This document shows positions 1 through 64,000 of a stretch of DNA of 64,000 bases, one piece after another (position 1 is the first letter of the stretch; each line of letters begins with the position of its first letter). Where the stretch lies: assembly GCA_016389475.1 (NCBI GenBank), contig GCA_016389475.1_3042.1. The stretch is one strand, 5' to 3'. Origin of the DNA: a phage. The translations under genes were made by a program, and so were the position numbers. The notes under the pieces are model-generated. The model had not been told where the DNA came from, searched no databases, and saw nothing but the letters and a program-made list of their open reading frames with translations.

Positions 1-121
1 TATCTGAACGAAAAATGTTTTCAACCATATCTTTATGACTTACCCCATCAGGAGCTTTACGCTTTCCGAAATAGTCATAATCACGAACTTTCAAGTCTTT
101 ACGACGATACGTTTTACCCAT
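1..121 (-). CDS. hypothetical protein, N-terminal 40 codons only (gene runs off the window start)
   Basis: ATG at 121..119 opens a minus-strand frame (MGKTYRRKDLKVRDYDYFGKRKAPDGVSHKDMVENIFRSD...) that reaches position 1 without a stop. Start overlaps the stop of the upstream small ORF. No recognisable domain. Confidence 0.25.
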   Translation of the reverse strand, partial: MGKTYRRKDLKVRDYDYFGKRKAPDGVSHKDMVENIFRSD

Positions 122-290
122 GGAGTTTAATTTCCTTAGCAACTGAACTAAATACAGCACGGTCACAAATCATACGTTTGTTCCATTTAATCACAGTATA
201 ATGAACATCTAAATCATCGACTGCTGTAACAATAACGATATGTCCGTTAACACGATAGTACTGGTCAATTTTAATCTCTTTATCAACCAT
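114..290 (-). CDS. hypothetical small protein (58 aa)
   Basis: Hand-translated ORF, ATG 290..288 to TAA 116..114 (MVDKEIKIDQYYRVNGHIVIV...). Below the ORF-track size cutoff. Compact overlap with the neighbouring start. Confidence 0.3.
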   Translation of the reverse strand: MVDKEIKIDQYYRVNGHIVIVTAVDDLDVHYTVIKWNKRMICDRAVFSSVAKEIKLHG

Positions 291-420
291 ATCAATTCCT
301 CAAAGGTAATTCATATGTTAATAATACCACGGTTTGAACTTCTTGTAAACAACTTTGTGAAAATTATTTTAGGGAATGATAAGAAGTGAACGATAGCTTA
401 GAATGGTAATATACAGAATG

Positions 421-445
421 TGAGAAAGAAAGGCCCAGAGGGCCC
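421..445 (-). terminator. rho-independent terminator-like hairpin downstream of the glutaredoxin-like gene
   Basis: GGCCC-aga-GGGCC stem-loop at 432-444, followed on the minus strand by a U-rich run. Confidence 0.4.
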
Positions 446-448
446 GTC

Positions 449-762
449 TTAGTCTTCTATGATATCTCTATCATATCCAAGTGAAATGAGAGTTTCTTTG
501 AAGTGTTTAATGTTCTTTTGTCTAGAATCATTAATGAAAATGACTGGATAACGAATGTTAAGAGATGTGAATCCGGCGCGTTTGGCAAGAGATACAATCA
601 GTGGACGATCATACTCAATCTTACCATTATTTGTAAGAACTTTATAGAAAGTAAAAGGAGCACTGAGCTCCTTTAGAAGTTTTGTAACTGATTGACATCC
701 AGGACAACGACCTACTTCATCTGGAATTCCATAGACTTCAATCTTATTCTTTAAGTTCGAGT
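449..762 (-). CDS. glutaredoxin/NrdH-like redoxin (about 104 aa); start assigned to GTG at 762
   Basis: CPGC redox motif after a short beta-strand (KIEVYGIPDEVGRCPGCQ). AAGGAA Shine-Dalgarno 9 nt upstream of the GTG. Lies beside nrdG/nrdD, where I recall T4 carries nrdH. The longer track ORF (to 901) would overlap the next gene by over 100 nt. Confidence 0.55.
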
Positions 763-1055
763 TTTGTTCCACGAGAAATAATTCCTTGATAAGCCCAGTA
801 TGGCGGGTTAACAGAATCCTCACCAGAGTTTTCTTCAGGAAAATAAACCTGGATAACGAAGCCGGATTCATCAAAGGTGAAATAAGTAGTAGGCAGTTCA
901 CCTAACAAATCAGCACGAGCGTTGATTTCTTCGAGGTCTTGTTCACGTCCAGCCCAGAAGCTTGGGTTCAGACTACATTCATAGAAATAATAGTCATTAC
1001 CGAACATATCAAAACCATTCCAACTCTCTACTACATACCGCTCAAAACTAATCAT
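744..1055 (-). CDS. hypothetical protein (103 aa)
   Basis: Clean ORF with protein-like composition in the early-gene orientation. Confidence 0.5.
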   Translation of the reverse strand: MISFERYVVESWNGFDMFGNDYYFYECSLNPSFWAGREQDLEEINARADLLGELPTTYFTFDESGFVIQVYFPEENSGEDSVNPPYWAYQGIISRGTKLELKE

Positions 1056-1057
1056 AA

Positions 1058-1273
1058 TTAAGCCTTTTTATCAAGAACAGCATTCAGCTTATTAGTAATT
1101 TTATCCAGACGCTCATTGAACTCACTAGAAGATAAGCCCTTTTCTGGAGAAATCAAACTAATTACGAAAAATATAACAATAAAAGGAATAAGGAAAATAG
1201 CTCCAACTGCCATGAACAAAAAGAATGTTACAGTTGTAAGAAAATCAGCTAAACCTTTACGAAATTTATACAT
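1058..1273 (-). CDS. small membrane protein (71 aa)
   Basis: ORF with a long hydrophobic segment (FLFMAVGAIFLIPFIVIFFVISLI). Confidence 0.5.
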   Translation of the reverse strand: MYKFRKGLADFLTTVTFFLFMAVGAIFLIPFIVIFFVISLISPEKGLSSSEFNERLDKITNKLNAVLDKKA

Positions 1274-1388
1274 ATTTTACCCTTAATTGATTAACCAAGC
1301 ATTGATAAGCACTAAACTATATTGCGAATAAAATTCTGGACCAAAATGAAAAATCATATCATTTATAGTATCCATAATGTAATTCAAT

Positions 1389-1859
1389 TTAATCATGTTT
1401 CCACACCCCATCGGTATTTGACCAAAGTCGCTGATTATCTGATCCTCGCCACAGCTTTTTGGTCGGAAGATTTTTCTCATACTTCCCATCAATAATAACA
1501 TCAACATATTTAAGCATTTCTAGTTGTTTAATATCTTCAAACTTATATCCTGTCCACAACCAAATGCTTTTATTGGGATAAAGATTTTTAATAGTTTGAA
1601 CCACAGAGTGAATCATGTCTCTGTTATCAGGATAAAGAGGGTCACCTCCAGTTATAGTTAATCCTTCTATATAATCATTATTCAAACATTCAATTAATTG
1701 CTCTAGTGTCTCTCCAGTGAATGGAATACCATTTCTAGCATTCCATGTTGATTTATTATAACACCCTTCGCATTTATGCAAACAACCTGTAACGAAAAGA
1801 ACGACCCTGCAACCAGGGCCATTAACAAAATCGCAAGGATAAAATCTATCATAATTCAT
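1389..1859 (-). CDS. nrdG: anaerobic ribonucleotide reductase activating protein (radical SAM)
   Basis: 156 aa with CxxxCxxC cluster motif (CLHKCEGC). Immediately upstream of nrdD on the same strand. Length matches T4 NrdG as I recall it. Confidence 0.9.
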   Translation of the reverse strand: MNYDRFYPCDFVNGPGCRVVLFVTGCLHKCEGCYNKSTWNARNGIPFTGETLEQLIECLNNDYIEGLTITGGDPLYPDNRDMIHSVVQTIKNLYPNKSIWLWTGYKFEDIKQLEMLKYVDVIIDGKYEKNLPTKKLWRGSDNQRLWSNTDGVWKHD

Positions 1860-3673
1860 TGGTGTTTAACCCTATGCATGATTTCTTTATTTTTACCGAG
1901 ATTAAATCCGCGCTCGTTCGGATTTCCCAAATAACCACATGTTCTTCTTATGGTATTCATCTTTTTAGGATCAGTTTCTCCACAAATAGAACAAACAAAT
2001 CCGTTTTCAGTAGGAGTCATTTCATGGGTACTTCCACACGTAAAACATTTATCTACCGGCATATTAACACCAAAATAATCTAAATGTTGTGCAGCATAAT
2101 CCCACACGGCCTCAAGACCTTTTAGGTTATTTTTCATATCAGGAAGTTCAACATAAGAAATGTGACCACCTGTCGCAATGAAATGATATGGCGCTTCACG
2201 AGAAATCTTTTCAAACGGAGTAACATTTTCTTCTACTGAAACGTGGAAACTGTTAGTGTACCAACCTTTATCAGTAACATCCTTTACACTTCCATATTTT
2301 TCTGTATCAAGTTTACAGAAGCGATAGCAAAGGTTTTCAGCAGGAGTAGAATACAAGCTAAAAGCAAACCCAGTTCTTTCAGTCCACTGTTTAAGATGAG
2401 CATTCATTTTAGTTAAAATTTCCTGTCCAATATCACGACCGATAAGAATATTCAATTCGTGAATACCAATGTATCCTAAAGACACTGAACTTCTACCGTT
2501 TTTAAATAACTCAATTATGTCGTCATCAGGTTTAAGACGAACCCCGAATGCACCTTCTTGGTAAAGAATAGGAGCAACAGTCGCTTTAACTCCTTTTAAG
2601 GAACTAATTCTGCACATCAAAGCTTCAAAACATAAATCCATTCGTTCATTGAACAATTCGATAAATTTCTGTTCATTGAACTGTGTTCCAATATAAGAAT
2701 CTAACGCGATGCGAGGAAGATTCAGTGTTACAACACCAAGATTATTACGTCCATCAAGAATTTCATTGCCAGTCGAATCTTTCCATACGCTCAAGAAACT
2801 ACGACAACCCATTGGAGAAACAGGAATAGATGAGCCGGTGATAGCTTTATTGTTCTTAGCTGAAATAATATCAGGATACATTCTTTTGCTTGCGCACTCT
2901 AGAGCAAGCTGTTTAATATCATAGTTCGGATCGTCTTTATAAAGATTAACACCTTCTTCAACGAACATAACAAGCTTAGGGAAAATAGGAGTTATCCCAT
3001 CACGACCAAGACCTTTAATACGATTTTTCAGAATTGCTTTCTGAATCATTCGTTCAGTCCAGTCAGTTCCCGTACCAAATGTAATTGTTACAAAAGGCGT
3101 TTGTCCGTTTGAACTAAAGAGAGTATTTACTTCATATTCATAAGCTTGGAATGCATCGTATACGTCTTTTTCTGTTTTAGATTGAGCATAATTCAACGCA
3201 TCAGCGATTTGCCATTTTTCTGCATCCTCAATATGTTTTGCATAGGTGCGTTTAACATAAGGAGAAAGTACTTTATCTACATTAGCAAAAGTCGTTCCGC
3301 CGTATTGATGGGAAGCAACCTGTGCAGTAATTTGTGCCATAATTGCAGTAGCAACACCGATTGATTTAGGAGTTTCAATCTGTGCATTACCAAGCTTAAA
3401 TCCATTCTCAAGCATTCCTTTTAAATCTACTAAACAACAATTAGTAAATGGAAGAGCAGGGGAATAATCAATATCATGGAAATGGATAATTCCGCTTTCA
3501 TGCGCTTTCATAATAAAAGACGGGACCATATTTTTGGCAATGTGTTTAGACACAATACCAGCCATAAGGTCCCGTTGAGTTGGAAAAACACGAGAATCTT
3601 TATTAGCATTCTCGTTTAAAAGGTCTTTATTAGTTTTATGAATCAATCCTTCAATTTCTTTTTCAATTGTCAT
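1856..3673 (-). CDS. nrdD: anaerobic ribonucleoside-triphosphate reductase (glycyl radical enzyme)
   Basis: 605-aa uninterrupted ORF. C-terminal glycyl-radical motif RTCGYLG and C-x2-C zinc ribbon (CFTCGSTHEM...CSICG). No intron interrupts the frame. Confidence 0.95.
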   Translation of the reverse strand: MTIEKEIEGLIHKTNKDLLNENANKDSRVFPTQRDLMAGIVSKHIAKNMVPSFIMKAHESGIIHFHDIDYSPALPFTNCCLVDLKGMLENGFKLGNAQIETPKSIGVATAIMAQITAQVASHQYGGTTFANVDKVLSPYVKRTYAKHIEDAEKWQIADALNYAQSKTEKDVYDAFQAYEYEVNTLFSSNGQTPFVTITFGTGTDWTERMIQKAILKNRIKGLGRDGITPIFPKLVMFVEEGVNLYKDDPNYDIKQLALECASKRMYPDIISAKNNKAITGSSIPVSPMGCRSFLSVWKDSTGNEILDGRNNLGVVTLNLPRIALDSYIGTQFNEQKFIELFNERMDLCFEALMCRISSLKGVKATVAPILYQEGAFGVRLKPDDDIIELFKNGRSSVSLGYIGIHELNILIGRDIGQEILTKMNAHLKQWTERTGFAFSLYSTPAENLCYRFCKLDTEKYGSVKDVTDKGWYTNSFHVSVEENVTPFEKISREAPYHFIATGGHISYVELPDMKNNLKGLEAVWDYAAQHLDYFGVNMPVDKCFTCGSTHEMTPTENGFVCSICGETDPKKMNTIRRTCGYLGNPNERGFNLGKNKEIMHRVKHQ

Positions 3674-4143
3674 TTTAAACTCTTTCTAAGCTGCTTCTTA
3701 AATGAAGCTATTAATTGTGTTTTAGTGTCAGATTCATTATATTCAAATCCTCTTTGAAGCATCTCAGCCATCATTTCCTCTTTTCCTAAACGAGAAAATT
3801 CCTTTGATTTATCTCCAACAAAGTTAGGGTGAATATTATTTTGGGTGTAATCGGATTTTAAATAAGTAAGTAAATTTTCTAACCATTCAAGATAATCAAC
3901 ACCTTGCCCCTTTAAGCCAGAACGATTAAATTTATGCTTCATTTGACCTTCTGCGGCATTGCAGAGATTACAAAGCAATCCACGCACCTTTCCTGCTTTT
4001 GGTCCATTTAATTCATGGTCATGATCAAGATGATTAGCTTGAACATCAGGATTTAGTTCTCGTTGGCAAATTAAGCATTTACCATTTTGTGCATCATAAA
4101 ATTTCTGTTTTTCTTCTTTGTATAATTTGCCAGTCAATAACAT
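3670..4143 (-). CDS. 49: endonuclease VII (Holliday junction resolvase)
   Basis: 157 aa beginning MLLTGKLYKEEKQKFYDAQNGKCLICQRELNPDVQANHLDHDHE, which I recognise as T4 gp49. Conserved position after nrdD. Confidence 0.85.
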   Translation of the reverse strand: MLLTGKLYKEEKQKFYDAQNGKCLICQRELNPDVQANHLDHDHELNGPKAGKVRGLLCNLCNAAEGQMKHKFNRSGLKGQGVDYLEWLENLLTYLKSDYTQNNIHPNFVGDKSKEFSRLGKEEMMAEMLQRGFEYNESDTKTQLIASFKKQLRKSLK

Positions 4144-4184
4144 AATAAACCCTTACCTTAAATAGATAAGGGTATTTATTATTT

Positions 4185-4361
4185 TCAAGTATTGTAAAAG
4201 GCTCGATGCAATCGCTTATATTGTCGAATCATCTTTTTAGTAGGACGAGAATAAGTTCCTACACAAGTGGTCATATTAGGGTCGGTAGGACTTCCTTTAA
4301 TAAAAAGTTTCCAAACCTTACCGCCATTTAACTTTTCAGTATAAATCAATTCAGTTTTCAT
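4185..4361 (-). CDS. hypothetical small protein (58 aa)
   Basis: Hand-translated ORF (MKTELIYTEKLNGGKVWKLF...). Its ATG overlaps the stop of the upstream gene (TAATG). Confidence 0.35.
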   Translation of the reverse strand: MKTELIYTEKLNGGKVWKLFIKGSPTDPNMTTCVGTYSRPTKKMIRQYKRLHRAFYNT

Positions 4362-4807
4362 TAAAACGCTCGGTCAGAAAAAGAAATTTGAGTTTCAAGC
4401 CATTCAATATATTCTGCCGCGGCTTGCATTAAATTTCCTTCGTAATCATCAATATCTTTTTTCAACGCCGATTTAGATAATGCATATGAAATGCGTTCAC
4501 CCTGAAATCCAGCTTTAGGTTTATGAAGAACTTGATCAATTCGTTCTACAACTTCTTCAATTTCGCCATTTTCTGCGGATTCAGTATTCCACAAGCACCA
4601 ATACGTAATTGGCTTATCGTAGATGTTAATAATCTTTCCATCAGAAAGTTCAATTTCAATAATTCCAGTATCAGGTTCTATATCATCTTCGCATTCTTTT
4701 GCAAGTTCACGAACTTTAAAGACAGTACCTGCACTAAGTTCCGGCCAGTAATTACACAGCCCTTTATCAGCACGATTAATTCTAAACCACTTATCTACTG
4801 CAATCAT
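4361..4807 (-). CDS. hypothetical protein (148 aa from ATG at 4807); occupies the position of pin in T4
   Basis: ORF with GGAG 8 nt upstream of the ATG at 4807. The track start at 4825 is a TTG. Assigned by synteny only. Confidence 0.5.
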   Translation of the reverse strand: MIAVDKWFRINRADKGLCNYWPELSAGTVFKVRELAKECEDDIEPDTGIIEIELSDGKIINIYDKPITYWCLWNTESAENGEIEEVVERIDQVLHKPKAGFQGERISYALSKSALKKDIDDYEGNLMQAAAEYIEWLETQISFSDRAF

Positions 4808-4930
4808 ATCCCATCTCCATATCAATTAAGTCATTTATCGTCGGTTCATTATATATTGTTTCTTCATCAGTGTAAACCGGTTCTTCCGGCTCTGGCTCTG
4901 CAGTTTCCCATCTAGCCGCCCACCAAGGTT

Positions 4931-5251
4931 TTATAGCGTAATCCATTCTCGTACTATCTGAGTTACTACACGTTCACGGGGCTCGACTAGTTCAACAGTC
5001 GGAACTGCATAATACCAGTCAGAATGATAAGAACCTGACCGAGATTCATTTACCGCTACATGTACATTATGTTTTGGACTAAAGTAAACACACTGACGAT
5101 ATTGACATTTACCATCTTGCACCCAGTCTTCTATTTCGACAGGTTTAAGATAATCGGAAAAATCGAAATCATAGTTTTCCGAAAATGCATCATGGTCTTC
5201 AATGATTTCGCTCAGAACTGCATCAACATCTAATTTATTTTCAATAGTCAT
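4931..5251 (-). CDS. hypothetical protein (106 aa)
   Basis: Clean ORF, acidic protein, early orientation. Confidence 0.5.
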   Translation of the reverse strand: MTIENKLDVDAVLSEIIEDHDAFSENYDFDFSDYLKPVEIEDWVQDGKCQYRQCVYFSPKHNVHVAVNESRSGSYHSDWYYAVPTVELVEPRERVVTQIVREWITL

Positions 5252-5261
5252 TTTTCACCAA

Positions 5262-5432
5262 TTAATTTCGCAATTTATTAAGTTCTTCATCATCAATCCA
5301 GGATTCTAGTCCTGATGGCAGGTCACATTCAATTTCCCAAAGAAGTTCTTCAATTTTCTGAAGACGATCTAATTCTTCGGCTGGAATAGTAACCATTGAC
5401 GGAGCTCGTGATACATTAATATCGTAAATCAT
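5262..5432 (-). CDS. hypothetical small protein (start probably the internal ATG)
   Basis: The track ORF 5262..5471 overlaps the upstream gene. The internal Met (MIYDINVS...) gives a compact junction. Confidence 0.4.
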   Translation of the reverse strand: MIYDINVSRAPSMVTIPAEELDRLQKIEELLWEIECDLPSGLESWIDDEELNKLRN

Positions 5433-5434
5433 AT

Positions 5435-5650
5435 TTACCCCAGTTTGACCATGCAATCGCCGTATTTCCACTTAGAAATAGACTTTTCACCATTAGAATA
5501 ATAAACTTCGAGTTTAGCACGATTATTTTTAATTTGAATAACCTTGGCTGTCATCAAAGTTCCATACCCATAATAAACTGCAACCTCATCACCTACATAT
5601 ACCGCGCTTCCGCGGTAGTCATGGATATAATCGGTTCCTTCGAGCATCAT
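5435..5650 (-). CDS. hypothetical protein (71 aa)
   Basis: ORF whose ATG overlaps the nrdC stop (ATGA junction). Confidence 0.5.
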   Translation of the reverse strand: MMLEGTDYIHDYRGSAVYVGDEVAVYYGYGTLMTAKVIQIKNNRAKLEVYYSNGEKSISKWKYGDCMVKLG

Positions 5651-5910
5651 TTAAAGTATTCCCGCAATTGGTCAAATCCACCAATATGACTTCCATCTGG
5701 AGCGAATACCTGCGGCATTGTCAATCCAATTTGAGTATCACGACCTAGTTTAGTCAGAAGCTCAGCGATTTTCTCATCATCAAAAACACCTTTTTCCGGC
5801 ATAATGTTGATAAATTCAAACGGCTGTTTCTTCACGGTCAAAAGACGTTTTGCATTATCGCAATACACACATTTATGAATGTTGCTATCATAACCATATA
5901 CTTTAAACAT
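5647..5910 (-). CDS. nrdC: phage thioredoxin/glutaredoxin
   Basis: 87 aa, MFKVYGYDSNIHKCVYCDNAKRLL..., CVYC active site; matches T4 thioredoxin as I recall it. Confidence 0.9.
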   Translation of the reverse strand: MFKVYGYDSNIHKCVYCDNAKRLLTVKKQPFEFINIMPEKGVFDDEKIAELLTKLGRDTQIGLTMPQVFAPDGSHIGGFDQLREYFK

Positions 5911-5911
5911 A

Positions 5912-6154
5912 TTATTCCTTAATTCCTAATACTTGTTTAAAAGTCTCGTCGTAATCAAGACTTTGGCCCGTTTGTTCTTTATGTTTGTATATAATATCAC
6001 TTACTTCTGATAGCATATTTTTATATGAACGAGTTAAAGCAGATTTAAGCACGCTGTATCTATCAGGAAATTTACCATGTTCATTATAATAAGCTATTGC
6101 TAATTCACGGACTGCCTTTTCAGCAGCCTCCATATATTCTTTACGCTTGGTCAT
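5912..6154 (-). CDS. hypothetical protein (80 aa)
   Basis: ORF tightly packed after nrdC. Confidence 0.5.
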
Positions 6155-6156
6155 TT

Positions 6157-6546
6157 TTAATCCAAAATATTATTAGGCATTGGTTGAACACTCACAAGTT
6201 CTTTAAAGAACTCAGTAGAGTCAGGCAATTTAACCATTTCCGGAGCATGCTTACTGAATTTATGTTTACATTGACGGCATTTATATTCAAGCTCTGGTTT
6301 ACGCCAGTTAATCAATTGAACTTGTTCAGTACCGCATTCAGGGCAATTAGGAACGTTTTTAGAAGCTCTTTCACGTCGTTCAACCATAGCCATAATAGCA
6401 TCCCATGCTGGAGGTTTAAAATCTAAATCGTCGCAGCCGTGAATCTTTCCACGCATTTCCATATCATCTTCCTCACCAGCCATAATAATTTTAATTAAAC
6501 TGGAATTACTTGAAGCTGCAATGTCTTCTAATAAACGCTTTTTCAT
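6157..6546 (-). CDS. hypothetical protein with putative zinc ribbon (129 aa)
   Basis: CPECG ... CRQCKHKF cysteine pairs. ATGA overlap with the upstream gene. Confidence 0.5.
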
Positions 6547-7469
6547 TTCAATACCTCAATAGCATTACGTAAACCATTTGCTTTGGCGGTTAAAGCCTTA
6601 AGAACTTTAGTATGCTCTTCAATTTGTTTTTCAACTTCAGTCAAACGGACATTGAGATATTCACGTTCTTCTTTCATAGTATCATTTCCATGATTGGATT
6701 TTGGTATAGGTTTAAATTCACTAGGGTCCTTTAATTTAATAACAAATTTAGTTTCAAACAGTGAAAGACCATAATTCGTATTATCATCAAAGGATTTGAC
6801 TACATCCATATCAGATAATAACACGCGCAAATTATAAGCCAAAGAACTAATAGTTTCATTGTGTTTATTAGCTTCGCGTGGTTTCATATACGGAAGATTT
6901 TTATATATCTCATGCGGAGCGCAAACGATAATTGACAATTCAAATTGTCCATTCTGGGACGATGGAATGAATTTAGCCGTAACCCAGTCTTTTACATTCA
7001 CATTAATAGTACGGTTATCACCATGACAAAACAGTCTACGAGAATGCTTAAAAAGCATATTCACGTTATTATTGAATTCGTGTGAAAATTCACTAGCAAA
7101 TTTTTCTTTACTATCTTTAGAAAACCATTCTTCTAAATAAGTTCTTTTCACGTCGTTAATAATATTAAATGTAACAACACTAGCATTTGATACATTAGTC
7201 TTAATGTAGCTTGGATACATAAATTTTTTAACATTATTAACAGCTATCACAGAAGATAGTAATCGGGAACGTTTGAACCACTCGAGCAAAGAACCAAGAG
7301 AATGTGAATACGCATTTTGTGTATCTTTACAAATATGGTTTTCCCATCCAATATAGTCTAAAAAATCACGAAGAATATTATTGATTACTGCTCTGTGTCC
7401 GATTTGATAATTACGGTGTTTAGTAATAAGACTGTCAAAATAATCAATATAATGTTTACGAGTTTTCAT
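6543..7469 (-). CDS. hypothetical protein, paralog-family member 1 (308 aa) with C-terminal coiled-coil tail
   Basis: N-terminus MKTRKHY... resembles the neighbouring ORFs. Heptad-like C-terminal 40 aa. No recognisable catalytic motif. Confidence 0.6.
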   Translation of the reverse strand: MKTRKHYIDYFDSLITKHRNYQIGHRAVINNILRDFLDYIGWENHICKDTQNAYSHSLGSLLEWFKRSRLLSSVIAVNNVKKFMYPSYIKTNVSNASVVTFNIINDVKRTYLEEWFSKDSKEKFASEFSHEFNNNVNMLFKHSRRLFCHGDNRTINVNVKDWVTAKFIPSSQNGQFELSIIVCAPHEIYKNLPYMKPREANKHNETISSLAYNLRVLLSDMDVVKSFDDNTNYGLSLFETKFVIKLKDPSEFKPIPKSNHGNDTMKEEREYLNVRLTEVEKQIEEHTKVLKALTAKANGLRNAIEVLK

Positions 7470-7520
7470 GTTCTTCTCACTTGTTAATGATTTATACTCC
7501 GAGCCATCCTTGGCTTTAAA

Positions 7521-8522
7521 TTACTTAATTAACTGTAAAGCTTGTTCAAGACGATCCAAGCGATTAACAGATTCTTCCCAAATCTTTTTAGCCTTCTCAT
7601 ATTCTTTCTGCGCTTTATTAGAAATTTCTAGAACTTCTTTATAAGCTTTTTCTAGTGCAACAACTTCTGGACGAATTTCTACCGGTTCAAGTGAATCGTC
7701 AAGATTATCCATTAGTTCCTCAAGGGTAGTTTCTTCTTTAGGAGTATTCACAATTTCTTCGCATTTTTGTTGGTAAATTTCTTTATCAGTTAGTGAATAA
7801 GCACATTTCACTTCACGAAGACTAATTACAATTTTATATCCTTCCCAACCACCAATATTTTTGAAAGGATATGTATGAATACTTTTTACAGTTTCCATAC
7901 AATCCAAAGCCGTCTCTAATTGATGAGTTATAGTGCTAGCAATTGAGAAAAATTTATTAATATTCTTTTGGTTAGCTTCTGGTGTAAAAAATTCATAATT
8001 CACAAAAATAGCTACTTTATTTTTATCAAGCTCATATTCTTTTACGATAATCATATCAGAAGCCAAAGGATGAATTTGACGATAATCGCCATAACATAAT
8101 TTAGAAGCTGATTTTAGAATTTGTCCTTTAAAAAGTCTGAAATTACTAATCCAACGACGAGTAAAAATATTCTTAGGGTCTTCTTTGATATTAAGATGAT
8201 AAGAATTAACATCACCGAACCAATTGTATCCTATTACACCTTTAGTTCGTTTAATTTCTTTCCCAAAATTACCAAGAATATCCCGATTAACTAAATATGA
8301 AAGAAGACGAGACCCTTTAAAGATTATCTTAATATCATCTTTATCTACACGGCTAGAAATTTCACGAACTTCATGAATAAATTTACTGGAAGAAACAATA
8401 CTTGCATCAATACTGCTGAGCCATTGATTGATAATAGAAAGAACAGCATTCTGACTAGACATGGGTTTAACTTTATCATCAATAACCCTATTGAATGATT
8501 TGATATATTCGTTACGAGTCAT
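7521..8522 (-). CDS. hypothetical protein, paralog-family member 2 (333 aa from ATG 8522) with C-terminal coiled-coil tail
   Basis: GAGGAG Shine-Dalgarno before the ATG at 8522 (MTRNEYIKSF...). Early promoter immediately upstream. Confidence 0.6.
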   Translation of the reverse strand: MTRNEYIKSFNRVIDDKVKPMSSQNAVLSIINQWLSSIDASIVSSSKFIHEVREISSRVDKDDIKIIFKGSRLLSYLVNRDILGNFGKEIKRTKGVIGYNWFGDVNSYHLNIKEDPKNIFTRRWISNFRLFKGQILKSASKLCYGDYRQIHPLASDMIIVKEYELDKNKVAIFVNYEFFTPEANQKNINKFFSIASTITHQLETALDCMETVKSIHTYPFKNIGGWEGYKIVISLREVKCAYSLTDKEIYQQKCEEIVNTPKEETTLEELMDNLDDSLEPVEIRPEVVALEKAYKEVLEISNKAQKEYEKAKKIWEESVNRLDRLEQALQLIK

Positions 8523-8544
8523 ATTAATCTCCTCAGTAGAAAGT

Positions 8545-8585
8545 AAGAACATTATACCACATCCTTGTGGCAAAGTAAACTAGTT
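8545..8585 (-). promoter_or_regulatory. early sigma70-type promoter (GTTTAC-N18-TATAAT)
   Basis: Minus-strand GTTTAC at 8580..8575 and TATAAT at 8556..8551 with an 18-nt spacer and TGn extended -10; SD and ATG follow. Confidence 0.6.
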
Positions 8586-9599
8586 CAGTGCATTTAATGC
8601 ACTGTTCAGTTTAGAACGTTGCTTTGTCAGATTTTGAACCCTTGACTGAGCTTGTTCTAACGCCTTTTCAGCTTCTAGCACTTCATTGGTCGCTTTAACG
8701 AGTTCATCATCTACTGCCTTGATAGACTTCTCAATCGCATCCGCGTGCCATTTTTCAACAGGTTTAAGACTCGGATTTTCAACAGGAAGAAAATTCACTT
8801 TATTGAATTTCCATGCATCATTATTACCTGAACTATACATCCAAAATTTAGGATCGTTTGATAAGTAATTGGATAAATTTAAGTTATCTTGTACTTCCTG
8901 CTTTTTCTCTTGCGGGACTTCGTCCTTTCTCAAAAAATCGTATTTAAATGAAACGATCATATCAAGTTCATATGATGTTGTATCTAACTTAAATCGTTCA
9001 AAACGAGGTAAAATCTTAGACTGAACAGCGGCAACAACATCCATATACTTAAATGCTTCTGTCAACTGTGATTTAAGGCATTCACAAATTGAAAGAGAAT
9101 TTTTTGTATTAGGTTTAAAGCTAATTCGTGCAGTTCTATTATTTTCTTTTAATGGTCTTACTTCCATCTGAAGAGTATAACCATCAAATTTCAGGTTCTT
9201 TAAGTTATTGTCAGAACCTTTTAATCGACTAGCTGTCGACAAAATTTGCTTTAACTGTTTACGGAATAGAGCAATAAATCTCCATTCAATACGATAATGA
9301 TTGGGATTGAAAAATCCAGATGATAAATCAACCTTACTCTGACCAACACCTTGAACAAATAGAGGATTTTTATAATCAATAGTTTTACAGAAATCGGTGA
9401 GCTGCTCACGAGCAGTCATTTGTGTAATATATCCCGCTTTACTAAAATGACGTAACCATTCACTGCTATTCATATACTTAAAGTGAATGGAACTATTAAC
9501 TCTATCAGGGTCTAAATTATTTTGGCACAAAAATGTCATAACATCACGAGTATAGCTGGCATTACGAACCATATCTTCAATTTGAGAACGAGTTTTCAT
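8580..9599 (-). CDS. hypothetical protein, paralog-family member 3 (339 aa) with C-terminal coiled-coil tail
   Basis: N-terminus MKTRSQIEDMV... C-terminal heptad-like region. Confidence 0.6.
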   Translation of the reverse strand: MKTRSQIEDMVRNASYTRDVMTFLCQNNLDPDRVNSSIHFKYMNSSEWLRHFSKAGYITQMTAREQLTDFCKTIDYKNPLFVQGVGQSKVDLSSGFFNPNHYRIEWRFIALFRKQLKQILSTASRLKGSDNNLKNLKFDGYTLQMEVRPLKENNRTARISFKPNTKNSLSICECLKSQLTEAFKYMDVVAAVQSKILPRFERFKLDTTSYELDMIVSFKYDFLRKDEVPQEKKQEVQDNLNLSNYLSNDPKFWMYSSGNNDAWKFNKVNFLPVENPSLKPVEKWHADAIEKSIKAVDDELVKATNEVLEAEKALEQAQSRVQNLTKQRSKLNSALNALN

Positions 9600-9607
9600 A
9601 GTGTTCC

Positions 9608-10495
9608 TTAAGATTTAAGTAAATCAACAATTTTAATTAACTTTTCACGCTCAGATTTAGCTTTACTACTCAATCCAGATAGTCTAAAGATTTCATCGTC
9701 ATATTGTTGAATAGAAATATTCAGCTCTTCAATTTGCTTATTAAAATAATCAATTTGCTCAGAATGTTTTTCGTTACTACGAACTGGTACAGGTTTTGTA
9801 GGCAATTTAGTTGAACTGGATTCATCCGGGCGATAAATTAAAATACAACTTGAACCAATTGGACATTTTGCACCAGATGAATATTCTAATGTTCCAGATT
9901 CTTTTAAAACTTCAAAAGCTAAACAGAGATGATGACCCATATTGACATAATCAGTAGAGCAAGCTCTGATGTAATAATCATCTCCACGAGTACTAAATTT
10001 AAAGCATTTAAGGTCTTCTGTATTATTGGTCTTAAAAATCATTTGTTTATCTAGACCTTTAGCTAATCGAGCGCCTAATGCTAATAATCGTCGTTGATTT
10101 TCCCACAAATCTGCAATCATTTGGTCAAATGATAATTTTGGCATTAGTCGACCATAAAGGTCATATCCTTTATTATAATTACGAAGAATTTCACTCGCAT
10201 TAATACGAGACAATGCTCCAATTTTATTAAGGGCTTTCATGATGCGATTAGATAAACTCATTCCAGATCCGTTTGTTCGCTGTAAATGTTTTTCTAATCC
10301 AAATCCAATATCAACTTTAAATTTATCTAAAATTTCAGCATGAACATCTCTGTCAATAACATTCAAATCCAAAGTTGGGTTAAATCTATGAAAAAATTTA
10401 TCTGGCTCTCCACGACGAAGTACAGTCCATTCATTCAATTTTTTATTAACTAAAGATTTAATTACTGTATTGACATTATTAATTACTACTGACAT
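9608..10495 (-). CDS. hypothetical protein, paralog-family member 4 (295 aa from ATG 10495) with C-terminal coiled-coil tail
   Basis: GAGG before the ATG at 10495 (MSVVINNVNTVIKSL...). The track start at 10531 would overlap the upstream gene. Confidence 0.55.
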   Translation of the reverse strand: MSVVINNVNTVIKSLVNKKLNEWTVLRRGEPDKFFHRFNPTLDLNVIDRDVHAEILDKFKVDIGFGLEKHLQRTNGSGMSLSNRIMKALNKIGALSRINASEILRNYNKGYDLYGRLMPKLSFDQMIADLWENQRRLLALGARLAKGLDKQMIFKTNNTEDLKCFKFSTRGDDYYIRACSTDYVNMGHHLCLAFEVLKESGTLEYSSGAKCPIGSSCILIYRPDESSSTKLPTKPVPVRSNEKHSEQIDYFNKQIEELNISIQQYDDEIFRLSGLSSKAKSEREKLIKIVDLLKS

Positions 10496-10502
10496 ATTTT
10501 CC

Positions 10503-10910
10503 TCACTCAATTTCAATTTTACTAAATACACAGAATATGATGGAAAAGACTATATAAGCACCGCATACAGATTGAACTAATACCATTCCAAAGAACCAAA
10601 CGATATTATCAAACAATGTCTGTTTTACGTCGAAAGGACGTAAACTTACAGTAATATTATCACCTTTTTCTATTGAAGAATACATCTCTGGGGAAATATA
10701 TTCACTAAATCTATAACCGTCTTTGAGTTCATATACGGCAATAAACGATAAACTAGACCCCTTTCCTTGAGTTCCTGTAATGGTATTAACTACAGTAACA
10801 TCATAATCTTTATAATGCATATAATCATTAATAGCATAATAACCATATGCAATTACTATACATAAACAACATATCAATAAATTCAATCTTTTAATTATCA
10901 ACTGTTTCAT
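10503..10910 (-). CDS. membrane protein (135 aa), N-terminal and C-terminal hydrophobic helices
   Basis: ORF with LLICCLCIVIAYGYYAI and WFFGMVLVQSVCGAYIVFSIIFCVF segments. Confidence 0.5.
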   Translation of the reverse strand: MKQLIIKRLNLLICCLCIVIAYGYYAINDYMHYKDYDVTVVNTITGTQGKGSSLSFIAVYELKDGYRFSEYISPEMYSSIEKGDNITVSLRPFDVKQTLFDNIVWFFGMVLVQSVCGAYIVFSIIFCVFSKIEIE

Positions 10911-10965
10911 AATAATCTCAATTAAAAGGGCTTAGAACCATTATACCATCCTTGGTATAAAGCGG

Positions 10966-11493
10966 TTATGCGAGTACCGTCTTTAACCGTTCTTCAAATT
11001 TCCGAAGAGTGTTCTGGCGTTCAGCTCTTTGCTTTTTGTAAGTTTCAATACGCTCTGAAATGAGAGTGTATCGTTCATTTACTGATTCTTTCATAAAATC
11101 AGGAATTTCACGAGAAGCTTTAATCTCATCAAATTTATCAATAACAGCTTGCTCTTCAGCAATTAAGTTATCATACATTAAAATATCTTTCTTGATGAAC
11201 TCAATATCTTCTTGAGTTACACGAGATAATTTAGATGCTTTATCCTTTTTGTACTGTTCGTTAGTATCACGAGACCAGTGTAATGTACGATTTTTATTCG
11301 TATTTTTGTAAATTTCTACAATACCAATTTCATCAATAATAACGATCCAATTCCAACGGGATTTGTAAATTTGTCCTCCATCAACAGTGATTTCACCTCC
11401 GATTGAGATGTCATTAAAGAACTTGCTTTGTGCTTCAGATTTAAATTTACCGTCGTTATAATTTACCAGGTTGAAAATATCTTTAGCGTTCAT
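10966..11493 (-). CDS. hypothetical protein (175 aa) with C-terminal coiled-coil
   Basis: ORF preceded by a promoter-like element and GGAGG Shine-Dalgarno. Confidence 0.55.
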   Translation of the reverse strand: MNAKDIFNLVNYNDGKFKSEAQSKFFNDISIGGEITVDGGQIYKSRWNWIVIIDEIGIVEIYKNTNKNRTLHWSRDTNEQYKKDKASKLSRVTQEDIEFIKKDILMYDNLIAEEQAVIDKFDEIKASREIPDFMKESVNERYTLISERIETYKKQRAERQNTLRKFEERLKTVLA

Positions 11494-11551
11494 GTTTTAC
11501 CTCCAGTAGTTGATAGGTCTATAATAACATAACCATAGACCTTGTAAACAA

Positions 11552-11839
11552 CTAAAAGAAACTTTTTTCGGTATTTTTTCCACTGAACCAAACAGACTTC
11601 GGGATTTTTTGTAATTTTTCAGATTTAAGTTTCTCTTCCTGTTCTTTCTTATATACACTCTTGTCGTACTGGAGCATCTCTAGGGCATTCTTTTGCAAAC
11701 GATCTAAGGTAATTAAGGCTTTAGTTTTTCCTTTCAAGGAAGAGTCCTGGCGAACTTCCTCGCTATATTGCATCGTAGAACTAACCATACGATGTGCATA
11801 CAGTTCGACTGCGGCTTTAATTTTTTGCATAAAATCCAT
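11552..11839 (-). CDS. hypothetical protein (95 aa), lysine-rich
   Basis: ORF in early orientation. Confidence 0.45.
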   Translation of the reverse strand: MDFMQKIKAAVELYAHRMVSSTMQYSEEVRQDSSLKGKTKALITLDRLQKNALEMLQYDKSVYKKEQEEKLKSEKLQKIPKSVWFSGKNTEKSFF

Positions 11840-11977
11840 AACATATCCTCTTTGATTTGTACATCATTATTTTTAAATATTTCTATGCCCTCAGTAGGTT
11901 CCTGGTGTCCTTCTTTGAGGTAAGCCATATGATTATTCATCTTTATGGCTTTTGTTACCTCAGAACTTCCTATAAGC

Positions 11978-12946
11978 TTATTTCAGTAAAGTAACTTCCG
12001 AGATTTCTTCCCAACCATCTTTATCAGTTGAAATAAAATCTGCTACATAAAGAGCCGTACGTAATGATACATTGCGAAGACGAGATACGTTAGCCTTCAT
12101 CCAGGACAATGCTTTATACGTTTCTGCATCCGTCAGACCACGTTTCTGCATCATGTCAGTAGATAATATTACATCTTCAACTCGAACCATAATCTCTTCA
12201 TTAGAGTGTACTCCAAGGTCGAGATACACTGAACGAGATACTAAAGCTTGAAGGTGTGGAGCAAGTTTCGAACCCCGTTCTAACTCTTTATCGATATCAA
12301 CGTTTGTAATGAAAACGATAGTACCTTCAAACTCAAATTCTTTATCAATACCCTTATCCTCGAGATAAGATGACGCAGTGCTCCAACAAACTTTGCGTTT
12401 ATCTCCGGTATCTAATGCTGCTTTAAGAAGGTTCAGGATGTCCATATCTGAGAATACGTCAACGTCATCGATTAAGAGAACGCTGTCTTCATCACGGTTG
12501 AGCCAAAGTTGTTCGTAAAGGCCAATACCAGAGATTTTACCATTAATGCTTTTGTATTTGATGAAACCGTTATCATTAGCATTATTAAGTGCTTTATCCA
12601 GAGAATACGTTTTACCAATACCTGCTGCTCCCGAGATAATTAATGAACGAATGTTTCCGTTAATAATACCATTCGTCATCATTCCCATAACATTAAATCT
12701 TTTATTAATGCGGGTTTTCATATCTTCATACGATTCTTTAACTTCTTCAACTTTTACACCATCATATGAAATGTCTGATTTGTAAACCCAAACACCGCGA
12801 CGCTTACCGTCAATTTCAACAAAAACTTTACCATCTCCTTGTGCATCTACCGGAGCATTATCTGGGAACCATTCACCTAAGAGCTCAAAAGTTCCAGAGA
12901 TTTCTTTACCGAAGTAGATACCCTTATTGATAGTTACAGTTTTCAT
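11978..12946 (-). CDS. P-loop NTPase (AAA-like ATPase), 322 aa from ATG 12946
   Basis: Walker A GAAGIGKT(Y)S and Walker B-like hhhhDDVD (VLLIDDVDVF). GGAG before the ATG at 12946. Confidence 0.65.
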   Translation of the reverse strand: MKTVTINKGIYFGKEISGTFELLGEWFPDNAPVDAQGDGKVFVEIDGKRRGVWVYKSDISYDGVKVEEVKESYEDMKTRINKRFNVMGMMTNGIINGNIRSLIISGAAGIGKTYSLDKALNNANDNGFIKYKSINGKISGIGLYEQLWLNRDEDSVLLIDDVDVFSDMDILNLLKAALDTGDKRKVCWSTASSYLEDKGIDKEFEFEGTIVFITNVDIDKELERGSKLAPHLQALVSRSVYLDLGVHSNEEIMVRVEDVILSTDMMQKRGLTDAETYKALSWMKANVSRLRNVSLRTALYVADFISTDKDGWEEISEVTLLK

Positions 12947-12974
12947 TTTATTCTCCAAATCCGTATCAGTTGAT

Positions 12975-13012
12975 AGTTGTATAGTACCATAAAGCTTTAT
13001 GCTTGTAAACCG
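12975..13012 (-). promoter_or_regulatory. early promoter (GTTTAC-N18-TACTAT) driving the ATPase gene
   Basis: Minus-strand GTTTAC at 13010..13005; -10 TACTAT at 12986..12981; shared leader motif CAACTATCAACTGA before the SD. Confidence 0.55.
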
Positions 13013-13027
13013 TTTTGTGAAAAATTT

Positions 13028-13058
13028 TTGAAATAAAAAAGGGAGCCCGAAGGCTCCC
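13028..13058 (-). terminator. rho-independent terminator
   Basis: GGGAGCC-cgaa-GGCTCCC hairpin followed on the minus strand by TTTTTTATTTC. Sits 3 nt past the stop of the 13061..14074 gene. Confidence 0.7.
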
Positions 13059-13060
13059 TA

Positions 13061-14074
13061 TCATTTATAATAACTTCGGTGGTTTTCAAGATAGACCTTC
13101 TCAAGGAAGTCATCCCAGAAACCCATGTCTACTTTTTGCTGCATACCGTTCTTAGAAGCTTCAGTAGATGCTGCTTCTACTTGATCGACCACATCTTCCA
13201 AAAACTCTTGAACTGTTTTAAATGGATGTTTACCCAACTTCACGTCGAGAATAAATGGAGCATCTTGGAGTGGATAAACCAAGTCACCAGTTTTGTAAAT
13301 TTCCAATAGTTGGAGTCCACCACGACAAGCATGACTCAGAGCTTTCCAGTCAATGCCTTCATTAGCTTCGGCTTTACGAGCACGTTCACCATATTCAGCA
13401 TCTAATTTATTCAGTGACTGCTTAAGCTCAATAAGAGAAAGTGTTGTCTGATATTTACGACCCAACACAGTGTAGAACGTTTGCGGGCCTGTTTTCTCGT
13501 GATTATGGAACACCCATTCACAGAATTCGTTTTCTGGAAGACGATGCTTAATATCTTCAACTTTAGTGCGACGCTGCTTAATAGAACCATCTTCTTGGTA
13601 ATCAACCCATTGCTCGGGGATTTGATTAACTACTTTCAATACATCACGTAATGCAGCCAAACGAGAACCCTTGACACCGTATTTAGAAGCTTGCTTGCGA
13701 ACATATCCTAAATAGGATTTCATGTTAGTCGTATAAAAACGAGAACGGTTGTCTTGAATAAACTTCCACACATCAGGCAAATCAGATTTAACCACTAGTT
13801 CAGGTGGAGTGTGAAGCATATCCAATGCTACAGTTTCACCATCTGCTGCTAATTTAAAGAAATATTTAAGACTGTATAGTTCATGGTCAATATCATCTTT
13901 AGTGTTTTTAGATGATGTGTTGTTAGTGTTTTTACTCATGTGCTCTTTGACATTTCCGATAAGAATATCACGAGCAGGAGGAACAAAAATTTCTTTAAAA
14001 TCTACATCAGATTCTGGGGTAGAAGTTCCATAAAGATGACTACCAAAATAGCTTTTCATTACTGTTTTCATCAT
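13061..14074 (-). CDS. Pol-beta-superfamily nucleotidyltransferase-like protein (337 aa)
   Basis: N-terminal G-S-x10-D-V-D (FGSHLYGTSTPESDVDF) with a downstream acidic residue in a hydrophobic strand (ETVALDMLH), followed by a roughly 230-aa helical region. ATGA overlap with the upstream membrane-protein gene. Confidence 0.55.
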   Translation of the reverse strand: MMKTVMKSYFGSHLYGTSTPESDVDFKEIFVPPARDILIGNVKEHMSKNTNNTSSKNTKDDIDHELYSLKYFFKLAADGETVALDMLHTPPELVVKSDLPDVWKFIQDNRSRFYTTNMKSYLGYVRKQASKYGVKGSRLAALRDVLKVVNQIPEQWVDYQEDGSIKQRRTKVEDIKHRLPENEFCEWVFHNHEKTGPQTFYTVLGRKYQTTLSLIELKQSLNKLDAEYGERARKAEANEGIDWKALSHACRGGLQLLEIYKTGDLVYPLQDAPFILDVKLGKHPFKTVQEFLEDVVDQVEAASTEASKNGMQQKVDMGFWDDFLEKVYLENHRSYYK

Positions 14075-14532
14075 TCAGCCTTATATTCAATAACAGGACA
14101 TACTTTAGCTTTACGAGCTTTTAAAAATTCAACGATAATCGATTTCTTGGGTTGAATAGGAGGTAAACCTTTATACGCCCTATCAATATTTTCTACGTGT
14201 AAAGCATAATCCTTTTTCCATTTATAATCTTTATATTTTTCACGCAAATGTGCAGGAATAACAAATGAACCGATAATAAGTAAAACAACCAAAAGCGCAA
14301 GTATAAATGCTGATGGAAGCAAAGTCCATAAACTACCAAAAATAAGCCAACGCTGTAGGCTTTCTGCACAAATAATTGTTAGCCCTACGAGTATAGCACA
14401 TCCAAAAATAGAAACGAAAAATGTAGGAATGGCAATAGACCAAAAATATGCGCATAGTGTCTTAGGTCGTTGCCATTCATCGTTAAACAATTTGAATAAT
14501 TTATAGTGCCAAGAGTTTTCATTAATAATCAT
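14071..14532 (-). CDS. multi-pass membrane protein (153 aa)
   Basis: Three hydrophobic segments (SIAIPTFFVSIFGCAILVGLTIIC; LIFGSLWTLLPSAFILALLVVLLIIGSFVI). Confidence 0.6.
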   Translation of the reverse strand: MIINENSWHYKLFKLFNDEWQRPKTLCAYFWSIAIPTFFVSIFGCAILVGLTIICAESLQRWLIFGSLWTLLPSAFILALLVVLLIIGSFVIPAHLREKYKDYKWKKDYALHVENIDRAYKGLPPIQPKKSIIVEFLKARKAKVCPVIEYKAE

Positions 14533-14534
14533 AA

Positions 14535-15056
14535 TTATCCTTTCATTGAAGGCGTAACGGTTGTTAAATACTTAATCATAGCTTCAGCTTCTGATTTTGA
14601 CAATGAAATTTCTTCATTGTTTTGACGAATAGAAATAAAATCCGGATGACGGTCACCACCAGCTTTTAAAACACACATATAAGTATCAACTTCATCTTCA
14701 ATATTTGAAATGATTGAAGCAGTTCCACATGAATGCGGTTTTTGATAAATCAATGCAGCTTTTCTTCCGCCATTTGACTGTTCATAAACTTTTAATACAT
14801 CAAACAAATCACTTCTTTTATCAATAGCTAAAATGTTATTTTCATCTTCAATGTTAAATCCTTCGGATACTTCATAAAGTGTCACCCATAAATCGCCAAT
14901 ATCAATAACAGCATTTACTTTTCCATGACTTTCAAGAGCATGACAAATTTTCTTGATTTCGTCATAACTCATTTTAATAATATCATCTCCTTGACTAAGA
15001 AAGATGTCATTTTTAAATTCAACACGAATTAAACCGCTTCCACTTGAAATAAACAT
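14535..15056 (-). CDS. hypothetical protein (173 aa), paralog of the next gene
   Basis: Shares GFNIE..., DxFDxxKxY and a C-terminal ...KYLTTVTPSM motif with the 15063..15620 product. Confidence 0.55.
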   Translation of the reverse strand: MFISSGSGLIRVEFKNDIFLSQGDDIIKMSYDEIKKICHALESHGKVNAVIDIGDLWVTLYEVSEGFNIEDENNILAIDKRSDLFDVLKVYEQSNGGRKAALIYQKPHSCGTASIISNIEDEVDTYMCVLKAGGDRHPDFISIRQNNEEISLSKSEAEAMIKYLTTVTPSMKG

Positions 15057-15062
15057 ATTTCC

Positions 15063-15620
15063 TCACTTTGAAATCATAGTTGGAATAACAGAATCAAGAT
15101 AAGTCTTTAGTGCAATAGTTTCGTCTTTGGTAAATGTGACAATATGTGCTCGAAAATCATCAATTTGACGAATAGTTAAGACATCTCCATCTTCATAACA
15201 TTTTGATACGTTTAAAACAGTTTCATCATTCTGATTGCAAGCGTTAGTAATAATAGCATTGCAATTTTTAAACCATTTTAAACTATGTTTTCTTTCATTA
15301 GAATAATAAAAATATTTAATCTTATCTATAAAACTATCCCAATGGATAACTGATAAGCATATTGACTCGCTTTCAATATTAAATCCTGGGCATGAAGAAT
15401 AAAAATGAATTTTATGCTCATCATTAATGCTTATAATTTTATCAGTATAAGGATTTTCAATTTTGGTTAAATGAATGATTTCACTAGGCGTAAAATACAG
15501 CATATCGTCTTCTTGTGTCAAACGATACATATTATTTACTTTTTCTATAGCCAATTCACCAAAAAGTGAACTAACTTCTAATACTAATCGTTTCATATTG
15601 ATTCTCTTCGACTCGCTCAC
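15063..15620 (-). CDS. hypothetical protein (185 aa), paralog of the previous gene; start codon uncertain (GTG 15620 or ATG 15596)
   Basis: C-terminal ...KTYLDSVIPTM and internal GFNIE motif parallel to 14535..15056. Confidence 0.5.
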   Translation of the reverse strand: MSESKRINMKRLVLEVSSLFGELAIEKVNNMYRLTQEDDMLYFTPSEIIHLTKIENPYTDKIISINDEHKIHFYSSCPGFNIESESICLSVIHWDSFIDKIKYFYYSNERKHSLKWFKNCNAIITNACNQNDETVLNVSKCYEDGDVLTIRQIDDFRAHIVTFTKDETIALKTYLDSVIPTMISK

Positions 15621-15749
15621 AATTACATACTCCTTTGAATAATATCAATAATGTTGTTCACCAGATTATAGGTAAACAAAGGATAATTATATTGAATCAT
15701 CACATACACAACAAACAAAATTTTCATTCTCTTCTCCTCAGTAGTTGAC

Positions 15750-15787
15750 AAGATTACTATACCATAACCTTGCCAACTTGTAAACCA
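15750..15787 (-). promoter_or_regulatory. early promoter (GTTTAC-N18-TATAGT) at the head of the cassette
   Basis: Minus-strand GTTTAC at 15785..15780, -10 at 15761..15756, then the shared leader TCAACTACTGAGGAG. Confidence 0.55.
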
Positions 15788-15957
15788 TTAAATGGCGTTT
15801 TCAATAAAATTCTGAAGCTTTGTGTGAGCATCAACCATGATTTTCATTTCTTCTTTGGCGAAAGCTGTACCTCTTTCCCGAGAAGAACATTCATAGTCAG
15901 AAACTGCATTAGCATATTCTTCGATTAGTTTCATTAAAAACATCTGTTTTTCAGTTT
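15787..15957 (-). CDS. hypothetical small protein (56 aa)
   Basis: Hand-translated ORF (MKTEKQMFLMKLIEEYANAVSDYECS...). ATGA overlap with the upstream gene stop. Confidence 0.3.
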
Positions 15958-16145
15958 TCATTATTCCACCTAATCATTTCAAGATATTGAACTAACTTAG
16001 CTTTAGATTTATCCAAATCCTTTTTAGCTGCTTCTATACCGTCGTATGAATATCCTTCACAATGCTCAACTGCTAATTGATATGAATCTATTTCAATATC
16101 ACGTGCTAATTTAATGATTTTTTCAAACTGTTCGCGTGTTAGCAT
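15951..16145 (-). CDS. hypothetical protein (64 aa)
   Basis: Track ORF in early orientation. Confidence 0.45.
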   Translation of the reverse strand: MLTREQFEKIIKLARDIEIDSYQLAVEHCEGYSYDGIEAAKKDLDKSKAKLVQYLEMIRWNNEN

Positions 16146-16147
16146 AC

Positions 16148-16351
16148 TTACACTCTCGTATTATGATCGATAATTTCATCAAGAAACATATCTAACGCTT
16201 CTATAGCATTATCCACTTTAGTTTCAAAGTCTTTAATGCCTTTATTCGAAATACCCGATGAATACCAAGCAAAGTCAATCAGCTCTTCATCTGCTTTACG
16301 AATTGAAGCCACTAATTCCTTGATTTTATCTGCTTGCTCTATACTAATCAT
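16148..16351 (-). CDS. hypothetical protein (about 67 aa from the internal ATG)
   Basis: The internal Met gives an ATGA junction with the upstream gene. Confidence 0.4.
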   Translation of the reverse strand: MISIEQADKIKELVASIRKADEELIDFAWYSSGISNKGIKDFETKVDNAIEALDMFLDEIIDHNTRV

Positions 16352-16539
16352 TATTCCACCACATATGACAGAGAGAATATTGCGCACGCCATGTGAGTTG
16401 CAACTTCATCACACATATTATAACGTTTCTTAAGAAGTTCTACAAGTTCTTCACTAGTAACTTCATCCATGTCGACGAAAAAATCACCATTAATGATGAC
16501 GTAGATATTTCCTTCTTGATTGAGTGCTTCAATTTTCAT
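16351..16539 (-). CDS. hypothetical protein (62 aa from ATG 16539)
   Basis: GAGGAG Shine-Dalgarno before the ATG at 16539; promoter just upstream. Confidence 0.45.
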
Positions 16540-16561
16540 GATATTCTCCTCTTTATCTGAT

Positions 16562-16599
16562 AGTTGTATAGTATCACAGCTCAAACGGAAAGTAAACCG
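16562..16599 (-). promoter_or_regulatory. early promoter (GTTTAC-N18-TACTAT)
   Basis: Minus-strand GTTTAC at 16597..16592; -10 at 16573..16568. Confidence 0.55.
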
Positions 16600-16634
16600 G
16601 TAAAATGAAAAAAGTCTCCCGAAGGAGACTAATG

Positions 16635-17021
16635 TTATTCGAGGGAAAGAAGATACTTACTCTGGTAAAACATTCCAGTAATATCATCTATCGTGCTTTG
16701 AATGGCTGGAGGCATTTCTTTATAAATGCTGTTAGATTGGTCTAGTATGCGATCAATCATTTTAATTGTGTCGGTAGGAAGTTTACTGGCATCTGGAATT
16801 GAAGGCGTGTATTTTCTACCAGAATACCCCAAATATTGCTCACCAAATTTATCAATCAAATCTGGCAACTCGGAGAAAATAAAATCGTATGCTTTGTGTC
16901 TAGCATAACTTTTAGTTTCAAAATGTGCAGAATGAAAATAAGCTTGTGCAGCCATTAATAAACCTAAGTATTCATCTGCCTTTGAAGGTTTTCCACTTTG
17001 TGAAAAGTCGCTGAATTTCAT
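16635..17021 (-). CDS. hypothetical protein at the rI.-1 position (128 aa)
   Basis: ORF immediately downstream of rI with ATGA overlap. Assigned by synteny. Confidence 0.55.
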
Positions 17022-17311
17022 TCAGTCTCCAATTTAATGTTCATAATTCTAGCGTATGATTGTGCCATCTCCGCGCCTCGTTCTATACATTCAAAATCAG
17101 AAGAGCACGGGTCATTTTTATAGGTCGTTCTCATAAAACTATAGAACTGTTCAGATGATTCTACGCTTTTATTTTCAAAAAGCATATAAACATGTCTAAT
17201 ACCAGATTCCATAAATTTATCAAAATGAGGATCGACATTCGCTTCAATCGGTGGAGATAAAGCAAACGCTAATCCTAGCATGGCAAATAGTGCCGTTGCT
17301 TTTAAGGCCAT
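17018..17311 (-). CDS. rI: lysis inhibition regulator RI (membrane-anchored periplasmic protein)
   Basis: 97 aa with N-terminal signal-anchor (MALKATALFAMLGLAFALSPPIEA). Length and position next to tk match T4 RI. Confidence 0.8.
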   Translation of the reverse strand: MALKATALFAMLGLAFALSPPIEANVDPHFDKFMESGIRHVYMLFENKSVESSEQFYSFMRTTYKNDPCSSDFECIERGAEMAQSYARIMNIKLETE

Positions 17312-17323
17312 AAAGGCCTCCTA

Positions 17324-17536
17324 TCATTTTTGTCCTGTATTTACTTTATGCCGATGCACGGCCTTAACTTTATCAAGGTATTTTTCAAAATTTCGCAATC
17401 TAGTATAGTCTGCCGGAGATTGGTTGAGTGATACTTCTCGACGCAAAGCTGAAATGATATTTCCAACTTTCCTACGAATTTCATCTAATTGAAGCACAGT
17501 AAGATTGCGAAGTTGCTTTTCAGTTAATTGTAGCAT
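17324..17536 (-). CDS. hypothetical protein (70 aa), basic
   Basis: ORF between tk and rI. Confidence 0.5.
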
Positions 17537-17578
17537 ATATACCCCTTTAGTTAGATAAACCTATTTATAACTTTTGCA

Positions 17579-18160
17579 CTAACCAAGCTTTTTAGTTAAT
17601 TCATTCCAATGTTTTCTGCACAAAGAAACATAAATTTCATCACCAATACAGATTTGATTACCTTCTTTAACTGGTGTTCCATCTTCCATTAATCGAGCTG
17701 TCATAATCGCTTTTTTGCCGCAATGACAAACTGCCTTTAGTTCAATAAGTTTATCTGCAATCGCTAAAAGTTCTTTAGAACCTTCAAACAATTTTCCAGC
17801 GAAATCAGTCCTTAATCCATAAGCCATAACAGGAACATTATATGTATCAACAATTCGGCTTAATTGGTGCACCTGTTCAGTTTTTAAAAATTGGGCTTCA
17901 TCCACAAATACGCAATGAATATCTTTTTGTGCTTCAGCCCATTTATAGAACTCGAAAATATCCATATCATCTGTAATAATATTCGCTTCCTGTTTAATTC
18001 CAATGCGAGAAACAACTTCACAGACAGAATCGCGAGTATCAATAGCAGGCTTAAGAACTAATACACTCATTCCACGTTCTTTATAATTATGTGCAGCAGT
18101 CAAAAGAGAAGCAGATTTTCCAGCATTCATTGCTGCATAAGTAAAAATTAAACTCGCCAT
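17579..18160 (-). CDS. tk: thymidine kinase
   Basis: 193 aa; P-loop AAMNAGKS; C-terminal zinc-binding cysteines (CHCGKKA...CRKHW). Confidence 0.9.
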   Translation of the reverse strand: MASLIFTYAAMNAGKSASLLTAAHNYKERGMSVLVLKPAIDTRDSVCEVVSRIGIKQEANIITDDMDIFEFYKWAEAQKDIHCVFVDEAQFLKTEQVHQLSRIVDTYNVPVMAYGLRTDFAGKLFEGSKELLAIADKLIELKAVCHCGKKAIMTARLMEDGTPVKEGNQICIGDEIYVSLCRKHWNELTKKLG

Positions 18161-18169
18161 ATCACCTTC

Positions 18170-18355
18170 TTAAAGCGTATTCACATAAGCTATTAATTCA
18201 TTTTCTTTCTTATCAAACCGATCAGCAAATTCTTCCTGCTGTTCAGGAGATAGCGGGCCGTATTCATCATAAAAGGTGTTTGCTTCTGTATGCTCATCTA
18301 GAAGTTCATGGATAAGCTCAAACAATTTATCTTTTTGTTCTTTACTCAGACTCAT
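18170..18355 (-). CDS. hypothetical acidic protein (61 aa)
   Basis: Track ORF. Confidence 0.5.
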   Translation of the reverse strand: MSLSKEQKDKLFELIHELLDEHTEANTFYDEYGPLSPEQQEEFADRFDKKENELIAYVNTL

Positions 18356-18523
18356 ATATTAATTTCCAGGAGTTTTAAAATAATTCGCTTTTGCTTAAAT
18401 ATTTCCATAGTTAAATGACTAGTATCTTTTTGACCGATTCCAATGGCAAAACCTTTATTAACAGCGAGTTCAATTAAATTATCAAGCTCACGTAACACTT
18501 CGTATTGTAACTCAAAACTATTC
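18352..18523 (-). CDS. hypothetical small protein (57 aa)
   Basis: Hand-translated ORF (MNSFELQYEVLRELDNLIELAVNKGF...) with ATGA overlaps at both ends. Confidence 0.35.
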
Positions 18524-18749
18524 ATTTTGGTTTACCTTCTTTAACGAAATCAGGATAAGGATAAAATCCTGAATAAAATCCTTCACCTTTATGATTGATG
18601 CATCCTTTATTAGAACAATAGCACCAATAATCGAAATCACAAGCCATTTCATCATTACATAAAGCAAAAACAACAGGCCACTTACACTTTTCACAGTGGG
18701 CATTTTTAAGAATACTAGTTTGGCTCATAACCATGTAACCTTTAAGCAA
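18522..18749 (-). CDS. cysteine-rich small protein (75 aa)
   Basis: CEKCKW...CNDEMACDFDYWCYCSNKGC pattern, possibly metal-binding. Confidence 0.5.
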   Translation of the reverse strand: MLKGYMVMSQTSILKNAHCEKCKWPVVFALCNDEMACDFDYWCYCSNKGCINHKGEGFYSGFYPYPDFVKEGKPK

Positions 18750-18937
18750 TATTCTTCTACATGTTGTTTACGACCTTTCTTATCAATAAAGGTATATTCA
18801 ACGAATGTTCCAATGTAGTCTTTATCTACATCATGTGGACTATTAATTGGACATTTAGTACGGCAAATGCGTTCCCATTGACGAATAATTTCCACTTTGT
18901 TTTTAGGATCAAACGGATGTGGGTAATGTACTTTCAT
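18725..18937 (-). CDS. hypothetical protein (70 aa)
   Basis: Track ORF. Confidence 0.45.
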   Translation of the reverse strand: MKVHYPHPFDPKNKVEIIRQWERICRTKCPINSPHDVDKDYIGTFVEYTFIDKKGRKQHVEEYCLKVTWL

Positions 18938-19388
18938 AATCCACCACTATTAAATCAATATCAGGAGTAAACATGTCGATTAATTTAGAAACCTTATCCC
19001 AATCGCCGCCAGCAATACCACAACCTATGCGTGGAATGTAAATTACTGGTTTAAACAAAAGGGTTTCTGCCTGTAGATTTAATTCTATCATGCAGTTTAC
19101 TAAAGCACCATAATCAAGATTAGGACCTGGTTCGTATTGCGTATACAAGTTATAACATATGCCAAAACCATTAGGTTTATGTTTAAAAACTATAGACATA
19201 TCGCCTAATTTATCACGAGAACCGTACTCAGTAGTGGTTTTATCTATTTCTAAAATTTTGGGATAGGCTCTTGCTAATTGACCCGCTACACCTGAACCCA
19301 TAGTATGAAAACAATTGCACCCGTGCGCAATAATATTACCTTGAAGAAATAGGGCGACAATATCGCCCTTGATATATTTTACAATCAT
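18909..19388 (-). CDS. macro-domain-like protein (159 aa)
   Basis: N-terminal GDIV...IAHGCNCFHTMGSGVAGQLAR parallels the macro-domain signature GDI...NAAN...GGGV. Confidence 0.5.
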   Translation of the reverse strand: MIVKYIKGDIVALFLQGNIIAHGCNCFHTMGSGVAGQLARAYPKILEIDKTTTEYGSRDKLGDMSIVFKHKPNGFGICYNLYTQYEPGPNLDYGALVNCMIELNLQAETLLFKPVIYIPRIGCGIAGGDWDKVSKLIDMFTPDIDLIVVDYESTLPTSV

Positions 19389-19726
19389 CTAGTACTCAAT
19401 CCTCGATTATAAGAATCTACCAAACGGTCAACCATTGAATGACAAGCGGCTTTATCTTTCTCCTCCGCAACTGAACATTCTAAAGTATTCCACTTTTTAG
19501 CATATCGTTTTAACAATGTATCGTTTTTGTATCTACTTGATTTATCTCTTTCTCCGTCTTTATATGCATATATTAATTTCTGCGCAAATTCAGCTTGGCA
19601 TGCTTTATTTTTCCCGCAATAATCCGCTGCAGTACGGTTTACATACTCTCTAATTTCAGTATATGATGTATCTGCTAACGCAGAAAATGAAATTAATCCT
19701 ATACATAAAACCAAAATTTTAGTCAT
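19385..19726 (-). CDS. secreted small protein (113 aa) with N-terminal signal peptide
   Basis: MTKILVLCIGLISFSALA signal-like N-terminus; four cysteines. Confidence 0.5.
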   Translation of the reverse strand: MTKILVLCIGLISFSALADTSYTEIREYVNRTAADYCGKNKACQAEFAQKLIYAYKDGERDKSSRYKNDTLLKRYAKKWNTLECSVAEEKDKAACHSMVDRLVDSYNRGLSTR

Positions 19727-20264
19727 TTACTATTTCCAAAAGTTTATTATTTTTAAGGTAATTAGCCTTTTCTAGGACTTCAGAAGCATATTTAGAACCT
19801 GCTTTAACATTCCATCCCGAATTATAAGAGGATATTGCTTTTCTTATATCGCCCTTATGTATATTTAACCAATAAGAAAGTTCAATGTACGCCCAGGAAG
19901 CTGAATTGGACCGTTTATTCAACATTCTTTTTATTTCAGCATCGGTCATATTATAACCAAGTTCCTTAACTCTTGCTCGCATAGTAGGCAAATAATTTTG
20001 GAACATTCCGTAGGCGTGATGCTTTGGTTTAGATTTTAAATTAACTCCGCCAGAGCTTTCTTGCCATAAAATAGCAGCCATTATATGACCTAATCCACTC
20101 TTGTGGATGTTTTTATGTGTTTTATATTTTCCATCCTTAGAAAATTGTTCCCCGAATTGATACGCGTAACGCATGTTATCGAGTTGGACATTACTGAAAG
20201 TATGCTCGGAGCTATGTGCCATCATTGAAATGGCCAATAGACCAGCGAGTAGTGCTTTTCTCAT
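19719..20264 (-). CDS. periplasmic lytic-transglycosylase-like protein (181 aa)
   Basis: Signal peptide (MRKALLAGLLAISMMAHS). WQESSGG ... AYGMFQ resembles the SLT family-1 catalytic E-S and GLMQ motifs. Confidence 0.5.
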   Translation of the reverse strand: MRKALLAGLLAISMMAHSSEHTFSNVQLDNMRYAYQFGEQFSKDGKYKTHKNIHKSGLGHIMAAILWQESSGGVNLKSKPKHHAYGMFQNYLPTMRARVKELGYNMTDAEIKRMLNKRSNSASWAYIELSYWLNIHKGDIRKAISSYNSGWNVKAGSKYASEVLEKANYLKNNKLLEIVND

Positions 20265-20271
20265 GCTTACC

Positions 20272-20733
20272 TCATTGAGTTTTAATTACTGCTTTAGAAG
20301 CCTTTCCTGGTAAACGACGACTGTTGATAATTGCCATCCTGCATTGGAGTGACGGGTCTTTGAACTTCTCATTAGGTTTACAAACTGTAAATCCAAGCCA
20401 AAGATTTCCATCTGTGATTTCTAAACGTCCAGGACGATATTCAACCCCATCAATAAAATCCTCGTCAATGTCAGGACGCGGAGGCATACTCAGGAATTCA
20501 TTAACTTCTAAAACATGGTCTTTTATTTTGTGGAATAATTCAAAAACATATGTCTCATCAATCTCCCGTTGAATTGCACGATCAAGAAGATGTTGAGAAT
20601 ATTTTAGATGAAACGATGAGACTCCTGCTGCTTTTGATGCCTCACGAATCTCATTGTTAATTTGACGAAACTCCGACTCAAAATGACGACGAAGCTTATT
20701 TCGACGGATAAAAACTTCTGTATTGATAGTCAT
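20272..20733 (-). CDS. regB: sequence-specific endoribonuclease RegB
   Basis: 153 aa, MTINTEVFIRRNKLRRHF..., recognised as T4 RegB; canonical early promoter directly upstream. Confidence 0.8.
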   Translation of the reverse strand: MTINTEVFIRRNKLRRHFESEFRQINNEIREASKAAGVSSFHLKYSQHLLDRAIQREIDETYVFELFHKIKDHVLEVNEFLSMPPRPDIDEDFIDGVEYRPGRLEITDGNLWLGFTVCKPNEKFKDPSLQCRMAIINSRRLPGKASKAVIKTQ

Positions 20734-20754
20734 GTTGTTCTCCTCTTAACTGAT

Positions 20755-20795
20755 AGAAAAATTATACCACAGTCAAGAGGAAAAGTAAACAGTTA
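20755..20795 (-). promoter_or_regulatory. early promoter (GTTTAC-N18-TATAAT) for regB
   Basis: Minus-strand GTTTAC at 20790..20785, TATAAT at 20766..20761 with TGG extended -10, then GAGGAG SD and ATG. Confidence 0.7.
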
Positions 20796-21071
20796 TTCTT
20801 TAAATCTAATCAATTTATTCATAGACTTTGAAACTTCTGCACGAACCTCATGTAAGTTTTTAAGCTGTTCAAGACGCTGCTCATAGTAAGCAATTTCATC
20901 TTCTTCGAGACAGTCCTGTGAATCTTCTTTAAGATAACGTGCATAGTCCTGAAAAGCTTTACGGACTACTTCCTGGAAGTCATCAAGACTTTGAATTTTC
21001 TTAGGAGCGGCAGATACACGACGAGGTGCAGTATAATACTCATAACCAAACCCTGCGCTTAATTGAGCCAT
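20793..21071 (-). CDS. hypothetical protein (start probably the internal ATG at 21071)
   Basis: Track ORF 20793..21113; internal Met gives a compact junction. Confidence 0.45.
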
Positions 21072-21337
21072 TAGTATTTTTCCTCTGGTTGGAACACTGC
21101 GCGACAAGCCCACATACTAGCTTCTTTGAGTTTCGTTTTAGCAATAGTTAACTGATCGAGGCTTTCAGCATAATTCTTCGCGAGTTCATCATCTTCACAG
21201 CTATCGAATGCTTCCCAGAATTCATCGTATAAAGCATCAAAGATAAGTCCTAAACGAACTTCAGCGTCTTTGATAGCATTCACTTTACCGATTTTCTCTT
21301 CAGTATGCGGCTTATAACCTTTAATGTCTTCAATCAT
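21071..21337 (-). CDS. hypothetical acidic protein
   Basis: Track ORF 21071..21373 trimmed to the internal Met. Confidence 0.4.
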
Positions 21338-21551
21338 ATTTGACTTCCTCACCAGTACATAAATCATATTCAACTAAACGAATAGGTTCATGAATGCCAT
21401 ATCCTTGAACAGAAATTTCTGTCGTAGGATAAATTCCATCAATATCACCCATATTCCAGGCTTCATTAAATTGCTGTTCGCCTGAATTACTAAACCACTC
21501 GGCGAAAGCATTTAGCACATCTTCAGAACCTTCAATAATTATCTTTGCCAT
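21330..21551 (-). CDS. hypothetical protein (73 aa)
   Basis: Track ORF. Confidence 0.45.
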   Translation of the reverse strand: MAKIIIEGSEDVLNAFAEWFSNSGEQQFNEAWNMGDIDGIYPTTEISVQGYGIHEPIRLVEYDLCTGEEVKYD

Positions 21552-21913
21552 TACAAACTCTCGGTGAATGTACGAGCGATAACGTCGCGCTGCTGTTCCG
21601 GAGTCAGAGAGTTAAAGCGAACTGCATAACCTGATACACGGATGGTCAGCTGCGGATATTTTTCCGGATGCTTAACTGCATCTTCCAGAGTTTCACGACG
21701 CAGAACGTTAACGTTCAGGTGTTGACCACCTTCAATTTTAACTGCAGGCTGTTGCTCAATTTCAATTTCACGGGCATGCAAACCATAGAAAATTTCTGGG
21801 TCTACAAAAGAGTCCTCTTTAAAGGTTTTAGAAACGATAATTCGTGCTTGAATACCATCTTCAAAATAAATAGTACCTTTGTGTATGCCTTCAAGAATTT
21901 GATATGCTTTCAT
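21551..21913 (-). CDS. autonomous glycyl radical cofactor (GrcA/YfiD-like)
   Basis: 120 aa. C-terminal ...[59 protein letters not shown] is near-identical to E. coli GrcA as I recall it, with the RVSGY glycyl-radical motif. T4 carries a homolog (Y06I). Confidence 0.85.
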
Positions 21914-21920
21914 ATAAACC

Positions 21921-22301
21921 TCAATTAGAAAATAAATTTATCCAAGATTGTTCTTTAATTAAAAACGGCTCAGAATCATATGCCATTAAACTTTGCGTAA
22001 TTAATCCTTTAAAAGGTCCATCAATAAATTCCATGGTAAAATATGGAATTTTATTCATTAGCCGTGCATTAGGAGCAGTACATAAAACTCTGCATCCTTT
22101 GAATACACCTTTTTGTAATTTGTATTGCTTGGGATAAAATTCGCTCAAAATGTTATTATTTGCTAAAATTTCAAAATGATTCACCAATTTATTTTTAATA
22201 GTTTTTGGCGAAAAATAAAGATATTCGAAAAGTTGCGTATCTGTCATCATTGCATTCCAATTACGAAAAACTGCGGACGAGTAATACCACCAATACAGCA
22301 T
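21921..22301 (-). CDS. hypothetical protein
   Basis: Track ORF; start likely at an internal Met. Confidence 0.4.
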
Positions 22302-22837
22302 TTACTATTGCAGCAATATTGCACAGTTTCAATATGAATATCGTAAATTTTATCCATATCAGGAGATTTAACAGGCTCATCGATTATATACAAAATTCGA
22401 GAAAGCGATAAACCTCTGAACTTGCTACCTCTATTACCAACAAAACTACGGACAGAATCAGTAAATAAACGGAATCGAATATCATCGCTAGAATAACGAG
22501 AAAATTCTTTTTTAATGCGGCCCACAGAAATTTTAGCGTAAGCTGAAGTATTAGAAAGAACAATAACTGTTCCACCATCATACAACCAATTAGCGGCAAA
22601 ATTAGTTACTGCAGTTGATTTACCGGATTGTCTGCCACCATCTAAACGAAGTGTACAATATTCTTTAAATAAATACGACGAATCAGGTACATAAAATCCA
22701 CTATTACAAATTTCTTCTACTCTAGCGTCAGAATGGTGTGTAAAAGCATTCATCAGGGATAGATAAGGACCAGTTAAAAATGTTCTCATTTTATTCTCTC
22801 TAAATTTGGGCCATTCCATGGCGCATGAATTGTCCAT
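22247..22837 (-). CDS. P-loop-containing protein (196 aa)
   Basis: Walker A-like GGRQSGKST and hhhhDE (ILYIIDEP). Confidence 0.45.
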   Translation of the reverse strand: MDNSCAMEWPKFRENKMRTFLTGPYLSLMNAFTHHSDARVEEICNSGFYVPDSSYLFKEYCTLRLDGGRQSGKSTAVTNFAANWLYDGGTVIVLSNTSAYAKISVGRIKKEFSRYSSDDIRFRLFTDSVRSFVGNRGSKFRGLSLSRILYIIDEPVKSPDMDKIYDIHIETVQYCCNSKCCIGGITRPQFFVIGMQ

Positions 22838-22930
22838 TTCTGTATTTACCCATTACCGCACTTGGGCTCGACCTTATTACAGGTTGGCGGGAATCCCTCA
22901 CAGAATCATGAGGTCCAGCTTGTTCCCATA

Positions 22931-23404
22931 TTATTTGAACGATTTAACGTACTGAATAGAACCTTTACTATTTACAAAGGCAATTTTACCATTTTTATTA
23001 TACATGGTAGCAGTACGCTGATAGCCATAAGTTTGCTTACCAGATTGATAACCAACTAATGCAAAATTATCTTCACCCATTTTATTCTGTTTAGCGCGAA
23101 TGCGTTCATGACCATGTGCCATAAGAACCTTAGCATCACCAGTTACAATGGATCGACGAGTTTTTTCATCTTCAACTGTATTAACAAAGTCGTCAAATGA
23201 ATCAAATTTAGCATGAGATTTATTATACAGTTTTCCATCTACTGCATAATTATATCCCTGTACATCCATCTCAACTTCTGTACCATCATCCAATACAGCA
23301 GTAATTTTCTGTCCTTTTTTAAATTTCAAAAGATCAGTAAAAGATTCAGCAATAATTTGAGAATTAATAGCTGCTTCAGTGATAAATTCTTGATATGTTT
23401 TCAT
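22931..23404 (-). CDS. capsid internal protein (IP family) with N-terminal capsid-targeting sequence
   Basis: N-terminus MKTYQEFITEA matches the T-even internal-protein CTS. Basic 157-aa protein at the ipIII/ipII position upstream of e. Confidence 0.65.
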   Translation of the reverse strand: MKTYQEFITEAAINSQIIAESFTDLLKFKKGQKITAVLDDGTEVEMDVQGYNYAVDGKLYNKSHAKFDSFDDFVNTVEDEKTRRSIVTGDAKVLMAHGHERIRAKQNKMGEDNFALVGYQSGKQTYGYQRTATMYNKNGKIAFVNSKGSIQYVKSFK

Positions 23405-23454
23405 GTGTTTCCTTTAAATATTTTAATTAGTAATTTGTCTCTTCAAGCAACTGT

Positions 23455-23490
23455 GAATATACTATCACAATTCTAGGAGAAAGTAAACAA
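23455..23490 (-). promoter_or_regulatory. early promoter (GTTTAC-N18-TAGTAT) for the internal-protein gene
   Basis: Minus-strand GTTTAC at 23488..23483; -10 at 23464..23459. Confidence 0.5.
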
Positions 23491-23492
23491 CT

Positions 23493-24023
<531 letters not shown>

Positions 24024-24479
24024 TTAAAAGAGGCTGTTCATTATTCGGTAAAGTGAAGGACCCATCACATATTGCCACTGAGTACGAGGAATAAGAGCAA
24101 AAGCATCCATCTCTGGAATCATAACGCCATCTTTATTTTCAAAATAAGACTCGCAATGGCAATTTCTGAACATCTCATGCTCTACTGGAATCGTATAATA
24201 AAATAACTGTAAGTCTTTATTACTAGAATATTTAAATATACCTAGGTCTTCTAGAAGGTCTGGATTATAATTGCTAAAACCGGTCTCTTCTAAGCATTCT
24301 CTTTTTGCAGCTTCCAGTGCATTCAAATCAGAACTTTCTACACGCCCCTTTGGAATATCCCAGCGATGTGCCATCATTCCAGGCTTACGAGAACCAGTAA
24401 CCCGACCCATAAATAAATCTTTATCTTCTGTCATAAAGATAATACCAGCTGATAGTGTTTTCATTTTAATTTCCTGCAT
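24024..24479 (-). CDS. nudE: Nudix hydrolase
   Basis: 151 aa with Nudix box GRVESSDLNALEAAKRECLEETG; position after e as in T4 e.1. Confidence 0.8.
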   Translation of the reverse strand: MQEIKMKTLSAGIIFMTEDKDLFMGRVTGSRKPGMMAHRWDIPKGRVESSDLNALEAAKRECLEETGFSNYNPDLLEDLGIFKYSSNKDLQLFYYTIPVEHEMFRNCHCESYFENKDGVMIPEMDAFALIPRTQWQYVMGPSLYRIMNSLF

Positions 24480-24949
24480 TCAGTGATAAAGTTATTTAAA
24501 TTTTGAGTATATTTCTTTTCATCAAAAATCTTTTGTTGTCTGCGTAGTCGCCATGGCATTTCAATGAACGTGTACCATATCCCAGATAATATTGCTGCAG
24601 TAAAAATATTAACAAGTATAGTTAAAAGAATCCAATCTCCTATTCTGTCCATTGGATTTTTTATAAAAAAGTAAAATACGAATGATGTCACAGGAAGACT
24701 AATAATATACCACAGAATCATAATTTTATCTGTGAACCAATCAGCGTTCGTTAACTTAGCGCGACCATTATGAATACACACGAATTTATCATCTGTTATA
24801 ATAGATGGCTTAGCTGCTTGATATCCCATTCTAAACTCCCTAATCAACAAATTTTTCATATCTTCGGAACAACCATTCCAGTCAACTCTATCAACTGAAA
24901 TGCCATCATCCCCATCATCTAAATCATACCAGCGAGTTTTTAAAATCAT
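24461..24949 (-). CDS. membrane protein (162 aa)
   Basis: Two hydrophobic helices (IMILWYIISLPVTSFVFYFFI; WILLTILVNIFTAAILSGIWYTFI). Confidence 0.5.
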   Translation of the reverse strand: MILKTRWYDLDDGDDGISVDRVDWNGCSEDMKNLLIREFRMGYQAAKPSIITDDKFVCIHNGRAKLTNADWFTDKIMILWYIISLPVTSFVFYFFIKNPMDRIGDWILLTILVNIFTAAILSGIWYTFIEMPWRLRRQQKIFDEKKYTQNLNNFITECRKLK

Positions 24950-25320
24950 TTAATTTTCCTACAATCACTCACAAACTCTTCCATTGATTCTTTTTCAATA
25001 TAAGACATGTAGCTATTATATTCCTTTAATTGTATTTTGTAATCTTTTTTTCTTTGCCAATTTATTTTAAAATTATCATAATGAAAATATAACATGGTAC
25101 CAAAGAATGAAAATAATGAAATCGCTATAGTATAATGAAGTTCACTCCAAACTTCTATTATATCTATTATACCGCTGACGTTACTACGGATGTTTAAAAT
25201 AAGACAGTCAATTAACAATCCAAAAAGACTACCCGCAAGAGCTGCAGCCAACGCTACAGCAAAAATTAAAAATGACTCAGGAAGAGAATATTTGACTTTA
25301 TTTAGTTTTGGCTTTTGCAT
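24946..25320 (-). CDS. membrane protein (124 aa)
   Basis: Hydrophobic helices; ATGA overlap downstream. Confidence 0.5.
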   Translation of the reverse strand: MQKPKLNKVKYSLPESFLIFAVALAAALAGSLFGLLIDCLILNIRSNVSGIIDIIEVWSELHYTIAISLFSFFGTMLYFHYDNFKINWQRKKDYKIQLKEYNSYMSYIEKESMEEFVSDCRKIK

Positions 25321-25715
25321 CGTGATTCCTTAACAAATTTCATAATTTCATCAAATTCATGCGCAGCAAGTTTAAGCTGATGTTCCTTTTTAATCTTTTT
25401 ACACTGAGCTTTCCAATCACGTACACGTTTACGATAGTGTCTTCCTTGATACCAATATCCTATCCAATTTATAGGTACTAATAAAAGCGGAACTACCAAC
25501 GGAAGAATTAGTGTTGCTCCAAATATTGCACCAGATTCAATATCAGTCATAACGTCTATAACCATTCCAGCAATCACCAGAATCACAAATGATACAACTA
25601 CCACAGGACCTATTAACACATCAGTAGAAATTATCTGACGCTTTAATTCATACTTCAACGGTTTACTTGGAAGGTATAGTGATGGTTTTGACATATTCTC
25701 TACATTCCTTAACAA
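25302..25715 (-). CDS. membrane protein (137 aa)
   Basis: Hydrophobic helices (VLIGPVVVVSFVILVIAGMVI; IFGATLILPLVVPLLLVPINWIGYWY). Confidence 0.5.
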   Translation of the reverse strand: MLRNVENMSKPSLYLPSKPLKYELKRQIISTDVLIGPVVVVSFVILVIAGMVIDVMTDIESGAIFGATLILPLVVPLLLVPINWIGYWYQGRHYRKRVRDWKAQCKKIKKEHQLKLAAHEFDEIMKFVKESRCKSQN

Positions 25716-26265
25716 ATTTTTCTAATAATAAATCGCTTTCAAAATTGGGATTTTCTACGAATTTATCAAAAAGATCATCGACAATAGTTAAGATATTCTT
25801 TTTACTAAGAATACGTTTATTTTCATATTTTGTTTCAGAGTCAACTATAAGAGTAAAGAAATATTTCTTGCCCTGAAATTTTACAGTAGTATCAATATAG
25901 AATAAATTTGACTTTTGTAAATTACGTTTAAACCATGCATCACTTAAACTATAAACGCCAAGATAATCATAATCGTCGTTTAAATAACAGACCGTCCATT
26001 CAGGAGAAACAAAATCAGTAAATTCAACGTCAAAATCGCATGTTAATGAATGAATTGATTCAATACTGTTAATAAGTATTCCAGGACGTATTAAAGACTT
26101 TTTACCTCTAGAAAATCTTCCAGAAAGATTTTCATCAGTTTCATATGAAGAACCCCAATAATAATTACGTCCTTCTGCCATACGTTTAAGAGCATTTAAT
26201 AATTGGTCTGGAACATCAACTTGTCTTTGGAATTCTTCAAACATTGAATTGAAATCACTTTGCAT
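25663..26265 (-). CDS. hypothetical protein (200 aa)
   Basis: Track ORF. Confidence 0.5.
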   Translation of the reverse strand: MQSDFNSMFEEFQRQVDVPDQLLNALKRMAEGRNYYWGSSYETDENLSGRFSRGKKSLIRPGILINSIESIHSLTCDFDVEFTDFVSPEWTVCYLNDDYDYLGVYSLSDAWFKRNLQKSNLFYIDTTVKFQGKKYFFTLIVDSETKYENKRILSKKNILTIVDDLFDKFVENPNFESDLLLEKFVKECREYVKTITIPSK

Positions 26266-26313
26266 TTTTCATTCCTATTTACTCCAAGTAATAGGGGCCG
26301 AAGCCCCTTATCA

Positions 26314-26907
26314 TTATTTCAGAGAATTAATATATTCCTGAACATCGGCAGAGGTAGTTTCAACCCCAGAAATATTGCCATTAAAGGTTTCAACTCGGGC
26401 AAGAGTATCTTCAATATCAACCTTAGTCAGCGCTGCAATTTCAACTACATCATCAGCAGTACTAATTCCGAGGGCATTCGCGGCGCGAGTTTCACGGATA
26501 TATTCCAATTTAACTGCAAGTTCTTGGCGAGCATCATCTAACTCAACTACTTTCTTGGCGATTTCAATTCGCATTTCAGCATAACCATCAGCTTTAGTAG
26601 TCAGCTGCTCAGCTGTTCGACGATATAGTAAACCGAGTTTAGCATGCATTGTTACATCTTGACCTTCAGAAAGGAGCTTGCGAATTTCGCGCTCTTTTGA
26701 TTCGGCCTGCTTATTCTTTTCGACAATAAGTTCACGAATACGCTTTTCTTCGTTAATAGATTTAATGGAAGCAGTTTTTAGGTCTTTAATCTTATCAAGT
26801 AGTTTTGCTGCTGCAGCAGTATACTGTTCTTCAACAGATAGATTTTTAGCCATAACAGAACCAAGTTTAGTGCGAATAAACTCAACAATTTTCTTCAGTG
26901 TGTTCAT
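26314..26907 (-). CDS. coiled-coil protein (197 aa)
   Basis: Extended heptad-rich sequence rich in E/K/R/L. Confidence 0.5.
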
Positions 26908-26949
26908 AGTATTTCCTTAGGTTGATTAAAATTAAAATCCACAGAAAAA

Positions 26950-27483
26950 TTATATCATGCTATTTAAGAGATGTAAACTATTTTTAATTTTACAAATTCG
27001 TTCAGCTTCTTCAACAGCGGCAGTGATAATGCTTTTAGCTATAGGAGTACTAATACTAGTAGCTTTTACACTTAACACGATTTCTTTATCTTTACCAGGC
27101 CAACCCCACGATTTTTCACCATGAGTGCCTTTAATTACAGCAGACACCTCAAGTGAGCATCCATTATCACATGTTTTTACATTAACAACCCAAGTGTCAC
27201 TTTTCTCAACCGGTTTATCCCAGTAAATATTGAGAATACGCGGGACATCAAATTTAGCAGGGCAAATCTTAACCGTAAGACCTTCGCTTTCTAGCCAATT
27301 AATAAGAGGACGTTCATACATGCGGCGATGTGGGCTTTGAACTCGACAAGCCTTGTACCCATTGCTTGCGGCTTCACTAAGCTCTTCTAATACCTGCTTT
27401 TGCATTATTGATAAGATACCATCAAAAGATTTTTCGGAAGTTTCATTCAGTTCGGTATAAAGAGACATAACAGTTTTCCTCAA
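26950..27483 (-). CDS. hypothetical protein (177 aa)
   Basis: Track ORF. Confidence 0.5.
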   Translation of the reverse strand: MRKTVMSLYTELNETSEKSFDGILSIMQKQVLEELSEAASNGYKACRVQSPHRRMYERPLINWLESEGLTVKICPAKFDVPRILNIYWDKPVEKSDTWVVNVKTCDNGCSLEVSAVIKGTHGEKSWGWPGKDKEIVLSVKATSISTPIAKSIITAAVEEAERICKIKNSLHLLNSMI

Positions 27484-27524
27484 ATTATAGGCTCATAATA
27501 TCTCAATCATGAGCCTATGTAAAC

Positions 27525-27800
27525 TTATTTCATATTATTGAAATATTCTTCTGCAATTTCGTCGTTATCATGATAAACTTTAGAAGACAGTTTAACATAA
27601 CCTTCAGCAGTGAACATGTTAATCACAACCTTTACAGTATACCACTGACCATCTTCATTACCCATTACTGCGTAAGTTTCAAACATCGGATGATCAGGAC
27701 CGATAACTTTAATATCATTCACTGTACGACCAAAATCTTCTGAAACACATTTCATAAAGAAGTTGAACAGTTCGCCGTAATTATCCATTTCATTCTCCAA
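27525..27800 (-). CDS. hypothetical acidic protein (91 aa)
   Basis: ORF preceded by an early promoter and GGAG SD. Confidence 0.5.
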   Translation of the reverse strand: MENEMDNYGELFNFFMKCVSEDFGRTVNDIKVIGPDHPMFETYAVMGNEDGQWYTVKVVINMFTAEGYVKLSSKVYHDNDEIAEEYFNNMK

Positions 27801-27824
27801 GTTGTTTTCTGTATCAGTAGTTGA

Positions 27825-27862
27825 TAGTTGTATAGTACCATGGAAGAACAGGGATGTAAACA
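27825..27862 (-). promoter_or_regulatory. early promoter (GTTTAC-N18-TACTAT)
   Basis: Minus-strand GTTTAC at 27860..27855; -10 at 27836..27831; shared leader TCAACTACTGA. Confidence 0.55.
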
Positions 27863-27990
27863 GTTTTGTGAAAAATTTTTTAAAAAGTTTTGGGGAATTC
27901 TAGGGCAAGGAGGGGAAATCAAAGGATAGGATAATATATTATAAAGGGTAGAAACTAAATGATGCCTAGAGAGGCCTGGAAAGGCCTAGA

Positions 27991-28022
27991 TACCAAAAAG
28001 CCCCAACCTTTTGGTCGGGGCT
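27991..28022 (-). terminator. rho-independent terminator (copy A of a duplicated hairpin)
   Basis: AGCCCCGACC-aaaa-GGTTGGGGCT hairpin followed by a U-run on the minus strand, just downstream of the 28030..28503 gene. Confidence 0.6.
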
Positions 28023-28029
28023 AAGAATG

Positions 28030-28503
28030 TTATTTGATTTGTTTAGCAGACCAAATGCGGTCTTTAATAATTTTTTGGATGTCTTCAACATACTCTAGGT
28101 CATGAGCATGTGGGTTATCTTTAAAGCTATGAGCACGAGCTAGCTTTTGGCCTTCAGTTTTGATTACTAAAAGCTCTTTAAGGATAGCTTCATATTTGGA
28201 GATAATTCCTTTAACGATATTTTTTTCTTGTGCGACTTTAGGATCTGCTTTAGGAGCAGGTTTACCCGAAGCCTTTGCAAAAGCAGCGCCAGTAGCAACT
28301 AAACTTTTCCAGGCCATACTAACTGCATTTCCCGTAAATCCTTCCGCTTTCATGTCGCGTGCGAACTGAAATCGCGATTCATCAGAAGCATCTTTGTAAG
28401 AATATTTACCCGCTGCAATGGCTGCTTTTGCGACAGCTTGAATTTCGGTGCTAGATGCTTCATTTAACACCGCTTCATTTAAAAATTGAGTATATGATTT
28501 CAT
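28030..28503 (-). CDS. internal-protein-like protein (157 aa) with CTS-like N-terminus
   Basis: N-terminus MKSYTQFLNEAVL resembles the MKTYQEF capsid-targeting sequence. Alanine/lysine-rich basic protein. Confidence 0.5.
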   Translation of the reverse strand: MKSYTQFLNEAVLNEASSTEIQAVAKAAIAAGKYSYKDASDESRFQFARDMKAEGFTGNAVSMAWKSLVATGAAFAKASGKPAPKADPKVAQEKNIVKGIISKYEAILKELLVIKTEGQKLARAHSFKDNPHAHDLEYVEDIQKIIKDRIWSAKQIK

Positions 28504-28544
28504 CTTATTTCCTGTTTTAATTCGTGGATTTAATATACTTATTT

Positions 28545-28577
28545 ATACTAAAAAGCCCCAACCTTTCGGTCGGGGCT
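28545..28577 (-). terminator. rho-independent terminator (copy B of the duplicated hairpin)
   Basis: Same hairpin as 27991..28022 (loop tttc instead of tttt), followed by a U-run on the minus strand. Confidence 0.55.
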
Positions 28578-28589
28578 AAGCCTTGCGGC

Positions 28590-28700
28590 AACCTTGTCGG
28601 GGTTCCACCTGCTAAGGCAAGTGTTTGTACGAAACGCCGGGATTCGAACCCGGTTATTAAGCAGTTGACGCTACTCAATATTTTTAAAAGGCCATATCTC
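28590..28700 (-). ncRNA. tRNA-like fragment or stable structured RNA
   Basis: Perfect T-arm (CCGGG-UUCGAAU-CCCGG) on the minus strand, but I could not pair a 7-bp acceptor stem or find a convincing anticodon arm. Confidence 0.25.
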
Positions 28701-28884
28701 GACCATATCCGAACGTTCCGTCAAAAACGCTACTCGGTTTACTGCAAAGATATTTCCTCGAATCGATAATTCGGTGCGCCGTTTCTGCTGTGATAGTAAA
28801 GAGCCAGAACACAGTAAAACTGTGGGAGGAAACTATACTCCAGGGAACATCAGTCCGACGACTTACCGGTAGCGACCCGGTTTC

Positions 28885-29235
28885 TTAGTATTCTTTTAAA
28901 GCATCAACCTGTTCACGACGTTTACGCCATAAATCAATTACTTCATACGCAGATTCAGCATTTCGAATTGGACGGCATTTATATAAAGACTTGTGATTTT
29001 GATATTGTGTAGATAACGGAATTTTATCTAAAAGGTCTTTACGTTCAAAATATTCGTAACCATCTAAACCAAATGAACGATTTTTGAGAAATTGCCAATG
29101 ACCAAATTCGTTTTCGACATAAACATAATCTGCATGCTGATAAAGCAAATTAATTACGCGTTCAGAAATAACAGTATCATTATGATTAAAATAGAATGTT
29201 AAATCATGAACTACTAAATAAACATTACCTTTCAT
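28885..29235 (-). CDS. hypothetical protein (116 aa)
   Basis: Track ORF between the tRNA-Arg gene and the structured RNA region. Confidence 0.5.
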   Translation of the reverse strand: MKGNVYLVVHDLTFYFNHNDTVISERVINLLYQHADYVYVENEFGHWQFLKNRSFGLDGYEYFERKDLLDKIPLSTQYQNHKSLYKCRPIRNAESAYEVIDLWRKRREQVDALKEY

Positions 29236-29253
29236 ATTTTCCTCACTTATAAT

Positions 29254-29329
29254 TGGTCGAGGCAGTAGGGATCGAACCTACGACCCAGGACTTAGAAGGT
29301 CCTTGCTCTTCCTTCTGAGCTATGCCCCG
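29254..29329 (-). tRNA. tRNA-Arg (anticodon TCT), CCA encoded
   Basis: Manually folded cloverleaf: acceptor CGGGGCA/TGCCTCG, D-arm GCTC/GAGC, anticodon loop CTTCTAA, T-loop TTCGATC. Confidence 0.8.
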
Positions 29330-29333
29330 TAAT

Positions 29334-29409
29334 TGGGGTGACCGATGGGAGTCGAACCCATGACTACGAGAATCACAATCTCGAGTTCTACCAACTGAAC
29401 TACGGCCAC
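29334..29409 (-). tRNA. tRNA-His (anticodon GTG), CCA encoded
   Basis: Acceptor GTGGCCG/CGGTCAC, anticodon stem CGAGA/TCTCG, loop TTGTGAT, T-loop TTCGACT, discriminator C. Confidence 0.7.
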
Positions 29410-29523
29410 ATTAATACCTACTCCAACAATCATGATGTCTTCACACGAAATTAAGAGAAGAGTGATCAGTTCAACCCCTATAATCGCGTCAAGTAGATAT
29501 TAATGTGACAGTTGTCACAAATT

Positions 29524-29598
29524 TGGCGGACGTGATAGGATTCGAACCTATAACCAATCGCTTAACAGGCGATCGCTCTGCCATTGAGCTACACATCC
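29524..29598 (-). tRNA. tRNA-Asn (anticodon GTT), CCA encoded
   Basis: Acceptor GGATGTG/CACGTCC, anticodon stem ATCGC/GCGAT, loop CTGTTAA, T-loop TTCGAAT. Confidence 0.7.
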
Positions 29599-29602
29599 AA
29601 AT

Positions 29603-29689
29603 TGGTGGGGAGTGATGGAGTCGAACCACCCGAGTCGCAATGACAATGAATTTACAGTCCACACCGCTACCTCTACGGGATAACTCCCC
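29603..29689 (-). tRNA. tRNA-Tyr (anticodon GTA), long variable arm, CCA encoded
   Basis: Acceptor GGGGAGT/ACTCCCC, anticodon loop CTGTAAA, about 15-nt variable arm, T-loop TTCGACT. Confidence 0.65.
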
Positions 29690-29701
29690 TAATTCATAAT
29701 T

Positions 29702-29776
29702 TGGTGGCCCTGGGTGGAATTGAACCACCATCTGGCGATTATGAGTCGCTTGCTTGAACCTTCCAGCTACAGGGCC
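29702..29776 (-). tRNA. tRNA with CAT anticodon (Ile-lysidine type as in T4, or Met)
   Basis: Acceptor GGCCCTG/CAGGGCC, anticodon loop CTCATAA, T-loop TTCAATT. Confidence 0.7.
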
Positions 29777-29777
29777 T

Positions 29778-29853
29778 TGGTGCTGATTGACGGAATCGAA
29801 CCGCCGACATCCTCATTACAAGTGAGGTGCTCTACCTACTGAGCTAAATCAGC
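29778..29853 (-). tRNA. tRNA-Thr (anticodon TGT)
   Basis: Acceptor GCTGATT/AATCAGC, anticodon stem CCTCA/TGAGG, loop CTTGTAA, T-loop TTCGATT. Confidence 0.8.
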
Positions 29854-29858
29854 AAAAC

Positions 29859-29948
29859 TGGCGGAGGCGATAGGATTCGAACCTATGAGTCGCCGGAGCG
29901 ACTGCCGGTTTTCAAGACCGGTGCATTCAACCACTCTGCCACGCCTCC
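29859..29948 (-). tRNA. tRNA-Ser (anticodon TGA), long variable arm
   Basis: Acceptor GGAGGCG/CGCCTCC, anticodon stem CCGGT/ACCGG, loop CTTGAAA, T-loop TTCGAAT. Confidence 0.8.
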
Positions 29949-29950
29949 AG

Positions 29951-30024
29951 TCTCCATACAAGGATTTGAACCTTGGACCTCCTGATCCCAAATCAGGCGC
30001 TCTACCAAACTGAGCTACACGGAG
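29951..30024 (-). tRNA. tRNA-Pro (anticodon TGG), no encoded CCA
   Basis: Anticodon stem CCTGA/TCAGG, loop TTTGGGA, T-loop TTCAAAT. Only 2 nt separate it from tRNA-Ser (Pro-Ser dimer arrangement known from T4). Confidence 0.8.
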
Positions 30025-30034
30025 TAAATTAAAT

Positions 30035-30108
<74 letters not shown>

Positions 30109-30113
30109 AAATT

Positions 30114-30200
30114 TGGTGCGAGAAGTGGGACTCGAACCCACAAGGAAATCATTCCGCAGCATTTTAAGTGCTGTGCCTTTACCAATTTGACCATTCTCGC
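30114..30200 (-). tRNA. tRNA-Leu (anticodon TAA), long variable arm, CCA encoded
   Basis: Acceptor GCGAGAA/TTCTCGC, anticodon stem CAGCA/TGCTG, loop CTTAAAA. Confidence 0.8.
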
Positions 30201-30201
30201 G

Positions 30202-30274
30202 CTGGGAATAAAGGATTCGAACCTTTGCATCCTGGAATCAAAATCCAGTGCCTTACCAACTTGGCTAATTCCCA
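30202..30274 (-). tRNA. tRNA-Gln (anticodon TTG), no encoded CCA
   Basis: Acceptor TGGGAAT/ATTCCCA, anticodon stem CTGGA/TCCAG, loop TTTTGAT. 1 nt from tRNA-Leu (Gln-Leu dimer arrangement known from T4). Confidence 0.8.
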
Positions 30275-30371
30275 ATTATTAACAAAGGCTCTTTAGCAAG
30301 AACCCTTGATGATAGAGGGTATTAATCAGTGCGGTATGAGTTAATAATAACAAATAATTCTTAAAGCATAT

Positions 30372-30659
30372 TTACCATTTATGATAATACATATTTACGA
30401 TGCATTCAAGATCTAAAGGATTCTTGAAAATATCATATTCAAGAGGACCTTTTTCTGTTTCAATAAAGAAATCAAAATTTACTGTATTAAATTTACGATC
30501 TTCCTTCACTAATTTAACTTGAGAAGATGAACGGTCAACATAAACCTTTTCAACTTCAAAACATGTTAAAACGCCATAATCATCAATCAAGGCTTTAGCC
30601 GCGTCTTGATCATATTTATATCCATTTTCAATGGACGATACTTTAGCATAAAGAATCAT
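30372..30659 (-). CDS. hypothetical protein (95 aa)
   Basis: Track ORF. Confidence 0.5.
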   Translation of the reverse strand: MILYAKVSSIENGYKYDQDAAKALIDDYGVLTCFEVEKVYVDRSSSQVKLVKEDRKFNTVNFDFFIETEKGPLEYDIFKNPLDLECIVNMYYHKW

Positions 30660-30661
30660 TA

Positions 30662-31081
30662 TTACCCTTCATCAACAATAGTATGAGTGTGGGCATTTAC
30701 AATTTGCCACCAATCAAAGCGATTAGAACCATACATTGGTTTGTTCTCATTTTCTTTGATAATGTCACGGAGTTCATCTTCAGTAGCGGCTTTCGCGATT
30801 AAATCAGCATACCCACCGCGAGGATAATAATTATCACCCGCAAAAAGTAAAAAGTTTGGTTTAATATTATTAAACTCTTCAAGAGTAATAACTTTTCCTG
30901 TCGGTTGAACAATCTCTACATATTTATATCCTAATTTTTGAGCAGCATCTACTGCTTCAAGCAAAGTATCATGAGCCCATCCAATTTGACAATCTGGCTT
31001 TTCAGATGGATTAGCCTGATAATCCGCGTACACTTTATACATTCTATTCACCTTTAGAAATTTTATCCATAACGATAGCAA
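30662..31081 (-). CDS. hypothetical protein (139 aa; start may be the internal Met)
   Basis: Track ORF. Confidence 0.5.
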   Translation of the reverse strand: MLSLWIKFLKVNRMYKVYADYQANPSEKPDCQIGWAHDTLLEAVDAAQKLGYKYVEIVQPTGKVITLEEFNNIKPNFLLFAGDNYYPRGGYADLIAKAATEDELRDIIKENENKPMYGSNRFDWWQIVNAHTHTIVDEG

Positions 31082-31229
31082 TTAAACCAATTAAAAATGC
31101 TACTACAAGTGAAAATACATTTTCTGCTGTAGTTAATAATCCGCATATAAATCCAACAAACATTGAAAAACTAAAAGCAGAAGCAGAAATTGCAATAGCA
31201 ACATTTCGAATTAATTCACAACGTTTCAT
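31044..31229 (-). CDS. small membrane protein (61 aa)
   Basis: Two hydrophobic helices; promoter and GAGGAG SD upstream. Confidence 0.45.
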   Translation of the reverse strand: MKRCELIRNVAIAISASAFSFSMFVGFICGLLTTAENVFSLVVAFLIGLIAIVMDKISKGE

Positions 31230-31251
31230 TTTATTCTCCTCAGTAGTTGAT

Positions 31252-31289
31252 AGGGTAATAGTATCACAACTAAAACCCTATGTAAACAA
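31252..31289 (-). promoter_or_regulatory. early promoter (GTTTAC-N18-TACTAT)
   Basis: Minus-strand GTTTAC at 31287..31282; -10 at 31263..31258; leader TCAACTACTGAGGAG. Confidence 0.55.
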
Positions 31290-31305
31290 CTTTGTGAAAA
31301 ATTTA

Positions 31306-31590
31306 TTACAAAAGATTTTTAGCAATAATTTTAAGCTGAGCTACTGAAATATGCTTGGCTTTAAACAAAGCAGTTTCTTCAGCAGGGGAGATAACGATTG
31401 TAGCACCATCTTTCTTAGCGGACCATCCATCACCCAGGTAAACAGTACCTTTGACTTCTTCGCCATCAACCAGGCTAATCATCGGTTTACCTTCACGTCC
31501 TTTGTTTGCTTTAATAACTTCAGAAGTAAGGGTCGCTTCAGTCAAAGTAGAAGCGTTAGTGGTTGAAGTGAATTCTTGATAAGTTTTCAT
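31306..31590 (-). CDS. ipI: capsid internal protein (IPI-like) with capsid-targeting sequence
   Basis: 94 aa with N-terminus MKTYQEFTST; located between the tRNA cluster and 57B as ipI is in T4. Confidence 0.6.
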   Translation of the reverse strand: MKTYQEFTSTTNASTLTEATLTSEVIKANKGREGKPMISLVDGEEVKGTVYLGDGWSAKKDGATIVISPAEETALFKAKHISVAQLKIIAKNLL

Positions 31591-31614
31591 TTTTATTTTC
31601 CTAATTAATTTTGA

Positions 31615-31653
31615 TGAGGTAATAGTATCACTACCTCATCAGCATGTAAACAA
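31615..31653 (-). promoter_or_regulatory. early promoter (GTTTAC-N18-TACTAT) for the ipI-like gene, embedded in a 9-bp inverted repeat
   Basis: Minus-strand GTTTAC at 31651..31646; -10 at 31627..31622. Inverted repeat GATGAGGTA / TACCTCATC flanks the -10. Confidence 0.5.
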
Positions 31654-31663
31654 CTTTGTGAAA

Positions 31664-32348
<685 letters not shown>

Positions 32349-32349
<1 letters not shown>

Positions 32350-33074
32350 TATAGTACCTTTAGTGTATTTTTAATTTTAGAAAAAAGTTCTTCAAGAGAA
32401 CCATCGTTTGTAATTACTAAATCACCATCACGAATTGGCAATCCAGCTTCTGTAATATGTGTATCATTGGATTTTTGACCAGGACGAACTACATGAATTA
32501 CTGTAGCACCCATCGCCCTAGCCGCATCCATTTCATGATCTTGACGGGTATCAGGAACGATATAATAATCATAACCTGAGTTAAATTTATCAAGATAATC
32601 TAAAGCAAATAATTTTACCCAGTACATGCGGTCGAAGTTATTAACAATCAAATCCGTACCTAGGGCTTGCATCAGACGACGGACTGACCATTGATCTTCA
32701 ATATTATTTATAACGTCAATAATCTTGTTAAATGCTACGGAATTAACTGATTCTTGTCCTTCGTCATCAAAAACAAACACACCCTTAATTGGGCTTTTAC
32801 CATTAAGATAGCAAAATGCTTGTTCCATAATCGTGATTACTTCTAATTTAGTCAGATTTAAATTAGTCTCACGATCATAGTCAATTCCTTCAAACTCTTT
32901 ACGAGTTAAGCAAGGATAGCCAGTGTTTGCTGCAAATACTCCCCATGCATAAGCCAATGCATCCTTAATAGGACCAGCAAGTTGGTATTTAACTGCAGAA
33001 TAATTGCTCATGATAAAATCAGCAGTAGTATCTTTTCCACTACGCTTTACACCGCTTAAAAAGATTAGTTTCAT
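32349..33074 (-). CDS. 1: deoxynucleoside monophosphate kinase
   Basis: 241 aa from ATG 33074 (GAGGAG SD); P-loop GVKRSGKDT; matches T4 gp1 length. Confidence 0.85.
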
Positions 33075-33099
33075 GTGTTTCTCCTCAAATTTAATTAAG

Positions 33100-33123
33100 A
33101 TTATAACACACAAAACTGAAGCA
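33100..33123 (-). promoter_or_regulatory. middle-promoter-like element (MotA box plus -10) upstream of gene 1
   Basis: Minus-strand TGCTTCA at 33123..33117, 11-nt spacer, then TATAAT at 33105..33100. Confidence 0.45.
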
Positions 33124-33654
33124 TTAAACTTCTGCTATAATTTTTCCATCTTTTTCTACTTGAAAATAGGTGTAAGGAATCGTTGCAGTACATACTAAAG
33201 CCGGGTCTGAATCTTCCGTATAGCTAAATTCTACTTCAGATAGGTCAGAAACCCAAGGCTTATAAAAATTTATTGACATCACGATTTCAGTTTTGCTATT
33301 ATCTAAGATGTAAAGCGTAATGTACTCAGGACCCGTTTTTTGGGCAGTATTTTCACCTGTAAGATAGTTGCTAGTTCCTAGCATCCATTCATACATTCCT
33401 ATCCATGACTTAAGTTCTTCATCAACTATAAATCTCACAATGAGTGGATCATACTCAAATGTAACACCTGGACGTTGTGCTCGGCCCAGTCCAAACGGCC
33501 CAGTCACGGTATCAGTAACAGGTATTCTAATTCCTGGAATAGGAACTGACTGAGCATTTAAAGTAAAAGCAGATGTAGTATTACTATGTGGTATTGATAC
33601 TACAAAGTTAGTTGTATTTGCTTGGTTAAAAATTTGTTGCAGAGCTTGCGACAT
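33124..33654 (-). CDS. 3: tail completion / sheath stabiliser protein
   Basis: 176 aa from ATG 33654 (GAGGAA SD), matching T4 gp3 length; synteny 1-3-2-4. Confidence 0.75.
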   Translation of the reverse strand: MSQALQQIFNQANTTNFVVSIPHSNTTSAFTLNAQSVPIPGIRIPVTDTVTGPFGLGRAQRPGVTFEYDPLIVRFIVDEELKSWIGMYEWMLGTSNYLTGENTAQKTGPEYITLYILDNSKTEIVMSINFYKPWVSDLSEVEFSYTEDSDPALVCTATIPYTYFQVEKDGKIIAEV

Positions 33655-33760
33655 ATATTCCTCATAATGCTTTATAACTGTTGGTGGTATAATGGGTCTA
33701 AGTCCCTTCCATTCAATTCCATTTAGAACAAACAACAGAAAAGAATGGAAGATAATAGAA

Positions 33761-34585
33761 TTAGATATTTGACCAGACTTTGTTTGCAGAGAAACGTTTT
33801 CCTTTTGAAACGAACTGCTGAAGTGGCATCAACACAACGTTCGCCCAGTCTTTCGGGGCGATTTCAACAAGGCTACCCATAATATTACCGGGTATATATG
33901 CCTTAATCATTTGGTCTGCACCCCTAAATCCTTTCACTTGACTCCAATCAATTTTTAATTTCGTTTTATTAGTAATAGTAGGTGTATTTGCATATTGCTT
34001 TAAAAGCTCTTCTAGAAATTGCTGACGAGCTTTAGGTGGAATATAGTGCAAGTTTAATCCGTACATTAAATTATGCTTACCTAAACCAAGGTAAATTATC
34101 AAAGGAAATTTATCCCAGTAAGGAAGAGTTTCCTTGTGTTTAGCATCATAAGCAAAAGCATATATTCGTCCCGGCTGCGGGCGAACAACTTTATGTCCTT
34201 TTACTTGCTTAATAGTTTCAGCAAACCATTTTCTGGTTTTATTATTAATTGCTGCGCCTTCATTACGAATTTTATCACGCAATGTTTGTCTGAATGAATT
34301 TATCATAAGCAGTTGTCTTTCTTGCTTATTGAGCTTATTCATTGGTTTTGATTCAAGCTTTTGAATCTTTTCAGCTGTTTTAATTCCTGAAGCATATTTT
34401 GACATTGCCGAAGTAAACGTAGAGTATTTGATTCCTCTTTCTTCAGCAAATTGCTTTCCTGTCATTCCTTTTGCTTTGGCCTTTTTATATTCAAGACCTA
34501 TCTGAATCCATTTCTTTTCGTTTAATGATTGCTTAACCTTTGGAACTTGGGGAGTGCTTTCATTAATTATTTGAAAAATAGCCAT
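33761..34585 (-). CDS. 2: DNA end protector protein
   Basis: 274 aa as in T4 gp2; TAATG junction with gene 4. Confidence 0.8.
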
Positions 34586-35037
34586 TATGCCCCCTTAAAG
34601 CCAAGAGCTCGTAATCCATCTTCTGTTAGAATTCTAAATTTTATTCCACGCTTTTCAGCTAAAGATTGTGCTGCTTTCCATTTGTCAGCGTTCACAGACC
34701 AGGTATAAATTTCATTCATAAATCTTTTCTTCGCTGCAGTTGTTAGATGTGCTGGTTTAACTGGTGGTTGTGTTTCTTTTTTAGGTTTTATTTCAATAAA
34801 AAATTCTTGTCCAGAAGAATCTTTCATCCAAATATCCATGAAGTATCTACGTTTTTTCCCTTCTGCATTACAAAAATAAGGAATTACTGCTGTTTCACTA
34901 CCCCATGCAATAATTTCTGGATTTTTATCTAACCATTCAAAAAAGAATTTTTCCCAATTTGATCTATACGTAATTTTTTTAGGGTCACCTCTATATTTTG
35001 ATATATTTTTAGGAACCCATTTTCCAGAATATGCCAT
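34585..35037 (-). CDS. 4: head completion protein
   Basis: 150 aa as in T4 gp4; divergent from gene 53. Confidence 0.8.
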
Positions 35038-35048
35038 TGGATTCTCCT

Positions 35049-35056
35049 TATAAATA
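35049..35056 (+). promoter_or_regulatory. late promoter TATAAATA for gene 53
   Basis: Exact TATAAATA 29 nt upstream of the gene 53 ATG. Confidence 0.6.
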
Positions 35057-35063
35057 GATAATA

Positions 35064-35071
35064 TATTTATA
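35064..35071 (-). promoter_or_regulatory. late promoter TATAAATA (minus strand) for genes 4-2-3
   Basis: Plus-strand tatttata reads TATAAATA on the minus strand, 27 nt before the gene 4 ATG. Confidence 0.55.
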
Positions 35072-35084
35072 AACAGGAGGGCCC

Positions 35085-35675
35085 ATGCTCTTTACATTTT
35101 TTGATCCGATTGAATATGCGGCCAAAACGGTGAATAAAAACGCGCCGACTATTCCTATGACAGATATTTTTAGAAACTATAAAGACTATTTCAAACGTGC
35201 TCTTGCGGGATACCGCTTACGTACTTATTATATTAAAGGTTCACCACGCCCGGAAGAATTAGCAAATACTATATATGGAAATCCACAGTTGTATTGGGTT
35301 TTATTGATGTGTAATGATAATTATGATCCATATTATGGATGGATTACTTCACAAGAAGCTGCTTATCAAGCATCTATACAAAAATACAAAAACGTAGGTG
35401 GAGACCAAATAGTATATCATGTAAATGAGAACGGTGAAAAATTTTATAATTTAGTATCATACGATGATAATCCATATGTTTGGTATGACAAAGGTGATAA
35501 AGCTAGAAAATATCCTCAATATGAAGGAGCACTTGCTGCTGTTAATACGTATGAAGCTGCTGTTCTTGAAAATGAAAAACTTCGTCAAATAAAAATAATA
35601 GCAAAATCAGACATCAATTCATTTATGAACGACCTTATACGTATAATGGAGAAATCTTATGGAAATGATAAGTAA
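35085..35675 (+). CDS. 53: baseplate wedge protein gp53
   Basis: 196 aa; first gene of the plus-strand late block; AGGAGG SD. Confidence 0.85.
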   Translation: MLFTFFDPIEYAAKTVNKNAPTIPMTDIFRNYKDYFKRALAGYRLRTYYIKGSPRPEELANTIYGNPQLYWVLLMCNDNYDPYYGWITSQEAAYQASIQKYKNVGGDQIVYHVNENGEKFYNLVSYDDNPYVWYDKGDKARKYPQYEGALAAVNTYEAAVLENEKLRQIKIIAKSDINSFMNDLIRIMEKSYGNDK

Positions 35676-37386
35676 TAACCTTAATTGGTTTGTTGGTGTT
35701 GTTGAAGATAGAATGGACCCATTAAAATTAGGTCGTGTTCGTGTTCGTGTGGTTGGTCTGCATCCACCACAAAGAGCACAAGGTGATGTAATGGGTATTC
35801 CAACTGAAAAATTGCCATGGATGTCAGTTATTCAGCCTATAACTTCGGCAGCTATGTCTGGAATTGGAGGTTCCGTTACCGGACCGGTAGAAGGAACTAG
35901 AGTTTATGGTCATTTTTTGGACAAATGGAAAACTAACGGAATTGTTCTTGGCACGTATGGTGGAATAGTTCGCGAAAAACCGAATAGACTTGAAGGATTT
36001 TCTGACCCGACTGGGCAATATCCTAGACGTTTAGGAAATGATACTAACGTACTAAACCAAGGCGGAGAAGTAGGATATGATTCGTCTTCTAACGTTATCC
36101 AAGATAGTAACTTAGACACCGCAATAAATCCCGATGATAGACCACTATCAGAGATTCCAACTGATGATAATCCAAATATGTCAATGGCTGAAATGCTTCG
36201 CCGCGATGAAGGATTAAGACTAAAAGTTTATTGGGATACCGAAGGATATCCGACAATTGGTATTGGTCATCTTATCATGAAGCAGCCAGTTCGTGATATG
36301 GCTCAAATTAATAAAGTTTTATCGAAACAAGTTGGTCGTGAAATTACTGGAAACCCAGGTTCTATTACAATGGAAGAAGCGACGACTTTATTTGAGCGTG
36401 ATTTGGCTGATATGCAACGTGATATTAAATCACATTCTAAAGTAGGACCAGTCTGGCAAGCTGTCAACCGTTCTCGTCAAATGGCGTTAGAAAATATGGC
36501 ATTTCAGATGGGTGTTGGCGGTGTAGCTAAATTTAACACAATGTTAACTGCTATGTTAGCAGGAGATTGGGAAAAAGCATACAAAGCCGGTCGTGATTCA
36601 TTGTGGTATCAACAAACAAAAGGCCGTGCATCCCGTGTTACCATGATTATTCTTACGGGGAATTTGGAATCATATGGTGTTGAAGTGAAAACTCCAGCTA
36701 GGTCTTTATCGGCAATGGCTGCGACTGTAGCTAAATCTTCTGACCCTGCTGACCCTCCTATTCCGAATGATTCAAGAATTTTATTTAAAGAACCTGTTTC
36801 TTCATATAAAGGCGAATATCCTTATGTGCATACAATGGAAACTGAAAGTGGACATATTCAGGAATTTGATGATACCCCTGGGCAAGAACGATATAGATTA
36901 GTTCATCCAACTGGAACTTATGAAGAAGTATCACCGTCAGGGAGAAGAACAAGAAAAACTGTTGATAATTTATATGATATAACCAACGCTGATGGTAATT
37001 TTTTGGTAGCCGGCGATAAAAAGACTAACGTCGGTGGATCAGAAATTTATTACAACATGGATAATCGTCTTCACCAAATAGATGGAAGCAATACAATATT
37101 TGTACGTGGCGATGAAACTAAGACGGTTGAAGGTAATGGAACTATCCTAGTTAAAGGTAATGTTACTATTGTAGTTGAAGGTAATGCTGACATTACAGTT
37201 AAAGGAGATGCTACCACTTTAGTTGAAGGAAATCAGACTAATACAGTAAATGGAAATCTTTCTTGGAAAGTTGCTGGGACAGTTGATTGGGACGTTGGTG
37301 GTGATTGGACAGAAAAAATGGCATCTATGAGTTCTATTTCATCTGGTCAATACACAATTGATGGATCGAGGATTGACATTGGCTAA
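35659..37386 (+). CDS. 5: baseplate hub and tail lysozyme gp5
   Basis: 575 aa; internal lysozyme domain closely resembling gene e (EMLRRDEGLRLKVYWDTEGYPTIGIGHL); C-terminal beta-helix repeats (VEGNGTILVKGNVTIVVEGNADITVKGD). Confidence 0.95.
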   Translation: MEMISNNLNWFVGVVEDRMDPLKLGRVRVRVVGLHPPQRAQGDVMGIPTEKLPWMSVIQPITSAAMSGIGGSVTGPVEGTRVYGHFLDKWKTNGIVLGTYGGIVREKPNRLEGFSDPTGQYPRRLGNDTNVLNQGGEVGYDSSSNVIQDSNLDTAINPDDRPLSEIPTDDNPNMSMAEMLRRDEGLRLKVYWDTEGYPTIGIGHLIMKQPVRDMAQINKVLSKQVGREITGNPGSITMEEATTLFERDLADMQRDIKSHSKVGPVWQAVNRSRQMALENMAFQMGVGGVAKFNTMLTAMLAGDWEKAYKAGRDSLWYQQTKGRASRVTMIILTGNLESYGVEVKTPARSLSAMAATVAKSSDPADPPIPNDSRILFKEPVSSYKGEYPYVHTMETESGHIQEFDDTPGQERYRLVHPTGTYEEVSPSGRRTRKTVDNLYDITNADGNFLVAGDKKTNVGGSEIYYNMDNRLHQIDGSNTIFVRGDETKTVEGNGTILVKGNVTIVVEGNADITVKGDATTLVEGNQTNTVNGNLSWKVAGTVDWDVGGDWTEKMASMSSISSGQYTIDGSRIDIG

Positions 37387-37420
37387 TATACTTCCAATGA
37401 GCGCTGATTTAGGAGAATCC

Positions 37421-37915
37421 ATGGAAGGTTCTTCTATCGACGTCACCTTTACCGCTCAATTAGAAACAGGTGAAACGTTAGTATCTATAAATATAACTAG
37501 TTACGAAGAAACTCCTGGGGTTTTAGTAGAAGAAAATCGCTTATATGGAACATATGAATCTGTGTTTGGATTTGGAAATGACGCGTTGAAATATCGTTTA
37601 GGCGATGAATTTAAAATTGCTGCTTCATGGGAAGAACTTCCTACTGATTCTGATACTCAGCTGTATTTGTGGAAAGCTCCTCAAAATCTCCAGAAGACAT
37701 TCACTTACGAAGTAACATTAATATATGACTACCAAGAACAAAGTGAATCTGGGGGTTCTGGCAGTAATTCTAGGTCATCTTCTGATACTACTGAACCGAC
37801 GGATCCTCCTGCTCCAGTAAGAAAAACTCTCGTTAAAAATTATACTAAAACTATAGTTGGAAATTGGAGTCGTTGGGCTAATAAACTGAGAAGCTATGTA
37901 TATGAGAGGCCATAA
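37421..37915 (+). CDS. 5.1: gp5.1-like protein (164 aa from ATG 37421)
   Basis: AGGAG 5 nt before the ATG at 37421; alternative ATG at 37397; Ser-rich linker. Confidence 0.55.
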
Positions 37916-38209
37916 ATGTCAGGATTAAGTTATGATAAGTGTGTTACTGCTGGCCATGAAGCGTGGCCTCCAACAGTTGTGAATGCTACACAAAGTAAAG
38001 TATTCACTGGAGGAATTGCTGTTCTAGTAGCAGGCGATCCAATTACAGAACATACAGAAATTAAAAAGCCATATGAAACACATGGCGGAGTGACACAACC
38101 TAGAACTTCTAAGGTATATGTCACTGGAAAGAAAGCTGTTCAAATGGCTGATCCAATATCATGCGGTGATACTGTGGCTCAGGCATCATCTAAAGTATTC
38201 ATTAAATAG
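37916..38209 (+). CDS. 5.4: PAAR-repeat spike tip protein gp5.4
   Basis: 97 aa, [22 protein letters not shown]...; size and position as in T4. Confidence 0.85.
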
Positions 38210-38217
38210 GATTTAAA

Positions 38218-40200
38218 ATGGCAAATACCCCTGTAAATTATCAATTAACAAGAACAGCAAATGCTATTCCCGAGATATTCGTCGGGGGTACGTTTGCTGA
38301 AATAAAACAAAACCTCATTGAATGGCTTAATGGCCAAAATGAATTTTTGGATTATGATTTTGAAGGCTCAAGATTAAACGTTCTGTGTGACCTTTTGGCT
38401 TATAATACATTATATATTCAGCAGTTTGGTAATGCTGCTGTGTATGAAAGCTTCATGCGTACTGCTAACTTACGAAGTTCAGTTGTTCAAGCTGCACAAG
38501 ATAACGGATATTTACCTACTTCAAAATCCGCTGCGCAGACCGAAATTATGTTAACGTGTACAGACGCATTGAATAGAAATTACATTACTATTCCTCGCGG
38601 AACTCGCTTTTTAGCATATGCAAAAGATACTTCTGTTAATCCATATAACTTCGTTTCTACCGAAGACGTTATTGCTATTCGTGATAAAAATAACCAATAT
38701 TTTCCACGTTTAAAATTGGCCCAGGGACGTATAGTAAGAACTGAAATCATTTATGATAAATTAACACCTATTATCATTTATGATAAAAATATTGATAGAA
38801 ACCAAGTTAAGCTGTATGTTGATGGAGCAGAATGGATTAACTGGACAAGAAAGTCAATGGTCCATGCTGGTTCTACATCAACAATTTACTACATGCGTGA
38901 AACTATTGATGGAAACACTGAATTCTATTTTGGCGAAGGTGAAATTTCTGTTAATGCGGCAGAAGGAGCTCTAACTGCTAACTATATTGGAGGTCTTAAA
39001 CCTACCCAGAACTCTACTATTGTTATTGAGTACATCAGTACTAACGGTGCAGATGCGAATGGTGCAGTCGGATTTTCATACGCAGATACATTAACAAATA
39101 TAACTGTCATCAATATTAACGAAAATCCAAATGATGACCCAGATTTTGTTGGGGCCGATGGCGGTGGCGATCCAGAAGATATTGAGCGTATTCGCGAATT
39201 GGGTACTATTAAGCGCGAAACCCAGCAACGCTGCGTAACTGCGACCGACTATGATACATTCGTTTCAGAGAGATTTGGTTCTATTATTCAAGCTGTTCAG
39301 ACTTTCACTGATTCTACTAAACCTGGGTATGCATTTATTGCTGCTAAACCTAAATCAGGACTATATTTAACTACTGTGCAACGTGAAGATATTAAAAATT
39401 ATCTCAAAGACTATAATTTAGCGCCTATTACACCGTCAATTATTTCTCCTAATTATCTTTTTATTAAGACTAATTTAAAAGTCACATATGCTTTAAATAA
39501 ACTACAAGAATCCGAACAGTGGCTTGAAGGTCAAATAATTGATAAAATTGATCGCTATTATACCGAAGATGTAGAAATTTTTAACTCATCTTTTGCCAAG
39601 TCTAAGATGTTAACTTACGTAGATGATGCAGATCATTCTATCATTGGTTCATCAGCGACTATTCAAATTGTTCGTGAAGTACAAAACTTCTATAAAACGC
39701 CTGAAGCAGGTATTAAATACAATAATCAAATAAAAGATCGTTCTATGGAATCTAATACGTTTTCATTTAATTCTGGACGAAAGGTTGTAAATCCTGATAC
39801 TGGTTTAGAAGAAGATGTATTATATGACGTTCGTATAGTATCAACAGACCGAGATTCTAAAGGAATTGGTAAAGTTATTATTGGTCCATTTGTTTCTGGC
39901 GATGTTACAGAAAATGAAAACATTCAGCCGTATACGGGCAACGATTTTAACAAATTAGCAAATTCTGATGGACGCGACAAATACTATGTTATCGGTGAAA
40001 TAAATTATCCAGCTGACATGATTTATTGGAATATCGCTAAAATTAATTTAACATCTGAAAAATTTGAAGTTCAGACTATTGAATTATATTCTGACCCAAC
40101 CGATGATGTTATCTTTACTCGCGATGGTTCACTGATTGTATTTGAAAATGACTTACGTCCACAATACTTAACTATCGATTTGGAGCCTATATCACAATGA
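38218..40200 (+). CDS. 6: baseplate wedge protein gp6
   Basis: 660 aa as in T4. Confidence 0.9.
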   Translation: MANTPVNYQLTRTANAIPEIFVGGTFAEIKQNLIEWLNGQNEFLDYDFEGSRLNVLCDLLAYNTLYIQQFGNAAVYESFMRTANLRSSVVQAAQDNGYLPTSKSAAQTEIMLTCTDALNRNYITIPRGTRFLAYAKDTSVNPYNFVSTEDVIAIRDKNNQYFPRLKLAQGRIVRTEIIYDKLTPIIIYDKNIDRNQVKLYVDGAEWINWTRKSMVHAGSTSTIYYMRETIDGNTEFYFGEGEISVNAAEGALTANYIGGLKPTQNSTIVIEYISTNGADANGAVGFSYADTLTNITVININENPNDDPDFVGADGGGDPEDIERIRELGTIKRETQQRCVTATDYDTFVSERFGSIIQAVQTFTDSTKPGYAFIAAKPKSGLYLTTVQREDIKNYLKDYNLAPITPSIISPNYLFIKTNLKVTYALNKLQESEQWLEGQIIDKIDRYYTEDVEIFNSSFAKSKMLTYVDDADHSIIGSSATIQIVREVQNFYKTPEAGIKYNNQIKDRSMESNTFSFNSGRKVVNPDTGLEEDVLYDVRIVSTDRDSKGIGKVIIGPFVSGDVTENENIQPYTGNDFNKLANSDGRDKYYVIGEINYPADMIYWNIAKINLTSEKFEVQTIELYSDPTDDVIFTRDGSLIVFENDLRPQYLTIDLEPISQ

Positions 40201-43200
40201 CAGTAAAAGCACCTTCAGTCACTAGTCTCAGAATTTCCAAGTTATCCGCTAATCAGGTGCAAGTACGCTGGGATGACGTTGGTGCTAATTTCTACTACTT
40301 TGTAGAAATCGCTGAGACAAAATCAAACTCGGGAAAAAATCTCCCGAGTAATCAATATCGTTGGATTAATTTAGGATATACAGCAAATAATAGTTTCTTT
40401 TTTGATGATGCTGATCCACTGACATCATATGTTATTAGAGTAGCTACAGCTGCGCAAGATTTTGAGCAGTCTGATTGGATTTATACCGAAGAGTTTGAAA
40501 CTTTTGCTACAAATGCTTATACATTTCAAAACATGATTGAAATGCAATTAGCCAATAAATTCATTCAGGAAAAATTTACTCTTAATAATTCTGATTATGT
40601 TAATTTCAATAATGACACAATAATGGCTGCGTTGATGAATGAATCATTTCAGTTCAGCCCATCGTATGCTGATGTCTCATCAATCAGTAATTTTATTATT
40701 GGTGAAAACGAGTATCATGAAATACAAGGTTCTATTCAGCAAGTATGTAAGGATATTAACCGAGTTTATTTGATGGAATCAGAAGGGATTCTATATCTTT
40801 TTGAGCGTTATCAACCCGTAGTTAAAGTATCCAATGATAAAGGACAAACCTGGAAAGCTGTAAAGCTCTTCAATGACCGTGTAGGATATCCTTTATCTAA
40901 GACTGTATATTACCAATCTGCAAACACAACATACGTTCTAGGATACGATAAGATTTTCTATGGCCGTAAATCGACTGACGTTAGATGGTCAGCAGATGAT
41001 GTCAGATTCAGTTCACAGGATATAACATTTGCTAAATTAGGAGACCAACTTCATTTAGGATTCGATGTTGAAATCTTCGCTACTTATGCGACTTTACCAG
41101 CGAATGTATATCGTATAGCTGAAGCCATTACTTGTACGGATGATTATATCTATGTTGTTGCCAGAGATAAAGTTAGATATATAAAAACGAGTAATGCACC
41201 TATAGATTCTGACCCGTTATCACCAACATACTCGGAAAGACTTTTTGAACCTGATACAATGACTATAACTGGAAATCCTAAAGCTGTATGCTATAAAATG
41301 GATTCTATTGGTGATAAAGTTTTTGCTCTTATTATTGGTGAAGTTGAAACATTAAATGCTAATCCTAGAACATCAAAAATAATTGATTCCGCTGATAAAG
41401 GAATATATGTTTTAAATCATGACGAAAAAACATGGAAAAGAGTTTTTGGTAACACTGAAGAAGAAAGAAGACGTATTCAACCTGGATATGCGAATATGTC
41501 AACTGATGGTAAATTAGTTTCTCTGTCTTCGAGTAATTTTAAATTTTTAAGTGATAACATTGTTAATGACCTTGAAACTGCAGCGAAATATCAGTTAATC
41601 GGTGCTGTTAAATATGAATTTCCTCGCGAATGGTTAGCTGATAAACATTATCATATGATGGCATTTATAGCAGATGAAAAATCTGATTGGGAAACTTTTA
41701 CGCCTCAGCCGATGAAATACTATGCAGAACCATTCTTTAACTGGTCTAAAAAATCTAACACGCGCTGTTGGATAAACAACTCTGATAAAGCTGTTGTAGT
41801 TTATGCAGATTTGAAATACACCAAAGTTATTGAAAATATTCCAGAAACGTCACCAGATAGATTAGTGCATGAATACTGGGATGATGGCGATTGCACTATA
41901 GTAATGCCAAATGTTAAATTCACTGGATTTAAAAAATACGCATCAGGAATGCTTTTTTATAAATCTTCTGGTGAAATAATTTCTTATTATGATTTTAACT
42001 ATCGTGTGAGAGATACAGTAGAAATTATTTGGAAGCCGACTGAAGTATTTTTAAAAGCATTTTTACAAAACCAAGAGCGTGAAACTCCTTGGTCACCAGA
42101 AGAAGAACGTGGATTAGCTGACCCTGATTTAAGACCATTAATTGGCACAATGATGCCTGATTCTTATTTGTTACAAGATTCTAATTTTGAGGCATTTTGC
42201 GAAGCATATATTCAGTATCTTTCTGATGGATATGGAACTCAGTATAACAATTTACGAAATTTAATTCGTAACCAATATCCACGAGAAGAGCATGCGTGGG
42301 AATATTTATGGTCAGAAATATATAAAAGAAACATTTATTTAAATGCTGACAAACGCGATGCAGTTGCAAGATTCTTTGAATCACGTAGTTATGATTTTTA
42401 TTCTACTAAAGGAATTGAAGCATCATATAAATTTCTTTTTAAAGTTCTTTATAATGAAGAAGTTGAAATTGAAATTGAATCGGGAGCAGGTACTGAATAT
42501 GATGTAATCATTCAATCTGATTCTCTTACAGAAGATTTAGTAGGACAAACTATCTATACTGCAACTGGAAGATGTAATGTTACTTATATAGAAAGAAGTT
42601 ATTCTAATGGTAAATTGCAATGGACTGTGACTATACATAATCTTTTGGGGCGGTTAATAGCAGGACAAGAAGTTAAAGCAGAAAGACTTCCGGGCTTTGA
42701 AGGTGAAATTATTCGTGGGGTTAAAGGAAAAGATTTGCTTCAAAATAATATAGACTATATTAATAGAAGTAGATCATATTATGTAATGAAAATTAAATCC
42801 AATTTACCTTCTTCCCGCTGGAAATCTGACGTTATTCGTTTTGTTCACCCAGTAGGATTTGGATTTATAGCAATCACGCTTTTAACTATGTTTATTAATG
42901 TCGGTTTAACTCTTAAACACACAGAGACAATAATTAATAAATATAAAAACTATAAATGGGATTCTGGATTGCCTACTGAATATGCTGATAGAGTAGCTAA
43001 ATTGACTCCAACTGGTGAAATTGAGCATGATTCGGTAACAGGCGAAGCAATTTATGAGCCTGGCCCAATGGCTGGTGTAGAATATCCTCTTCCTGATGAC
43101 TATAATGCTGAAAATAACAATTCAATATTTCAAGGTCAATTGCCGTCTGAACGACGTAAATTAATGAGTCCTTTATTTGATGCATCTGGAACAACATTTG

Positions 43201-43295
43201 CGCAATTTAGAGATTTAGTTAATAAACGTCTAAAAGATAATATAGGAAATCCAAGAGACCCTGAAAATCCAACACAGGTTAAAATAGATGAATGA
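40197..43295 (+). CDS. 7: baseplate wedge protein gp7
   Basis: 1032 aa as in T4; ATGA overlap with gene 6. Confidence 0.9.
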   Translation: MTVKAPSVTSLRISKLSANQVQVRWDDVGANFYYFVEIAETKSNSGKNLPSNQYRWINLGYTANNSFFFDDADPLTSYVIRVATAAQDFEQSDWIYTEEFETFATNAYTFQNMIEMQLANKFIQEKFTLNNSDYVNFNNDTIMAALMNESFQFSPSYADVSSISNFIIGENEYHEIQGSIQQVCKDINRVYLMESEGILYLFERYQPVVKVSNDKGQTWKAVKLFNDRVGYPLSKTVYYQSANTTYVLGYDKIFYGRKSTDVRWSADDVRFSSQDITFAKLGDQLHLGFDVEIFATYATLPANVYRIAEAITCTDDYIYVVARDKVRYIKTSNAPIDSDPLSPTYSERLFEPDTMTITGNPKAVCYKMDSIGDKVFALIIGEVETLNANPRTSKIIDSADKGIYVLNHDEKTWKRVFGNTEEERRRIQPGYANMSTDGKLVSLSSSNFKFLSDNIVNDLETAAKYQLIGAVKYEFPREWLADKHYHMMAFIADEKSDWETFTPQPMKYYAEPFFNWSKKSNTRCWINNSDKAVVVYADLKYTKVIENIPETSPDRLVHEYWDDGDCTIVMPNVKFTGFKKYASGMLFYKSSGEIISYYDFNYRVRDTVEIIWKPTEVFLKAFLQNQERETPWSPEEERGLADPDLRPLIGTMMPDSYLLQDSNFEAFCEAYIQYLSDGYGTQYNNLRNLIRNQYPREEHAWEYLWSEIYKRNIYLNADKRDAVARFFESRSYDFYSTKGIEASYKFLFKVLYNEEVEIEIESGAGTEYDVIIQSDSLTEDLVGQTIYTATGRCNVTYIERSYSNGKLQWTVTIHNLLGRLIAGQEVKAERLPGFEGEIIRGVKGKDLLQNNIDYINRSRSYYVMKIKSNLPSSRWKSDVIRFVHPVGFGFIAITLLTMFINVGLTLKHTETIINKYKNYKWDSGLPTEYADRVAKLTPTGEIEHDSVTGEAIYEPGPMAGVEYPLPDDYNAENNNSIFQGQLPSERRKLMSPLFDASGTTFAQFRDLVNKRLKDNIGNPRDPENPTQVKIDE

Positions 43296-44292
43296 TTCAA
43301 GTGTTATCTATCGTGCGATAGTTACTTCAAAATTTAGAACAGAAAAAATGTTGAATTTTTATAATTCAATTGGAAGTGGTCCGGATAAAAACACTATCTT
43401 TATCACATTTGGAAGATCAGAACCGTGGTCATCAAATGAAAATGAGGTGGGCTTTGCCCCACCTTATCCTACCGATTCTGTATTAGGTGTAACTGACATG
43501 TGGACTCATATGATGGGAACAGTAAAAGTTCTTCCATCAATGCTTGATGCAGTTATTCCTCGTCGAGATTGGGGAGATACTAGATATCCGGATCCATACA
43601 CATTTAGAATTAACGATATTGTAGTGTGTAACTCAGCTCCTTACAACGCTACTGAATCAGGCGCGGGATGGTTAGTGTATCGCTGTTTAGATGTTCCTGA
43701 TACTGGAATGTGCTCAATAGCATCTTTAACTAATAAGGATGAATGCCTTAAGTTAGGTGGAAAATGGACTCCTTCTGCTAGGTCAATGACTCCTCCTGAA
43801 GGTCGAGGAGATGCTGAAGGAACAATTGAACCTGGGGATGGATATGTTTGGGAATATTTATTTGAGATTCCGCCTGATGTATCTATAAATAGATGTACGA
43901 ATGAATACATCGTGGTTCCTTGGCCTGAGGAATTAAAAGAAGACCCGACTAGATGGGGGTATGAAGATAATCTCACTTGGCAACAAGATGATTTTGGATT
44001 AATTTACCGTGTTAAGGCAAATACTATCCGTTTTAAAGCATATTTAGATTCAGTTTATTTTCCTGAAGCTGCATTGCCGGGAAATAAAGGATTTAGACAA
44101 ATATCAATAATTACGAATCCTCTTGAAGCTAAAGCTCATCCAAATGACCCAAATGTTAAAGCTGAAAAGGATTATTATGATCCGGAAGATTTAATGAGGC
44201 ATTCGGGCGAAATGATTTATATGGAAAATAGGCCACCTATTATTATGGCAATGGATCAGACAGAAGAAATCAATATTCTGTTTACATTTTAA
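43288..44292 (+). CDS. 8: baseplate wedge protein gp8
   Basis: 334 aa as in T4. Confidence 0.9.
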   Translation: MNDSSVIYRAIVTSKFRTEKMLNFYNSIGSGPDKNTIFITFGRSEPWSSNENEVGFAPPYPTDSVLGVTDMWTHMMGTVKVLPSMLDAVIPRRDWGDTRYPDPYTFRINDIVVCNSAPYNATESGAGWLVYRCLDVPDTGMCSIASLTNKDECLKLGGKWTPSARSMTPPEGRGDAEGTIEPGDGYVWEYLFEIPPDVSINRCTNEYIVVPWPEELKEDPTRWGYEDNLTWQQDDFGLIYRVKANTIRFKAYLDSVYFPEAALPGNKGFRQISIITNPLEAKAHPNDPNVKAEKDYYDPEDLMRHSGEMIYMENRPPIIMAMDQTEEINILFTF

Positions 44293-44297
44293 ATTAA

Positions 44298-44321
44298 GGG
44301 AGCCCATGGGCTCCCTTTTTC
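44298..44321 (+). terminator. rho-independent terminator after gene 8
   Basis: GGGAGCCC-at-GGGCTCCC hairpin followed by TTTTT. Confidence 0.7.
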
Positions 44322-44323
44322 TT

Positions 44324-44331
44324 TATAAATA
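44324..44331 (+). promoter_or_regulatory. late promoter TATAAATA for gene 9
   Basis: Exact TATAAATA 25 nt before the gene 9 ATG. Confidence 0.65.
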
Positions 44332-44355
44332 CTATAAACTCATAAGGAAACCGCT

Positions 44356-45222
44356 ATGTTCATTCAAGAACCAAAGAAATTGATTGATACCGGCGAAATT
44401 GGTAACGCTTCTACTGGTGATATCTTATTCGACGGTGGTAATAAAATTAATAGTGATTTTAACGCAATTTATAACGCGTTTGGCGATCAACGTAAAATGG
44501 CAGTAGCAAATGGCACTGGAGCAGATGGTCAAATTATCCATGCTACTGGATATTATCAAAAACACTCTATTGCAGAGTATGCAACTCCAGTAAAAGTTGG
44601 CACTAGGCATGATATTGATACCTCTACTGTAGGTGTTAAAGTTATCATTGAAAGAGGCGAACTTGGCGACTGCGTTGAATTTATTAACTCAAATGGATCA
44701 ATATCAGTTACTAATCCTTTAACGATTCAAGCTATTGATTCAATTAAAGGCGTTTCAGGTAATTTAGTAGTAACTAGTCCATATAGTAAAGTTACCTTAC
44801 GTTGTATTTCATCTGATAATTCTACGTCGGTTTGGAATTATTCTATTGAAAGTATGTTTGGTCAAAAGGAATCACCTGCTGAAGGTACATGGAATATTTC
44901 TACATCTGGATCAGTTGACATTCCACTATTTCATCGCACTGAATACAATATGGCTAAATTGCTAGTTACGTGCCAATCAGTAGATGGAAGAAAAATTAAA
45001 ACAGCAGAAATAAATATTCTTGTGGATACTGTTAATTCAGAAGTTATTTCTTCTGAGTATGCTGTCATGCGAGTTGGAAATGAAACAGAAGAAGACGAAA
45101 TCGCTAATATTGCATTTAGTATTAAAGAAAATTACGTAACGGCGACTATAAGTTCTTCAACTGTCGGCATGAGAGCAGCAGTTAAAGTTATCGCTACGCA
45201 GAAAATCGGGGTGGCTCAATAA
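44356..45222 (+). CDS. 9: baseplate protein gp9 (long tail fiber socket)
   Basis: 288 aa as in T4. Confidence 0.9.
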   Translation: MFIQEPKKLIDTGEIGNASTGDILFDGGNKINSDFNAIYNAFGDQRKMAVANGTGADGQIIHATGYYQKHSIAEYATPVKVGTRHDIDTSTVGVKVIIERGELGDCVEFINSNGSISVTNPLTIQAIDSIKGVSGNLVVTSPYSKVTLRCISSDNSTSVWNYSIESMFGQKESPAEGTWNISTSGSVDIPLFHRTEYNMAKLLVTCQSVDGRKIKTAEINILVDTVNSEVISSEYAVMRVGNETEEDEIANIAFSIKENYVTATISSSTVGMRAAVKVIATQKIGVAQ

Positions 45223-47027
45223 TGAAACAAAATATTAATATCGGTAATGTTGTAGATGATGGTACCGGTGACTACCTGCGTAAAGGTGGTATAAAAATAA
45301 ATGAAAACTTTGATGAGCTTTATTATGAACTTGGTGATGGTAATGTTCCATATTCAGCCGGTGCCTGGAAAACTTATAATGCTTCATCTGGGCAAACATT
45401 AAAAGCTGAATGGGGAAAATCATACGCTATTAATACTTCGTCTGGAAGAGTAACACTGCAACTTCCTAAAGGAACTGTTAATGATTATAATAAAGTAATT
45501 AGAGCTAGGGATGTATTTGCAACATGGAATGTTAATCCAGTTACTTTAGTAGCCGCTTCTGGTGATACTATCAAAGGTTCATCGTCATCGGTTGAAATTA
45601 ACGTTCAATTTAGTGATTTAGAGCTAGTTTATTGCGCTCCGGGTCGTTGGGAATATGTCAAAAATAAACAAATTGACAAAATTATTAGTTCAGACATTAG
45701 CAATGTAGCTCGTAAAGAATTTTTAGTCGAAGTTCAAGGACAAACAGACTTTTTAGATATTTTCCGTGGAACTAGTTATAATGTTAATAACATCAGAGTA
45801 AAACACCGCGGTAATGAATTGTATTACGGCGATGTTTTTAGCGAAAACAGTGACTTTGGCTCTCCAGGGGAAAATGAAGGAGAATTGGTTCCTCTTGATG
45901 GATTTAATATTAGATTAAGACAGCCTTGTAATATTGGTGACACTGTTCAAATTGAAACATTTATGGACGGTGTATCGCAGTGGAGAAGTTCATACACAAG
46001 ACGTCAAATAAAAGTATTAGATTCAAAATTAACATCAAAAACTTCTTTGGAAGGAAGTATTTACGTTACTGATTTATCGACAATGAAATCAATTCCATTC
46101 TCCGCATTTGGATTAATTCCAGGAGAACCTATTAATCCTAATTCTCTTGAAGTTCGTTTTAATGGAATTTTACAACAACAAGCTGGAACAGCCGGATATC
46201 CTCTGTTTTTATGTGAAGGCGCTAATTCAGATACACAAGAAGGATGTATATCTCTTGGTGGTGAATGGAAAGAATCAAACACAGATTATTCTATAGAATA
46301 TGAAGATGGAAAACCGATCAGTCTTTTATTTGATAGAAAATTTGAATCAGGTGATATAATCGTTATAACATGGTTCAATAATGATTTAGGAACTCTTTTG
46401 GAAAAAGATGACATCATTGAATTAACTGATGAACGCTATGTTAGCAAAGGATCATCTACTGAAGTTACTGGTGATGTAGCCTTAACTGATTTTGATAAAA
46501 TCGGTTGGCCAAATGTTGAAAAAGTTGATTCTTATACTAGAACATATAATTCAATATCATCTATTTTCGATAGCATTTATCCTGTAGGTTCAATTTATGA
46601 AAATGCTATAAATCCAAATAATCCGGTGACTTATATGGGATTTGGTTCATGGAAATTATTTGGTAAAGGACAAGTTTTAGTAGGATGGAATGATGATGTT
46701 ACGGATCCAAACTTTGCTTTAAACAATAATGATTTAGATTCTAGCGGAAATCCTTCACATACTGCCGGTGGAACAGTTGGAACAACATCAGTGACACTTG
46801 AGAACGCAAATCTTCCTGCGACTAAAACTGATGAAAAAGTTTTAATTGAAGATGAAAACGGATCAGTTATTATTGGAGGTTGCCAATATGACCCAGATGA
46901 AACTGGTCCTATATATACAAAATATCGTGAAGACTACGCAACAACAAACTCTTCACATACTCCTCCTGCTAATATTAGTAATATTCAACCGTCTATTACT
47001 GTATACCGTTGGATAAGGATTGCATAA
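45222..47027 (+). CDS. 10: baseplate wedge / short tail fiber attachment protein gp10
   Basis: 601 aa (T4 gp10 is about 602). Confidence 0.9.
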
Positions 47028-47686
47028 TGAGTTTACTTAATAATAAAGCGGGAGTTATTTCCCGCTTAGCAGATTTTCTTGGTTTTAGAACTAAGAAAAA
47101 TGATATTTCGGTTATGAATAATCAGCCAGTAGGTGCTGTAACAATTTCACAAATAGCAAAAGGTTTTTATGACCCAAATGTAGAATCTGCTATCAATGAT
47201 GTTAGAAATATGGCAGAGCAACAGGTTGGAGCTGTATTAGTTAATATAAGTGGCGTATCTCCTACTGGCGTGCAGCAAACAGACTATTGGTCATTTGAAG
47301 GAACTGTTACTGATACTTCAGCCAAACCAGGTGACCCAGTTATTGTTAATATGTTTGGCATTCCTGTTAAAGCTACTAATGGAATGACTTCAATCGAATT
47401 TACCAGTGCCGTTAGAACAGCTCTGCAGGAAATGGTTGCAAAATTTATTGCAATTGATTCATTTGAAGACCATCCTACCATAGGAAATAAAATACAAGTT
47501 AAGTATTTAGATAACCAAGAACATATCTTAGAACAATACTCTGATAAAGGAATTACTTTCAAACAGGAAATAATTTCTCCTTCTAAACCTGGATACGGAA
47601 CTTGGCAATTATTAGGTGCGCAAACTGTTACGCTAGATAGTCACACCCAACCTACAGTATTTTATTATTTTGAGAGAATAGCATGA
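47027..47686 (+). CDS. 11: baseplate wedge protein gp11
   Basis: 219 aa from the ATG overlapping the gene 10 stop (TAATG). Confidence 0.85.
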
Positions 47687-49233
47687 GTAACAATACATAT
47701 CAGCACGTATCAAATGAATCAAAATACGTTAAATTCGATCCTGTAGGATCGAATTTTCCTGACACTGTCACGACAGTGCAGTCTGCATTATCAAAAATAA
47801 GTAATATCGGCGTAAATGGTATTCCTGATGCAACTATGGAAGTTAAAGGAATAGCAATGATTGCGTCAGAGCAAGAGGTTTTAGATGGAACTAATAATTC
47901 TAAAATCGTTACACCAGCTACATTAGCAACAAGATTATTGTATCCAAATGCTACTGAAACTAAGTATGGTTTAACGCGCTATTCAACAAATGAAGAAACA
48001 TTAGAAGGCTCAGATAATAATTCATCAATAACGCCGCAAAAACTGAAATACCATACTGACGATGTGTTCCAAAATAGATATTCGTCTGAGTCATCAAACG
48101 GGGTTATTAAAATATCATCTACACCTGCAGCTTTAGCTGGTGTAGATGATACTACGGCAATGACTCCGCTAAAAACACAAAAACTTGCAATAAAATTAAT
48201 TTCGCAAATAGCTCCTTCAGAAGACACAGCATCAGAATCTGTTAGAGGCGTAGTTCAGTTATCAACTGTCGCTCAAACTCGTCAAGGAACTCTCCGCGAA
48301 GGATATGCAATTTCTCCGTATACCTTTATGAATTCTGTTGCAACACAAGAATATAAGGGTGTTATACGTTTAGGAACACAATCGGAAATTAACAGTAATT
48401 TGGGAGATGTTGCTGTAACAGGTGAAACATTAAATGGTCGAGGAGCTACCGGTTCTATGCGTGGGGTAGTAAAATTAACGACGCAAGCCGGTATTGCCCC
48501 TGAAGGTGATAGCTCTGGAGCATTAGCATGGAACGCAGATGTAATTAATACTCGCGGTGGACAAACTATTAATGGTTCTTTAAATTTAGATCATTTAACA
48601 GCAAATGGAATTTGGTCACGCGGCGGAATGTGGAAAAATGGCGATCAACCTGTTGCCACTGAAAGATATGCGTCCGAAAGGGTTCCAGTTGGAACTATTA
48701 TGATGTTTGCTGGAGATTCAGCTCCTCCTGGTTGGATTATGTGCCATGGTGGAACTGTGTCAGGAGATCAATATCCTGATTATAGAAACACAGTTGGAAC
48801 GAGATTTGGTGGCGATTGGAATAATCCTGGCATTCCTGATATGCGAGGTCTTTTCGTCAGAGGAGCTGGTACTGGTGGTCATATTTTAAATCAACGAGGG
48901 CAAGATGGTTACGGGAAGGATAGACTTGGTGTAGGATGTGACGGAATGCATGTTGGCGGGGTTCAAGCACAACAGATGTCATACCATAAACATGCTGGCG
49001 GTTGGGGAGAATACCAAAGACATGAAGCTCCATTTGGCGCGTCCGTTTATCAAGGATATCTTGGAACTAGAAAATATGCCGACTGGGATAATGCTTCATA
49101 CTTCACTAATGATGGATTTGAATTAGGTGGGCCGAGAGATGCCCTTGGTACACTTAATCGCGAAGGATTAATTGGTTATGAAACTAGACCATGGAATATA
49201 TCATTAAACTATATTATTAAAATTCATTACTAA
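47683..49233 (+). CDS. 12: short tail fiber protein gp12
   Basis: 516 aa; repetitive N-terminal segments; C-terminal receptor-binding region with HxH-like motifs. Confidence 0.9.
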
Positions 49234-49242
49234 GGATTACAA

Positions 49243-50700
49243 ATGATTGAATTAAAAGATTTACCTTTTGTTGATAGCGTTCCTGGCGAAGGTCAGGAAC
49301 GTATTTCATGGATTAAAAATGGTGAAGAAATACTAGGAGCTAGTACTAAGTATGGAAACGATGGATCAATGAATAGACCAACTGTGTCCGTATTTAAAAA
49401 TGTTGAGGTTCTTGATGAAAATATAGGAATTCTTAAAACTGCCGTTGAAACATCACAGGAAGATATTAAAACAATTCAAGGCATTTTGGATGTATCTGGA
49501 GATATCGAAGCACTATCACAGATTAGCGTTAATAAAAATGACATATCAAATTTAAAGACGCTTACGAATGAACACACTGATATATTAAATGGTACAAATA
49601 CTACGGTTGATAATATTCTTTCTGATATTGGTCCATTTAATTCGCAAGCAAATTCAGTTTATAGAACGATTAGAAATGATTTGTTATGGATTAAAAGGGA
49701 ATTAGGACAATATGCTGGGCAAGATATTAATGGTCTTCCTGTTGTAGGAAATAGCAGCACGGGGATGAAGCACCGTATCATTAATAATACAGATGCTATA
49801 ACTTCCCAAGGAATACGTCTAAGTGATTTGGAAGAAAAATTTATTGAATCTGATGTAGGTTCACTGACAATTGAAGTTGGAAATCTTAGACAAGAACTTG
49901 GACAAAGACCATCTTCATTTAGTGAAAGCATATATTCACGTGTGCATAATTTAGATCAATCACAGATTAATCTTAGTTCCGAAATTAAATCTATCAAAAC
50001 TTCTATTGGATATCCAGGAAATACTTCAATAATCACAGATGTCAATGTCAACAGTCAAGAAATTTCAGCTTTAAATGATGAACTAAATAAAAGTGGCGGC
50101 GTTAAACAGCGATTAACTGTTATTGAAACATCGATTGGTTCAGATGATATTCCTTCTAGTATTAAAGGTCAAATTAAAGATAATACCACTTCTATTGAAT
50201 CTTTAAATGGAATTGTAGGTGAAAACACCTCGTCCGGTTTAAGAGCTAACGTTTCATGGCTAAATCAGATAGTTGGAACTGATTCTAGCGGAGGTCAACC
50301 TTCTCCTCCGGGGTCTCTTTTAAATAGAGTTTCAACTGTTGAAACCTCTGTTAATAGACTTAACAATGATGTTCAAAACTTACAGGTTGAAATTGGTAAT
50401 AACAATTCCGGAATTAAAGGGCAAGTTGTAACACTAAATAAATTAGTAAATGGAACAAATCCGAATGGTTCAACTGTCGAAGAACGCGGATTGACTAATT
50501 CAATAAAAGCTAATGAGACTAACATTTCTTCAATTAATCAAGAGATTCGTAGTATTAAAGGTAATGTGTCCTCATTGCAGAGGGATGTCCAGACTTTACA
50601 AGAAGCTGGTTATATTCCTGAAGCTCCAAAAGATGGTCAAGCTTACGTTCGTAAAGACGGCGAATGGGTATTGCTTTCTACCTTTTTATCACCAGCATAA
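49243..50700 (+). CDS. wac: fibritin (whisker antigen control)
   Basis: 485-aa coiled-coil protein ending in the foldon [30 protein letters not shown]. Confidence 0.92.
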
Positions 50701-50731
50701 CATGGGGCCGCAAGGCCCTAAAGGATTTTAA

Positions 50732-52433
<1,702 letters not shown>

Positions 52434-52474
52434 TAAATATTATAAACTAATTAAAGCCCAGATTAGGAGAAATC

Positions 52475-55615
<3,141 letters not shown>

Positions 55616-55643
55616 TATTAAAGCATATTAAAGAGGATTAAAA

Positions 55644-57623
55644 ATGACTTTATTATCTCCGGGCATTGAGCTCAAAGAAACTACGGTTCAAAGCACCGTG
55701 GTTAATAACTCTACTGGTACAGCAGCTTTGGCCGGTAAATTCCAGTGGGGTCCTGCTTTTCAGATTAAACAGGTTACAAATGAAGTAGATTTAGTTAATA
55801 CTTTTGGTCAACCAACCGCTGAAACTGCTGACTATTTTATGTCTGCGATGAATTTCTTGCAGTACGGAAATGACTTACGAGTAGTTCGTGCTGTTGATAG
55901 AGATACCGCTAAAAACTCATCGCCAATTGCTGGTAATATTGAATACACAATTTCTACCCCAGGTAGTAACTATGCAGTTGGAGATAAAATCACGGTCAAA
56001 TATGTTTCAGATGATATTGAAACTGAAGGTAAAATTACTGAAGTAGACGCAGATGGAAAAATTAAGAAAATTAATATTCCTACTGCAAAAATTATCGCTA
56101 AAGCTAAAGAAGTTGGCGAATACCCAACATTAGGTTCTAATTGGACTGCAGAAATTTCTTCATCTTCTTCCGGTTTAGCTGCAGTAATAACTCTTGGAAA
56201 AATTATTACTGATTCCGGTATTTTATTAGCTGAAATCGAGAGCGCTGAAACTGCTATGACAGCAGTTAATTTTCAGGAAAATCTTGAAAAATATGGAATT
56301 CCAGGAGTAGTAGCTCTCTATCCAGGCGAATTAGGCGATAAAATTGAAATTGAAATCGTATCTAAAGCTGACTATGCGAAAGGCGCTTCTGCATTACTCC
56401 CAATTTATCCTGGCGGTGGTACTCGCGCATCTACTGCTAAAGCAGTGTTTGGATATGGACCACAAACTGATTCACAGTACGCTATTATAGTTCGTCGTAA
56501 TGATGCTATTGTTCAAAGCGTTGTTCTTTCAACTAAGCGTGGTGAAAAAGATATTTACGATAGTAACATCTATATCGATGACTTTTTCGCAAAAGGCGGC
56601 TCAGAATATATTTTTGCAACTGCACAAAACTGGCCAGAAGGCTTCTCTGGAATTTTAACTCTGTCTGGTGGATTATCATCAAATGCTGAAGTAACAGCAG
56701 GAGATTTGATGGAAGCTTGGGACTTCTTTGCTGACCGTGAATCTGTTGACGTTCAACTGTTTATTGCGGGTTCTTGTGCCGGTGAATCTCTAGAAACAGC
56801 ATCTACTGTCCAAAAACACGTCGTTTCAATTGGGGATGCTCGCCAAGATTGCTTAGTATTGTGCTCACCACCACGTGAAACTGTAGTTGGAATTCCTGTA
56901 ACTCGTGCAGTAGATAATTTAGTTAACTGGAGAACTGCAGCAGGTTCATACACTGATAATAACTTTAATATCAGTTCAACCTATGCAGCAATCGATGGCA
57001 ACTACAAATATCAGTATGACAAATATAATGATGTGAATCGTTGGGTTCCATTAGCAGCTGATATTGCTGGTTTATGCGCGAGAACCGATAACGTTTCTCA
57101 GACTTGGATGTCTCCAGCTGGTTATAATCGTGGCCAGATTCTTAACGTTATTAAACTTGCTATTGAAACTCGCCAGGCTCAGCGCGACCGTTTATACCAA
57201 GAAGCTATCAACCCGGTAACTGGTACAGGTGGTGATGGTTACGTATTGTATGGTGATAAAACAGCTACTTCTGTTCCTTCTCCATTTGATCGTATTAACG
57301 TTCGTCGTCTGTTTAATATGTTGAAAACGAATATCGGACGTAGTTCAAAATATCGTTTGTTCGAATTAAACAATGCGTTTACTCGTTCATCATTCCGCAC
57401 GGAAACTGCCCAGTACTTACAGGGAATTAAAGCTCTCGGTGGAATTTATGAATATCGTGTAGTTTGCGATACAACAAATAACACTCCGTCAGTAATTGAT
57501 AGAAATGAGTTTGTTGCAACATTCTACATCCAACCGGCTAGAAGCATTAACTACATTACCTTAAACTTCGTAGCAACTGCTACCGGTGCAGATTTCGATG
57601 AGTTAACTGGTCTTGCAGGTTAA
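55644..57623 (+). CDS. 18: tail sheath protein gp18
   Basis: 659 aa as in T4. Confidence 0.95.
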   Translation: MTLLSPGIELKETTVQSTVVNNSTGTAALAGKFQWGPAFQIKQVTNEVDLVNTFGQPTAETADYFMSAMNFLQYGNDLRVVRAVDRDTAKNSSPIAGNIEYTISTPGSNYAVGDKITVKYVSDDIETEGKITEVDADGKIKKINIPTAKIIAKAKEVGEYPTLGSNWTAEISSSSSGLAAVITLGKIITDSGILLAEIESAETAMTAVNFQENLEKYGIPGVVALYPGELGDKIEIEIVSKADYAKGASALLPIYPGGGTRASTAKAVFGYGPQTDSQYAIIVRRNDAIVQSVVLSTKRGEKDIYDSNIYIDDFFAKGGSEYIFATAQNWPEGFSGILTLSGGLSSNAEVTAGDLMEAWDFFADRESVDVQLFIAGSCAGESLETASTVQKHVVSIGDARQDCLVLCSPPRETVVGIPVTRAVDNLVNWRTAAGSYTDNNFNISSTYAAIDGNYKYQYDKYNDVNRWVPLAADIAGLCARTDNVSQTWMSPAGYNRGQILNVIKLAIETRQAQRDRLYQEAINPVTGTGGDGYVLYGDKTATSVPSPFDRINVRRLFNMLKTNIGRSSKYRLFELNNAFTRSSFRTETAQYLQGIKALGGIYEYRVVCDTTNNTPSVIDRNEFVATFYIQPARSINYITLNFVATATGADFDELTGLAG

Positions 57624-57717
57624 TACGGTGCATTCTAAAGGCCTGTTTCGGCAGGCCATATAAATACACTATATCCTTAATTCTTTAATTCTATATGCCC
57701 TAGGTTAAACATAGGGA

Positions 57718-57725
57718 TATAAATA
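57718..57725 (+). promoter_or_regulatory. late promoter TATAAATA for gene 19 (second copy at 57659..57666)
   Basis: Two exact TATAAATA motifs in the 18-19 intergenic region; the proximal one is 14 nt before the ATG. Confidence 0.6.
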
Positions 57726-57739
57726 CTACAGAGGCTAAT

Positions 57740-58231
57740 ATGTTTGTAGATGATGTAACACGAGCGTTTGAATCTGGTGATTTTGCTCGACCTAACTTAT
57801 TCCAAGTAGAAATTTCTTATCTTGGACAAAATTTTACGTTCCAATGTAAAGCCACTGCTTTACCAGCTGGTATTGTAGAAAAAATTCCAGTCGGATTTAT
57901 GAACCGTAAAATTAATGTGGCAGGCGATCGTACATTCGATGACTGGACTGTTACAGTAATGAACGATGAAGCTCATGATGCTCGCCAGAAGTTTGTTGAT
58001 TGGCAAAGCATTGCCGCAGGACAAGGAAACGAAATTACTGGTGGAAAACCTGCAGAGTATAAAAAGAGCGCTATTGTTCGTCAATATGCTCGTGATGCTA
58101 AAACAGTAACAAAAGAAATTGAAATTAAAGGTCTGTGGCCTACTAACGTGGGTGAACTTCAATTAGATTGGGATTCAAACAATGAAATTCAAACCTTTGA
58201 AGTAACTCTTGCTCTCGATTATTGGGAATAA
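57740..58231 (+). CDS. 19: tail tube protein gp19
   Basis: 163 aa as in T4. Confidence 0.92.
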   Translation: MFVDDVTRAFESGDFARPNLFQVEISYLGQNFTFQCKATALPAGIVEKIPVGFMNRKINVAGDRTFDDWTVTVMNDEAHDARQKFVDWQSIAAGQGNEITGGKPAEYKKSAIVRQYARDAKTVTKEIEIKGLWPTNVGELQLDWDSNNEIQTFEVTLALDYWE

Positions 58232-58263
58232 AATGAATGGGGAGAAATCCCCATCCTGCTTAA

Positions 58264-59888
<1,625 letters not shown>

Positions 59889-59889
<1 letters not shown>

Positions 59890-60125
59890 TGGAAGGTTTA
59901 ATTGAAGCTATTAAATCAAACGACCTCGTAGCCGCTCGTAAATTATTTGCTGAAGCCATGGCTGCAAGAACGACTGATTTAATCAAAGAAGAAAAAATCA
60001 CTATCGCTCGTAATTTCTTAATCGAGGGTGAAGAACCTGATGACGAGGATGACGACGAAGATAGCGATGATGATAAAGACGACAAAAAAGACAAAGACTC
60101 TGATGAAGACGAGGATGATGAATAA
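59889..60125 (+). CDS. 67: prohead core protein gp67
   Basis: 78 aa with poly-acidic C-terminal tail ([31 protein letters not shown]). Confidence 0.85.
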
Positions 60126-60550
60126 TGATTCTAATCCCTGAAACTCATGAATTAGTTCTCGAGAATGTCGAAGCACTTATTCCTGAAGCACAGGGTCGCT
60201 TTGACGAGTTGTCTTCTGCTTTAAATAAAGACGATATAAATAAAATTATCGAGAATATGCTTGATGATGAAACTGATTTAGCGGTTGCATTAGCTTCTAT
60301 TAATGAAAATATGCCGTTAAATGAATTTATCGTTAAACATGTTTCTGCCCGTGGTGAAATTACTCGCACTAAAGATCGCAAAACCCGCGAACGTAATGCA
60401 TTTCAAACTACCGGGTTGTCTAAAGCAAAACGTAGACAAATTGCTCGTAAAGCTACCAAAACGAAGATTGCCAATCCAGCAGGTCAATCTCGTGCTCAGC
60501 GTAAGCGTAAAAAAGCTCTTAAACGCCGTAAAGCATTAGGATTAAGCTAA
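60125..60550 (+). CDS. 68: prohead core protein gp68
   Basis: 141 aa as in T4; basic C-terminus. Confidence 0.8.
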
Positions 60551-61188
60551 TGAATGAACCCCAATTGCTAATTGAAACTTGGGGTCAACCTGGCGAAATT
60601 ATTGATGGTGTGCCAATGCTTGAATCTCATGATGGAAAAGACTTAGGTTTAAAACCTGGTTTATACATCGAAGGAATATTTATGCAAGCGGAAGTCGTCA
60701 ATAGAAATAAACGTCTTTATCCAAAACGTATATTAGAAAAAGCGGTAAAAGACTATATCAATGAGCAAGTTTTAACTAAACAAGCTCTCGGAGAATTAAA
60801 TCATCCTCCACGCGCTAATGTTGACCCGATGCAAGCCGCTATCATTATAGAAGATATGTGGTGGAAAGGAAATGACGTATACGGACGAGCTCGTGTTATT
60901 GAAGGTGACCATGGTCCTGGAGATAAATTAGCAGCTAATATTCGTGCCGGATGGATTCCAGGAGTTTCTTCTCGTGGATTAGGTTCATTGACTGACACAA
61001 ATAAAGGTTATCGTATCGTAAACGAAGGATTCAAATTAACTGTAGGTGTTGATGCAGTATGGGGTCCAAGTGCTCCAGATGCATGGGTAACTCCTAAGGA
61101 AATTACAGAATCACAGACGGCGGAAGCCGATACAAGTGCCGATGACGCCTATATGGCTCTCGCAGAGGCCATGAAAAAAGCGTTATAA
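60550..61188 (+). CDS. 21: prohead protease gp21
   Basis: 212 aa as in T4. Confidence 0.9.
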   Translation: MNEPQLLIETWGQPGEIIDGVPMLESHDGKDLGLKPGLYIEGIFMQAEVVNRNKRLYPKRILEKAVKDYINEQVLTKQALGELNHPPRANVDPMQAAIIIEDMWWKGNDVYGRARVIEGDHGPGDKLAANIRAGWIPGVSSRGLGSLTDTNKGYRIVNEGFKLTVGVDAVWGPSAPDAWVTPKEITESQTAEADTSADDAYMALAEAMKKAL

Positions 61189-61191
61189 ATA
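61184..61191 (+). promoter_or_regulatory. late promoter TATAAATA for gene 22
   Basis: TATAAATA overlapping the gene 21 stop codon. Confidence 0.55.
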
Positions 61192-61218
61192 TTATTATCT
61201 AAACAACAGGACTACAAA

Positions 61219-62028
61219 ATGCTTAAAGAACAACTGATTGCCGAAGCGCAGAAAATTGATGCTTCCGTTGCTCTTGATAGTATTTTCGAATCAGTTAATA
61301 TTTCTCCGGAAGCAAAAGAAACTTTCGGCACTGTATTCGAAGCTACCGTCAAGCAGCACGCCGTTAAATTAGCTGAATCTCATATCGCTAAAATTGCTGA
61401 AAAAGCAGAAGAAGAAGTAGAAAAAAATAAAGAAGAAGCAGAAGAAAAAGCTGAGAAGAAAATCGCTGAGCAAGCTTCTAAATTCCTTGACCATCTTGCA
61501 AAAGAATGGCTCACTGAAAATAAATTAGCAGTAGATAAAGGCATCAAAGCCGAACTGTTTGAATCCATGCTTGGTGGATTGAAAGAGCTCTTCGTTGAAC
61601 ACAACGTTGTTGTTCCAGAAGAATCAGTTGATGTTGTAGCTGAAATGGAAGAAGAACTGCAAGAACACAAAGAAGAATCAGCTCGTCTGTTCGAAGAACT
61701 CAATAAGCGTGACGCATATATCAATTATGTGCAGCGTGAAGTGGCATTGAGCGAAAGTACTAAAGATCTGACTGAGTCTCAAAAAGAAAAAGTCTCTGCT
61801 CTGGTCGAAGGTATTGATTATTCAGATGCATTCTCAAGCAAATTGAGTGCCATCGTAGAAATGGTGAAGAAATCTAATAAAGATGAAAGCACTATTACTG
61901 AGAGTATAAATACTCCTGATACTGAAGCAGCCGGACTGAATTTCGTCACTGAAGCTGTAGAAGATAAATCTGCGCAAGGTGCAGAAGATATTGTAAGTGT
62001 ATATGCGAAAGTCGCATCTCGTTTCTAA
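61219..62028 (+). CDS. 22: prohead scaffold core protein gp22
   Basis: 269 aa, highly acidic coiled-coil, as in T4. Confidence 0.9.
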   Translation: MLKEQLIAEAQKIDASVALDSIFESVNISPEAKETFGTVFEATVKQHAVKLAESHIAKIAEKAEEEVEKNKEEAEEKAEKKIAEQASKFLDHLAKEWLTENKLAVDKGIKAELFESMLGGLKELFVEHNVVVPEESVDVVAEMEEELQEHKEESARLFEELNKRDAYINYVQREVALSESTKDLTESQKEKVSALVEGIDYSDAFSSKLSAIVEMVKKSNKDESTITESINTPDTEAAGLNFVTEAVEDKSAQGAEDIVSVYAKVASRF

Positions 62029-62046
62029 TTTTAAAGGTTAACACAA

Positions 62047-63666
62047 ATGACTATCAAAACTAAAGCTGAACTTTTGAACAAATGGAAGCCATTACTGGAA
62101 GGTGAAGGTTTACCGGAAATTGCTAATAGCAAACAAGCGATTATCGCTAAAATCTTTGAAAACCAGGAAAAAGATTTCCAGACAGCTCCGGAATATAAAG
62201 ACGAAAAAATTGCTCAGGCATTCGGTTCTTTCTTAACAGAAGCTGAAATCGGTGGTGACCACGGTTACAATGCTACCAACATCGCTGCAGGTCAGACTTC
62301 TGGCGCAGTAACTCAGATTGGCCCAGCTGTTATGGGTATGGTACGTCGTGCTATTCCTAACCTGATTGCTTTCGATATTTGTGGTGTTCAGCCAATGAAC
62401 AGCCCGACTGGCCAGGTATTCGCGCTGCGCGCAGTATATGGTAAAGATCCAATCGCTTCCGGCGCTAAAGAAGCATTCCACCCAATGTATGGTCCAGATG
62501 CAATGTTCTCTGGTCAGGGTGCTGCTAAGAAATTCGCTGCTTTGAAAGCAAGTGATACTCTTGAAGTCGGAACTATTTACACTCACTTCTTCCAGGACAC
62601 TGGTACTGTGTATCTGCAAGCTACAGCAGCTAAACAAATTGATTCAGGCGCATCTGACGCAGACAAATTAGATGCTGAAATTAAGAAACAAATTGATTCA
62701 GGCGCATCTGACGCAGACAAATTAGATGCTGAAATTAAGAAACAAATGGAAGCTGGTGTACTGGTAGAAATCGCTGAAGGTATGGCTACTTCTATCGCTG
62801 AACTTCAAGAAGGTTTTAACGGTTCTACCGATAACCCGTGGAATGAAATGGGCTTCCGTATCGATAAACAAGTTATCGAAGCTAAATCTCGTCAGCTGAA
62901 AGCTGCTTACTCTATTGAATTAGCACAAGACCTCCGCGCTGTTCATGGTATGGATGCTGATGCTGAACTGTCTGGTATTCTGGCTACCGAAATTATGCTG
63001 GAAATCAACCGTGAAGTTGTTGATTGGATTAACTACTCAGCACAGGTTGGTAAATCTGGTATGACCCTGACTCCGGGTTCTAAAGCTGGTGTATTTGACT
63101 TCCAGGACCCAATCGATATTCGTGGTGCTCGCTGGGCTGGTGAATCCTTTAAAGCTCTGTTGTTCCAGATTGACAAAGAAGCAGTTGAAATTGCTCGTCA
63201 GACCGGTCGTGGTGAAGGTAACTTCATTATCGCTTCCCGTAACGTAGTTAACGTTCTGGCTTCAGTTGATACCGGCATTTCTTATGCTGCACAGGGTCTG
63301 GCAACTGGCTTTAACACTGATACTACCAAGTCAGTATTTGCCGGTGTTCTGGGTGGTAAATACCGTGTATATATCGACCAGTATGCTAAACAGGATTATT
63401 TCACTGTAGGTTATAAAGGTCCGAACGAAATGGATGCTGGTATTTACTACGCTCCATATGTAGCTCTGACTCCACTGCGTGGTTCTGATCCGAAGAACTT
63501 CCAACCGGTAATGGGGTTCAAAACTCGTTACGGTATCGGTATCAACCCATTTGCAGAATCCGCTGCTCAGGCTCCGGCTTCTCGCATTCAGAGTGGTATG
63601 CCTTCTATCCTGAACAGCCTTGGTAAGAACGCTTACTTCCGCCGTGTATATGTTAAAGGTATCTAA
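62047..63666 (+). CDS. 23: major capsid protein gp23, carrying an 18-aa in-frame tandem duplication
   Basis: 539 aa; T4 gp23 is 521 aa as I recall it. The extra 18 residues equal a perfect 54-bp tandem repeat at 62635..62742 (QIDSGASDADKLDAEIKK twice). Confidence 0.95.
   Translation: MTIKTKAELLNKWKPLLEGEGLPEIANSKQAIIAKIFENQEKDFQTAPEYKDEKIAQAFGSFLTEAEIGGDHGYNATNIAAGQTSGAVTQIGPAVMGMVRRAIPNLIAFDICGVQPMNSPTGQVFALRAVYGKDPIASGAKEAFHPMYGPDAMFSGQGAAKKFAALKASDTLEVGTIYTHFFQDTGTVYLQATAAKQIDSGASDADKLDAEIKKQIDSGASDADKLDAEIKKQMEAGVLVEIAEGMATSIAELQEGFNGSTDNPWNEMGFRIDKQVIEAKSRQLKAAYSIELAQDLRAVHGMDADAELSGILATEIMLEINREVVDWINYSAQVGKSGMTLTPGSKAGVFDFQDPIDIRGARWAGESFKALLFQIDKEAVEIARQTGRGEGNFIIASRNVVNVLASVDTGISYAAQGLATGFNTDTTKSVFAGVLGGKYRVYIDQYAKQDYFTVGYKGPNEMDAGIYYAPYVALTPLRGSDPKNFQPVMGFKTRYGIGINPFAESAAQAPASRIQSGMPSILNSLGKNAYFRRVYVKGI
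62635..62742 (+). repeat. perfect 54-bp direct tandem duplication (2 copies) inside gene 23
   Basis: 62635..62688 and 62689..62742 are identical (caaattgattcaggcgcatctgacgcagacaaattagatgctgaaattaagaaa). Confidence 0.95.
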
Positions 63667-63681
63667 TCTTTGACGATTTAA

Positions 63682-63703
63682 GGGACCTTCGGGTCCCTTT
63701 AGT
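63682..63703 (+). terminator. rho-independent terminator after gene 23
   Basis: GGGACC-ttcg-GGTCCC hairpin followed by a T-rich run. Confidence 0.7.
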
Positions 63704-63714
63704 TGTTTTTATGG

Positions 63715-63722
63715 TATAAATA
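63715..63722 (+). promoter_or_regulatory. late promoter TATAAATA for gene 24
   Basis: Exact TATAAATA 28 nt before the gene 24 ATG. Confidence 0.6.
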
Positions 63723-63749
63723 AATCATATAAACTGAAAGGAAAGCGCA

Positions 63750-64000
63750 ATGGCTAAAATCAACGAACTTCTGCGCGAATCAACCACAACGAATAGCAAC
63801 TCAATCGGTCGCCCAAATCTCGTTGCTTTGACTCGCGCTACCACTAAATTAATATATTCTGACATTGTAGCAACGCAAAGAACTAATCAACCCGTTGCTG
63901 CTTTTTATGGTATCAAATACCTTAACCCAGACAACGAATTTACATTTAAAACTGGTGCTACTTATGCTGGCGAAGCTGGATATGTAGACCGAGAAAAAAT
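63750..64000 (+). CDS. 24: capsid vertex protein gp24 (5' part; runs off the window end)
   Basis: MAKINELLRESTTTNSNSIGRPNLVALTRATTKLIYSDIVATQRTNQP... recognised as the T4 gp24 N-terminus. Confidence 0.85.
   Translation, partial: MAKINELLRESTTTNSNSIGRPNLVALTRATTKLIYSDIVATQRTNQPVAAFYGIKYLNPDNEFTFKTGATYAGEAGYVDREK

Follow-up and report, generated by a model that had tools for sequence, protein, structure and literature searches.

The nrdC.3 to nrdC.8 region

On the basis of its sequence, the window (the whole stretch of 64,000 nucleotides of phage DNA analysed here) is a Tequatrovirus (T4-like coliphage) genome, in which positions 6543–11493 correspond to nrdC.3, nrdC.4, nrdC.5, nrdC.6, nrdC.7 and nrdC.8, the gene names being taken from the annotation of RB51, whose DNA is 96.5% identical. 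An earlier sequence-only reading had described minus-strand ORFs of 308, 333, 339, 295 and 175 aa with a membrane protein embedded among them, and all of these were found. The six ORFs of the array, all on the minus strand in a region of 32–33% G+C, and two sigma-70-like promoter matches from a consensus scan are as follows:

6543..7469, minus strand: nrdC.3, 308 aa; family member and most variable copy; phrog_1435
7521..8522, minus strand: nrdC.4, 333 aa from ATG; central family member
8551..8579, minus strand: sigma-70-like promoter match in the gap upstream of nrdC.4; TTTACT, 17 nt spacer, TATAAT, with TG
8580..9599, minus strand: nrdC.5, 339 aa; orthologue of the T4 anti-Dsr1 factor; Pfam DUF7235
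9608..10495, minus strand: nrdC.6, 295 aa; probable family member on structural evidence
10503..10910, minus strand: nrdC.7, 135 aa; membrane protein outside the family; phrog_2547
10966..11493, minus strand: nrdC.8, 175 aa; different head family, similar coiled-coil tail
11521..11548, minus strand: sigma-70-like promoter match in the gap upstream of nrdC.8; TTTACA, 16 nt spacer, TATTAT, with TG

The nrdC.4 frame can also be read as a longer ORF, of 343 or 350 aa. Both promoter matches are weak evidence, because promoter-like sites in the array region were not enriched over shuffles. The embedded membrane protein, nrdC.7, has two membrane segments, with hydrophobic stretches at its N- and C-termini, lacks a heptad tail and is unrelated to the family; it adjoins nrdC in RB69, is absent from JS98, MN01 and VR7, and is a bystander in the array.

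Relationships among the large proteins

The five large ORFs had been read as one diversified paralog family, to be examined by profile alignment, and this held for four of them: nrdC.3, nrdC.4 and nrdC.5 by profiles and, with less certainty, nrdC.6 on indirect evidence, with nrdC.8 falling outside. In hhalign comparisons, nrdC.3 and nrdC.4 were related with 98% probability (E 1e-13, residues 2–231 against 1–219, that is, over the heads), nrdC.4 and nrdC.5 with 85% probability (E 6e-6, also over the head domains), and nrdC.3 and nrdC.5 aligned colinearly at E 5e-3, while every comparison with the neighbouring genes nrdC.2, nrdC.7, nrdC.9 and nrdC.10 gave E > 0.1. The similar N-termini noted earlier in three genes were seen in nrdC.3 and nrdC.5 (MKTR) and nrdC.4 (MTRNEY), with T2 and R3 invariant in 49 nrdC.3/4/5-type sequences; this start is not shared by nrdC.6 and nrdC.8. 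In addition, a syntenic pair of such genes is present in Acinetobacter phage Acj61.

Existing catalogues divide these proteins in different ways. In Pfam, nrdC.5 matched DUF7235 (PF23882) over its full length with 401 bits (E 5e-120; gathering score 30 bits), nrdC.3 reached only 15.1 bits, below that cut-off and over tail residues 252–308 only, and nrdC.4, nrdC.6 and nrdC.8 gave no match to this HMM. Since DUF7235, for nrdC.5 alone, was the only Pfam assignment and NCBIfam returned nothing above cut-off, the earlier statement that the proteins lack recognisable catalytic motifs agrees with our searches. PHROGs lists these proteins under phrog_1435, phrog_2351, phrog_2257 and phrog_2274, all labelled as of unknown function, and merges nrdC.3 and nrdC.4 in phrog_1435, yet separates nrdC.5 and nrdC.6. 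nrdC.3, nrdC.4 and, probably, nrdC.6 are superfamily-level relatives of nrdC.5 that lie outside the Pfam family DUF7235, the head identity of the paralogues to nrdC.5 being only about 20–25%. The phrog_1435 merger, like the anti-Dsr1 activity of T4 nrdC.5, was already known; the superfamily of nrdC.3, nrdC.4, nrdC.5 and nrdC.6 is proposed here.

The membership of nrdC.6 is suggested by indirect evidence through intermediates, since its direct profile comparison with the family gave no significant match. Two profiles formed weak bridges: that of phiR1-RT g087 aligned in consistent register with nrdC.6 at E 4.9e-4 and with nrdC.3 at E 9.2e-4, and an Enterobacter 00081 profile matched nrdC.6 with 72% probability. 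In AlphaFold2 models, fourteen secondary-structure elements of nrdC.6 (pLDDT 77.5) occur in the order of those of nrdC.4 (pLDDT 84), whose model comprises a head (residues 1–258), a disordered segment (259–284) and a helix (285–332). Foldseek searches with the two models did not directly match each other's family, but five BFVD proteins were matched by both in full-length alignments; the E values lay between 5e-8 and 3e-5 with the nrdC.4 model and between 5e-7 and 3e-2 with that of nrdC.6, for which four of the five were below 1e-3. As a separate observation, a portion of the nrdC.4 head is similar to phage proteins of the tail-terminator type; an assignment as a tail terminator or tail completion protein (gpU-like; lambda gpU 3fz2, T5 p142, Mu, SPP1 gp17-like) was rejected when judged on a shared fold with a strong structural score together with a place in the tail module.

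No paralogy could be demonstrated for nrdC.8, which has no profile link to the others and whose N-terminal domain comes from a different family. A phmmer search of 1.84 billion representatives gave 37 matches, mostly 150–240 aa long and all through residues 1 to about 95–125, and one homologue carries PF26901 (Phage_T4_Y05D). By these matches, nrdC.8 is a member of a separate, wider family (PF26901) that has only the head-plus-coil layout in common with the array. One distant homologue sits three genes from ArdA.

These data bear on whether nrdC.3 to nrdC.6 form one family at all. They might instead be unrelated hypothetical proteins of similar size with independently acquired coiled-coil tails, the links to nrdC.5 and nrdC.6 being false positives, and the modest nrdC.3–nrdC.5 score, the lack of a direct significant match for nrdC.6, the Pfam division into PF26897 (nrdC.4 homologues), PF23882 (nrdC.5) and PF26899 (nrdC.6 homologues), and nrdC.8 itself, an unrelated head with the same type of tail, would all fit such a view. 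However, the nrdC.3–nrdC.4 and nrdC.4–nrdC.5 alignments are colinear and run over heads rather than tails at scores that no neighbouring gene approached, and the full-length shared Foldseek targets, the invariant TR of nrdC.3, nrdC.4 and nrdC.5, the Acj61 gene pair and the common tail register and terminal motif described below likewise argue against it, so that we give it little credence.

C-terminal heptad tails

The heptad-like C-termini that had been reported for all five large proteins were borne out by a heptad score, a crude purpose-made measure distinct from COILS and MARCOIL, which gave its highest value, as expected, for the positive control fibritin, a known coiled coil. Each protein ends in a Pro/Gly-poor helix of 45–50 residues whose hydrophobic residues show significant heptad periodicity: over the last 42 residues, the best-register score exceeded same-residue shuffles in all five (p ≤ 0.013), and the neighbours nrdC.2, nrdC.7, nrdC.9 and nrdC.10 gave p > 0.1 in the same test. 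With profile relationships found and the C-terminal heptad pattern significant, neither of the outcomes that the sequence-only reading had named as refuting it was observed. The best 28-residue window of each protein lay within its last 60 or so residues and ranked in the top 1% of all windows; in nrdC.6 this window starts at residue 245, its last 42 residues scoring 8.8 (cut-off 9.1). The five tails are located as follows:

6546..6686, minus strand: heptad tail of nrdC.3, about residues 262–308; ends LRNAIEVLK; p < 0.001 against shuffles
7527..7670, minus strand: C-terminal helix of nrdC.4, residues 285–332 (AlphaFold2); ends LEQALQLIK
8583..8732, minus strand: heptad tail of nrdC.5, about residues 290–339; ends LNSALNALN
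9614..9763, minus strand: C-terminal helix of nrdC.6, residues 245–294 (AlphaFold2, pLDDT 86–90); ends LIKIVDLLKS; p = 0.0025
10969–11112, minus strand: predicted coiled-coil tail of nrdC.8, residues about 128–175; p < 0.001

The signal was strongest in nrdC.5 (z 5.4–6.5); that of nrdC.4 reached p = 0.013 when scored across 42 aa and p = 0.004 across 49 aa, with a pLDDT of only 66–81 for its tail helix. Measured to the C-terminus, the register is identical in nrdC.3, nrdC.4 and nrdC.5 and one residue off in nrdC.6, and the tails of all four share a terminal L-x-x-(A/I/V)-(L/I/V)-x-x-L-K motif, which in its strict form occurs five times in the 19,282 residues encoded in the window, three of these being the ends of nrdC.3, nrdC.4 and nrdC.5. 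From the periodicity, together with a predicted helix that stands isolated in the monomer models, we infer that the tails would pair as coiled coils in an oligomer.

The tails could in principle be a functionless by-product of AT-rich codons (K, E, N, L, I) or of ribosome-binding-site constraints, given the low G+C content and the fact that two of them overlap or abut the translation start of the next gene. Such an explanation is largely refuted and, in our view, very improbable: shuffling of the same residues destroys the signal, and only 2 of the 82 other genes of the window have a top-1% heptad window in their last 42 residues. A constraint from the downstream ribosome-binding site, which had been supposed for every C-terminus, is possible for nrdC.3, which overlaps the start of nrdC.2, and for nrdC.6, with a gap of 8 nt, but not for the other three, where 51–57 nt lie between the tail and the next gene. 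Moreover, in diverged orthologues conservation is higher in the tail than in the head, with identities of 76–84% against 56–58% for nrdC.3, 63–65% against 39–51% in the Dhaka/Gaprivervirus orthologues of nrdC.4, and 59–71% against 26–41% for nrdC.6 in other genera. In distant phages, the same tail is confined to syntenic genes of about 300 aa.

Variation and possible function

A comparison across T4-like genera, which the sequence-only reading had proposed, showed that copy number varies from 0 to 4. The nrdC.3 alleles fell below 80% identity in 518 of 658 phage records, some being only 55–62% identical within a genus whose members otherwise share about 95% identity. The dN/dS values were 0.30 for nrdC.3, 0.20 for nrdC.5, a similar 0.19 for nrdC.4, 0.10 for nrdC.6 and 0.04 for nrdC.8; since all are below 1, positive selection leaves no signal at the level of whole genes. 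In addition, nrdC.6 retains 95–99% identity in most records and nrdC.8 at least 99% in 403 records, and such strong conservation within the genus is not typical for arms-race genes. nrdC.8 may be a functionally analogous neighbour of the array.

When T4 nrdC.5 is supplied in trans, Dsr1-carrying cells can be infected again, Dsr1 being an NADase sirtuin defence that T4 NrdC.5 overcomes (Srikant, Guegler & Laub, eLife 2022; PMC9391042). The nrdC.5 product of the window, about 95% identical to T4 NrdC.5, is its orthologue, and those of nrdC.3, nrdC.4 and, less certainly, nrdC.6 have a like architecture and, as far as tested, a like fold. The suggestion that the array follows an anti-defence pattern fits this published activity, which concerns that one member. 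Because T4 NrdC.5 has been published as a Dsr1-overcoming factor, the most likely reading is that nrdC.3 to nrdC.6 are tandem diverged copies of a T4-like accessory protein serving as an early counter-defence battery, a reading that we hold on balance to be probable. For the same reason, nrdC.3, nrdC.4 and nrdC.6 are good candidates for anti-immunity factors, and we infer that they too counter host defence and would act by direct binding. Each copy is built of three parts: a globular head (about 230–260 residues) that evolves fast, a flexible linker (about 25 residues) and, at the C-terminus, an amphipathic helix of 45–50 residues that is conserved. The proteins would be expressed early, the tail would oligomerise them, and the heads would each bind and silence a different sensor of host immunity or a different variant of such a sensor.

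It is possible, though rather unlikely, that the genes are true paralogues but modulators of host takeover or housekeeping, acting on host transcription, the nucleoid or metabolic proteins, the effect of NrdC.5 on Dsr1 being special or indirect. Experimental function is available for nrdC.5 only, the proteins show no similarity to known anti-defence families in Pfam, NCBIfam or PHROGs, and the conservation of nrdC.6 and nrdC.8 would suit such a role. On the other hand, the array genes are dispensable and differ in presence between genera, a deletion removing nrdC.5 is viable on K-12 in the laboratory (PMC9391042), allele replacement as seen in nrdC.3 is typical of host-range loci, and other published counter-defence genes lie among the neighbours, for example that of Gp49.2 (4931–5251 in the window), a published OLD inhibitor (PMC13096335).

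A further, unlikely variant is that the heads are structural decoys and the array a panel of mimics, made early, that would occupy pattern-recognition sensors ahead of the genuine late proteins. It draws on the likeness of part of the nrdC.4 head to tail-terminator-type proteins and on the recognition of conserved folds of virion proteins by Dsr1 and many Avs sensors, through TPR-like sensor domains. If the heads were decoys, the tails would allow homo-oligomers or even mixed hetero-oligomers, and a multi-headed particle could block several sensors with high avidity.

For the preferred counter-defence battery, a mechanistic model may be drawn by analogy from DSAD1 of SPbeta-like phages, which binds and inhibits the DSR2 sirtuin defence and is likewise a phage protein directed against a SIR2-domain NADase sensor; we suggest that NrdC.5 may bind in the same manner. 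DSAD1 differs, however, in phage group and in target defence protein; the likeness lies in mode of action and not in family. Within the T-even phages, the dmd–tifA–adfA anti-toxin island, Gp49.2 and IPIII are likewise non-essential, variable and clustered in hyperplastic regions, each being adapted to a single defence of the host (PMC9391042; PMC13096335). The clustered counter-defence genes of T-even phages are mostly small and mutually unrelated, whereas the array described here would comprise four neighbouring paralogues with a shared oligomerisation-type tail.

Gene content and paralogy of the nrdC.3–nrdC.8 array

The window comes from a Tequatrovirus, a T4-like coliphage; its bases 6000–12000 match 742 phage records at a best identity of 96.9%. 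In the RB51 annotation, the minus-strand genes at 6543–11493 are nrdC.3, nrdC.4, nrdC.5, nrdC.6, nrdC.7 and nrdC.8, flanked by nrdC (glutaredoxin) and nrdC.10/nrdC.11; the region is already annotated in T-even genomes, and a function has been published for one member. Our ORF calls matched exactly the positions and lengths given by the sequence-only reading. RB51 likewise uses the 333-aa start of nrdC.4 (MTRNEY), which lines up with the MKTR starts of nrdC.3 and nrdC.5. The resemblance of N-termini noticed earlier holds for these three genes, with T2 and R3 being invariant in 49 sequences of the three types. Genes around the array are as follows.

4931-5251, minus strand: 106-aa ORF, gp49.2 in the RB51 annotation, six genes downstream of the array
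6157-6546, minus strand: nrdC.2, with a zinc-ribbon signature (CPECG…CRQC) and a weak Pfam Zn_ribbon match
11552-11839, minus strand: gene at the nrdC.9 position, matching Pfam DUF7203 (E 6e-23)
11978-12946, minus strand: nrdC.10, with weak matches to AAA/STAND-type NTPases
13061-14074, minus strand: nrdC.11, annotated as a nucleotidyltransferase

Pairwise BLASTP among nine neighbouring proteins gave a single match, between nrdC.3 and nrdC.4 (26% identity over 168 residues, 32 bits), and when each protein was searched by tblastn in 50,697 phage records, no genome was hit at more than one place, indicating that the paralogy is invisible at this level. Profiles of each family, drawn from alignments of 15 Tequatro-, Mosig-, Dhaka- and Gaprivervirus loci with added database homologues, were compared by hhalign. 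The relationship proposed from the sequence was recovered between nrdC.3 and nrdC.4 (98% probability, E 1e-13, residues 2–231 versus 1–219) and between nrdC.4 and nrdC.5 (85% probability, E 6e-6, residues 74–256 versus 58–235), and nrdC.3 aligned colinearly with nrdC.5 (E 5e-3), whereas all comparisons with the neighbour genes nrdC.2, nrdC.7, nrdC.9 and nrdC.10 gave E > 0.1. These alignments span the N-terminal globular domains (heads), not the C-terminal helices (tails). In PHROGs, nrdC.3 and nrdC.4 already share one family, phrog_1435, and Pfam has separate families for nrdC.4 (PF26897), nrdC.5 (PF23882/DUF7235) and nrdC.6 (PF26899). NCBIfam searches found nothing, PDB sequence searches found no relative with a solved structure, and a search for related loci returned close relatives only. 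Judged from the profiles, nrdC.3, nrdC.4 and nrdC.5 are very probably paralogues.

For nrdC.6, hhalign found no significant direct link, even with sensitive settings and added secondary structure. In sensitive and global modes its best match was nrdC.5 (E 1e-3), and with AlphaFold-derived secondary structure its match to nrdC.4 was still non-significant, rotated-structure controls giving similar scores. The AlphaFold2 models of nrdC.4 (pLDDT 84) and nrdC.6 (pLDDT 77.5) have the same layout, with 14 secondary-structure elements in the same order; the closest match begins at a helix pair (residues ~120–145) and runs through two β-hairpins and the intervening long helix, beyond which both models have a disordered linker and then a single C-terminal helix. 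Foldseek searches of BFVD did not match either model directly to the other's family, but both matched the same five proteins, from Enterobacter phage IME523, Pectobacterium phage PM2, Acinetobacter phage fHyAci03, Yersinia phage fHe-Yen9-01 and Serratia phage PS2, all aligned full-length (E 5e-8 to 3e-5 for nrdC.4; 5e-7 to 3e-2 for nrdC.6, four of the five below 1e-3). For Acj61, an Acinetobacter phage, the target of the nrdC.4 model was E5E4A1 (330 aa) and that of the nrdC.6 model E5E4A2 (304 aa), lengths equal to those of the adjoining genes p120 and p121, which lie between nrdC.10 and nrdC. Two small profiles bridge the families: that of Yersinia phage phiR1-RT g087 matched both nrdC.6 (E 4.9e-4) and nrdC.3 (E 9.2e-4), the register of both agreeing with the structural mapping, and that of Enterobacter 00081 matched nrdC.6 (72% probability, E 3.5e-5, 202 columns). 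Taken with a terminal motif common to the other array tails, in which nrdC.6 also ends, the models, shared targets and bridging profiles make homology of nrdC.6 to nrdC.3, nrdC.4 and nrdC.5 likely.

The remaining large gene, nrdC.8, is a different protein of similar layout, its head showing no link to the other heads in any profile comparison, sensitive and global modes included. Scanning 1.84 billion representatives in full with HMMER yielded 37 relatives, all matching through the N-terminal ~95–125 residues and ~150–240 aa long except for one of 533 aa (matched region 342–474); those inspected have helical tails too. One distant homologue, P0229, matches Pfam PF26901 (Phage_T4_Y05D); on its 9-kb metagenomic contig (L021), an ArdA anti-restriction gene is found three genes upstream of it.

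L021 816-1334 and 2768-3283: nrdC.8 homologue P0229 and the ArdA gene

The diversified paralog family suggested by the sequence-only reading is thus upheld for nrdC.3, nrdC.4 and nrdC.5 by profile links and probably extends to nrdC.6 on indirect evidence, but does not include nrdC.8. The small protein nrdC.7, with hydrophobic stretches at both ends, was rejected as a member of the system and is a bystander: where it lies, and whether it is there at all, does not follow the array, as it adjoins nrdC in RB69 and is missing from JS98, MN01 and VR7.

Heptad periodicity and conservation of the tails

Periodicity was scored by a simple heptad measure, for which fibritin, a known coiled coil, served as positive control and ranked top. 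In each of the five large proteins the best 28-residue segment lay within the last ~60 residues and was among the top 1% of all segments; that of nrdC.6 starts at residue 245, its last 42 residues alone scoring 8.8 versus a cut-off of 9.1. Only two of the 82 other genes in the window had such a segment in their last 42 residues. Shuffling the tail residues abolished the signal (p ≤ 0.013 for every tail, mostly ≤ 0.0025), bearing out the heptad-like ends described earlier, whereas neighbour genes showed no tail signal against shuffles (p > 0.1). The idea that the downstream ribosome-binding site constrains the extreme C-termini is possible for nrdC.3 and nrdC.6 only, the gaps of the others being 51–57 nt.

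Counted from the C-terminus, nrdC.3, nrdC.4 and nrdC.5 have an identical heptad register, from which nrdC.6 (ending LIKIVDLLKS) and nrdC.8 (FEERLKTVLA) are shifted by one residue. The tails of nrdC.3, nrdC.4, nrdC.5 and nrdC.6 end in a shared motif, L-x-x-(A/I/V)-(L/I/V)-x-x-L-K. Among the 19,282 residues of the window its strict form occurs five times, and three of these occurrences are the ends of nrdC.3 (LRNAIEVLK), nrdC.4 (LEQALQLIK) and nrdC.5 (LNSALNALN). The motif also ends Acj61 p120 (LNKALEIMML) and phiR1-RT g087 (LQESLRTLK), and stands 4–7 residues before the end in Acj61 p121, phiR1-RT g098 and Enterobacter 00081. One further strict match was set aside.

26950-27468, minus strand: 172-aa e.x-region protein ending IKNSLHLLNSMI, with a heptad score of only 8.3; the match is probably due to chance

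When eight closer loci were re-scanned, every ORF at the heptad cut-off was an array gene, with several nrdC.6-type tails (7.3–9.0) and the JS98 nrdC.4 (8.9) just below it; in five distant loci, the cut-off was reached only by five genes of ~290–330 aa near nrdC.10/nrdC. In diverged orthologues the tails are more conserved than the heads, with identities of 76–84% versus 56–58% for nrdC.3, 63–65% versus 39–51% for nrdC.4 and 59–71% versus 26–41% for nrdC.6. The conserved tail offers a concrete handle for mutagenesis. The RB69 gene annotated nrdC.5 (L012 9642-10544) has a non-helical end and lacks the coil tail; its orthologue in Mosigvirus SF (L014 5976–6935) has a normal tail (…LFNAMNALKS), and a frameshift or sequencing error is the probable cause of the loss in RB69.

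Variation across T4-like phages

Gene number varies between genera of T-even relatives, as had been asked of these genes from the sequence.

Array genes and coil-tailed copies in T4-like phages
Tequatrovirus: nrdC.3, nrdC.4, nrdC.5, nrdC.6, nrdC.8
Mosigvirus: nrdC.3, distant nrdC.5, nrdC.6, nrdC.8
Dhaka- and Gaprivervirus: nrdC.4, distant nrdC.5, nrdC.6, nrdC.8
Coil-tailed copies: Acj61, two; phiR1-RT, two; a Karamvirus, one

The corresponding region of Klebsiella phage KPV15 and Cronobacter phage leN yielded neither a coil-tailed gene nor a family-HMM match, and family HMMs against the ORFs of five distant T4-like genera found almost nothing, with one match to nrdC.6 (E 1e-4). Alleles vary as well: nrdC.3 was less than 80% identical to the copy in the window in 518 of 658 records, with flanking genes being ~95% identical. 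The dN/dS values of 0.30 (nrdC.3), 0.20 (nrdC.5), 0.19 (nrdC.4), 0.10 (nrdC.6) and 0.04 (nrdC.8) are all below 1, indicating real genes under purifying selection, and gave no sign of gene-wide positive selection.

Two homologues show that the array is still rearranging. P0224, from a 167-kb contig, is a natural in-frame nrdC.5::nrdC.3 hybrid with nrdC.4 deleted, in which nrdC.5 residues ~146–270 run into the latter half of an nrdC.3 allele; the two meet at a short FN..VN.L stretch present in both, suggesting unequal recombination between paralogues. P0064, a 378-aa nrdC.6 from Shigella phage Sf25, carries an 83-residue segment (IRAHSTDY…NKQIEEL) twice in tandem within its length. Differences of allele and copy number could go some way towards explaining why host range differs among therapeutic T4-like phages.

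Counter-defence context and neighbouring genes

T4 is the best-studied lytic phage, but most of its accessory genes have no assigned function. To our knowledge, NrdC.5 is the only known Dsr1 antagonist of T4. Our analyses show four genes of head–linker–helix architecture, three homologous by profile and the fourth, nrdC.6, probably so, with a periodic conserved tail and variable heads, and the anti-Dsr1 activity of one member, T4 NrdC.5, is established: a T4 clone with compensatory deletions lost infection of ECOR17 owing to Dsr1, and the early gene nrdC.5 supplied in trans restored plating on Dsr1-carrying cells (Srikant, Guegler and Laub, eLife 2022, PMC9391042). The nrdC.5 of the window is ~95% identical to that of T4. 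The TPR sensor of Dsr1, which Avs7 shares, is reported to recognise the phage major capsid protein (2026 preprint, PMC12803255), and T6 Gp49.2 is reported to inhibit the OLD defence system (2026 paper, PMC13096335); gp49.2, pin (Lon inhibitor) and nrdC.5 make the neighbourhood rich in counter-defence genes. Searches of the literature turned up neither a description of nrdC.3–6 as paralogues or a family nor a mechanism for NrdC.5.

We propose that the four proteins may be made early in infection, that the tail would oligomerise them, and that each head would bind a host immune protein and block its activation, the putative target of the NrdC.5 head being Dsr1. Direct binding and coiled-coil oligomerisation acting jointly is a tentative scheme, about which we are more doubtful than confident; that NrdC.3, NrdC.4 and NrdC.6 are counter-defence factors is the somewhat favoured reading. 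The host-range, exclusion or anti-defence role suggested from the sequence would apply to four genes, nrdC.6 by indirect evidence, and not to nrdC.8. If NrdC.5 is one of four tandem paralogues, the other three become specific candidates for new counter-defence activities and, if so, their relatives in Acinetobacter, Yersinia, Enterobacter, Pectobacterium and Serratia phages are candidates too. The finding extends a known system and does not represent a new kind; to what was known it adds the relatedness of these genes, the conserved tail with its motif and the distribution of the family among T4-like phages.

Among the neighbours, nrdC.2 overlaps the nrdC.3 stop by 4 nt, suggesting translational coupling. 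The gene at the nrdC.9 position is only ~27% identical to nrdC.9 in the other Tequatrovirus loci fetched, and among the 30 top-ranked matching phages listed DNA similarity ends near position 11591, so that this slot holds a different allele or gene. The nrdC.11 gene occurs in phages of Vibrio, Aeromonas and Acinetobacter among others (1,518 phage records), with conservation far above that of the adjoining array. A promoter scan located plausible sites 5' of nrdC.4 and nrdC.8 and found no enrichment of promoter-like sites in the array region over shuffles. Terminator-like hairpins were more frequent at 5800-12100 than expected from shuffles (7 versus 1.8), and one on the minus strand (8572–8555), in the gap between nrdC.5 and nrdC.4, overlaps a promoter-like site.

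Follow-up and report, generated by a model that had tools for sequence, protein, structure and literature searches.

Known systems related to the locus

The early promoters of phage T4 (Pe; "uber" sigma-70 promoters) have a published consensus that combines GTTTAC at -36 to -31, a GT-rich or TGn stretch, a TAnnnT -10 element and an A/T-rich UP region (PMC1524935, PMC2988021). Composite elements called PeSLs (promoter-early stem-loops), in which an early promoter with its AT-rich region is joined to a stem-loop and to a Shine-Dalgarno (SD) sequence with its ATG, have been described in RB49/phi1 (Arbiol et al. 2010) and in T4/PST and KVP40/nt-1 (Comeau et al. 2014), with TTTACW-N17-TAYWAT as the consensus for T4/PST (PMC4122927). 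The PeSL model also has the stem-loop serve as a terminator or attenuator and the cassette give rise to mini-circles. The internal-protein (IP) locus is polymorphic among T-even phages (Repoila et al. 1994, as cited in PMC2839356 and PMC4122927). In addition, the T4 genes e, soc, 49 and I-TevI carry hairpins that sequester the ribosome-binding site, with a promoter inside the hairpin and the SD paired only in read-through transcripts; GGAG is the target of the RegB nuclease (both PMC3014915). The promoter class, the RegB-targeted leaders, IP-locus shuffling and the PeSL model have thus all been published, and the crossover role of such elements was described between 1994 and 2014. The original prediction for the DNA studied here had cited repeated promoter cassettes as gene-shuffling elements of T4-type phages, which agrees with the PeSL and IP-locus literature.

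We analyzed a window of 64,000 nts (the whole stretch of contig GCA_016389475.1_3042.1), which belongs to a Tequatrovirus (T4-like coliphage; 94-98% identity to CAM-21, RB51 and T4) and extends from gene 55.6 to gene 4 (minus strand). Very probably, the repeated sites in this window are sigma-70-dependent early promoters of a T4-like phage that lie at T4-equivalent junctions and occasionally serve as crossover points for small genes. This analysis also catalogues the 14 sites of this genome and supplies explicit examples of chimeric promoters within Tequatrovirus.

Early promoters in the window

A search for GTTTAC-N16-19-TAnnAT yielded 14 matches, 13 of them on the minus strand (range 321-31651), when 1.04 were expected by chance on both strands and the maximum among 100 shuffles was 4. 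These 13 minus-strand matches and one additional site with a TATAGT -10 element make up the 14-site set examined below, and promoter labels such as P350 give the upper coordinate of the motif span. All sites lie on the early-gene strand, and the promoter architecture given in the original prediction is confirmed. TGn precedes the -10 element at 12 of the 14 sites and TACTAT forms it at five, as had been proposed. The 24 nts 5' of the -35 hexamer have a mean A+T content of 76%, compared with 64% for the whole window, and the SD and ATG of a T4 early-gene orthologue follow 26-54 nts downstream in 13 of 14 cases. Because a generic sigma-70 scan showed no enrichment in the window (84 vs 88.9 expected; 85 vs 77.8), the signal is specific to the T4-type motif.

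The nine sites that had been listed all exist, although their coordinates were 4-7 nts (about 6) too low; eight of them have GTTTAC, an 18-nt spacer and TAnnAT as claimed, whereas the one placed at 15750 (15756-15785) has TATAGT. Five further sites were missing from that list (321-350, 4848-4877, 11521-11549, 26949-26978 and 27495-27524).

In T4, the corresponding junction also contains the motif in 13 of 14 cases. The exception is the promoter ending at 27524, and no motif match was found in T4 upstream of e.7. The T4/PST PeSL consensus fits the -35 element of 14/14 sites and the -10 element of 12/14. In hexamers, spacing, TGn, A/T-rich upstream region, position and orientation, the sites share the features of T4 early promoters (PMC2988021, PMC1524935), from which nothing essential differs, although at some junctions, such as nrdC.8, the individual core is unlike that of T4. 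Promoter activity in this phage is predicted by analogy with T4.

All promoters described here are on the minus strand. P350 (321..350; T4 match at record 41706) precedes the 55.6 orthologue (ATG 290) and carries the upstream block ATTTTCACAAAGTT. The match at 4848..4877 (T4 match at 47452) lies inside a 49.1-like ORF upstream of pin; it has neither TGn nor a hairpin and its upstream region is GC-rich, and its status as a promoter is doubtful. The nrdC.4 promoter (8551..8580; ATG 8522; T4 match at 50973) has a leader ending in TCTACTGAGGAG. At nrdC.8 (11521..11549; ATG 11493), the spacer is one base shorter and CTATCAACTACTGGAGG is present in the leader; T4 has a promoter at this junction as well, but with a different core. 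The remaining promoters in this part of the window belong to nrdC.10 (P13010, 12981..13010; ATG 12946), mobD.2 (15756..15785; ATG 15727; the TATAGT site), mobD.5 (P16597, 16568..16597; ATG 16539; motif also matched in T4) and regB (P20790, 20761..20790; ATG 20733). Those of the e and IP regions are described with the gene replacements below.

Upstream blocks, leaders and RegB sites

The original prediction had quoted a near-identical 21-nt leader, CAACTATCAACTACTGAGGAG, shared by several promoters. This claim was overstated: the sequence is a composite with zero exact copies in the window, and only a single site (31236-31256) matches it with ≤3 mismatches. Its sub-blocks do recur, with CTATCAACTACTG exact at 11504, 27815 and 31241, and ACTACTGAGGAG exact at 15734 and 31236 and with one mismatch at 8529 (0.07 expected). 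A 21-nt upstream block that had not been mentioned before, ATTTTTCACAAAGTTGTTTAC, is common to five promoters with ≤3 mismatches (0 expected).

The SD sequence contains GGAG in 9/14 promoter-proximal genes and in 6/59 others (p=6.6e-5). The window has only two exact GGAGRAYARAA sites, both within promoter leaders; the SD of nrdC.10 behind P13010, GGAGAATAAAA, equals the strong RegB site consensus exactly, and the trna.4 promoter P31287 also has an exact match to it.

A cassette of about 90-130 nts could accordingly be drawn, from 5' to 3', as an A/T-rich UP region (ATTTTTCACAAAGTT at five sites), the GTTTAC -35 element, an 18-nt spacer ending in TGn, the TAnnAT -10 element, a short leader that is often CTATCA(ACTACTG), and a GGAG-type SD 26-54 nts past the -10 element. 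If T4 biology applies, host RNA polymerase would fire these promoters right after infection, and the GGAG leaders would be cut later by RegB. The regB gene itself lies behind one of these early promoters.

Gene replacement at promoter junctions

Synteny and breakpoints were compared with 14 relatives. Blocks of 20-50 nts recur at at least 13 sites in a single orientation, and homology-driven phage recombination may occasionally cross over between them, a mechanism suggested by its visible products. The intervening small genes would then be deleted, inserted or swapped, with every gene retaining a promoter.

Promoter-bounded swaps together with chimeric promoters were found at four junctions only. 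The first hot spot is P13010, where relatives have insertions at 12938-12970 and 12994-13057. The second is the IP locus adjoining e, where the promoter at 23459..23488 serves an Ip4-like internal protein gene (ATG 23404); depending on the genome, this core precedes denV, ipIII/Ip4 or vs.8. At the third (e.8|e.7|e.6), ORF 26950-27468 occupies the place of T4 e.7, with its own promoter (27495..27524) at its upstream edge and the e.6 promoter (26949..26978; ATG 26907) at its downstream edge; the neighboring e.8 promoter (27832..27861; ATG 27788) has the upstream block and the CTATCAACTACTG leader. The fourth comprises P31287 of trna.4 (31258..31287; ATG 31229; upstream block, leader CTATCAACTACTGAGGAG) and P31651 of ipI (31622..31651; ATG 31590), and four relatives have an additional Ip gene with a 24-nt repeat (31247-31270) on either side. 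Both internal-protein loci are among the four hot spots. There, as in the known IP-locus system, alternative Ip genes have in common a T4 early promoter, a leader and ~10 capsid-targeting codons at the N terminus (both Ip genes begin with MKTYQEF...). The swap edges there lie 19-37 nts inside the ORFs and in the promoters, and homology is shared only in those blocks. Compared with that system, the window adds two similar hot spots outside the IP loci, nrdC.11|nrdC.10 and e.8|e.7|e.6. The proposal that promoters bracket the accessory genes holds for the swapped gene 26950-27468, but just three single genes in total have a promoter on both sides.

The main alternative is that these are ordinary conserved early promoters, alike through selection for strong RNA-polymerase binding and lying in intergenic gaps that tolerate indels. 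Several results agree with it: an indel or replacement edge occurs at 8/13 promoter junctions and 25/58 other gene junctions (p=0.18), or at 8/13 and 6/14 when only gaps of ≥25 nts are considered (p=0.28); five of the 13 promoter junctions are invariant in 14/14 relatives; and the majority of events lie elsewhere. Breakpoints thus do fall at promoters, as the idea of cassette exchange between promoter repeats had anticipated, but not significantly more often than at other junctions. The structure of the exchanged segments, however, argues against this alternative. In phage 107, the promoter at 34398 is a chimera of the UP/-35 region of P31651 (30/31) and the core of P31287 (35/35), and the one at 14474 equals P13010 through +11 (66/66) and is then followed by an unrelated gene; the switch points of chimeric promoters fall where the UP region meets the -35 element and between +5 and +15. 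Identical promoter cores are tied to 2-4 different downstream genes across genomes and to different upstream contexts, and the nrdC.10 junction, 18 kb distant, has an insertion that contains an ectopic P31287-like core. Where swapped or inserted segments have any match to the window, it is mostly confined to the promoter, leader or N-terminal block, and direct repeats of 24-64 nts (overlapping alignment ends) lie exactly on promoters. With these chimeras and reassorted cores at four hot spots, we consider it unlikely that conservation and tolerance of indels are the whole account.

Homing endonucleases might instead be the main driver of mosaicism, with break repair co-converting the flanks and promoters as bystanders. 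Hand classification of ~40 distinct events assigned ~10 to homing-endonuclease or intron insertions (1859, 3135, 3613-3670, 11996, 14075-15038, 29334-29705, 29949-30030, 30203-30268 and 33763) and ~17 to neither promoters nor endonucleases; endonucleases account for as many events as promoters do. Nevertheless, endonuclease genes are absent from all promoter-bounded events, at least 0.5 kb separates each of the four hot spots from the endonuclease insertion sites, and the crossover points are inside promoter repeats, which makes endonucleases a highly improbable main driver of the mosaicism of this region. Equally improbable is that hairpins rather than promoter homology are recombinogenic, be they terminator stems or -10-centred inverted repeats that form cruciforms or cause slippage. 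An ORF whose presence varies among relatives does lie between two near-identical terminator hairpins (27999-28022 and 28554-28577), this terminator repeat hosts another insertion, and T4 deletions at GGGC/GCCC repeats are cited by Arbiol et al. (PMC2839356), but the hot-spot switch points are in the conserved -35/UP and CTATCAA blocks rather than in hairpin arms, which vary between promoters, and the P13010 hot spot has no -10 hairpin.

Under the preferred reading of early promoters as occasional crossover points, the window resembles the PeSL systems in that small accessory genes are flanked by the elements and inserted, deleted or replaced between close relatives, with chimeric elements at the junctions. 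It differs from them in that breakpoint enrichment is non-significant in this window. Such cassettes would allow early accessory genes to be switched on within seconds of infection and traded without breaking regulation, which is relevant to host-range and anti-defence evolution and to phage genome annotation. A caution applies here: with junction-level controls, promoters explain only about one in five indel events of the region.

Hairpins and terminators

A hairpin centred on the -10 element is present at about nine of the 14 promoters. In a shuffle test, four hairpins reached z -4.3 to -5.0 and five had z -1.1 to -1.8, and 5/14 promoters have no hairpin (z ≥ 0). The four strongest are a 15-bp hairpin at mobD.2 (z -4.3, 0/200 shuffles), 13-bp hairpins at ipI (P31651, z -4.7) and at 27495..27524 (z -5.0), all three centred on the -10 element, and an 18-bp hairpin at regB (P20790, z -4.7, -22.4 kcal/mol), in which the spacer is paired with the AAGAGGAG SD. 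At nrdC.8 a hairpin (AGGTCTAT...ATAGACCT) spans the -10 element, and at nrdC.4 a CCACA/TGTGG hairpin lies in the spacer (z -1.4). Spacers pair better with their own leaders than with other partners: the 14 promoters of the window gave -9.4 against -6.55 kcal/mol (permutation p=0.0004), and 25 distinct promoters from 15 genomes gave -9.70 against -6.38 (p≤5e-5). Covariation among orthologues gave an equivocal signal with very few substitutions.

A stem-loop between the hexamers or over the -10 element is a further likeness to PeSLs. The stems here are AT-rich and variable, whereas those of RB49/phi1 are GGGG...CCCC, and they lie mostly across the -10 element, whereas the T4/PST stem-loops of Comeau et al. 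are just upstream of the promoter. The geometry of P20790, and partly that of P16597, is the same as in the T4 e, soc, 49 and I-TevI hairpins, in which, however, a late or middle promoter lies inside the hairpin; that of the window is an early one, known from sequence.

Since the spacer provides one arm of the hairpin and the SD or the start of the transcript the other, this hairpin can form only in read-through transcripts from upstream. The -10-centred inverted repeat might serve early cassettes in general as an insulation device, beyond a terminator-like ornament, a reading that we regard as rather unlikely. Folding of read-through transcripts would then block translation, shield them from RegB or lead to processing, and translation would be limited to locally started transcripts, which lack the 5' arm. 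If true, insulation would couple the expression of an accessory gene to its own promoter, explain the need for gene and promoter to travel together, and extend the logic of e, soc, 49 and I-TevI to early promoters.

No T-run follows the -10-centred hairpins. Both hairpin and terminator are lacking at three promoters, and upstream terminators were found at three promoters only, P350, P13010 and P16597. On the minus strand, an intrinsic terminator lies directly upstream of P13010 at 13040..13059 (AGGGAGCC-TTCG-GGCTCCCT followed by a T-run), and another directly upstream of P16597 at 16613..16630 (AGTCTCC-TTCG-GGAGACT followed by TTTTT).

Gene organization of the early region

Region 8000-32000 of the window was matched by 1198 phage records, including 401 with coverage of 80% or more. 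The best of them (94-98% identity) all belong to Tequatrovirus, i.e., T4-like coliphages such as CAM-21, G157lw, RB51 and HY01. Genes were assigned by synteny with T4 (AF158101), CAM-21 and RB51. From high to low coordinates, the minus strand between 1 and ~35000 carries 4, 2, 3, 1, 57A, 57B, ipI and trna.4-.2; eleven tRNAs; e.8-e.2, nudE, e and an Ip4-like gene; vs.8-vs.3, regB, vs.1, vs, tk.4-tk, rI and mobD.5-.1; and nrdC.11-nrdC, 49.x, pin, 49, nrdD, nrdG, nrdH and 55.6. Beyond this block, the plus strand encodes late genes 53, 5, 6 and onward, and the GC skew changes sign at ~34 kb, in agreement with the strand switch. The tRNA cluster (29254-30274) contains 11 genes (Arg, His, Asn, Tyr, Met, Thr, Ser, Pro, Gly, Leu and Gln), compared with eight in T4.

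Repeated putative promoters of the T4 early type

A search for GTTTAC-N16-19-TAnnAT detected 14 matches in the window, compared with 1.04 expected from 100 shuffles (maximum 4); none of the shuffles reached the observed count, and chance was rejected as its explanation. Thirteen are on the minus strand (range 321-31651), while the single plus-strand match, at 19637, lies within a gene in the wrong orientation and fits chance. Scanning the window with a generic sigma-70 consensus was uninformative, giving no enrichment over shuffles, and thus the enrichment is a property of the T4-type motif specifically.

The repeated promoter motifs in the original prediction are real: the motif search confirmed the T4-type enrichment, and all nine listed minus-strand positions exist, with true spans 4-7 nt above the proposed coordinates. 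The TAnnAT -10 element claimed for all of them is present in eight, but P15785 (15756-15785; promoters are named here by the upper coordinate of their span), which had been placed at 15750, has TATAGT. A tolerant scan (one mismatch, spacing of 17-19 nt) had too high a background (26 matches vs. 13.8 expected) and gained only P15785 and a plausible site at 33100-33129; an 80-column position weight matrix derived from 12 seeds proved to be overfitted and served solely to recover P15785. Five sites missing from the prediction also belong to the set (350, 4877, 11549, 26978 and 27524). Of these, 4877 is a doubtful member, as it is located within an ORF, lacks the TG, has 38% A+T upstream and shows no hairpin. 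The proposed TGn extension precedes the -10 element at 12 of the 14 sites and is missing from two.

The T4 early-promoter class and its extended consensus have been reviewed (PMC2988021). The architecture of the sites matches the published consensus, namely GTTTAC at -36 to -31, a GT-rich/TGn stretch, a TAnnnT -10 element and an A-rich UP element (PMC1524935, PMC2988021), which supports their assignment as putative early promoters. A motif match is present at the same junction in T4 for all sites except P27524 (T4 record positions 41706, 47452, 50973, 53943, 55384, 57990, 58780, 62797, 66498, 69967, 70696, 73572 and 73939). The T4 GenBank record has no annotated promoter features and no genome-wide T4 start-site map was found in the literature, so correspondence to mapped T4 promoters rests on these same-junction matches and the reviews.

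A Shine-Dalgarno (SD) sequence and ATG lie 26-54 nt downstream of 13 of the 14 sites, and at six sites the preceding gene terminates within 4 nt of the -35 element, its stop codon abutting it, which makes the cassettes very compact. The ORF at 26950-27468, in the position of T4 e.7, reads into P26978, its TGA stop being the TGn of the extended -10 element; in T4 and G8, the gene upstream of the corresponding promoter ends directly before GTTTAC. The minus-strand site at 33100-33129 (a TG-extended GTTTAA-N18-TATAAT), 25 nt ahead of the start of gene 1 (dNMP kinase), is a plausible additional promoter with a one-base -35 variant.

Leader blocks and RegB sites

The near-identical common leader described in the original prediction was overstated: the 21-mer quoted for it has no exact copy and only one site with up to three mismatches, but its component blocks do recur. 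The block CTATCAACTACTG is exact in three leaders, and ACTACTGAGGAG is exact in two and has one mismatch in a third (0.07 expected). A 21-nt upstream block, ATTTTTCACAAAGTTGTTTAC, is common to five promoters (0 expected). Nine of the 14 promoter-proximal genes have GGAG in their SD window, compared with 6 of the 59 others on the minus strand (odds ratio 15.9, p=6.6e-5). The strong RegB/S1 consensus GG*AGRAYARAA is matched exactly just twice in the whole window, by the leaders of P13010 (12981-13010, ahead of nrdC.10) and P31287 (ahead of trna.4), and four further promoter leaders, including that of regB itself, match with one mismatch. Since the phage nuclease RegB cleaves T4 early mRNAs at GGAG motifs within their translation initiation regions (PMC3014915), the common leader would, by inference, be the usual early-mRNA leader with a RegB shut-off site.

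Exchange at promoter junctions

Positions 1-36000 were aligned to 14 relatives (T4, CAM-21, G157lw, ECO4, phage 107, HY01, RB51, UGKSEcP2, PYPS2T, G8, a51, RB9, Pu-Krd-SF7 and Manna), resulting in 66 clustered breakpoints. Ten are within 60 nt of a promoter centre, compared with ~3 under random placement. The proper control for this excess is other gene junctions, against which the difference was not significant (8 of 13 promoter junctions vs. 25 of 58 others, Fisher p=0.18; 8 of 13 vs. 6 of 14 for junctions with gaps ≥25 nt, p=0.28). The synteny comparison thus located breakpoints at promoter junctions, but at other junctions too. About 40 distinct events were sorted by hand: 8-9 were promoter-bounded, ~10 were homing-endonuclease or intron insertions, 4 involved other repeats (a terminator pair, tRNA-tRNA recombination and the putative nrdC.4/nrdC.5 paralogues), and ~17 fell into none of these classes.

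Promoter-bounded swaps occur at four hot spots. At nrdC.11|nrdC.10, phage 107 and UGKSEcP2 have extra ORFs inserted at leader position +11 of P13010, and HY01 and Manna carry another ORF between 39-64-nt repeats spanning promoter and terminator. At e|Ip|vs.8, one core, P23488, stands ahead of Ip4/ipIII, denV or vs.8 depending on the genome. At e.8|e.7|e.6, T4, G8, Manna, PYPS2T, RB9 and Pu-Krd-SF7 have unrelated genes in place of the one that P27524 and P26978 bound in the window, and a51 has a mere 19 nt there, with swap edges 0-22 nt from the -10 elements of the two promoters. At 57B|ipI|trna.4, a 24-nt repeat lying within P31287 flanks an additional Ip gene in four relatives, and ipI itself (behind P31651) is exchanged for other Ip alleles. 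With regard to denV (endonuclease V), tblastn with T4 DenV gave no match in the entire 64-kb window; the gene is present at the P23488 locus (leader 23404-23459) in 10 of the 14 relatives, directly behind the P23488 core in seven and as a clean insertion of 411 nt at 23419-23434 in four.

Several promoters are chimeric. In phage 107, the promoter at 34398 combines the UP/-35 part of P31651 (30/31) with the spacer, -10 element and leader to +11 of P31287 (35/35), and that at 14474 equals P13010 through +11 (66/66) and diverges beyond. The promoter at 23347 of Pu-Krd joins the upstream flank of a T4 promoter (77/81) to a P23488 core (28/35). The switch points are the -35/UP boundary and the CTATCAA block. 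Where swapped or inserted segments match the window at all, the match is confined to promoter, leader or N-terminal blocks of 47-147 nt, except for a large RB9 replacement (541 nt); one such segment is a P31287-like core 18 kb away, at the nrdC.10 junction. Four cores are each joined to 2-4 different downstream genes across genomes. The proposed cassette exchange through promoter repeats has clear qualitative signatures at four junctions but no significant breakpoint enrichment; the shuffling interpretation is right in kind but quantitatively modest, with four hot spots and no significant excess over other gene junctions.

Comparable elements have been described. Promoter-early stem-loops (PeSLs) of RB49 and phi1 combine an early promoter and a stem-loop in one composite cassette; they are found on either side of differential ORFs and give rise to chimeric elements (PMC2839356), and the class was extended to T4/PST with the consensus TTTACW-N17-TAYWAT (PMC4122927), whose -35 part fits all 14 window sites and whose -10 part fits 12. 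As summarized by Arbiol et al. (PMC2839356), Repoila et al. (1994) reported analogous elements at the two T-even IP loci, based on T4 early promoters and with weaker, AT-rich stem-loops; going by that summary, these loci are exactly two of the four hot spots. Early promoters, PeSL-type cassettes and IP-locus shuffling are thus all already published, and none of them is novel.

Hairpins at the promoters

Many of the promoters have a spacer complementary to either the earliest transcribed bases or the SD, with the -10 element in or near the loop. For the window promoters, pairing of the spacer with its own leader averaged -9.4 kcal/mol, compared with -6.55 when leaders were taken from other promoters (permutation p=0.0004). 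A set of 25 distinct promoters drawn from 15 genomes gave -9.70 and -6.38 (p≤5e-5), and in this set -9 kcal/mol was reached by 56% of own-leader vs. 19% of other-leader pairings. The shuffle test gave outstanding hairpins at P15785 (z -4.3), P20790 (z -4.7), P27524 (z -5.0) and P31651 (z -4.7), modest ones at five others (z -1.1 to -1.8) and none at the remaining five. At P350, P13010 and P16597, the hairpin is instead a terminator-like one located upstream. The SD lies within the 3' arm at P20790 (ahead of regB) and partly so at P16597 (ahead of mobD.5). A common protein-binding site behind the inverted repeats was rejected: arm sequences vary among promoters while complementarity persists, which argues for strand-level structure. 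Covariation among orthologues was equivocal, with too few substitutions, and several "orthologous" promoters are replaced cores whose different hairpins are out of register. A conceivable, if rather unlikely, role for the -10-centred hairpins is insulation of the individual early cassettes, with transcripts that read through being silenced or processed; this is the only reading here with some novelty.

Exchange events away from promoters

Non-promoter exchange events were also found at 4931-5646, in agreement with the statement by Comeau et al. that the 49.2/49.3 exchange is not PeSL-mediated (PMC4122927). Two near-identical strong terminator hairpins on the minus strand (27999-28022 and 28554-28577; AGCCCCGACC-NAAA-GGTTGGGGCT followed by TTTT) flank a 157-aa ORF (28030-28503) that is absent from T4, RB9 and Manna. 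Alignments of these three phages overlap by 35-36 nt at the terminator repeat, where a51 and UGKSEcP2 have an additional ~640 nt; the crossover sites around this ORF are terminator repeats, not promoters.

In relatives, nine places are occupied by homing endonuclease genes or the nrdD intron (1859, 3135, 3613-3670, 11996, 14075-15038, 29334-29705, 29949-30030, 30203-30268 and 33763; mobC/segD-like, I-TevII, seg-like, mobD, segB, HNH and mobB types). The window is an empty site at all of them, and its early region appears to be free of homing endonucleases. The tRNA-His gene has been lost in some relatives, and the 34-72-nt overlap of alignment ends there suggests that adjacent tRNA genes have recombined. 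In Manna, a deletion of 1.9 kb at 7760-9690 fuses nrdC.4 with nrdC.5 and removes P8580; the two genes are adjacent and similar in size (~335-340 aa), and the deletion looks like recombination between putative tandem paralogues. In Manna and Pu-Krd-SF7, e.2 is absent (24490-24946); since the alignment ends overlap by 30 nt, this deletion was probably mediated by a short direct repeat close to where e.2 and e.3 begin.

Follow-up and report, generated by a model that had tools for sequence, protein, structure and literature searches.

Organization of the minus-strand block

The window analyzed here, a 64,000-nt stretch of phage DNA (GenBank assembly GCA_016389475.1), contains five co-directional ORFs, all on the minus strand, that are tightly packed between an early promoter and a strong terminator. 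Their positions agree with those given in a preliminary description made from the letters of the DNA. When the window was compared with many Tequatrovirus genomes, DNA identity was 97-98%, and the genes are annotated there as nrdC.11, mobD.1, and RB32ORF096c/097c. The block consists of ordinary, previously catalogued early genes of T2/T4-type phages. Within the variable nrdC-tk region, it forms the distal part of an early transcription unit of the usual T-even kind. None of its proteins was matched in NCBIfam or PADLOC, and an Rfam scan of positions 11500-17500 returned a single sub-threshold chance match.

The promoter ahead of the block (15756..15785, minus strand) is of the T-even early type, with a GTTTACA -35 element, a 17-nt spacer, and an extended -10 element (TGgTATAGT). 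It received the top score among the promoter-like sites in our scan (TTTACA-17-TATAGT; 10/12 plus the TG), confirming the early promoter proposed previously, and is one of 11 matches to the motif GTTTAC-N15-TGNTA in the window, which fall exclusively on the minus strand (chance expectation, 0.18). Further matches on the same strand lie upstream of the block (16572..16597) and directly past its terminator (12981..13010), the latter serving nrdC.10, which encodes an AAA-type ATPase. The intrinsic terminator (13030..13059, minus strand) ends the early transcript and was also as strong as previously described, with a hairpin at 13059..13040 of 8 pairs (6 G-C; dG -16.4 kcal/mol, z -3.0), a UUCG loop, and a U tract. 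A scan for terminators on the minus strand found no strong one from 16613 to 13059; transcripts from the promoter at 16572..16597 should therefore read into the block. Thus, the block has its own promoter and terminator, but read-through from upstream makes "self-contained," as it had been called, a loose term. In the arrangement that we propose, host RNA polymerase would initiate at the 15785-15756 promoter and also enter from the promoter at 16597, transcribing mobD.2, mobD.1, the mobD.1 paralog, the small membrane protein gene, and nrdC.11, in that order, and would stop at the hairpin at 13059-13040.

Only one of the four gene junctions is an ATGA overlap, in which the first ATG of nrdC.11 overlaps the stop codon of the membrane protein gene; at the remaining junctions the genes lie 2, 6, and 2 nt apart. 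The earlier statement that most junctions are ATGA overlaps was incorrect, and the argument for co-translation is unsupported since the overlaps on which it rested are mostly absent.

The promoter-proximal ORF, reported as a short leader ORF, is indeed present but is actually a conserved gene, mobD.2 (15623..15727, minus strand; 34 aa). Its product matched phrog_3515 (E = 1.3e-21), is 85% identical to T4 MobD.2, and was also found in Mosigvirus and Jiaodavirus loci. When called mechanically, the ORF reaches a TTG at 15751. Because transcription is expected to start at or after this codon, the ATG at 15727, which has a GAGGAG Shine-Dalgarno sequence upstream, is the most likely start codon.

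The small membrane protein gene (14071..14532, minus strand; RB32ORF096c / ar1_100 type) encodes a 153-aa product that matched phrog_944 ("membrane protein"; E = 3.8e-50) and is without a counterpart in T4. The protein is hydrophobic and has two Kyte-Doolittle peaks, which by eye fall in uncharged stretches of ~30 and 34 residues; two to three membrane passes are plausible. The "three-helix membrane protein" was correctly recognized as a membrane protein, with its third helix at the upper end of this range. Motifs conserved in the family are NxNSWH(Y/F), CxYFW, and a C-terminal KxKxC; no Pfam sensor domain was found in the protein.

NrdC.11 is a member of the RlaP family by sequence

The gene nrdC.11 (13061..14074, minus strand) encodes 337 aa when read from its first ATG (336 aa are annotated in T2/T4). 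Identity of the window's NrdC.11 to its T4 and T2 counterparts is 98-100%, with values of 98.8% and 98.2% obtained in two comparisons with T4 NrdC.11. It matched phrog_388 (E = 8e-137) and, over residues 7-135, the RlaP profile of Pfam (PF10127) with 44.2 bits against a cut-off of 23 (E = 2.5e-11). PF10127 was also matched by 10 of 10 diverse NrdC.11 homologs down to 29% identity, the best at E = 1e-14. [quoted passage not shown] T4 NrdC.11 is named as an RlaP, and assigned to RlaP cluster 5, in a published analysis (PMC12776372). Direct homolog searches yielded relatives of 68-100% identity, and the diversity of the family was taken from phage records and from a representative library, in which 6523 representatives were related to NrdC.11 at E<=1e-3. 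A phmmer search of PDB sequences gave nothing at E<=1.

The Pol-beta nucleotidyltransferase (NTase) signature G-S-x10-D-V-D, noted in the preliminary description, is present as G11-S12-x10-D23-V-D25, and G11, S12, D23, and D25 are invariant in a sample of 51 homologs (33-55% identity). In the same homologs, conservation is 90% or higher at each of D61, D63, and D85, making D61/D63 or D85 candidates for the third catalytic carboxylate. A later acidic residue within a hydrophobic strand had been proposed as well; conserved acidic residues do exist, but in our model D85 lies in a helix and D61/D63 at the start of a strand.

Neither an RNA ligase gene nor a Pnkp gene adjoins nrdC.11 in the window or in T-even loci. 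Since the association with RNA repair holds for only part of the RlaP family (PMC12776372), the absence of a ligase neighbor leaves the family assignment intact.

Predicted fold of NrdC.11

The structure of NrdC.11 was predicted with AF2 from a 15-row alignment (pLDDT 85.6) and is alpha/beta toward the N terminus and helical toward the C terminus. Fold matches to the model were exclusively Pol-beta NTases and HEPN-like helical domains, which, along with the PF10127 match and the motif, bears out the earlier view that the 337-aa protein is a Pol-beta-type nucleotidyltransferase. Three folds had been raised for it (CD-NTase/OAS, MNT, or poly(A)-polymerase); the model is that of a minimal NTase with a HEPN-like part, similar to kanamycin nucleotidyltransferase, and is not CD-NTase/OAS-like. 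cGAS, OAS, and CD-NTases were absent from the fold matches, and membership in the CD-NTase/cGAS-OAS family was rejected as neither sequence nor fold showed any likeness. An assignment to the MNT-HEPN toxin-antitoxin type was rejected as well (NTP_transf_2, E = 0.09, below cut-off), as was one to the aminoglycoside NTases, to which matches were weak and from which the sequence is separated by falling in PF10127. On inspection, the conserved C-terminal blocks of NrdC.11 contained no conserved R-x4-6-H HEPN RNase motif; R231, K244, H248, and R251 are invariant there. No RlaP structure was among the matches from the PDB fold and sequence searches.

MobD.1 and its paralog

The gene mobD.1 (15063..15620, minus strand; y05I-like) encodes 185 aa from a GTG, and its paralog (14535..15056, minus strand; RB32ORF097c / ar1_101 type), which is without a counterpart in T4, encodes 173 aa. 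Both products contain the two Pfam domains of the y05I-like family, T4_y05I_N and T4_y05I_C (PF24449 and PF24448), above threshold, with 130 and 70 bits for MobD.1 and 118 and 81 bits for the paralog (E = 2.4e-34 and 8.7e-23). The two proteins are 29% identical (E = 2e-10), confirming the tandem paralog pair recognized previously. A match of the paralog to DUF7189 was also listed, below cut-off.

A medium-confidence model (pLDDT 79, falling to 62-71 in the C-terminal third) contains the repeated beta-beta-beta-beta-alpha units of the PUR/Whirly fold. From this model, MobD.1 and its paralog are predicted to be three-repeat, PUR/Whirly-like binders of single-stranded nucleic acid. Neither protein matched a PUR/Whirly family in Pfam, where T4_y05I_N and T4_y05I_C were the sole domains above threshold.

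If the fold is as predicted, the two proteins could cooperate with NrdC.11 by presenting damaged RNA ends to the NTase. Known PUR-like members bind single-stranded DNA or RNA, one transcript is common to all of these genes, and the RB43 gene that lies upstream of nrdC.11 codes for a ProQ-C-like domain, which is likewise an RNA-binding module. We nevertheless consider such cooperation quite improbable. The y05I-like family is tiny (53 clusters) and does not reach past Tequatrovirus, Mosigvirus, and their near relatives, whereas the range of NrdC.11 covers Straboviridae and extends further; the fold assignment comes from a model of only medium confidence; and in IMG/VR loci the y05I C-domain gene tracks the membrane protein gene, not nrdC.11. 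Small ORFs that precede distant homologs of the membrane protein were searched for remote y05I C-domains (hmmsearch --max, speed filters off), and none was found outside T-even-like loci.

Exchange of a two-gene cassette in T4 and linkage of the genes

When the window was aligned with T4 using blastn, homology stopped at 14075 and restarted at 15038. The intervening segment (14076..15037) comprises the membrane protein gene and almost all of the mobD.1 paralog, and in its place T4 has ~808 bp with the mobD HNH homing endonuclease. Both the T4 annotation and the alignment confirm the earlier statement that T4 carries mobD at this site. The mobD.1 paralog and the membrane protein gene are thus a two-gene cassette that is swapped in T4 for mobD, a gene found at >=95% identity in only about 47 phage records. 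T4 keeps NrdC.11 (~98-99% identity) without the membrane protein gene and one paralog.

NrdC.11 is nearly ubiquitous in T4-like phages and was found in 1518 phage records. The four larger genes of the block are not co-conserved, as the membrane protein gene occurs in 852 records, the mobD.1 paralog in 468 (nearly all Tequatrovirus), and the remaining gene in 727. These distributions bear on the proposal that the two components of one module are the NTase, as maker of a nucleotide or oligonucleotide signal, and the membrane protein, as the effector under its control, in the manner of CBASS or Hailong (HalB NTase, HalA channel), with a role in superinfection exclusion, abortive infection, or counter-defense. 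The ATGA overlap of the membrane-gene stop codon and the nrdC.11 start codon, seen here and in Mosigvirus, is consistent with such a module, as is the presence of a membrane homolog ~1 kb or less upstream of nrdC.11 in Tequatrovirus, Mosigvirus, Jiaodavirus, a Providencia phage, and an Acinetobacter phage. Because this proximity extends across several genera, the two proteins could still be functionally linked in those phages. However, each gene is found alone. T4 retains NrdC.11 though the membrane protein gene is deleted, and a comparison of loci showed that RB43, Aeromonas, Vibrio, and Miami phages possess NrdC.11 with no membrane homolog nearby. Conversely, 18 of 29 IMG/VR loci with a member of the membrane-protein family lacked any NTase within 6 kb, and one T4-like locus (L030) has the membrane protein gene but lacks NrdC.11. 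Variable small genes separate the membrane protein gene from the NTase in 6 of 11 loci, and only one junction of the block is an ATGA overlap. Moreover, NrdC.11 was no more similar to HalB than to other minimal NTases, and, as described above, there was no PADLOC match, no cGAS/OAS/CD-NTase fold match, and a sequence family, RlaP, of a different kind. The module is largely refuted by gene distribution, an outcome that the preliminary description had itself named as refuting it, and we regard it as very unlikely. We attach an even smaller likelihood to a combined form in which, where all are present, the y05I-like/membrane pair and NrdC.11 would cooperate as a Hailong-like phage NTase-membrane system, with the membrane protein coupled to what the NTase makes or to modification of an RNA end and the PUR-like proteins handling a nucleic-acid ligand, in superinfection exclusion or counter-defense. 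Taken together, the genes of the block are independent passengers and not one machine.

Proposed function of NrdC.11

Bacterial RlaP adds one or two NMPs to the 3'-OH of RNA with a preference for Mn2+ and labels neither DNA nor protein, an activity shown for the P. fluorescens and P. aeruginosa enzymes only (PMC12776372, a December 2025 preprint). RlaP has been predicted to restore nucleotides lost to RloC-type nucleases ahead of ligation (PMC7824862). [quoted passage not shown] Its most likely role would be to restore nucleotides trimmed from host tRNAs that have been cleaved by RloC-type anticodon nucleases, after which the phage Pnkp/RNA-ligase repair pathway would rebuild a working tRNA. 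Our leading hypothesis, by analogy with these enzymes, is that the substrate of NrdC.11 is RNA and that the enzyme contributes to tRNA repair during infection. Weighing against it are the different similarity clusters of NrdC.11 and the characterized enzymes, the restriction of the Pfam match to residues 7-135, the variable insert described below, and the lack of an RNA ligase or Pnkp neighbor in the window. In T4, the nrdC.11-mobD.3 segment can be dispensed with, as seen in viable genome-reduced mutants (PMC9825161).

An NTase of this build might instead act on a target other than an RNA end, either AMPylating a host or phage protein, as do DrrA and MNT antitoxins, or nucleotidylating a small molecule, as do kanamycin/lincosamide NTases. 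We judge this unlikely. The structural matches that suggest it are weak and reflect a common minimal NTase plus helical-domain scaffold, the sequence belongs to PF10127 and not to the aminoglycoside-NTase/MNT group, and the characterized RlaPs, as noted, leave protein and DNA unlabelled. In addition, the NrdC.11 homolog of Vibrio phage 11895-B1 comes after an AAA_33 kinase (polynucleotide-kinase-like P-loop) and a CCA-adding enzyme, a context that supports the RNA-end reading.

The explanation that we favor as a whole is a set of independent early genes that includes an RlaP NTase probably engaged in tRNA repair, a PUR-like MobD.1 pair, and a cassette swapped in T4, and we assign it a probability of about 0.62. 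As the outcome of a genome scan it is negative, for the block is already known: hundreds of sequenced phages carry it, it is catalogued in T-even genomes, and its enzyme has been assigned to a named family, with a functional hypothesis in print. Three points are of modest interest: the role of NrdC.11, the PUR/Whirly-like MobD.1 pair, and the mobD-displaced cassette in T4. If NrdC.11 restores nucleotides, this would account for the way in which T-even phages could cope with anticodon nucleases such as RloC, whose trimming of the cleaved tRNA defeats simple religation. The MobD.1 pair, if the model is right, seems to represent in phages the PUR/Whirly fold for binding single-stranded nucleic acid, and the mobD swap shows which genes travel together in the variable region.

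Comparison with known systems

Hailong and CBASS are host defense systems whose two genes strictly co-occur, whereas here each gene occurs alone; neither the obligate co-occurrence with an effector that marks CBASS nor the strict HalB-HalA pairing of Hailong was seen. T4 lacks the membrane protein gene, no PADLOC model was matched, and the NTase is of a different sequence family. Relative to Pur-alpha, the Whirly proteins (PBF-2, StWhy2), and MRP1-MRP2, the y05I-like proteins show 5% sequence identity without a PUR match in Pfam, occur only in a narrow set of enterobacterial T-even phages, and are predicted from the model to bind nucleic acid. The free-standing HNH homing endonuclease locus mobD of T4 occupies the same slot, between nrdC.11 and mobD.1; the window is without mobD and has the two genes that mobD displaces in T4.

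The best structural matches to NrdC.11 were of the kanamycin nucleotidyltransferase / MNT-HEPN type, in which a minimal Pol-beta NTase core is followed by a HEPN-like helical bundle. The characterized RlaPs are Pseudomonas proteins from RtcB operons and belong to cluster 1a, unlike NrdC.11 in cluster 5, which is also longer than the 249-position Pfam RlaP profile and has a variable beta-rich insert at ~150-210. The crystal structure of PfRlaP combines an N-terminal NTase domain with a helical C-terminal domain, the last helix of which folds back against the NTase domain (PMC12776372); the NrdC.11 model, with its alpha/beta and helical parts, may have a similar two-domain layout.

Organization and transcription signals of the block

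The 3.1-kb region matched 723 records, 429 of them over at least 80% of its length, and was 96-98% identical to hundreds of Tequatrovirus genomes; ORF calling in the window gave five genes between 13028 and 15790, all on the minus strand and in the same direction. In AR1/RB32-type annotation these are the short ORF mobD.2 (15623..15727), the 185-aa mobD.1 (15063..15620), a 173-aa gene (ar1_101/RB32ORF097c; 14535..15056), a 153-aa gene (ar1_100/RB32ORF096c; 14071..14532) and the 337-aa nrdC.11 (13061..14074). The block is flanked by the ATPase gene, nrdC.10, and upstream by rI.-1, rI, rI.1 and tk; together with the gene identities, these flanks place the window in a T2/RB32-like T-even phage. 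NrdC.10 (326 aa; 11978-12958, minus strand) had AAA_22, AAA_16 and nSTAND3 P-loop matches, all sub-threshold; loci from Tequatrovirus, Mosigvirus, Jiaodavirus and Acinetobacter phages keep its gene on the downstream side of nrdC.11, under a promoter of its own. Many GenBank/RefSeq records label NrdC.11 "thioredoxin" and MobD.1, MobD.4 or MobD.5 [quoted passage not shown]; these labels appear to be propagated name artefacts, arising from nearness to nrdC and from confusion over the mobD symbol, respectively.

The genes are tightly packed, as the preliminary description had it, but the ATGA overlaps that it gave for most junctions occur at only one of the four, where the TGA of the 153-aa gene is shared with the first ATG of nrdC.11. 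At the others, the GTG of mobD.1 follows the mobD.2 stop after 2 nt, the TGA of mobD.1 lies 6 nt before the ATG of the 173-aa gene, and the TAA of the latter lies 2 nt before the ATG of the 153-aa gene. A promoter-like site was found where an early promoter had been claimed, at 15784..15756 on the minus strand (TTTACA-17-TATAGT, extended TG; score 10/12). It ties with two others for the highest regional score and is the sole one of the three with an extended -10 TG. The site belongs to the motif GTTTAC-N15-TGNTA, of which the window has 11 copies, every one on the minus strand and within 325-31651, against a chance expectation of 0.18. T-even early promoters would be expected to show such an excess and strand bias, and this series marks them along that part of the window. 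A 57-aa ORF directly upstream of the promoter (15788-15961, minus strand) matched DUF7438 and phrog_2758 and is the counterpart of AR1 ar1_103; the T4 annotation has a shorter ORF here, the 38-aa mobD.2a.

The strong terminator proposed for the end of the block was recovered as a minus-strand hairpin at 13059..13040, with an 8-bp stem (6 G-C), a UUCG loop and a U tract (dG -16.4 kcal/mol; z -3.0 vs shuffles). Directly after it, ahead of nrdC.10, lies another minus-strand copy of the promoter motif (13010..12985), and a further one (16597..16572) directly follows an upstream terminator, giving terminator-then-promoter pairs at 13059/13010 and 16630/16597. A terminator scan found no strong minus-strand terminator between 16613 and 13059, so that read-through into the block is expected; it has its own promoter but is not the strictly self-contained unit first described.

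NrdC.11 is an RlaP-family nucleotidyltransferase

[quoted passage not shown] By tblastn, NrdC.11 was present in 1518 phage records, with identities down to ~29%, from Escherichia, Klebsiella, Acinetobacter, Aeromonas and Vibrio phages; all 10 homologs taken across 31-80% identity matched PF10127. Searching 1.84 billion representative proteins with a profile returned 6523 relatives at E<=1e-3 (1513 at E<=1e-30), and nearly all of the best 150 of these 6523 were full length, at about 305-390 aa. In an alignment of 51 sequences of 33-55% identity, G11, S12, G16, S22, D23, D25, Y132, G229, R231, K244, H248, R251 and P268 were invariant, and D61, D63 and D85 were each at least 90% conserved. The G-S-x10-D-V-D signature (G11, S12, D23, D25) read from the window is therefore real and conserved.

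The AlphaFold2 model (pLDDT 85.6, pTM 0.73) runs from an alpha/beta N-terminal part through a beta-rich segment (~155-209) to a helical C-terminal part. The middle segment, with five predicted strands at residues about 150-210, sits between the nucleotidyltransferase and helical domains, beyond the PF10127-aligned residues 7-135. It falls in the most variable and indel-rich part of the alignment and may represent a substrate-binding insert. Foldseek gave only weak matches in the PDB, the best being kanamycin nucleotidyltransferase (E 3e-3), Hailong HalB and an uncharacterised NTase-like protein, and after these other aminoglycoside and lincosamide nucleotidyltransferases; terminal uridylyl and poly(A)-type enzymes appeared at low probability only. 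Family membership, motif conservation and the predicted fold of NrdC.11 are shown by these analyses. PADLOC defence models and NCBIfam models gave no match. A Hailong- or CBASS-like pairing of NrdC.11 with the membrane protein has a low probability.

MobD.1, its paralog and the membrane protein

The tandem paralogs were confirmed: the 185-aa and 173-aa proteins share 29% identity (E 2e-10), and each matched Pfam T4_y05I_N (PF24449) and T4_y05I_C (PF24448), "y05I-like putative transcription factor". It is a very small family, with 53 clusters among the 5.8 billion proteins searched, and all hits with a named source organism were Escherichia, Shigella or Yersinia phage or host records. The AlphaFold2 model of MobD.1 (pLDDT 79 overall, reaching 85-91 over the N-terminal domain but 62-71 for part of the C-terminal one) has two successive units of four strands and a helix, and then a third of five strands and a helix. 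Its structural counterparts all belong to the PUR/Whirly fold class and bind single-stranded DNA or RNA, a likeness that explains the Pfam label. Single-stranded nucleic-acid binding is accordingly a concrete activity predicted from the model for MobD.1 and its paralog.

The 153-aa protein matched PHROG 944 "membrane protein". Its Kyte-Doolittle hydropathy peaks (residues 26-44 and 74-92) fall by eye in uncharged stretches at ~27-56 and ~62-95, a pattern compatible with two or three membrane passes. Homologs have in common an N-terminal NxNSWH(Y/F) motif, P-x-x-x-C-x-Y-F-W where the first of the hydrophobic stretches begins, and the basic motif K-x-K-x-C at the C terminus.

Which genes travel together

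The block had been read as a module pairing the nucleotidyltransferase with the membrane protein. Phage records numbered 1518 for NrdC.11, 852 for the membrane protein, 727 for MobD.1 and 468 for the paralog. When genes within 4 kb of nrdC.11 were compared, all block genes were found in AR1; T4 had nrdC.11 without the membrane gene or the paralog; a Mosigvirus had one y05I-like gene and the membrane gene; and in a Jiaodavirus, a Providencia phage and Acinetobacter phage Ac42 the membrane gene was separated by a further one or two genes on the upstream side. NrdC.11 alone was present in RB43, an Aeromonas phage, Klebsiella phage Miami and two Vibrio phages, where it is abutted by an unrelated gene. 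In 29 IMG/VR loci with membrane-protein homologs, an NrdC.11 homolog lay within 6 kb in only 11, six of them with other small genes in between; neighbours in the remaining 18 were varied and unrelated. NrdC.11 is thus a ubiquitous T4-type ortholog and the four genes are not co-conserved, outcomes that the preliminary description had itself named as refuting its reading.

The gene abutting nrdC.11 in RB43 (L004, 3627-4007) encodes a "Phage ProQ C-terminal-like" domain (PF24203, E 2.8e-17), an RNA-chaperone-type module. Nucleic-acid binders recur beside nrdC.11, ProQ-C-like in RB43 and predicted PUR-like small proteins in T-even phages; a working partnership between the PUR-like protein and the nucleotidyltransferase is improbable.

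A gene with the y05I C-terminal domain (PF24448) directly precedes the membrane gene in the window, in AR1, in the Mosigvirus and Jiaodavirus loci and in 11 IMG/VR loci, abutting its 5' end in L007, L008, L012-L018, L020, L021, L023 and L030. Sometimes PF24448 is a stand-alone protein of 74-76 aa. The T4-like contig L030 reads tk, rI.1, rI, y05I-C-domain gene, membrane gene, 255-aa ORF, nrdC.10, with no nrdC.11. The Providencia and Acinetobacter phages are exceptions, with nothing y05I-like detected close to the membrane gene by tblastn or hmmsearch. Overall, this pairing looks more conserved than that of membrane gene and nucleotidyltransferase.

The T4 annotation, with the order nrdC.11, mobD, mobD.1, mobD.2, agrees with the preliminary description in placing mobD at this site. 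By blastn, homology to T4 breaks off at 14075 and restarts at 15038; in place of window positions 14076-15037 (almost the whole 173-aa paralog together with the membrane gene), T4 has ~808 bp with the mobD homing-endonuclease gene (L002, 4450-5259), whose product gave a weak Pfam HNH match. T4 mobD stands in place of exactly the y05I-like and membrane-protein pair. Only ~47 phage records had mobD at >=95% identity, whereas the genes that it displaces were present in 468-852, so that T4 has the minority arrangement. This exchange and the adjacency of the two genes indicate that the unit gained or lost is the y05I-like gene with the membrane gene, and not the membrane gene with the nucleotidyltransferase.

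Proposed role of NrdC.11

A December 2025 preprint (PMC12776372) reported that RNA 3'-OH ends gain one or two NMPs through the action of two Pseudomonas RlaPs, which favour cleaved-tRNA mimics and Mn2+, are inactive on DNA and protein, and partly restore aminoacylation of a tRNA lacking one anticodon-loop nucleotide. The same study proposed RlaP as an antidote to "smart" ribotoxins such as RloC and explicitly assigned T4 NrdC.11 to RlaP cluster 5 of a similarity network; a 2021 comparative study made the same prediction for phage RlaPs (PMC7824862). The T4 segment nrdC.11-mobD.3 is missing from viable genome-reduced mutants (PMC9825161), so laboratory growth does not depend on these genes, as one would expect if their functions are accessory or directed at counter-defence. 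Our literature search found no published experiment on NrdC.11 itself. In Vibrio phage 11895-B1 (L010, 805-4921), three genes stand directly ahead of the NrdC.11 homolog: one for an AAA_33 P-loop kinase, one for a CCA-adding enzyme (PolyA_pol head domain) that is split by an HNH endonuclease gene, and one annotated as encoding a "hydrolase" of 154 aa, for which Pfam gave no match. This neighbourhood fits RNA-end repair.

The block is most likely ordinary early-gene cargo in which NrdC.11, by homology with its bacterial relatives, the only ones for which the chemistry was demonstrated, would add nucleotides to RNA 3' ends. It would cooperate in trans with the phage polynucleotide kinase-phosphatase and RNA ligase, whose genes lie in other parts of T-even genomes, as is well established for T4, in repairing tRNAs both cut and trimmed by host anticodon nucleases; it is this in vivo role in tRNA repair that we infer. 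A non-RNA substrate, which the aminoglycoside and lincosamide enzymes among the fold matches might suggest, has a low probability beside the inactivity of the Pseudomonas RlaPs on DNA and protein. Interest remains in what NrdC.11 does during T-even infection, in MobD.1 and its paralog as predicted PUR/Whirly-like proteins, and in the replacement of the two-gene cassette by mobD. The preliminary description was largely accurate in observation and only partly so in interpretation: the element is already known, with genes annotated in hundreds of genomes, a named family and biochemically characterised bacterial members.

Follow-up and report, generated by a model that had tools for sequence, protein, structure and literature searches.

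A divergent tk.4/adfM allele in a Tequatrovirus encodes a predicted glutamine-type macrodomain with a probable role against DarTG2

Introduction

The locus examined here raises the question of what a small macro-domain-like protein does for the phage that encodes it, and on which ADP-ribosylated substrate it might act. The gene lies at 18909..19388 of the window, by which is meant the whole stretch of 64,000 nucleotides of phage DNA that was analysed. Working from the letters alone, the first-pass annotation had proposed a macro-domain protein on the basis of an N-terminal motif, and had offered the reversal of host ADP-ribosylation and the degradation of ADP-ribose-derived defence signals as candidate functions. 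The public record already contains the gene, the annotation of its fold and the function of the T4 orthologue, as well as, in GenBank, sequences identical to the window protein; counter-defence genes of this kind are known, and the window carries a divergent allele. GenBank labels for the gene range from 'hypothetical protein' and 'macro domain protein' to 'Poa1p-like family protein' and 'phosphatase', the last of these being also the label of PHROG 335, which the window protein matches with E=1.4e-71.

Functional information comes from the T4 counterpart. In a November 2025 preprint (bioRxiv 10.1101/2025.11.20.689424), a T4 transposon library screened on a DarTG2-expressing host gave tk.4 as its only significant hit, and clean knockout of the gene made T4 sensitive to DarTG2, following which the gene was renamed adfM (AdfM, anti-DarT factor Macrodomain). 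Structural similarity of T4 Tk.4 to the Mycobacterium tuberculosis DarG macrodomain is noted in the same preprint, where removal of ADP-ribose from DNA is deduced from homology. The anti-DarTG2 phenotype is documented for the T4 allele only.

A tk.4 orthologue between vs and tk.3

The gene is a complete coding sequence at 18909..19388 on the minus strand, stop codon included, with an ATG start and a TGA stop, as read from the open reading frame list and its translation. It encodes a stand-alone macrodomain protein of 159 amino acids (17.5 kDa by calculation), and on the plus strand the same stretch is interrupted by many stop codons. The first-pass annotation had given no strand. Across the surrounding 1.8 kb, identity is 99.7% to Escherichia phage vB_EcoM-Sa45lw and 95% or more to hundreds of Tequatrovirus genomes, and by this measure of sequence the window phage is a Tequatrovirus.

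The minus-strand gene order, which runs regB, vs.1, vs, tk.4, tk.3, a variable block and then tk, matches that of the T4 record X04567. Synteny is anchored upstream by vs (19385..19726, minus strand), encoding the valyl-tRNA synthetase modifier (PHROG 1256, E=5e-40; 97% identical to T4 Vs), and downstream by tk.3 (18725..18937, minus strand), which encodes a protein of 70 amino acids and unknown function (PHROG 2008, E=2e-41; 93% identical to T4 ORF 60.1). These two genes are the neighbours of tk.4 in the window, with no darT adjacent, and the start of tk.3 overlaps the 3' end of tk.4 by 29 nt. A T4 orthologue at this position, which the first-pass annotation had suggested looking for, does exist: ORF 60.5, or tk.4, which encodes 155 aa and is likewise flanked by vs and tk.3. 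Judged by sequence and position, the window gene is the positional orthologue of T4 tk.4/adfM. The block of small minus-strand genes that holds tk.4, near tk, vs and regB, also fits the earlier description of the gene as being among the early genes.

The two proteins are alike in size, at 159 and 155 amino acids and 17.5 kDa each, T4 Tk.4 being also listed as '17.5 kDa protein in tk-vs intergenic region'. They are nearly identical over the first 38 residues and 56% identical over their full length. Both carry H22, N25, the motif N-L-Y-T-Q84 and P119, G122, G124 and W130, whereas the window protein differs from T4 Tk.4 in having a 4-residue C-terminal extension, which overlaps tk.3.

Fold and class of the protein

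Several searches agree on the fold, and the resemblance to macrodomains goes far above what chance would give. The protein matches the Pfam Macro family PF01661 (E=6.2e-8) over profile positions 2-117 of 118, its 33.1 bits exceeding the gathering cut-off of 22. In a single-sequence search of solved structures BT1257 of Bacteroides was matched with 1.7e-10, and Poa1p, SCO6735, M. tuberculosis DarG and TARG1 were matched also. Homologues numbering 794 were then represented by 52 diverse sequences, which served as the family profile and alignment; with this profile the matches extended to 4.5e-20 for BT1257, 4.6e-17 for TARG1, 2.7e-16 for SCO6735 and 7e-15 for Poa1p, and to 1.4e-11 and 1.3e-10 for two DarG macrodomains.

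An AlphaFold2 model built on the 52-homologue alignment has a mean pLDDT of 94.6 and a pTM of 0.89, and shows a mixed beta-sheet with helices on its flanks. The best Foldseek matches to this model in the PDB are TARG1, Poa1p, BT1257 and DarG macrodomains, each with a probability of 1.00 and TM scores of 0.72-0.82. Among the 171 PDB matches at E<=0.001, the best 50 are all macrodomains or designed proteins on a macrodomain scaffold; ranks 1-23 are occupied by BT1257, TARG1, SCO6735, Poa1p and DarG, except for three hydrolases designed on such a scaffold, and the MacroD-type domains of coronaviruses and alphaviruses appear at lower ranks. Sequence, profile and predicted fold therefore agree that the window protein is a macrodomain of the alpha/beta/alpha macro fold, as the first-pass annotation had called it; lack of support in a profile search, which it had named as grounds for abandoning the call, was not what was found. 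On the profile scores and the ranking of the model in Foldseek, the protein is of the TARG1/ALC1-like class and not of the MacroD or PARG type.

Active-site residues

The motif from which the macro-domain call had been made corresponds to residues 8-37 (GDIVALFLQGNIIAHGCNCFHTMGSGVAGQ), and it contains the first ADP-ribose-binding loop (codons 22-36, HGCNCFHTMGSGVAG; 19281..19325, minus strand) with His22 and Asn25, both invariant in the alignment of the 52 homologues. The residues that are invariant in all 52 sequences are G8, H22, G23, N25, C26, G33, A35, D49, N80, Y82, Q84, P119, G122, G124 and W130; A126, G127 and G128 are conserved in at least 90% of them. Conservation and profile alignment also delimit a glycine-rich phosphate-binding loop at codons 119-130 (PRIGCGIAGGDW; 18999..19034, minus strand), a stretch that aligns in the family profile with PRIGCGLAGGKW of BT1257 and PRIGCGLDRLQW of TARG1.

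Gln84 (codon CAA, 19137..19139, minus strand) is present in 52 of 52 homologues within the motif N-L-Y-T-Q and falls, in the profile alignment, where TARG1 and DarG have their catalytic lysine (K84 and K80, respectively). This assignment is made because the alignment of the catalytic strand is ungapped, with N-L-Y-T-Q standing opposite L-I-T-K84 of TARG1 and N-M-I-G-Q of BT1257, and because a published structural alignment equates K80 of Thermus aquaticus DarG with K84 of TARG1 and Q85 of SCO6735 (PMC9411070); the hhalign alignment to the PhiKZ protein gp104 has a low-confidence register across this strand, with T-Q lying two columns off T-K. The catalytic Asp125 of TARG1 is replaced by Ala126 in the window protein.

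The Streptomyces coelicolor protein SCO6735 (PDB 5E3B) and BT1257 (PDB 2FG1) are among the best sequence matches to solved structures, and share with the window protein a His-x-x-Asn motif and a glutamine in place of the catalytic lysine. Correspondences with SCO6735 were drawn via BT1257, its 54%-identical homologue, together with PMC9411070; by motif, H22 and N25 equate to His24 and Asn27 of SCO6735, and by sequence alignment H22 equates to His23 of Poa1p. In SCO6735, Gln85 takes the place of the catalytic lysine and its substitution (Q85A or Q85E) abolishes activity, Asn27 locks Gln85 such that N27S nearly abolishes activity, and His24 adjoins the site (PMC9411070). SCO6735 is a stand-alone antidote that efficiently removes the thymidine-linked ADP-ribose made by DarT from single-stranded DNA and protects cells from DarT (PMC9411070). 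The aligned residues thus place the Tk.4 family in a Gln-type constellation of His, Asn and Gln, which is the SCO6735 arrangement and not the Lys type of DarG and TARG1.

The resemblance does not extend to the mobile loop, which in SCO6735 is about five residues longer than in DarG or TARG1, carries Lys89 and Lys94, and has been tied to high activity on DNA (PMC9411070). BT1257 has a 6-residue insertion at this loop relative to the family profile, whereas in the window protein the loop is short: the spacing from Q84 to Y93 is 8 residues, as in 35 of the 52 homologues, and is the same length as in TARG1. Lys89 and Lys94 of SCO6735 have no equivalent in the window protein, which further differs from both proteins in being phage-encoded and acidic, with a calculated pI of 5.25.

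A divergent allele between conserved flanks

RegB, Vs.1, Vs, Tk.3 and Tk, the proteins encoded around Tk.4, share 93-100% identity with their T4 counterparts, against 56% for Tk.4. At the nucleotide level, identity to T4 is 100% at 19426-19367, just upstream of the gene and through its first codons, falls to about 82% over the next 120 nt (19366-19247), which encode the conserved N-terminal loop, and is 37-73% over the rest of tk.4 (19246-18915), before standing again at 100% at 18854-18795. In megablast searches 329 phage records contained the window-type allele with 80% or more of its length aligned, whereas T4, T2, T6 and RB68 aligned over the first 141-150 nt of the gene only. The alleles differ also in the phosphate loop, which reads GIAGGDW in the window allele, as in the family consensus, and GIGKGNW in T4.

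Such a sharply bounded divergent segment between conserved flanks has the look of a counter-defence locus at which one cassette has replaced another. The description of tk.4 as a putative hot spot of allele swapping, drawn from these sequence comparisons, does not appear in the available passages of the two AdfM papers (bioRxiv 10.1101/2025.11.20.689424; PMC13309987) and may go beyond them. It is conceivable, if unlikely, that the window-type allele (approximately 330 records) and the T4/T2/T6-type allele are functionally non-equivalent, in which case the consensus phosphate loop and different surface of the window type could feasibly be tuned to another DarT2 variant, for example by direct contact with the toxin, or to another ADP-ribosyl-nucleic-acid linkage. 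If this were so, swapping of tk.4 cassettes would set which ADP-ribosylating defences a phage escapes.

Proposed function

Taken with the T4 phenotype, these observations make it likely that the window gene is a Tequatrovirus tk.4/adfM orthologue whose product, a stand-alone macrodomain of the TARG1/ALC1 class, serves as an orphan antitoxin against host DarTG2 by acting as a DNA ADP-ribosylglycohydrolase. By analogy, we infer that the divergent allele shares the substrate and the role of its relatives. In the proposed sequence of events, infection would release DarT2, and the toxin would block replication by ADP-ribosylating thymidines of single-stranded phage DNA at TNTC motifs. The macrodomain, translated from a vs-tk.4 message, would grip the ADP-ribose moiety between its two glycine-rich loops and hydrolyse the thymine-ribose bond, yielding free ADP-ribose and DNA that can again be replicated. 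Chemistry of the SCO6735 type is probable, with Gln84 held by Asn25 and positioning the distal ribose and a water molecule, unlike the lysine-dependent reaction of DarG and TARG1. Glucosyl-hydroxymethylcytosine is not known to give thymine any protection, and T-even DNA should therefore remain a substrate for DarT2 and require an eraser.

With regard to the functions offered originally, reversal of ADP-ribosylation is upheld to the extent that loss of the T4 orthologue sensitises the phage to DarTG2 (bioRxiv 10.1101/2025.11.20.689424), while nothing was found in support of the degradation of ADP-ribose-derived defence signals. The divergent cassette between near-identical flanks, which resembles the signature of an arms race, also favours the antitoxin reading, as does the fact that DarG is the best match of the window protein in both NCBIfam and PADLOC, at sub-threshold scores. 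Against it stand the low identity to the tested T4 protein and the differing phosphate loop, the shortness of the mobile loop in the Tk.4 family, which is five to six residues longer and carries Lys89 and Lys94 in SCO6735 (PMC9411070), and the acidic character of the protein when set against the electropositive surface of SCO6735. The score to the DarG model (NCBIfam NF048014) is likewise far under the family cut-off, at 27.8 as opposed to 250 bits, and the match takes in just the macrodomain portion of that 338-position model. A single bacterial locus was examined, that of the Pelagimonas homologue P0090, and no DarT or other ADP-ribosyltransferase lies beside the gene there, so that this locus lends no support through guilt by association.

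The closest known systems can be set beside the window protein on these grounds. The macrodomain of DarG, the antitoxin of DarTG2 (PDB 5M31/5M3E, 5M3I), has the same fold and class and the same presumed substrate; the window protein differs in having Gln in place of Lys80 and in lacking both a C-terminal DarT-binding domain and a paired toxin gene. PhiKZ gp104, a DarG2-like protein of a chimallivirus, is phage-encoded, stand-alone and about 160 amino acids long, like the window protein, with the same proposed role against DarTG2. According to PMC13309987 (Cell Reports 2026), gp104 removes DarT2-made ADP-ribose from a TNTC oligonucleotide in vitro, N23A reduces this activity, and the protein rescues DarT2 toxicity; it too was named adfM, independently of the T4 preprint. 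In hhalign the family profile matches gp104 with a probability of 96.5%, and N25 stands opposite N23. However, gp104 has a DarG-type F-P-T-K lysine motif and enters the phage nucleus, and its BLASTP similarity to the window protein is near noise; on account of the Lys-type motif and the near-noise BLASTP match, the two phage 'AdfM' proteins are assigned to separate branches within the class. The assignment of the T-even AdfM family to a Gln-type, SCO6735-like branch and of PhiKZ AdfM to a Lys-type DarG branch, made here from sequence, is absent from the available passages of the two AdfM papers and may go beyond them. If it is correct, phages would have taken up two or more chemistries to the same end. 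Neither this point nor that of allele swapping changes the overall picture. T4 AdfN, a NADAR enzyme that counters DarTG1 (PMC11825919), differs from Tk.4 in fold or mechanism.

Alternative explanations

The 'phosphatase' and 'Poa1p-like' labels of PHROG 335 and RefSeq suggest a different function, in which the protein would hydrolyse a small-molecule derivative of ADP-ribose for nucleotide or NAD metabolism, either as a Poa1p-like ADP-ribose-1''-phosphate phosphatase or as an O-acetyl-ADP-ribose deacetylase. Yeast Poa1p (PDB 6LFQ-6LFU), from which these labels derive in phage annotation, is indeed among the best sequence and fold matches. Its N-terminal loop is strongly similar, with a 23-letter stretch very like HGCNCFHTMGSGVAGQLARAYPK of the window protein, and of the Poa1p residues mutagenised according to PDB titles, His23 is kept as H22 and Ser30 becomes T29, a conservative change (threonine in 33 of the 52 homologues); a weak NCBIfam match to O-acetyl-ADP-ribose deacetylase points in the same direction. 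Similarity to the C-terminal half of Poa1p is weak, however, the third mutagenised residue, Phe152, corresponds to Ala126, and the 'phosphatase' label is a transferred annotation. Appr-1''-p arises from Tpt1-type tRNA splicing, on which neither T4-like phages nor E. coli are known to rely, and this counts against a role as an Appr-1''-p phosphatase. For many macrodomains activity on Appr-1''-p is merely a weak side reaction, and nothing known of the window phage calls for turnover of this compound. Given also that the phenotype of the T4 orthologue is specific to a DNA ADP-ribosyltransferase system (bioRxiv 10.1101/2025.11.20.689424), small-molecule hydrolysis is regarded as quite unlikely, and the 'phosphatase' label in common use is probably wrong.

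It is very unlikely that the protein is instead a protein de-mono-ADP-ribosylase, which would strip Glu- or Asp-linked ADP-ribose that a host defence transferase has attached to phage or host proteins, or else adjust the marks made by the phage enzymes Alt, ModA and ModB. In favour of such an activity, human TARG1/OARD1 (PDB 4J5S), the top fold match at TM 0.72-0.82 and one whose alignment has no gap along the catalytic strand, works as a protein glutamate ADP-ribosylhydrolase, auto-modified PARP1 is among the substrates of SCO6735 (PMC9411070), and T4-like phages encode three ADP-ribosyltransferases (PMC8120803). Identity to TARG1 is about 20%, however, and the Lys84/Asp125 dyad with which TARG1 handles protein substrates is absent, being replaced by Gln84 and Ala126. 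Arginine-linked ADP-ribose is reversed by ARH/DraG-type enzymes and is not known to be a macrodomain substrate. Alt, ModA and ModB target arginine (PMC8120803), and reversal of the phage's own marks was rejected on account of this linkage. The sole phenotype reported for the T4 orthologue is moreover against DarTG2, in a screen that gave no significant hit other than tk.4 (bioRxiv 10.1101/2025.11.20.689424). Slimmer still are the prospects of a mainly non-catalytic protein, whether a stoichiometric inhibitor that binds DarT2 or a sponge for ADP-ribose immune signals such as Thoeris products. Binding alone can suffice in related cases, since catalytically dead SCO6735 Q85A still inhibits DarT via interaction (PMC9411070) and AdfB of ICP1 neutralises DarT through direct binding (PMC11481870), and rapid allele turnover is what would be expected of a protein-protein interface in an arms race. 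Conversely, the His, Asn and Gln residues and glycine loops of SCO6735-type hydrolysis are invariant in 52 diverse homologues, which argues for selection on catalysis, and the protein has 159 amino acids and lacks the C-terminal DarT-binding domain of DarG, whose model spans 338 positions. Evidence linking the Tk.4 family to Thoeris or CBASS signals was sought and none was found; a part in countering CmdTAC or Thoeris was likewise considered, and nothing supporting it was found.

Enzymatic removal of ADP-ribose from DNA accordingly remains the preferred function, and would provide a concrete role for a gene that is mostly called 'hypothetical protein' or 'phosphatase' in several hundred Tequatrovirus records. 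It would also have a bearing on predicting whether therapeutic T4-like phages will plate on E. coli and Shigella strains that carry DarTG2.

Local expression signals

Promoter-like sites at 17000-22000 numbered 17, compared with 19.0 +/- 4.8 in shuffled sequence, representing no excess, and the scan of this interval revealed no minus-strand promoter-like site just 5' of tk.4. The potential promoter annotated in X04567, TTGACC-N14-TATAAT, is conserved in the window and has a non-canonical spacer. With the scan at shuffled level and the conserved T4 candidate having such a spacer, a dedicated tk.4 promoter is not claimed. A hairpin at 19351-19369, within the first 40 nt of tk.4, was likewise set aside as a functional element, its folding z-score being only -1.79.

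A Shine-Dalgarno-like GAGGA was read from the sequence 11 nt 5' of the tk.4 ATG (19400..19404, minus strand); it is identical in T4, and in X04567 the matching site is marked as the ribosome-binding site of ORF 60.5. The stop codon of vs and the start codon of tk.4 overlap in the tetranucleotide ATGA (19385..19388, minus strand), as is evident from the open reading frame coordinates and the sequence, and the same overlap is found in X04567. This arrangement is consistent with translational coupling of the two genes.

Divergence of tk.4 and its surroundings

Comparison of the window with the T4 reference record X04567 revealed that tk.4 (18909..19388, minus strand), which encodes a 159-aa macrodomain protein orthologous to T4 AdfM (ORF 60.5), forms a divergence cassette with sharp boundaries at 18870-19366. 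The Tk.4 protein is 56% identical to its T4 counterpart, whereas the products of the genes around it (vs, vs.1, regB, tk.3 and tk) share 93-100% identity with those of T4. The window-type allele is present in approximately 329 phage records; T4, T2, T6 and RB68 carry the other allele, which can be aligned with the window type only over the first 150 nt.

A second divergent block is located between tk.3 and tk (18151-18734, minus strand), and with 20-57% nucleotide identity to T4 and many gaps it is essentially unalignable. Three small minus-strand ORFs are found here, comprising a cysteine-rich ORF of 70 aa (18522..18734; PHROG 2306), a second at 18352..18525 (PHROG 3452), and a third at 18170..18355 (PHROG 653), which shares 54% identity with a T4 ORF and carries no annotation in RefSeq PhiZZ23.

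On the other side of tk.4, the minus-strand genes vs (19385-19726) and vs.1 (19719-20264) were examined also. Vs.1 (181 aa) is 100% identical to the T4 protein, and its residues 56-158 show weak matches to PHROGs for a lytic tail protein and an endolysin. The N-termini of both Vs.1 and Vs are hydrophobic and signal-peptide-like.

Promoter-like and hairpin sequences

A promoter-like sequence, TTGACC-N14-TATAAT (19406-19431, minus strand), is situated in the 3'-terminal part of vs, and the tk.4 start codon (ATG) follows 18 nt downstream. The T4 sequence is identical, and for ORF 60.5 the X04567 annotation lists the two hexamers as a potential -35 and a potential -10 element. At 14 nt, the spacer falls short of canonical sigma-70 promoter spacing, and the element was absent from the promoter scan output. 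Within the gene itself, codons 7-13 contain a G+C-rich hairpin with the sequence AGGGCGATATTGTCGCCCT and a T-rich run behind it (19351-19369, minus strand). The terminator scan flagged this hairpin on both strands, and its stem has the same sequence in T4. Since its folding z-score is only -1.79, conservation of the GDIVAL coding sequence may suffice as an account, with the hairpin being a mere by-product.

Product name of the tk.4 family

Members of this family (PHROG 335) are widely named 'phosphatase', including in RefSeq records such as NC_054901.1, a label that appears to have been transferred from the yeast ADP-ribose-1''-phosphate phosphatase Poa1p. It is probably a misdescription, given that the T4 member, as described in a preprint, acts against the DNA ADP-ribosylating DarTG2 defence system (bioRxiv 10.1101/2025.11.20.689424).

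tRNA genes

Elsewhere in the window, 11 tRNA genes are clustered on the minus strand at 29254-30274 (Arg-TCT, His, Asn, Tyr, Met/Ile-CAT, Thr, Ser, Pro, Gly, Leu and Gln), 10 of them with Rfam support. T4 has eight tRNA genes, so that the window would have three more, those for His, Asn and Tyr.

Follow-up and report, generated by a model that had tools for sequence, protein, structure and literature searches.

At the 3' end of its tRNA/rnaC operon, this phage has a slot flanked by rnaC and e.8. The slot is occupied by a single minus-strand gene (here gene A) bracketed by two copies of one terminator hairpin. On comparison of the locus across related phages, the slot proves to be a presence/absence and replacement polymorphism, the borders of which fall inside the 36-nt repeat. 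The arrangement is probably a self-contained late-expression cassette for an unannotated internal protein that would be packaged in the head and injected, with recombination at the duplicated terminator adding or removing the cassette.

The window (the whole 64,000-nt stretch of DNA that was analysed) was assigned to Tequatrovirus. In this region, identity is 99.9% to Escherichia phages vB_EcoM-BECP11 and NBEco003 and ~96% to RB51 and RB68. Gene order was established against the annotated RB68, G4507 and T4 records and reads, on the minus strand, 1, 57A, 57B, ipI, trna.4-.2, eleven tRNAs, a 116-aa ORF, rnaD, rnaC, gene A, e.8, e.6 ... e, with the cassette starting 47 nt downstream of rnaC. Also encoded within the window are gp20, the gp21 protease, the gp22 scaffold and gp23, as well as the phage's own ipI, which has the longer Ip1-type leader. 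No segB was found in the tRNA region of the window, and an Rfam search of positions 27400-30500 returned tRNAs only, with no match for the hairpins, rnaC or rnaD. Positions of the features discussed below are collected in Table 1.

Table 1. Features of the rnaC–e.8 slot and related genes (positions counted from the first letter of the window; − and + denote strand; ↓ denotes predicted cleavage)
Feature	Position	Strand	Basis
rnaC (species 1 RNA), final gene of the tRNA/small-RNA operon	28628..28766	−	97% identity to annotated T4 rnaC over 139 nt; named rnaC in RB68
Upstream repeat copy, hairpin 28554-28577 (GAAA loop) and T-run; predicted terminator of the tRNA/rnaC operon	28545..28580	−	Repeat search, fold; rnaC-side flank collinear with the single hairpin of T4
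T4-type late promoter TATAAATA, 3 nt past the T-run and 36 nt before the start codon	28540..28547	−	Exact match
Shine-Dalgarno-like AGGAAA, 5-10 nt upstream of the ATG	28508..28513	−	Direct sequence reading
Gene A, 157-aa Ip-like protein, PHROG 2280	28030..28503	−	phrog_2280 profile, E = 4e-60; no Pfam match; AlphaFold; dN/dS
Leader, codons 1-15, MKSYTQFLNE↓AVLNE↓A, CTS-like with two tandem L-x-E↓A protease sites	28459..28503	−	CTS rules of PMC9026906; model disordered here
Downstream repeat copy, hairpin 27999-28022 (AAAA loop) and T-run; predicted end of the monocistronic late transcript	27990..28025	−	Repeat search, fold; e.8-side flank collinear with the single hairpin of T4
Early-type e.8 promoter TTTACA-N17-TACTAT with upstream TG, 139 nt past the downstream hairpin	27832..27860	−	Matches the PST/T4 PeSL consensus
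e.8, conserved; downstream border of the cassette slot	27525..27788	−	96.6% identity to T4 e.8
ipI of the window	31306..31590	−	Pfam IPI_T4, E = 1e-51
Gene at the ipIII locus with the leader motif	22931..23404		Six-frame motif scan
gp21 prohead protease	60550..61188	+	Pfam Peptidase_S77, E = 1.5e-111
gp22 scaffold gene, after gp21	61219..62028	+	T4_CASP, E = 3e-90

The two repeat copies are 36 nt long, identical at 34 positions and spaced 555 nt apart, and form the sole direct-repeat family in the neighbourhood. When the 31-nt core was searched with up to 3 mismatches allowed, exactly 2 occurrences were found in the 64-kb window; 100 shuffled sequences yielded no match. Each copy forms, on the minus strand, a 10-bp stem with 7 G-C pairs and a 4-nt loop, followed by a T-run. 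Folding energies were −19.5 kcal/mol (z = −3.8) for the downstream copy and −20.3 kcal/mol (z = −4.5) for the upstream copy, and as judged from the fold both are strong intrinsic terminators on this strand. One loop base (AAAA downstream, GAAA upstream, minus strand) is the sole difference within the hairpin; the second mismatch between the copies (27994/28549) lies just 3' of the T-run, and the longest perfect block common to both is 17 nt. The preliminary description had reported near-identical hairpins differing only in the loop on either side of the gene, which is borne out for the hairpin itself, and had placed them at 27991..28022 and 28545..28577, correct to a few bases; their strand and the late promoter are added here.

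In T4, the interval between e.8 and rnaC contains no gene and exactly one copy of the hairpin. The e.8-side flank of this single copy continues that of the downstream copy in the window, and its rnaC-side flank continues that of the upstream copy. Window and T4 differ by one 555-nt unit, made up of the late promoter, gene A and one hairpin copy, with the junctions inside the repeat. The T4 junction was then searched against 50,697 phage records, and the locus was found in 699. Among 37 sampled records spanning the whole junction, 9 were uninterrupted, 22 carried an additional 555 nt, 4 an additional 685 nt and 2 an additional 1,233 nt. The empty slot is found in T4, RB3, PST, G2540-3, JE01, phage 132 and phi25-307, and gene A alone (+555 class) in the window, RB68, G4507, SA20RB and Sf21; RB51, AR1 and BECP11 are further carriers of gene A. 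RB14 and SP1 (+685 class) carry only a different gene, gene B, encoding 187 aa and starting MKTYAEFLTEA. Both genes, A then B, make up the largest-insert class (HP3.1, SCS4, L010 and L016), in which one hairpin precedes A, another separates it from B, and a related terminator follows B; the stem of this last terminator is different and has only GGGCTTTTTGGTATC in common with the other hairpins.

Outside Tequatrovirus, Dhakavirus-type loci (IME341, IME281, JS98-like) contain, bounded by copies of a hairpin version of their own, A-like genes (154-205 aa), an unrelated membrane-like ORF184 (PHROG 2143, without CTS), or both. The copies are alike within each genome, and between genera the stem differs, being GCCCCGACC in Tequatrovirus but GGCCCTTCC at Dhakavirus-type loci (IME341, IME281). 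In a Klebsiella Jiaodavirus, a syntenic family member directly follows the tRNA cluster and precedes the e.8/e.6 homologues; the upstream hairpin is present at this locus and no downstream copy was detected, so the repeat characterises the sampled coliphage T-even genera (Tequatrovirus and Dhakavirus-type loci) and does not extend to the family as a whole. The tblastn counts are 512 phage records with gene A or a relative, 165 with gene B and 597 with e.8, from which it follows that the empty state of T4 is in the minority.

Neighbour-joining trees were built from the e.8-side and rnaC-side flanks of 20 loci, the deep split on the rnaC side being partly an artefact of unequal segment lengths. 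Occupancy states are interspersed on both trees. T4 (empty) is paired with RB14 (gene B), G2540-3 (empty) with SA20RB (gene A) and phage 132 (empty) with SP1 (gene B), and phage 132 and SP1 are conspecific. Nor do the two flank trees agree; such a pattern demands that the contents of the slot were lost, gained or exchanged more than once, and it shows mosaicism in the surrounding DNA. Insertion or exchange by recombination at the repeats, which the preliminary description had proposed, is in keeping with the exact empty site of T4 and with at least four occupancy states scattered on the flank trees, and across related phages the locus is variable (empty, A, B, A and B, or other cargo) rather than invariant. 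From these comparisons, the slot is very probably a hairpin-delimited presence/absence cassette. Because the same position is filled in distant genera, the filled slot is probably ancestral and the T4 empty site probably arose by deletion between hairpin copies, rather than the window by insertion. Mobility by a homing endonuclease of the seg or mob type was considered and rejected, as the 555-nt unit holds gene A only and no nuclease.

Gene A, gene B and the 205-aa ORF205 of IME281-type phages all gave full-length matches to PHROG 2280 and have one common domain layout. ORF205 bridges the two families, with 26% identity to A (E = 8e-9) and 25% identity to B (E = 3e-4). In direct comparisons of A with B, by BLASTP and by hhalign of a shallow A-family profile, only the leader was aligned. 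A and B are regarded as highly diverged paralogues, a relationship accepted via PHROG 2280 and the bridging ORF205 only. A profile search of 1.8 billion representatives gave 13 matches at E ≤ 0.001, the named ones all from T4-like phages; by this measure the family is narrow, with no outside link.

Such kinship within one slot also suits a history in which tandem duplication of an ancestral unit of hairpin, late promoter and gene was followed by divergence of the two copies into A and B. On this view the repeat is left over from expansion of the gene family and from each gene requiring a terminator of its own, rather than serving insertion or exchange. Membership of all three proteins in PHROG 2280 over their full length, the bridging position of ORF205 and the single domain layout are in line with this history, as is the finding that in several Dhakavirus-type loci (IME281/JS98-like) the repeated unit consists of hairpin and TATAAATA. 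It accounts less well for the hairpin-bounded slots that hold the unrelated ORF184 and for the different stem downstream of gene B, and the scatter of empty, single and double states among close relatives needs repeated loss, gain or exchange. A tandem-duplication relic is thus unlikely to be the better account of the locus, and it complements the recombining cassette more than it excludes it.

Signals for expression of gene A were examined on the minus strand, on which the octamer TATAAATA occurs 7 times in the 64-kb window. The copy behind the upstream hairpin is kept at the same position in 10 of 12 surveyed Tequatrovirus loci with gene A or a variant, 7/8 variants being seen in others, and in the SA20RB record a late promoter was independently annotated at this site by the depositors. 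At the T4 empty site there is no late promoter behind the hairpin, where TTTTTGGTATCTAAG is found in place of TTTTTAGTATAAATA. The promoter of e.8 conforms to the consensus TTTACW-N17-TAYWAT that is given for PST/T4 PeSL in PMC4122927, and the equivalent site in SA20RB is annotated as a T4 early promoter. At the sequence level, the exact TATAAATA, the terminator upstream of it and its conservation in relatives correspond to the late expression of T4-type internal proteins. We infer that the cassette is insulated on both sides and should yield a monocistronic late mRNA.

For the gene A protein, an AlphaFold model was obtained with a mean pLDDT of 74. The layout consists of the leader, a helical N-domain (~residues 18-75), a Pro/Lys/Ala linker (76-87) and a C-terminal helical hairpin (88-154); the domains are modelled at pLDDT 80-91, and the leader and linker are disordered, with residues 4-15 below 50. 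Across ten 157-aa alleles, mean dN was 0.013 and mean dS 0.26, giving a ratio of ~0.05 (0.02 for e.8). Gene A is a real gene under strong purifying selection. Diversifying selection is rejected at the allele level by this ratio, and diversity arises via cassette replacement, not point substitution. The predicted mature protein has a mass of 15.5-16 kDa and a pI of 9.4-9.5 (9.0-9.65 for T4 Ip1-3). Absence of the gene from T4 indicates that it is dispensable, and PST, RB3 and others also lack it. The mature product would be small, basic and dispensable, as are T4-type internal proteins.

Database searches with gene A gave no Pfam family above threshold and no PADLOC match. Fold searches with the model gave no match in PDB (best E = 2.2) and only the protein's own family in BFVD, so that none of these four resources revealed sequence or fold likeness to Ip1, Ip2, Ip3 or characterised inhibitors. 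As Ip1-3 are themselves mutually unrelated, this is not evidence against an analogous function. The gene A protein and its family members are annotated as "hypothetical" in every source, and PHROG 2280 as "unknown function".

The leader was compared with the capsid-targeting N-terminus (CTS) of T4 internal proteins. IPII and IPIII of T4 start with MKTYQEFIAE↓A (PMC9026906, PMC3012670), and the first ten CTS residues suffice for packaging foreign proteins (PMC9026906). Amber-suppressor mutagenesis of IPIII showed that targeting needs positions 4 and 7, and processing positions 8 and 10 (PMC9026906); cleavage by gp21 takes place after L/I-x-E (PMC9026906, PMC3012670). The gene A protein, with the N-terminus MKSYTQFLNEA, keeps all four mapped residues (Y4, F7, L8 and E10) followed by Ala11. 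It is identical to the T4 CTS at 6 of 11 positions and differs at S3, T5, Q6, L8 and N9. Sites of the gp21 type are present in the sequence at L8-N9-E10↓A11 and L13-N14-E15↓A16, the second of which derives from a 15-nt duplication, with TTAAATGAAGC repeated at 15-nt spacing; the mature N-terminus is predicted to be AVLNEASSTEIQAVAK or ASSTEIQAVAK.

Scanned in all six frames for the motif, the window yielded just two carriers, gene A and the gene at the ipIII locus. Throughout the family, distant members from Yersinia and Klebsiella phages included, the leader motif is kept, while identity in the protein body falls to 25-40%. An aromatic residue at position 4 (or the position aligned with it) and Phe7 are found in the close and most distant members; in some distant members the aligned position 4 differs or an indel shifts the register. 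The capsid-targeting likeness that the preliminary description had seen in the N-terminus of this one protein extends in this way to the mapped residues with the following Ala and to the whole family, distant genera included. Judged by sequence, the gene A protein has every characteristic of a T4-type internal protein, and we consider it quite likely that it is packaged in the head and processed.

The same gene could instead encode a late accessory protein that stays in the cytoplasm unpackaged, with a role for example in assembly, lysis timing or superinfection exclusion, the CTS likeness having come from shuffling of leader DNA or from a constraint on translation initiation. An identity of only 6/11 to the T4 CTS would allow this, and the neighbouring cargo ORF184 has no CTS; all annotations are hypothetical, and literature searches found no virion proteomics report on a protein of the PHROG 2280 family. 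Such an origin of the likeness does not explain why the four mapped positions and the Ala after the cleavage Glu are conserved across genera as the body diverges. The leader is also predicted to be disordered and apart from the folded domains, ten T4 CTS residues on their own package foreign proteins (PMC9026906), and the duplicated L-N-E↓A site makes sense only for a propeptide that is removed. A purely cytoplasmic protein is quite improbable in light of these features. That the hairpins are two independent strong terminators that merely look alike, as the common design of GC-rich stems, GNRA-like loops and T-runs might suggest, is effectively refuted by an identity that reaches non-structural bases (on the minus strand, CTTA preceding the stem and GTAT following the T-run; 34/36 overall), by the shuffles and by the genus-specific stems.

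With gene A taken as an exchangeable late cassette for a packaged protein, the following course of events can be proposed. The upstream hairpin would stop transcription of the tRNA/rnaC operon, and TATAAATA behind it would drive a monocistronic gene A mRNA of ~550 nt, ending at the second hairpin before e.8. Via the leader (10-15 residues) the protein would attach to the gp22 scaffold in the prohead core, and gp21 would cut after Glu10 and/or Glu15; what stays in the head would be a basic helical protein of ~15.5-16 kDa, which would enter the host together with the DNA. Units could be deleted or added when hairpin copies recombine unequally or within one molecule, in the manner of PeSLs, and in co-infected cells crossing over in the conserved flanks (rnaC and e.8) could spread the alleles. 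A perfect identity of 17 nt is short for efficient homologous recombination in T4, so that exchange may proceed mostly via the long flanks, with the hairpin as a historical breakpoint only.

By analogy with the T4 internal proteins, the likeliest role of the injected protein would be to block a host defence at DNA entry, most plausibly a variant of GmrSD-type type IV restriction. That the gene A protein inhibits restriction or another defence system is a conceivable assignment, which we put forward tentatively.

Current literature recognises two Ip loci, all genes of which are proposed to target GmrSD variants (PMC12373910). The rnaC–e.8 site is neither of these and constitutes a third locus; the cassette mechanism itself is already known. 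A broader and more speculative proposal, doubtful as a whole, is that a third Ip locus at the end of the tRNA/rnaC operon was overlooked since it is empty in T4, that its reiterated units of terminator hairpin and late promoter are cargo slots and the late counterpart of PeSLs, and that the PHROG 2280 proteins (A, B and ORF205) would be injected inhibitors of defences lacking a matched phage counter-measure, such as further GmrSD/BrxU-type variants. The family is widespread and unannotated, with ~500 phage records carrying gene A or a relative and 165 carrying gene B, and has the sequence hallmarks of injected proteins. Its members are candidates for pairing orphan defence systems with inhibitors and could help to account for the way therapeutic Tequatrovirus isolates differ in host range, and the T4 empty site would offer a natural, transcriptionally insulated slot for cargo fitted with a capsid-targeting leader.

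Set against known systems, gene A resembles Ip1 (IPI*), Ip2 and Ip3 of T4. All are small basic proteins with a leader of the form MK(T/S)(Y/F)xxF(I/L)xE↓A that combines the CTS with a gp21 L/I-x-E site; they are expressed late (predicted for gene A), non-essential and encoded at polymorphic loci, with the leader alone in common. In contrast, the mature part of gene A is dissimilar, Pfam IPI_T4 matches the ipI of the window and not gene A, and gene A is located at a third site (rnaC to e.8), empty in T4. The polymorphism study of Repoila et al. from 1994 reportedly concerned the ipI and ipII/ipIII loci. In that work, as related in PMC4122927 and PMC12373910, the Ip loci of T-even phages vary in number, order and identity of leader-bearing ORFs, with at least ten Ips, and a changed host range was the proposed effect of shuffling the Ip palette. 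Ips are described as diverse anti-defence proteins with only the leader in common (PMC3012670), and Ip1, Ip2 and Ip3 of T4 each inhibit a distinct GmrSD-type type IV restriction enzyme (PMC12373910); the hypervariable Ip loci and the anti-restriction precedent to which the preliminary description had appealed agree with this literature. Internal proteins are not mentioned in the review of Petrov et al. 2010.

The second known system is that of the PeSL elements (Arbiol et al. 2010; Comeau et al. 2014), in which repeated terminator stem-loops with adjacent promoters surround single accessory ORFs. RB49 ORF192 is flanked by two PeSLs, and phi1 has a single element without the ORF (PMC2839356, PMC4122927). 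The proposed mechanism there is recombination between flanking elements, with excision and insertion of mini-circles, which were detected experimentally, and the authors tied this cassette behaviour to the polymorphic Ip loci that Repoila et al. described in 1994. Here, too, a stem-loop lies on both sides of a variable ORF and a single copy in the empty site of a close relative, T4 and the window reproducing the topology of phi1 and RB49 ORF192. A stem-loop joined to a sigma-70-like early promoter as a composite repeated unit was not found. Unlike in PeSLs, only the 36-nt terminator is repeated, the upstream copy is fused to the late promoter TATAAATA, and the early promoter lies past the downstream copy, outside the repeat. 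Early (PeSL) and middle (PmSL) forms only are described in the 2010 paper, from which the term "late promoter" is absent (PMC2839356), and likewise early and middle forms only in the available part of the 2014 paper (PMC4122927).

The last comparison is with the rnaC terminator of T4 itself. It differs from the arrangement in the window in being a single copy with no late promoter and no gene; the hairpin is the same, and its flanks match the rnaC and e.8 sides of the window.

Within the leader of gene A, the Ip-like gene bracketed by two copies of the terminator hairpin, a 15-nt tandem duplication of TTAAATGAAGC produces two consecutive L-N-E|A protease sites, the second of which is absent from the Dhakavirus-type alleles. 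For gene B, the divergent paralogue of gene A in the same slot, the downstream terminator has a stem unlike that of the common hairpin flanking gene A, but GGGCTTTTTGGTATC is found in both. The shared sequence suggests an old crossover within the descending stem and T-run.

Slots of this kind are also occupied by other genes. In L014 and L018, loci of the JS98/IME281-like Dhakavirus phages, an unrelated 184-aa ORF lies in a slot bounded by the same hairpin-plus-late-promoter units. In one database record this ORF is named a holin. No capsid-targeting leader is present on this ORF in either locus, and the slots therefore hold more than Ip-type cargo.

Coordinates of the features discussed (window positions unless a locus is named)
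Feature	Position	Strand	Description
Leader-coding tandem duplication, 15 nt	28459..28488	-	TTAAATGAAGC twice
rnaD	28773..28885	-	79% identical to T4 rnaD
116-aa ORF	28885..29235	-	PHROG 3355 (annotated unknown function); between rnaD and tRNA-Arg
tRNA cluster, 11 genes	29254..30274	-	Arg, His, Asn, Tyr, Met, Thr, Ser, Pro, Gly, Leu, Gln
Single leader-bearing gene, ipII/ipIII locus	22931..23404	-	157 aa, MKTYQEFITEA; PHROG 3155 'internal virion protein'
196-aa ORF in place of denV-like neighbour	21921..22837 (stretch listed)	-	PHROG 1488; weak terminase-ATPase-like match
Gene B downstream terminator	L005:775-815 (HP3.1); equivalent position in RB14		Stem CCCTATC/GATAGGG
184-aa membrane-like ORF	L014:1645-2199; L018:1645-2199		MKLLKYLSWILLVPLDF...; PHROG 2143

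The surrounding operon was also compared with that of T4. Whereas rnaC is 97% identical to its T4 counterpart, rnaD reaches only 79%. In a T4-like phage evolved on ECOR34, the same single rnaD SNP arose repeatedly, without explanation (2025, PMC12685909); rnaD, the site of this SNP, lies a short way upstream of the cassette slot. In T4, rnaD directly adjoins tRNA-Arg with no gene between, whereas the 116-aa ORF intervenes in the window. This ORF is a further presence/absence difference in the operon that holds the slot of gene A, and among the phages sampled its presence was independent of gene A. The tRNA cluster comprises 11 genes, compared with 8 in T4; it lacks the segB homing-endonuclease gene, and a 114-nt gap (29410-29523) separates tRNA-His from tRNA-Asn. 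No denV-like ORF adjoins the ipII/ipIII locus of the window, and at this locus, which adjoins e, one leader-bearing gene is found where T4 carries both ipII and ipIII.
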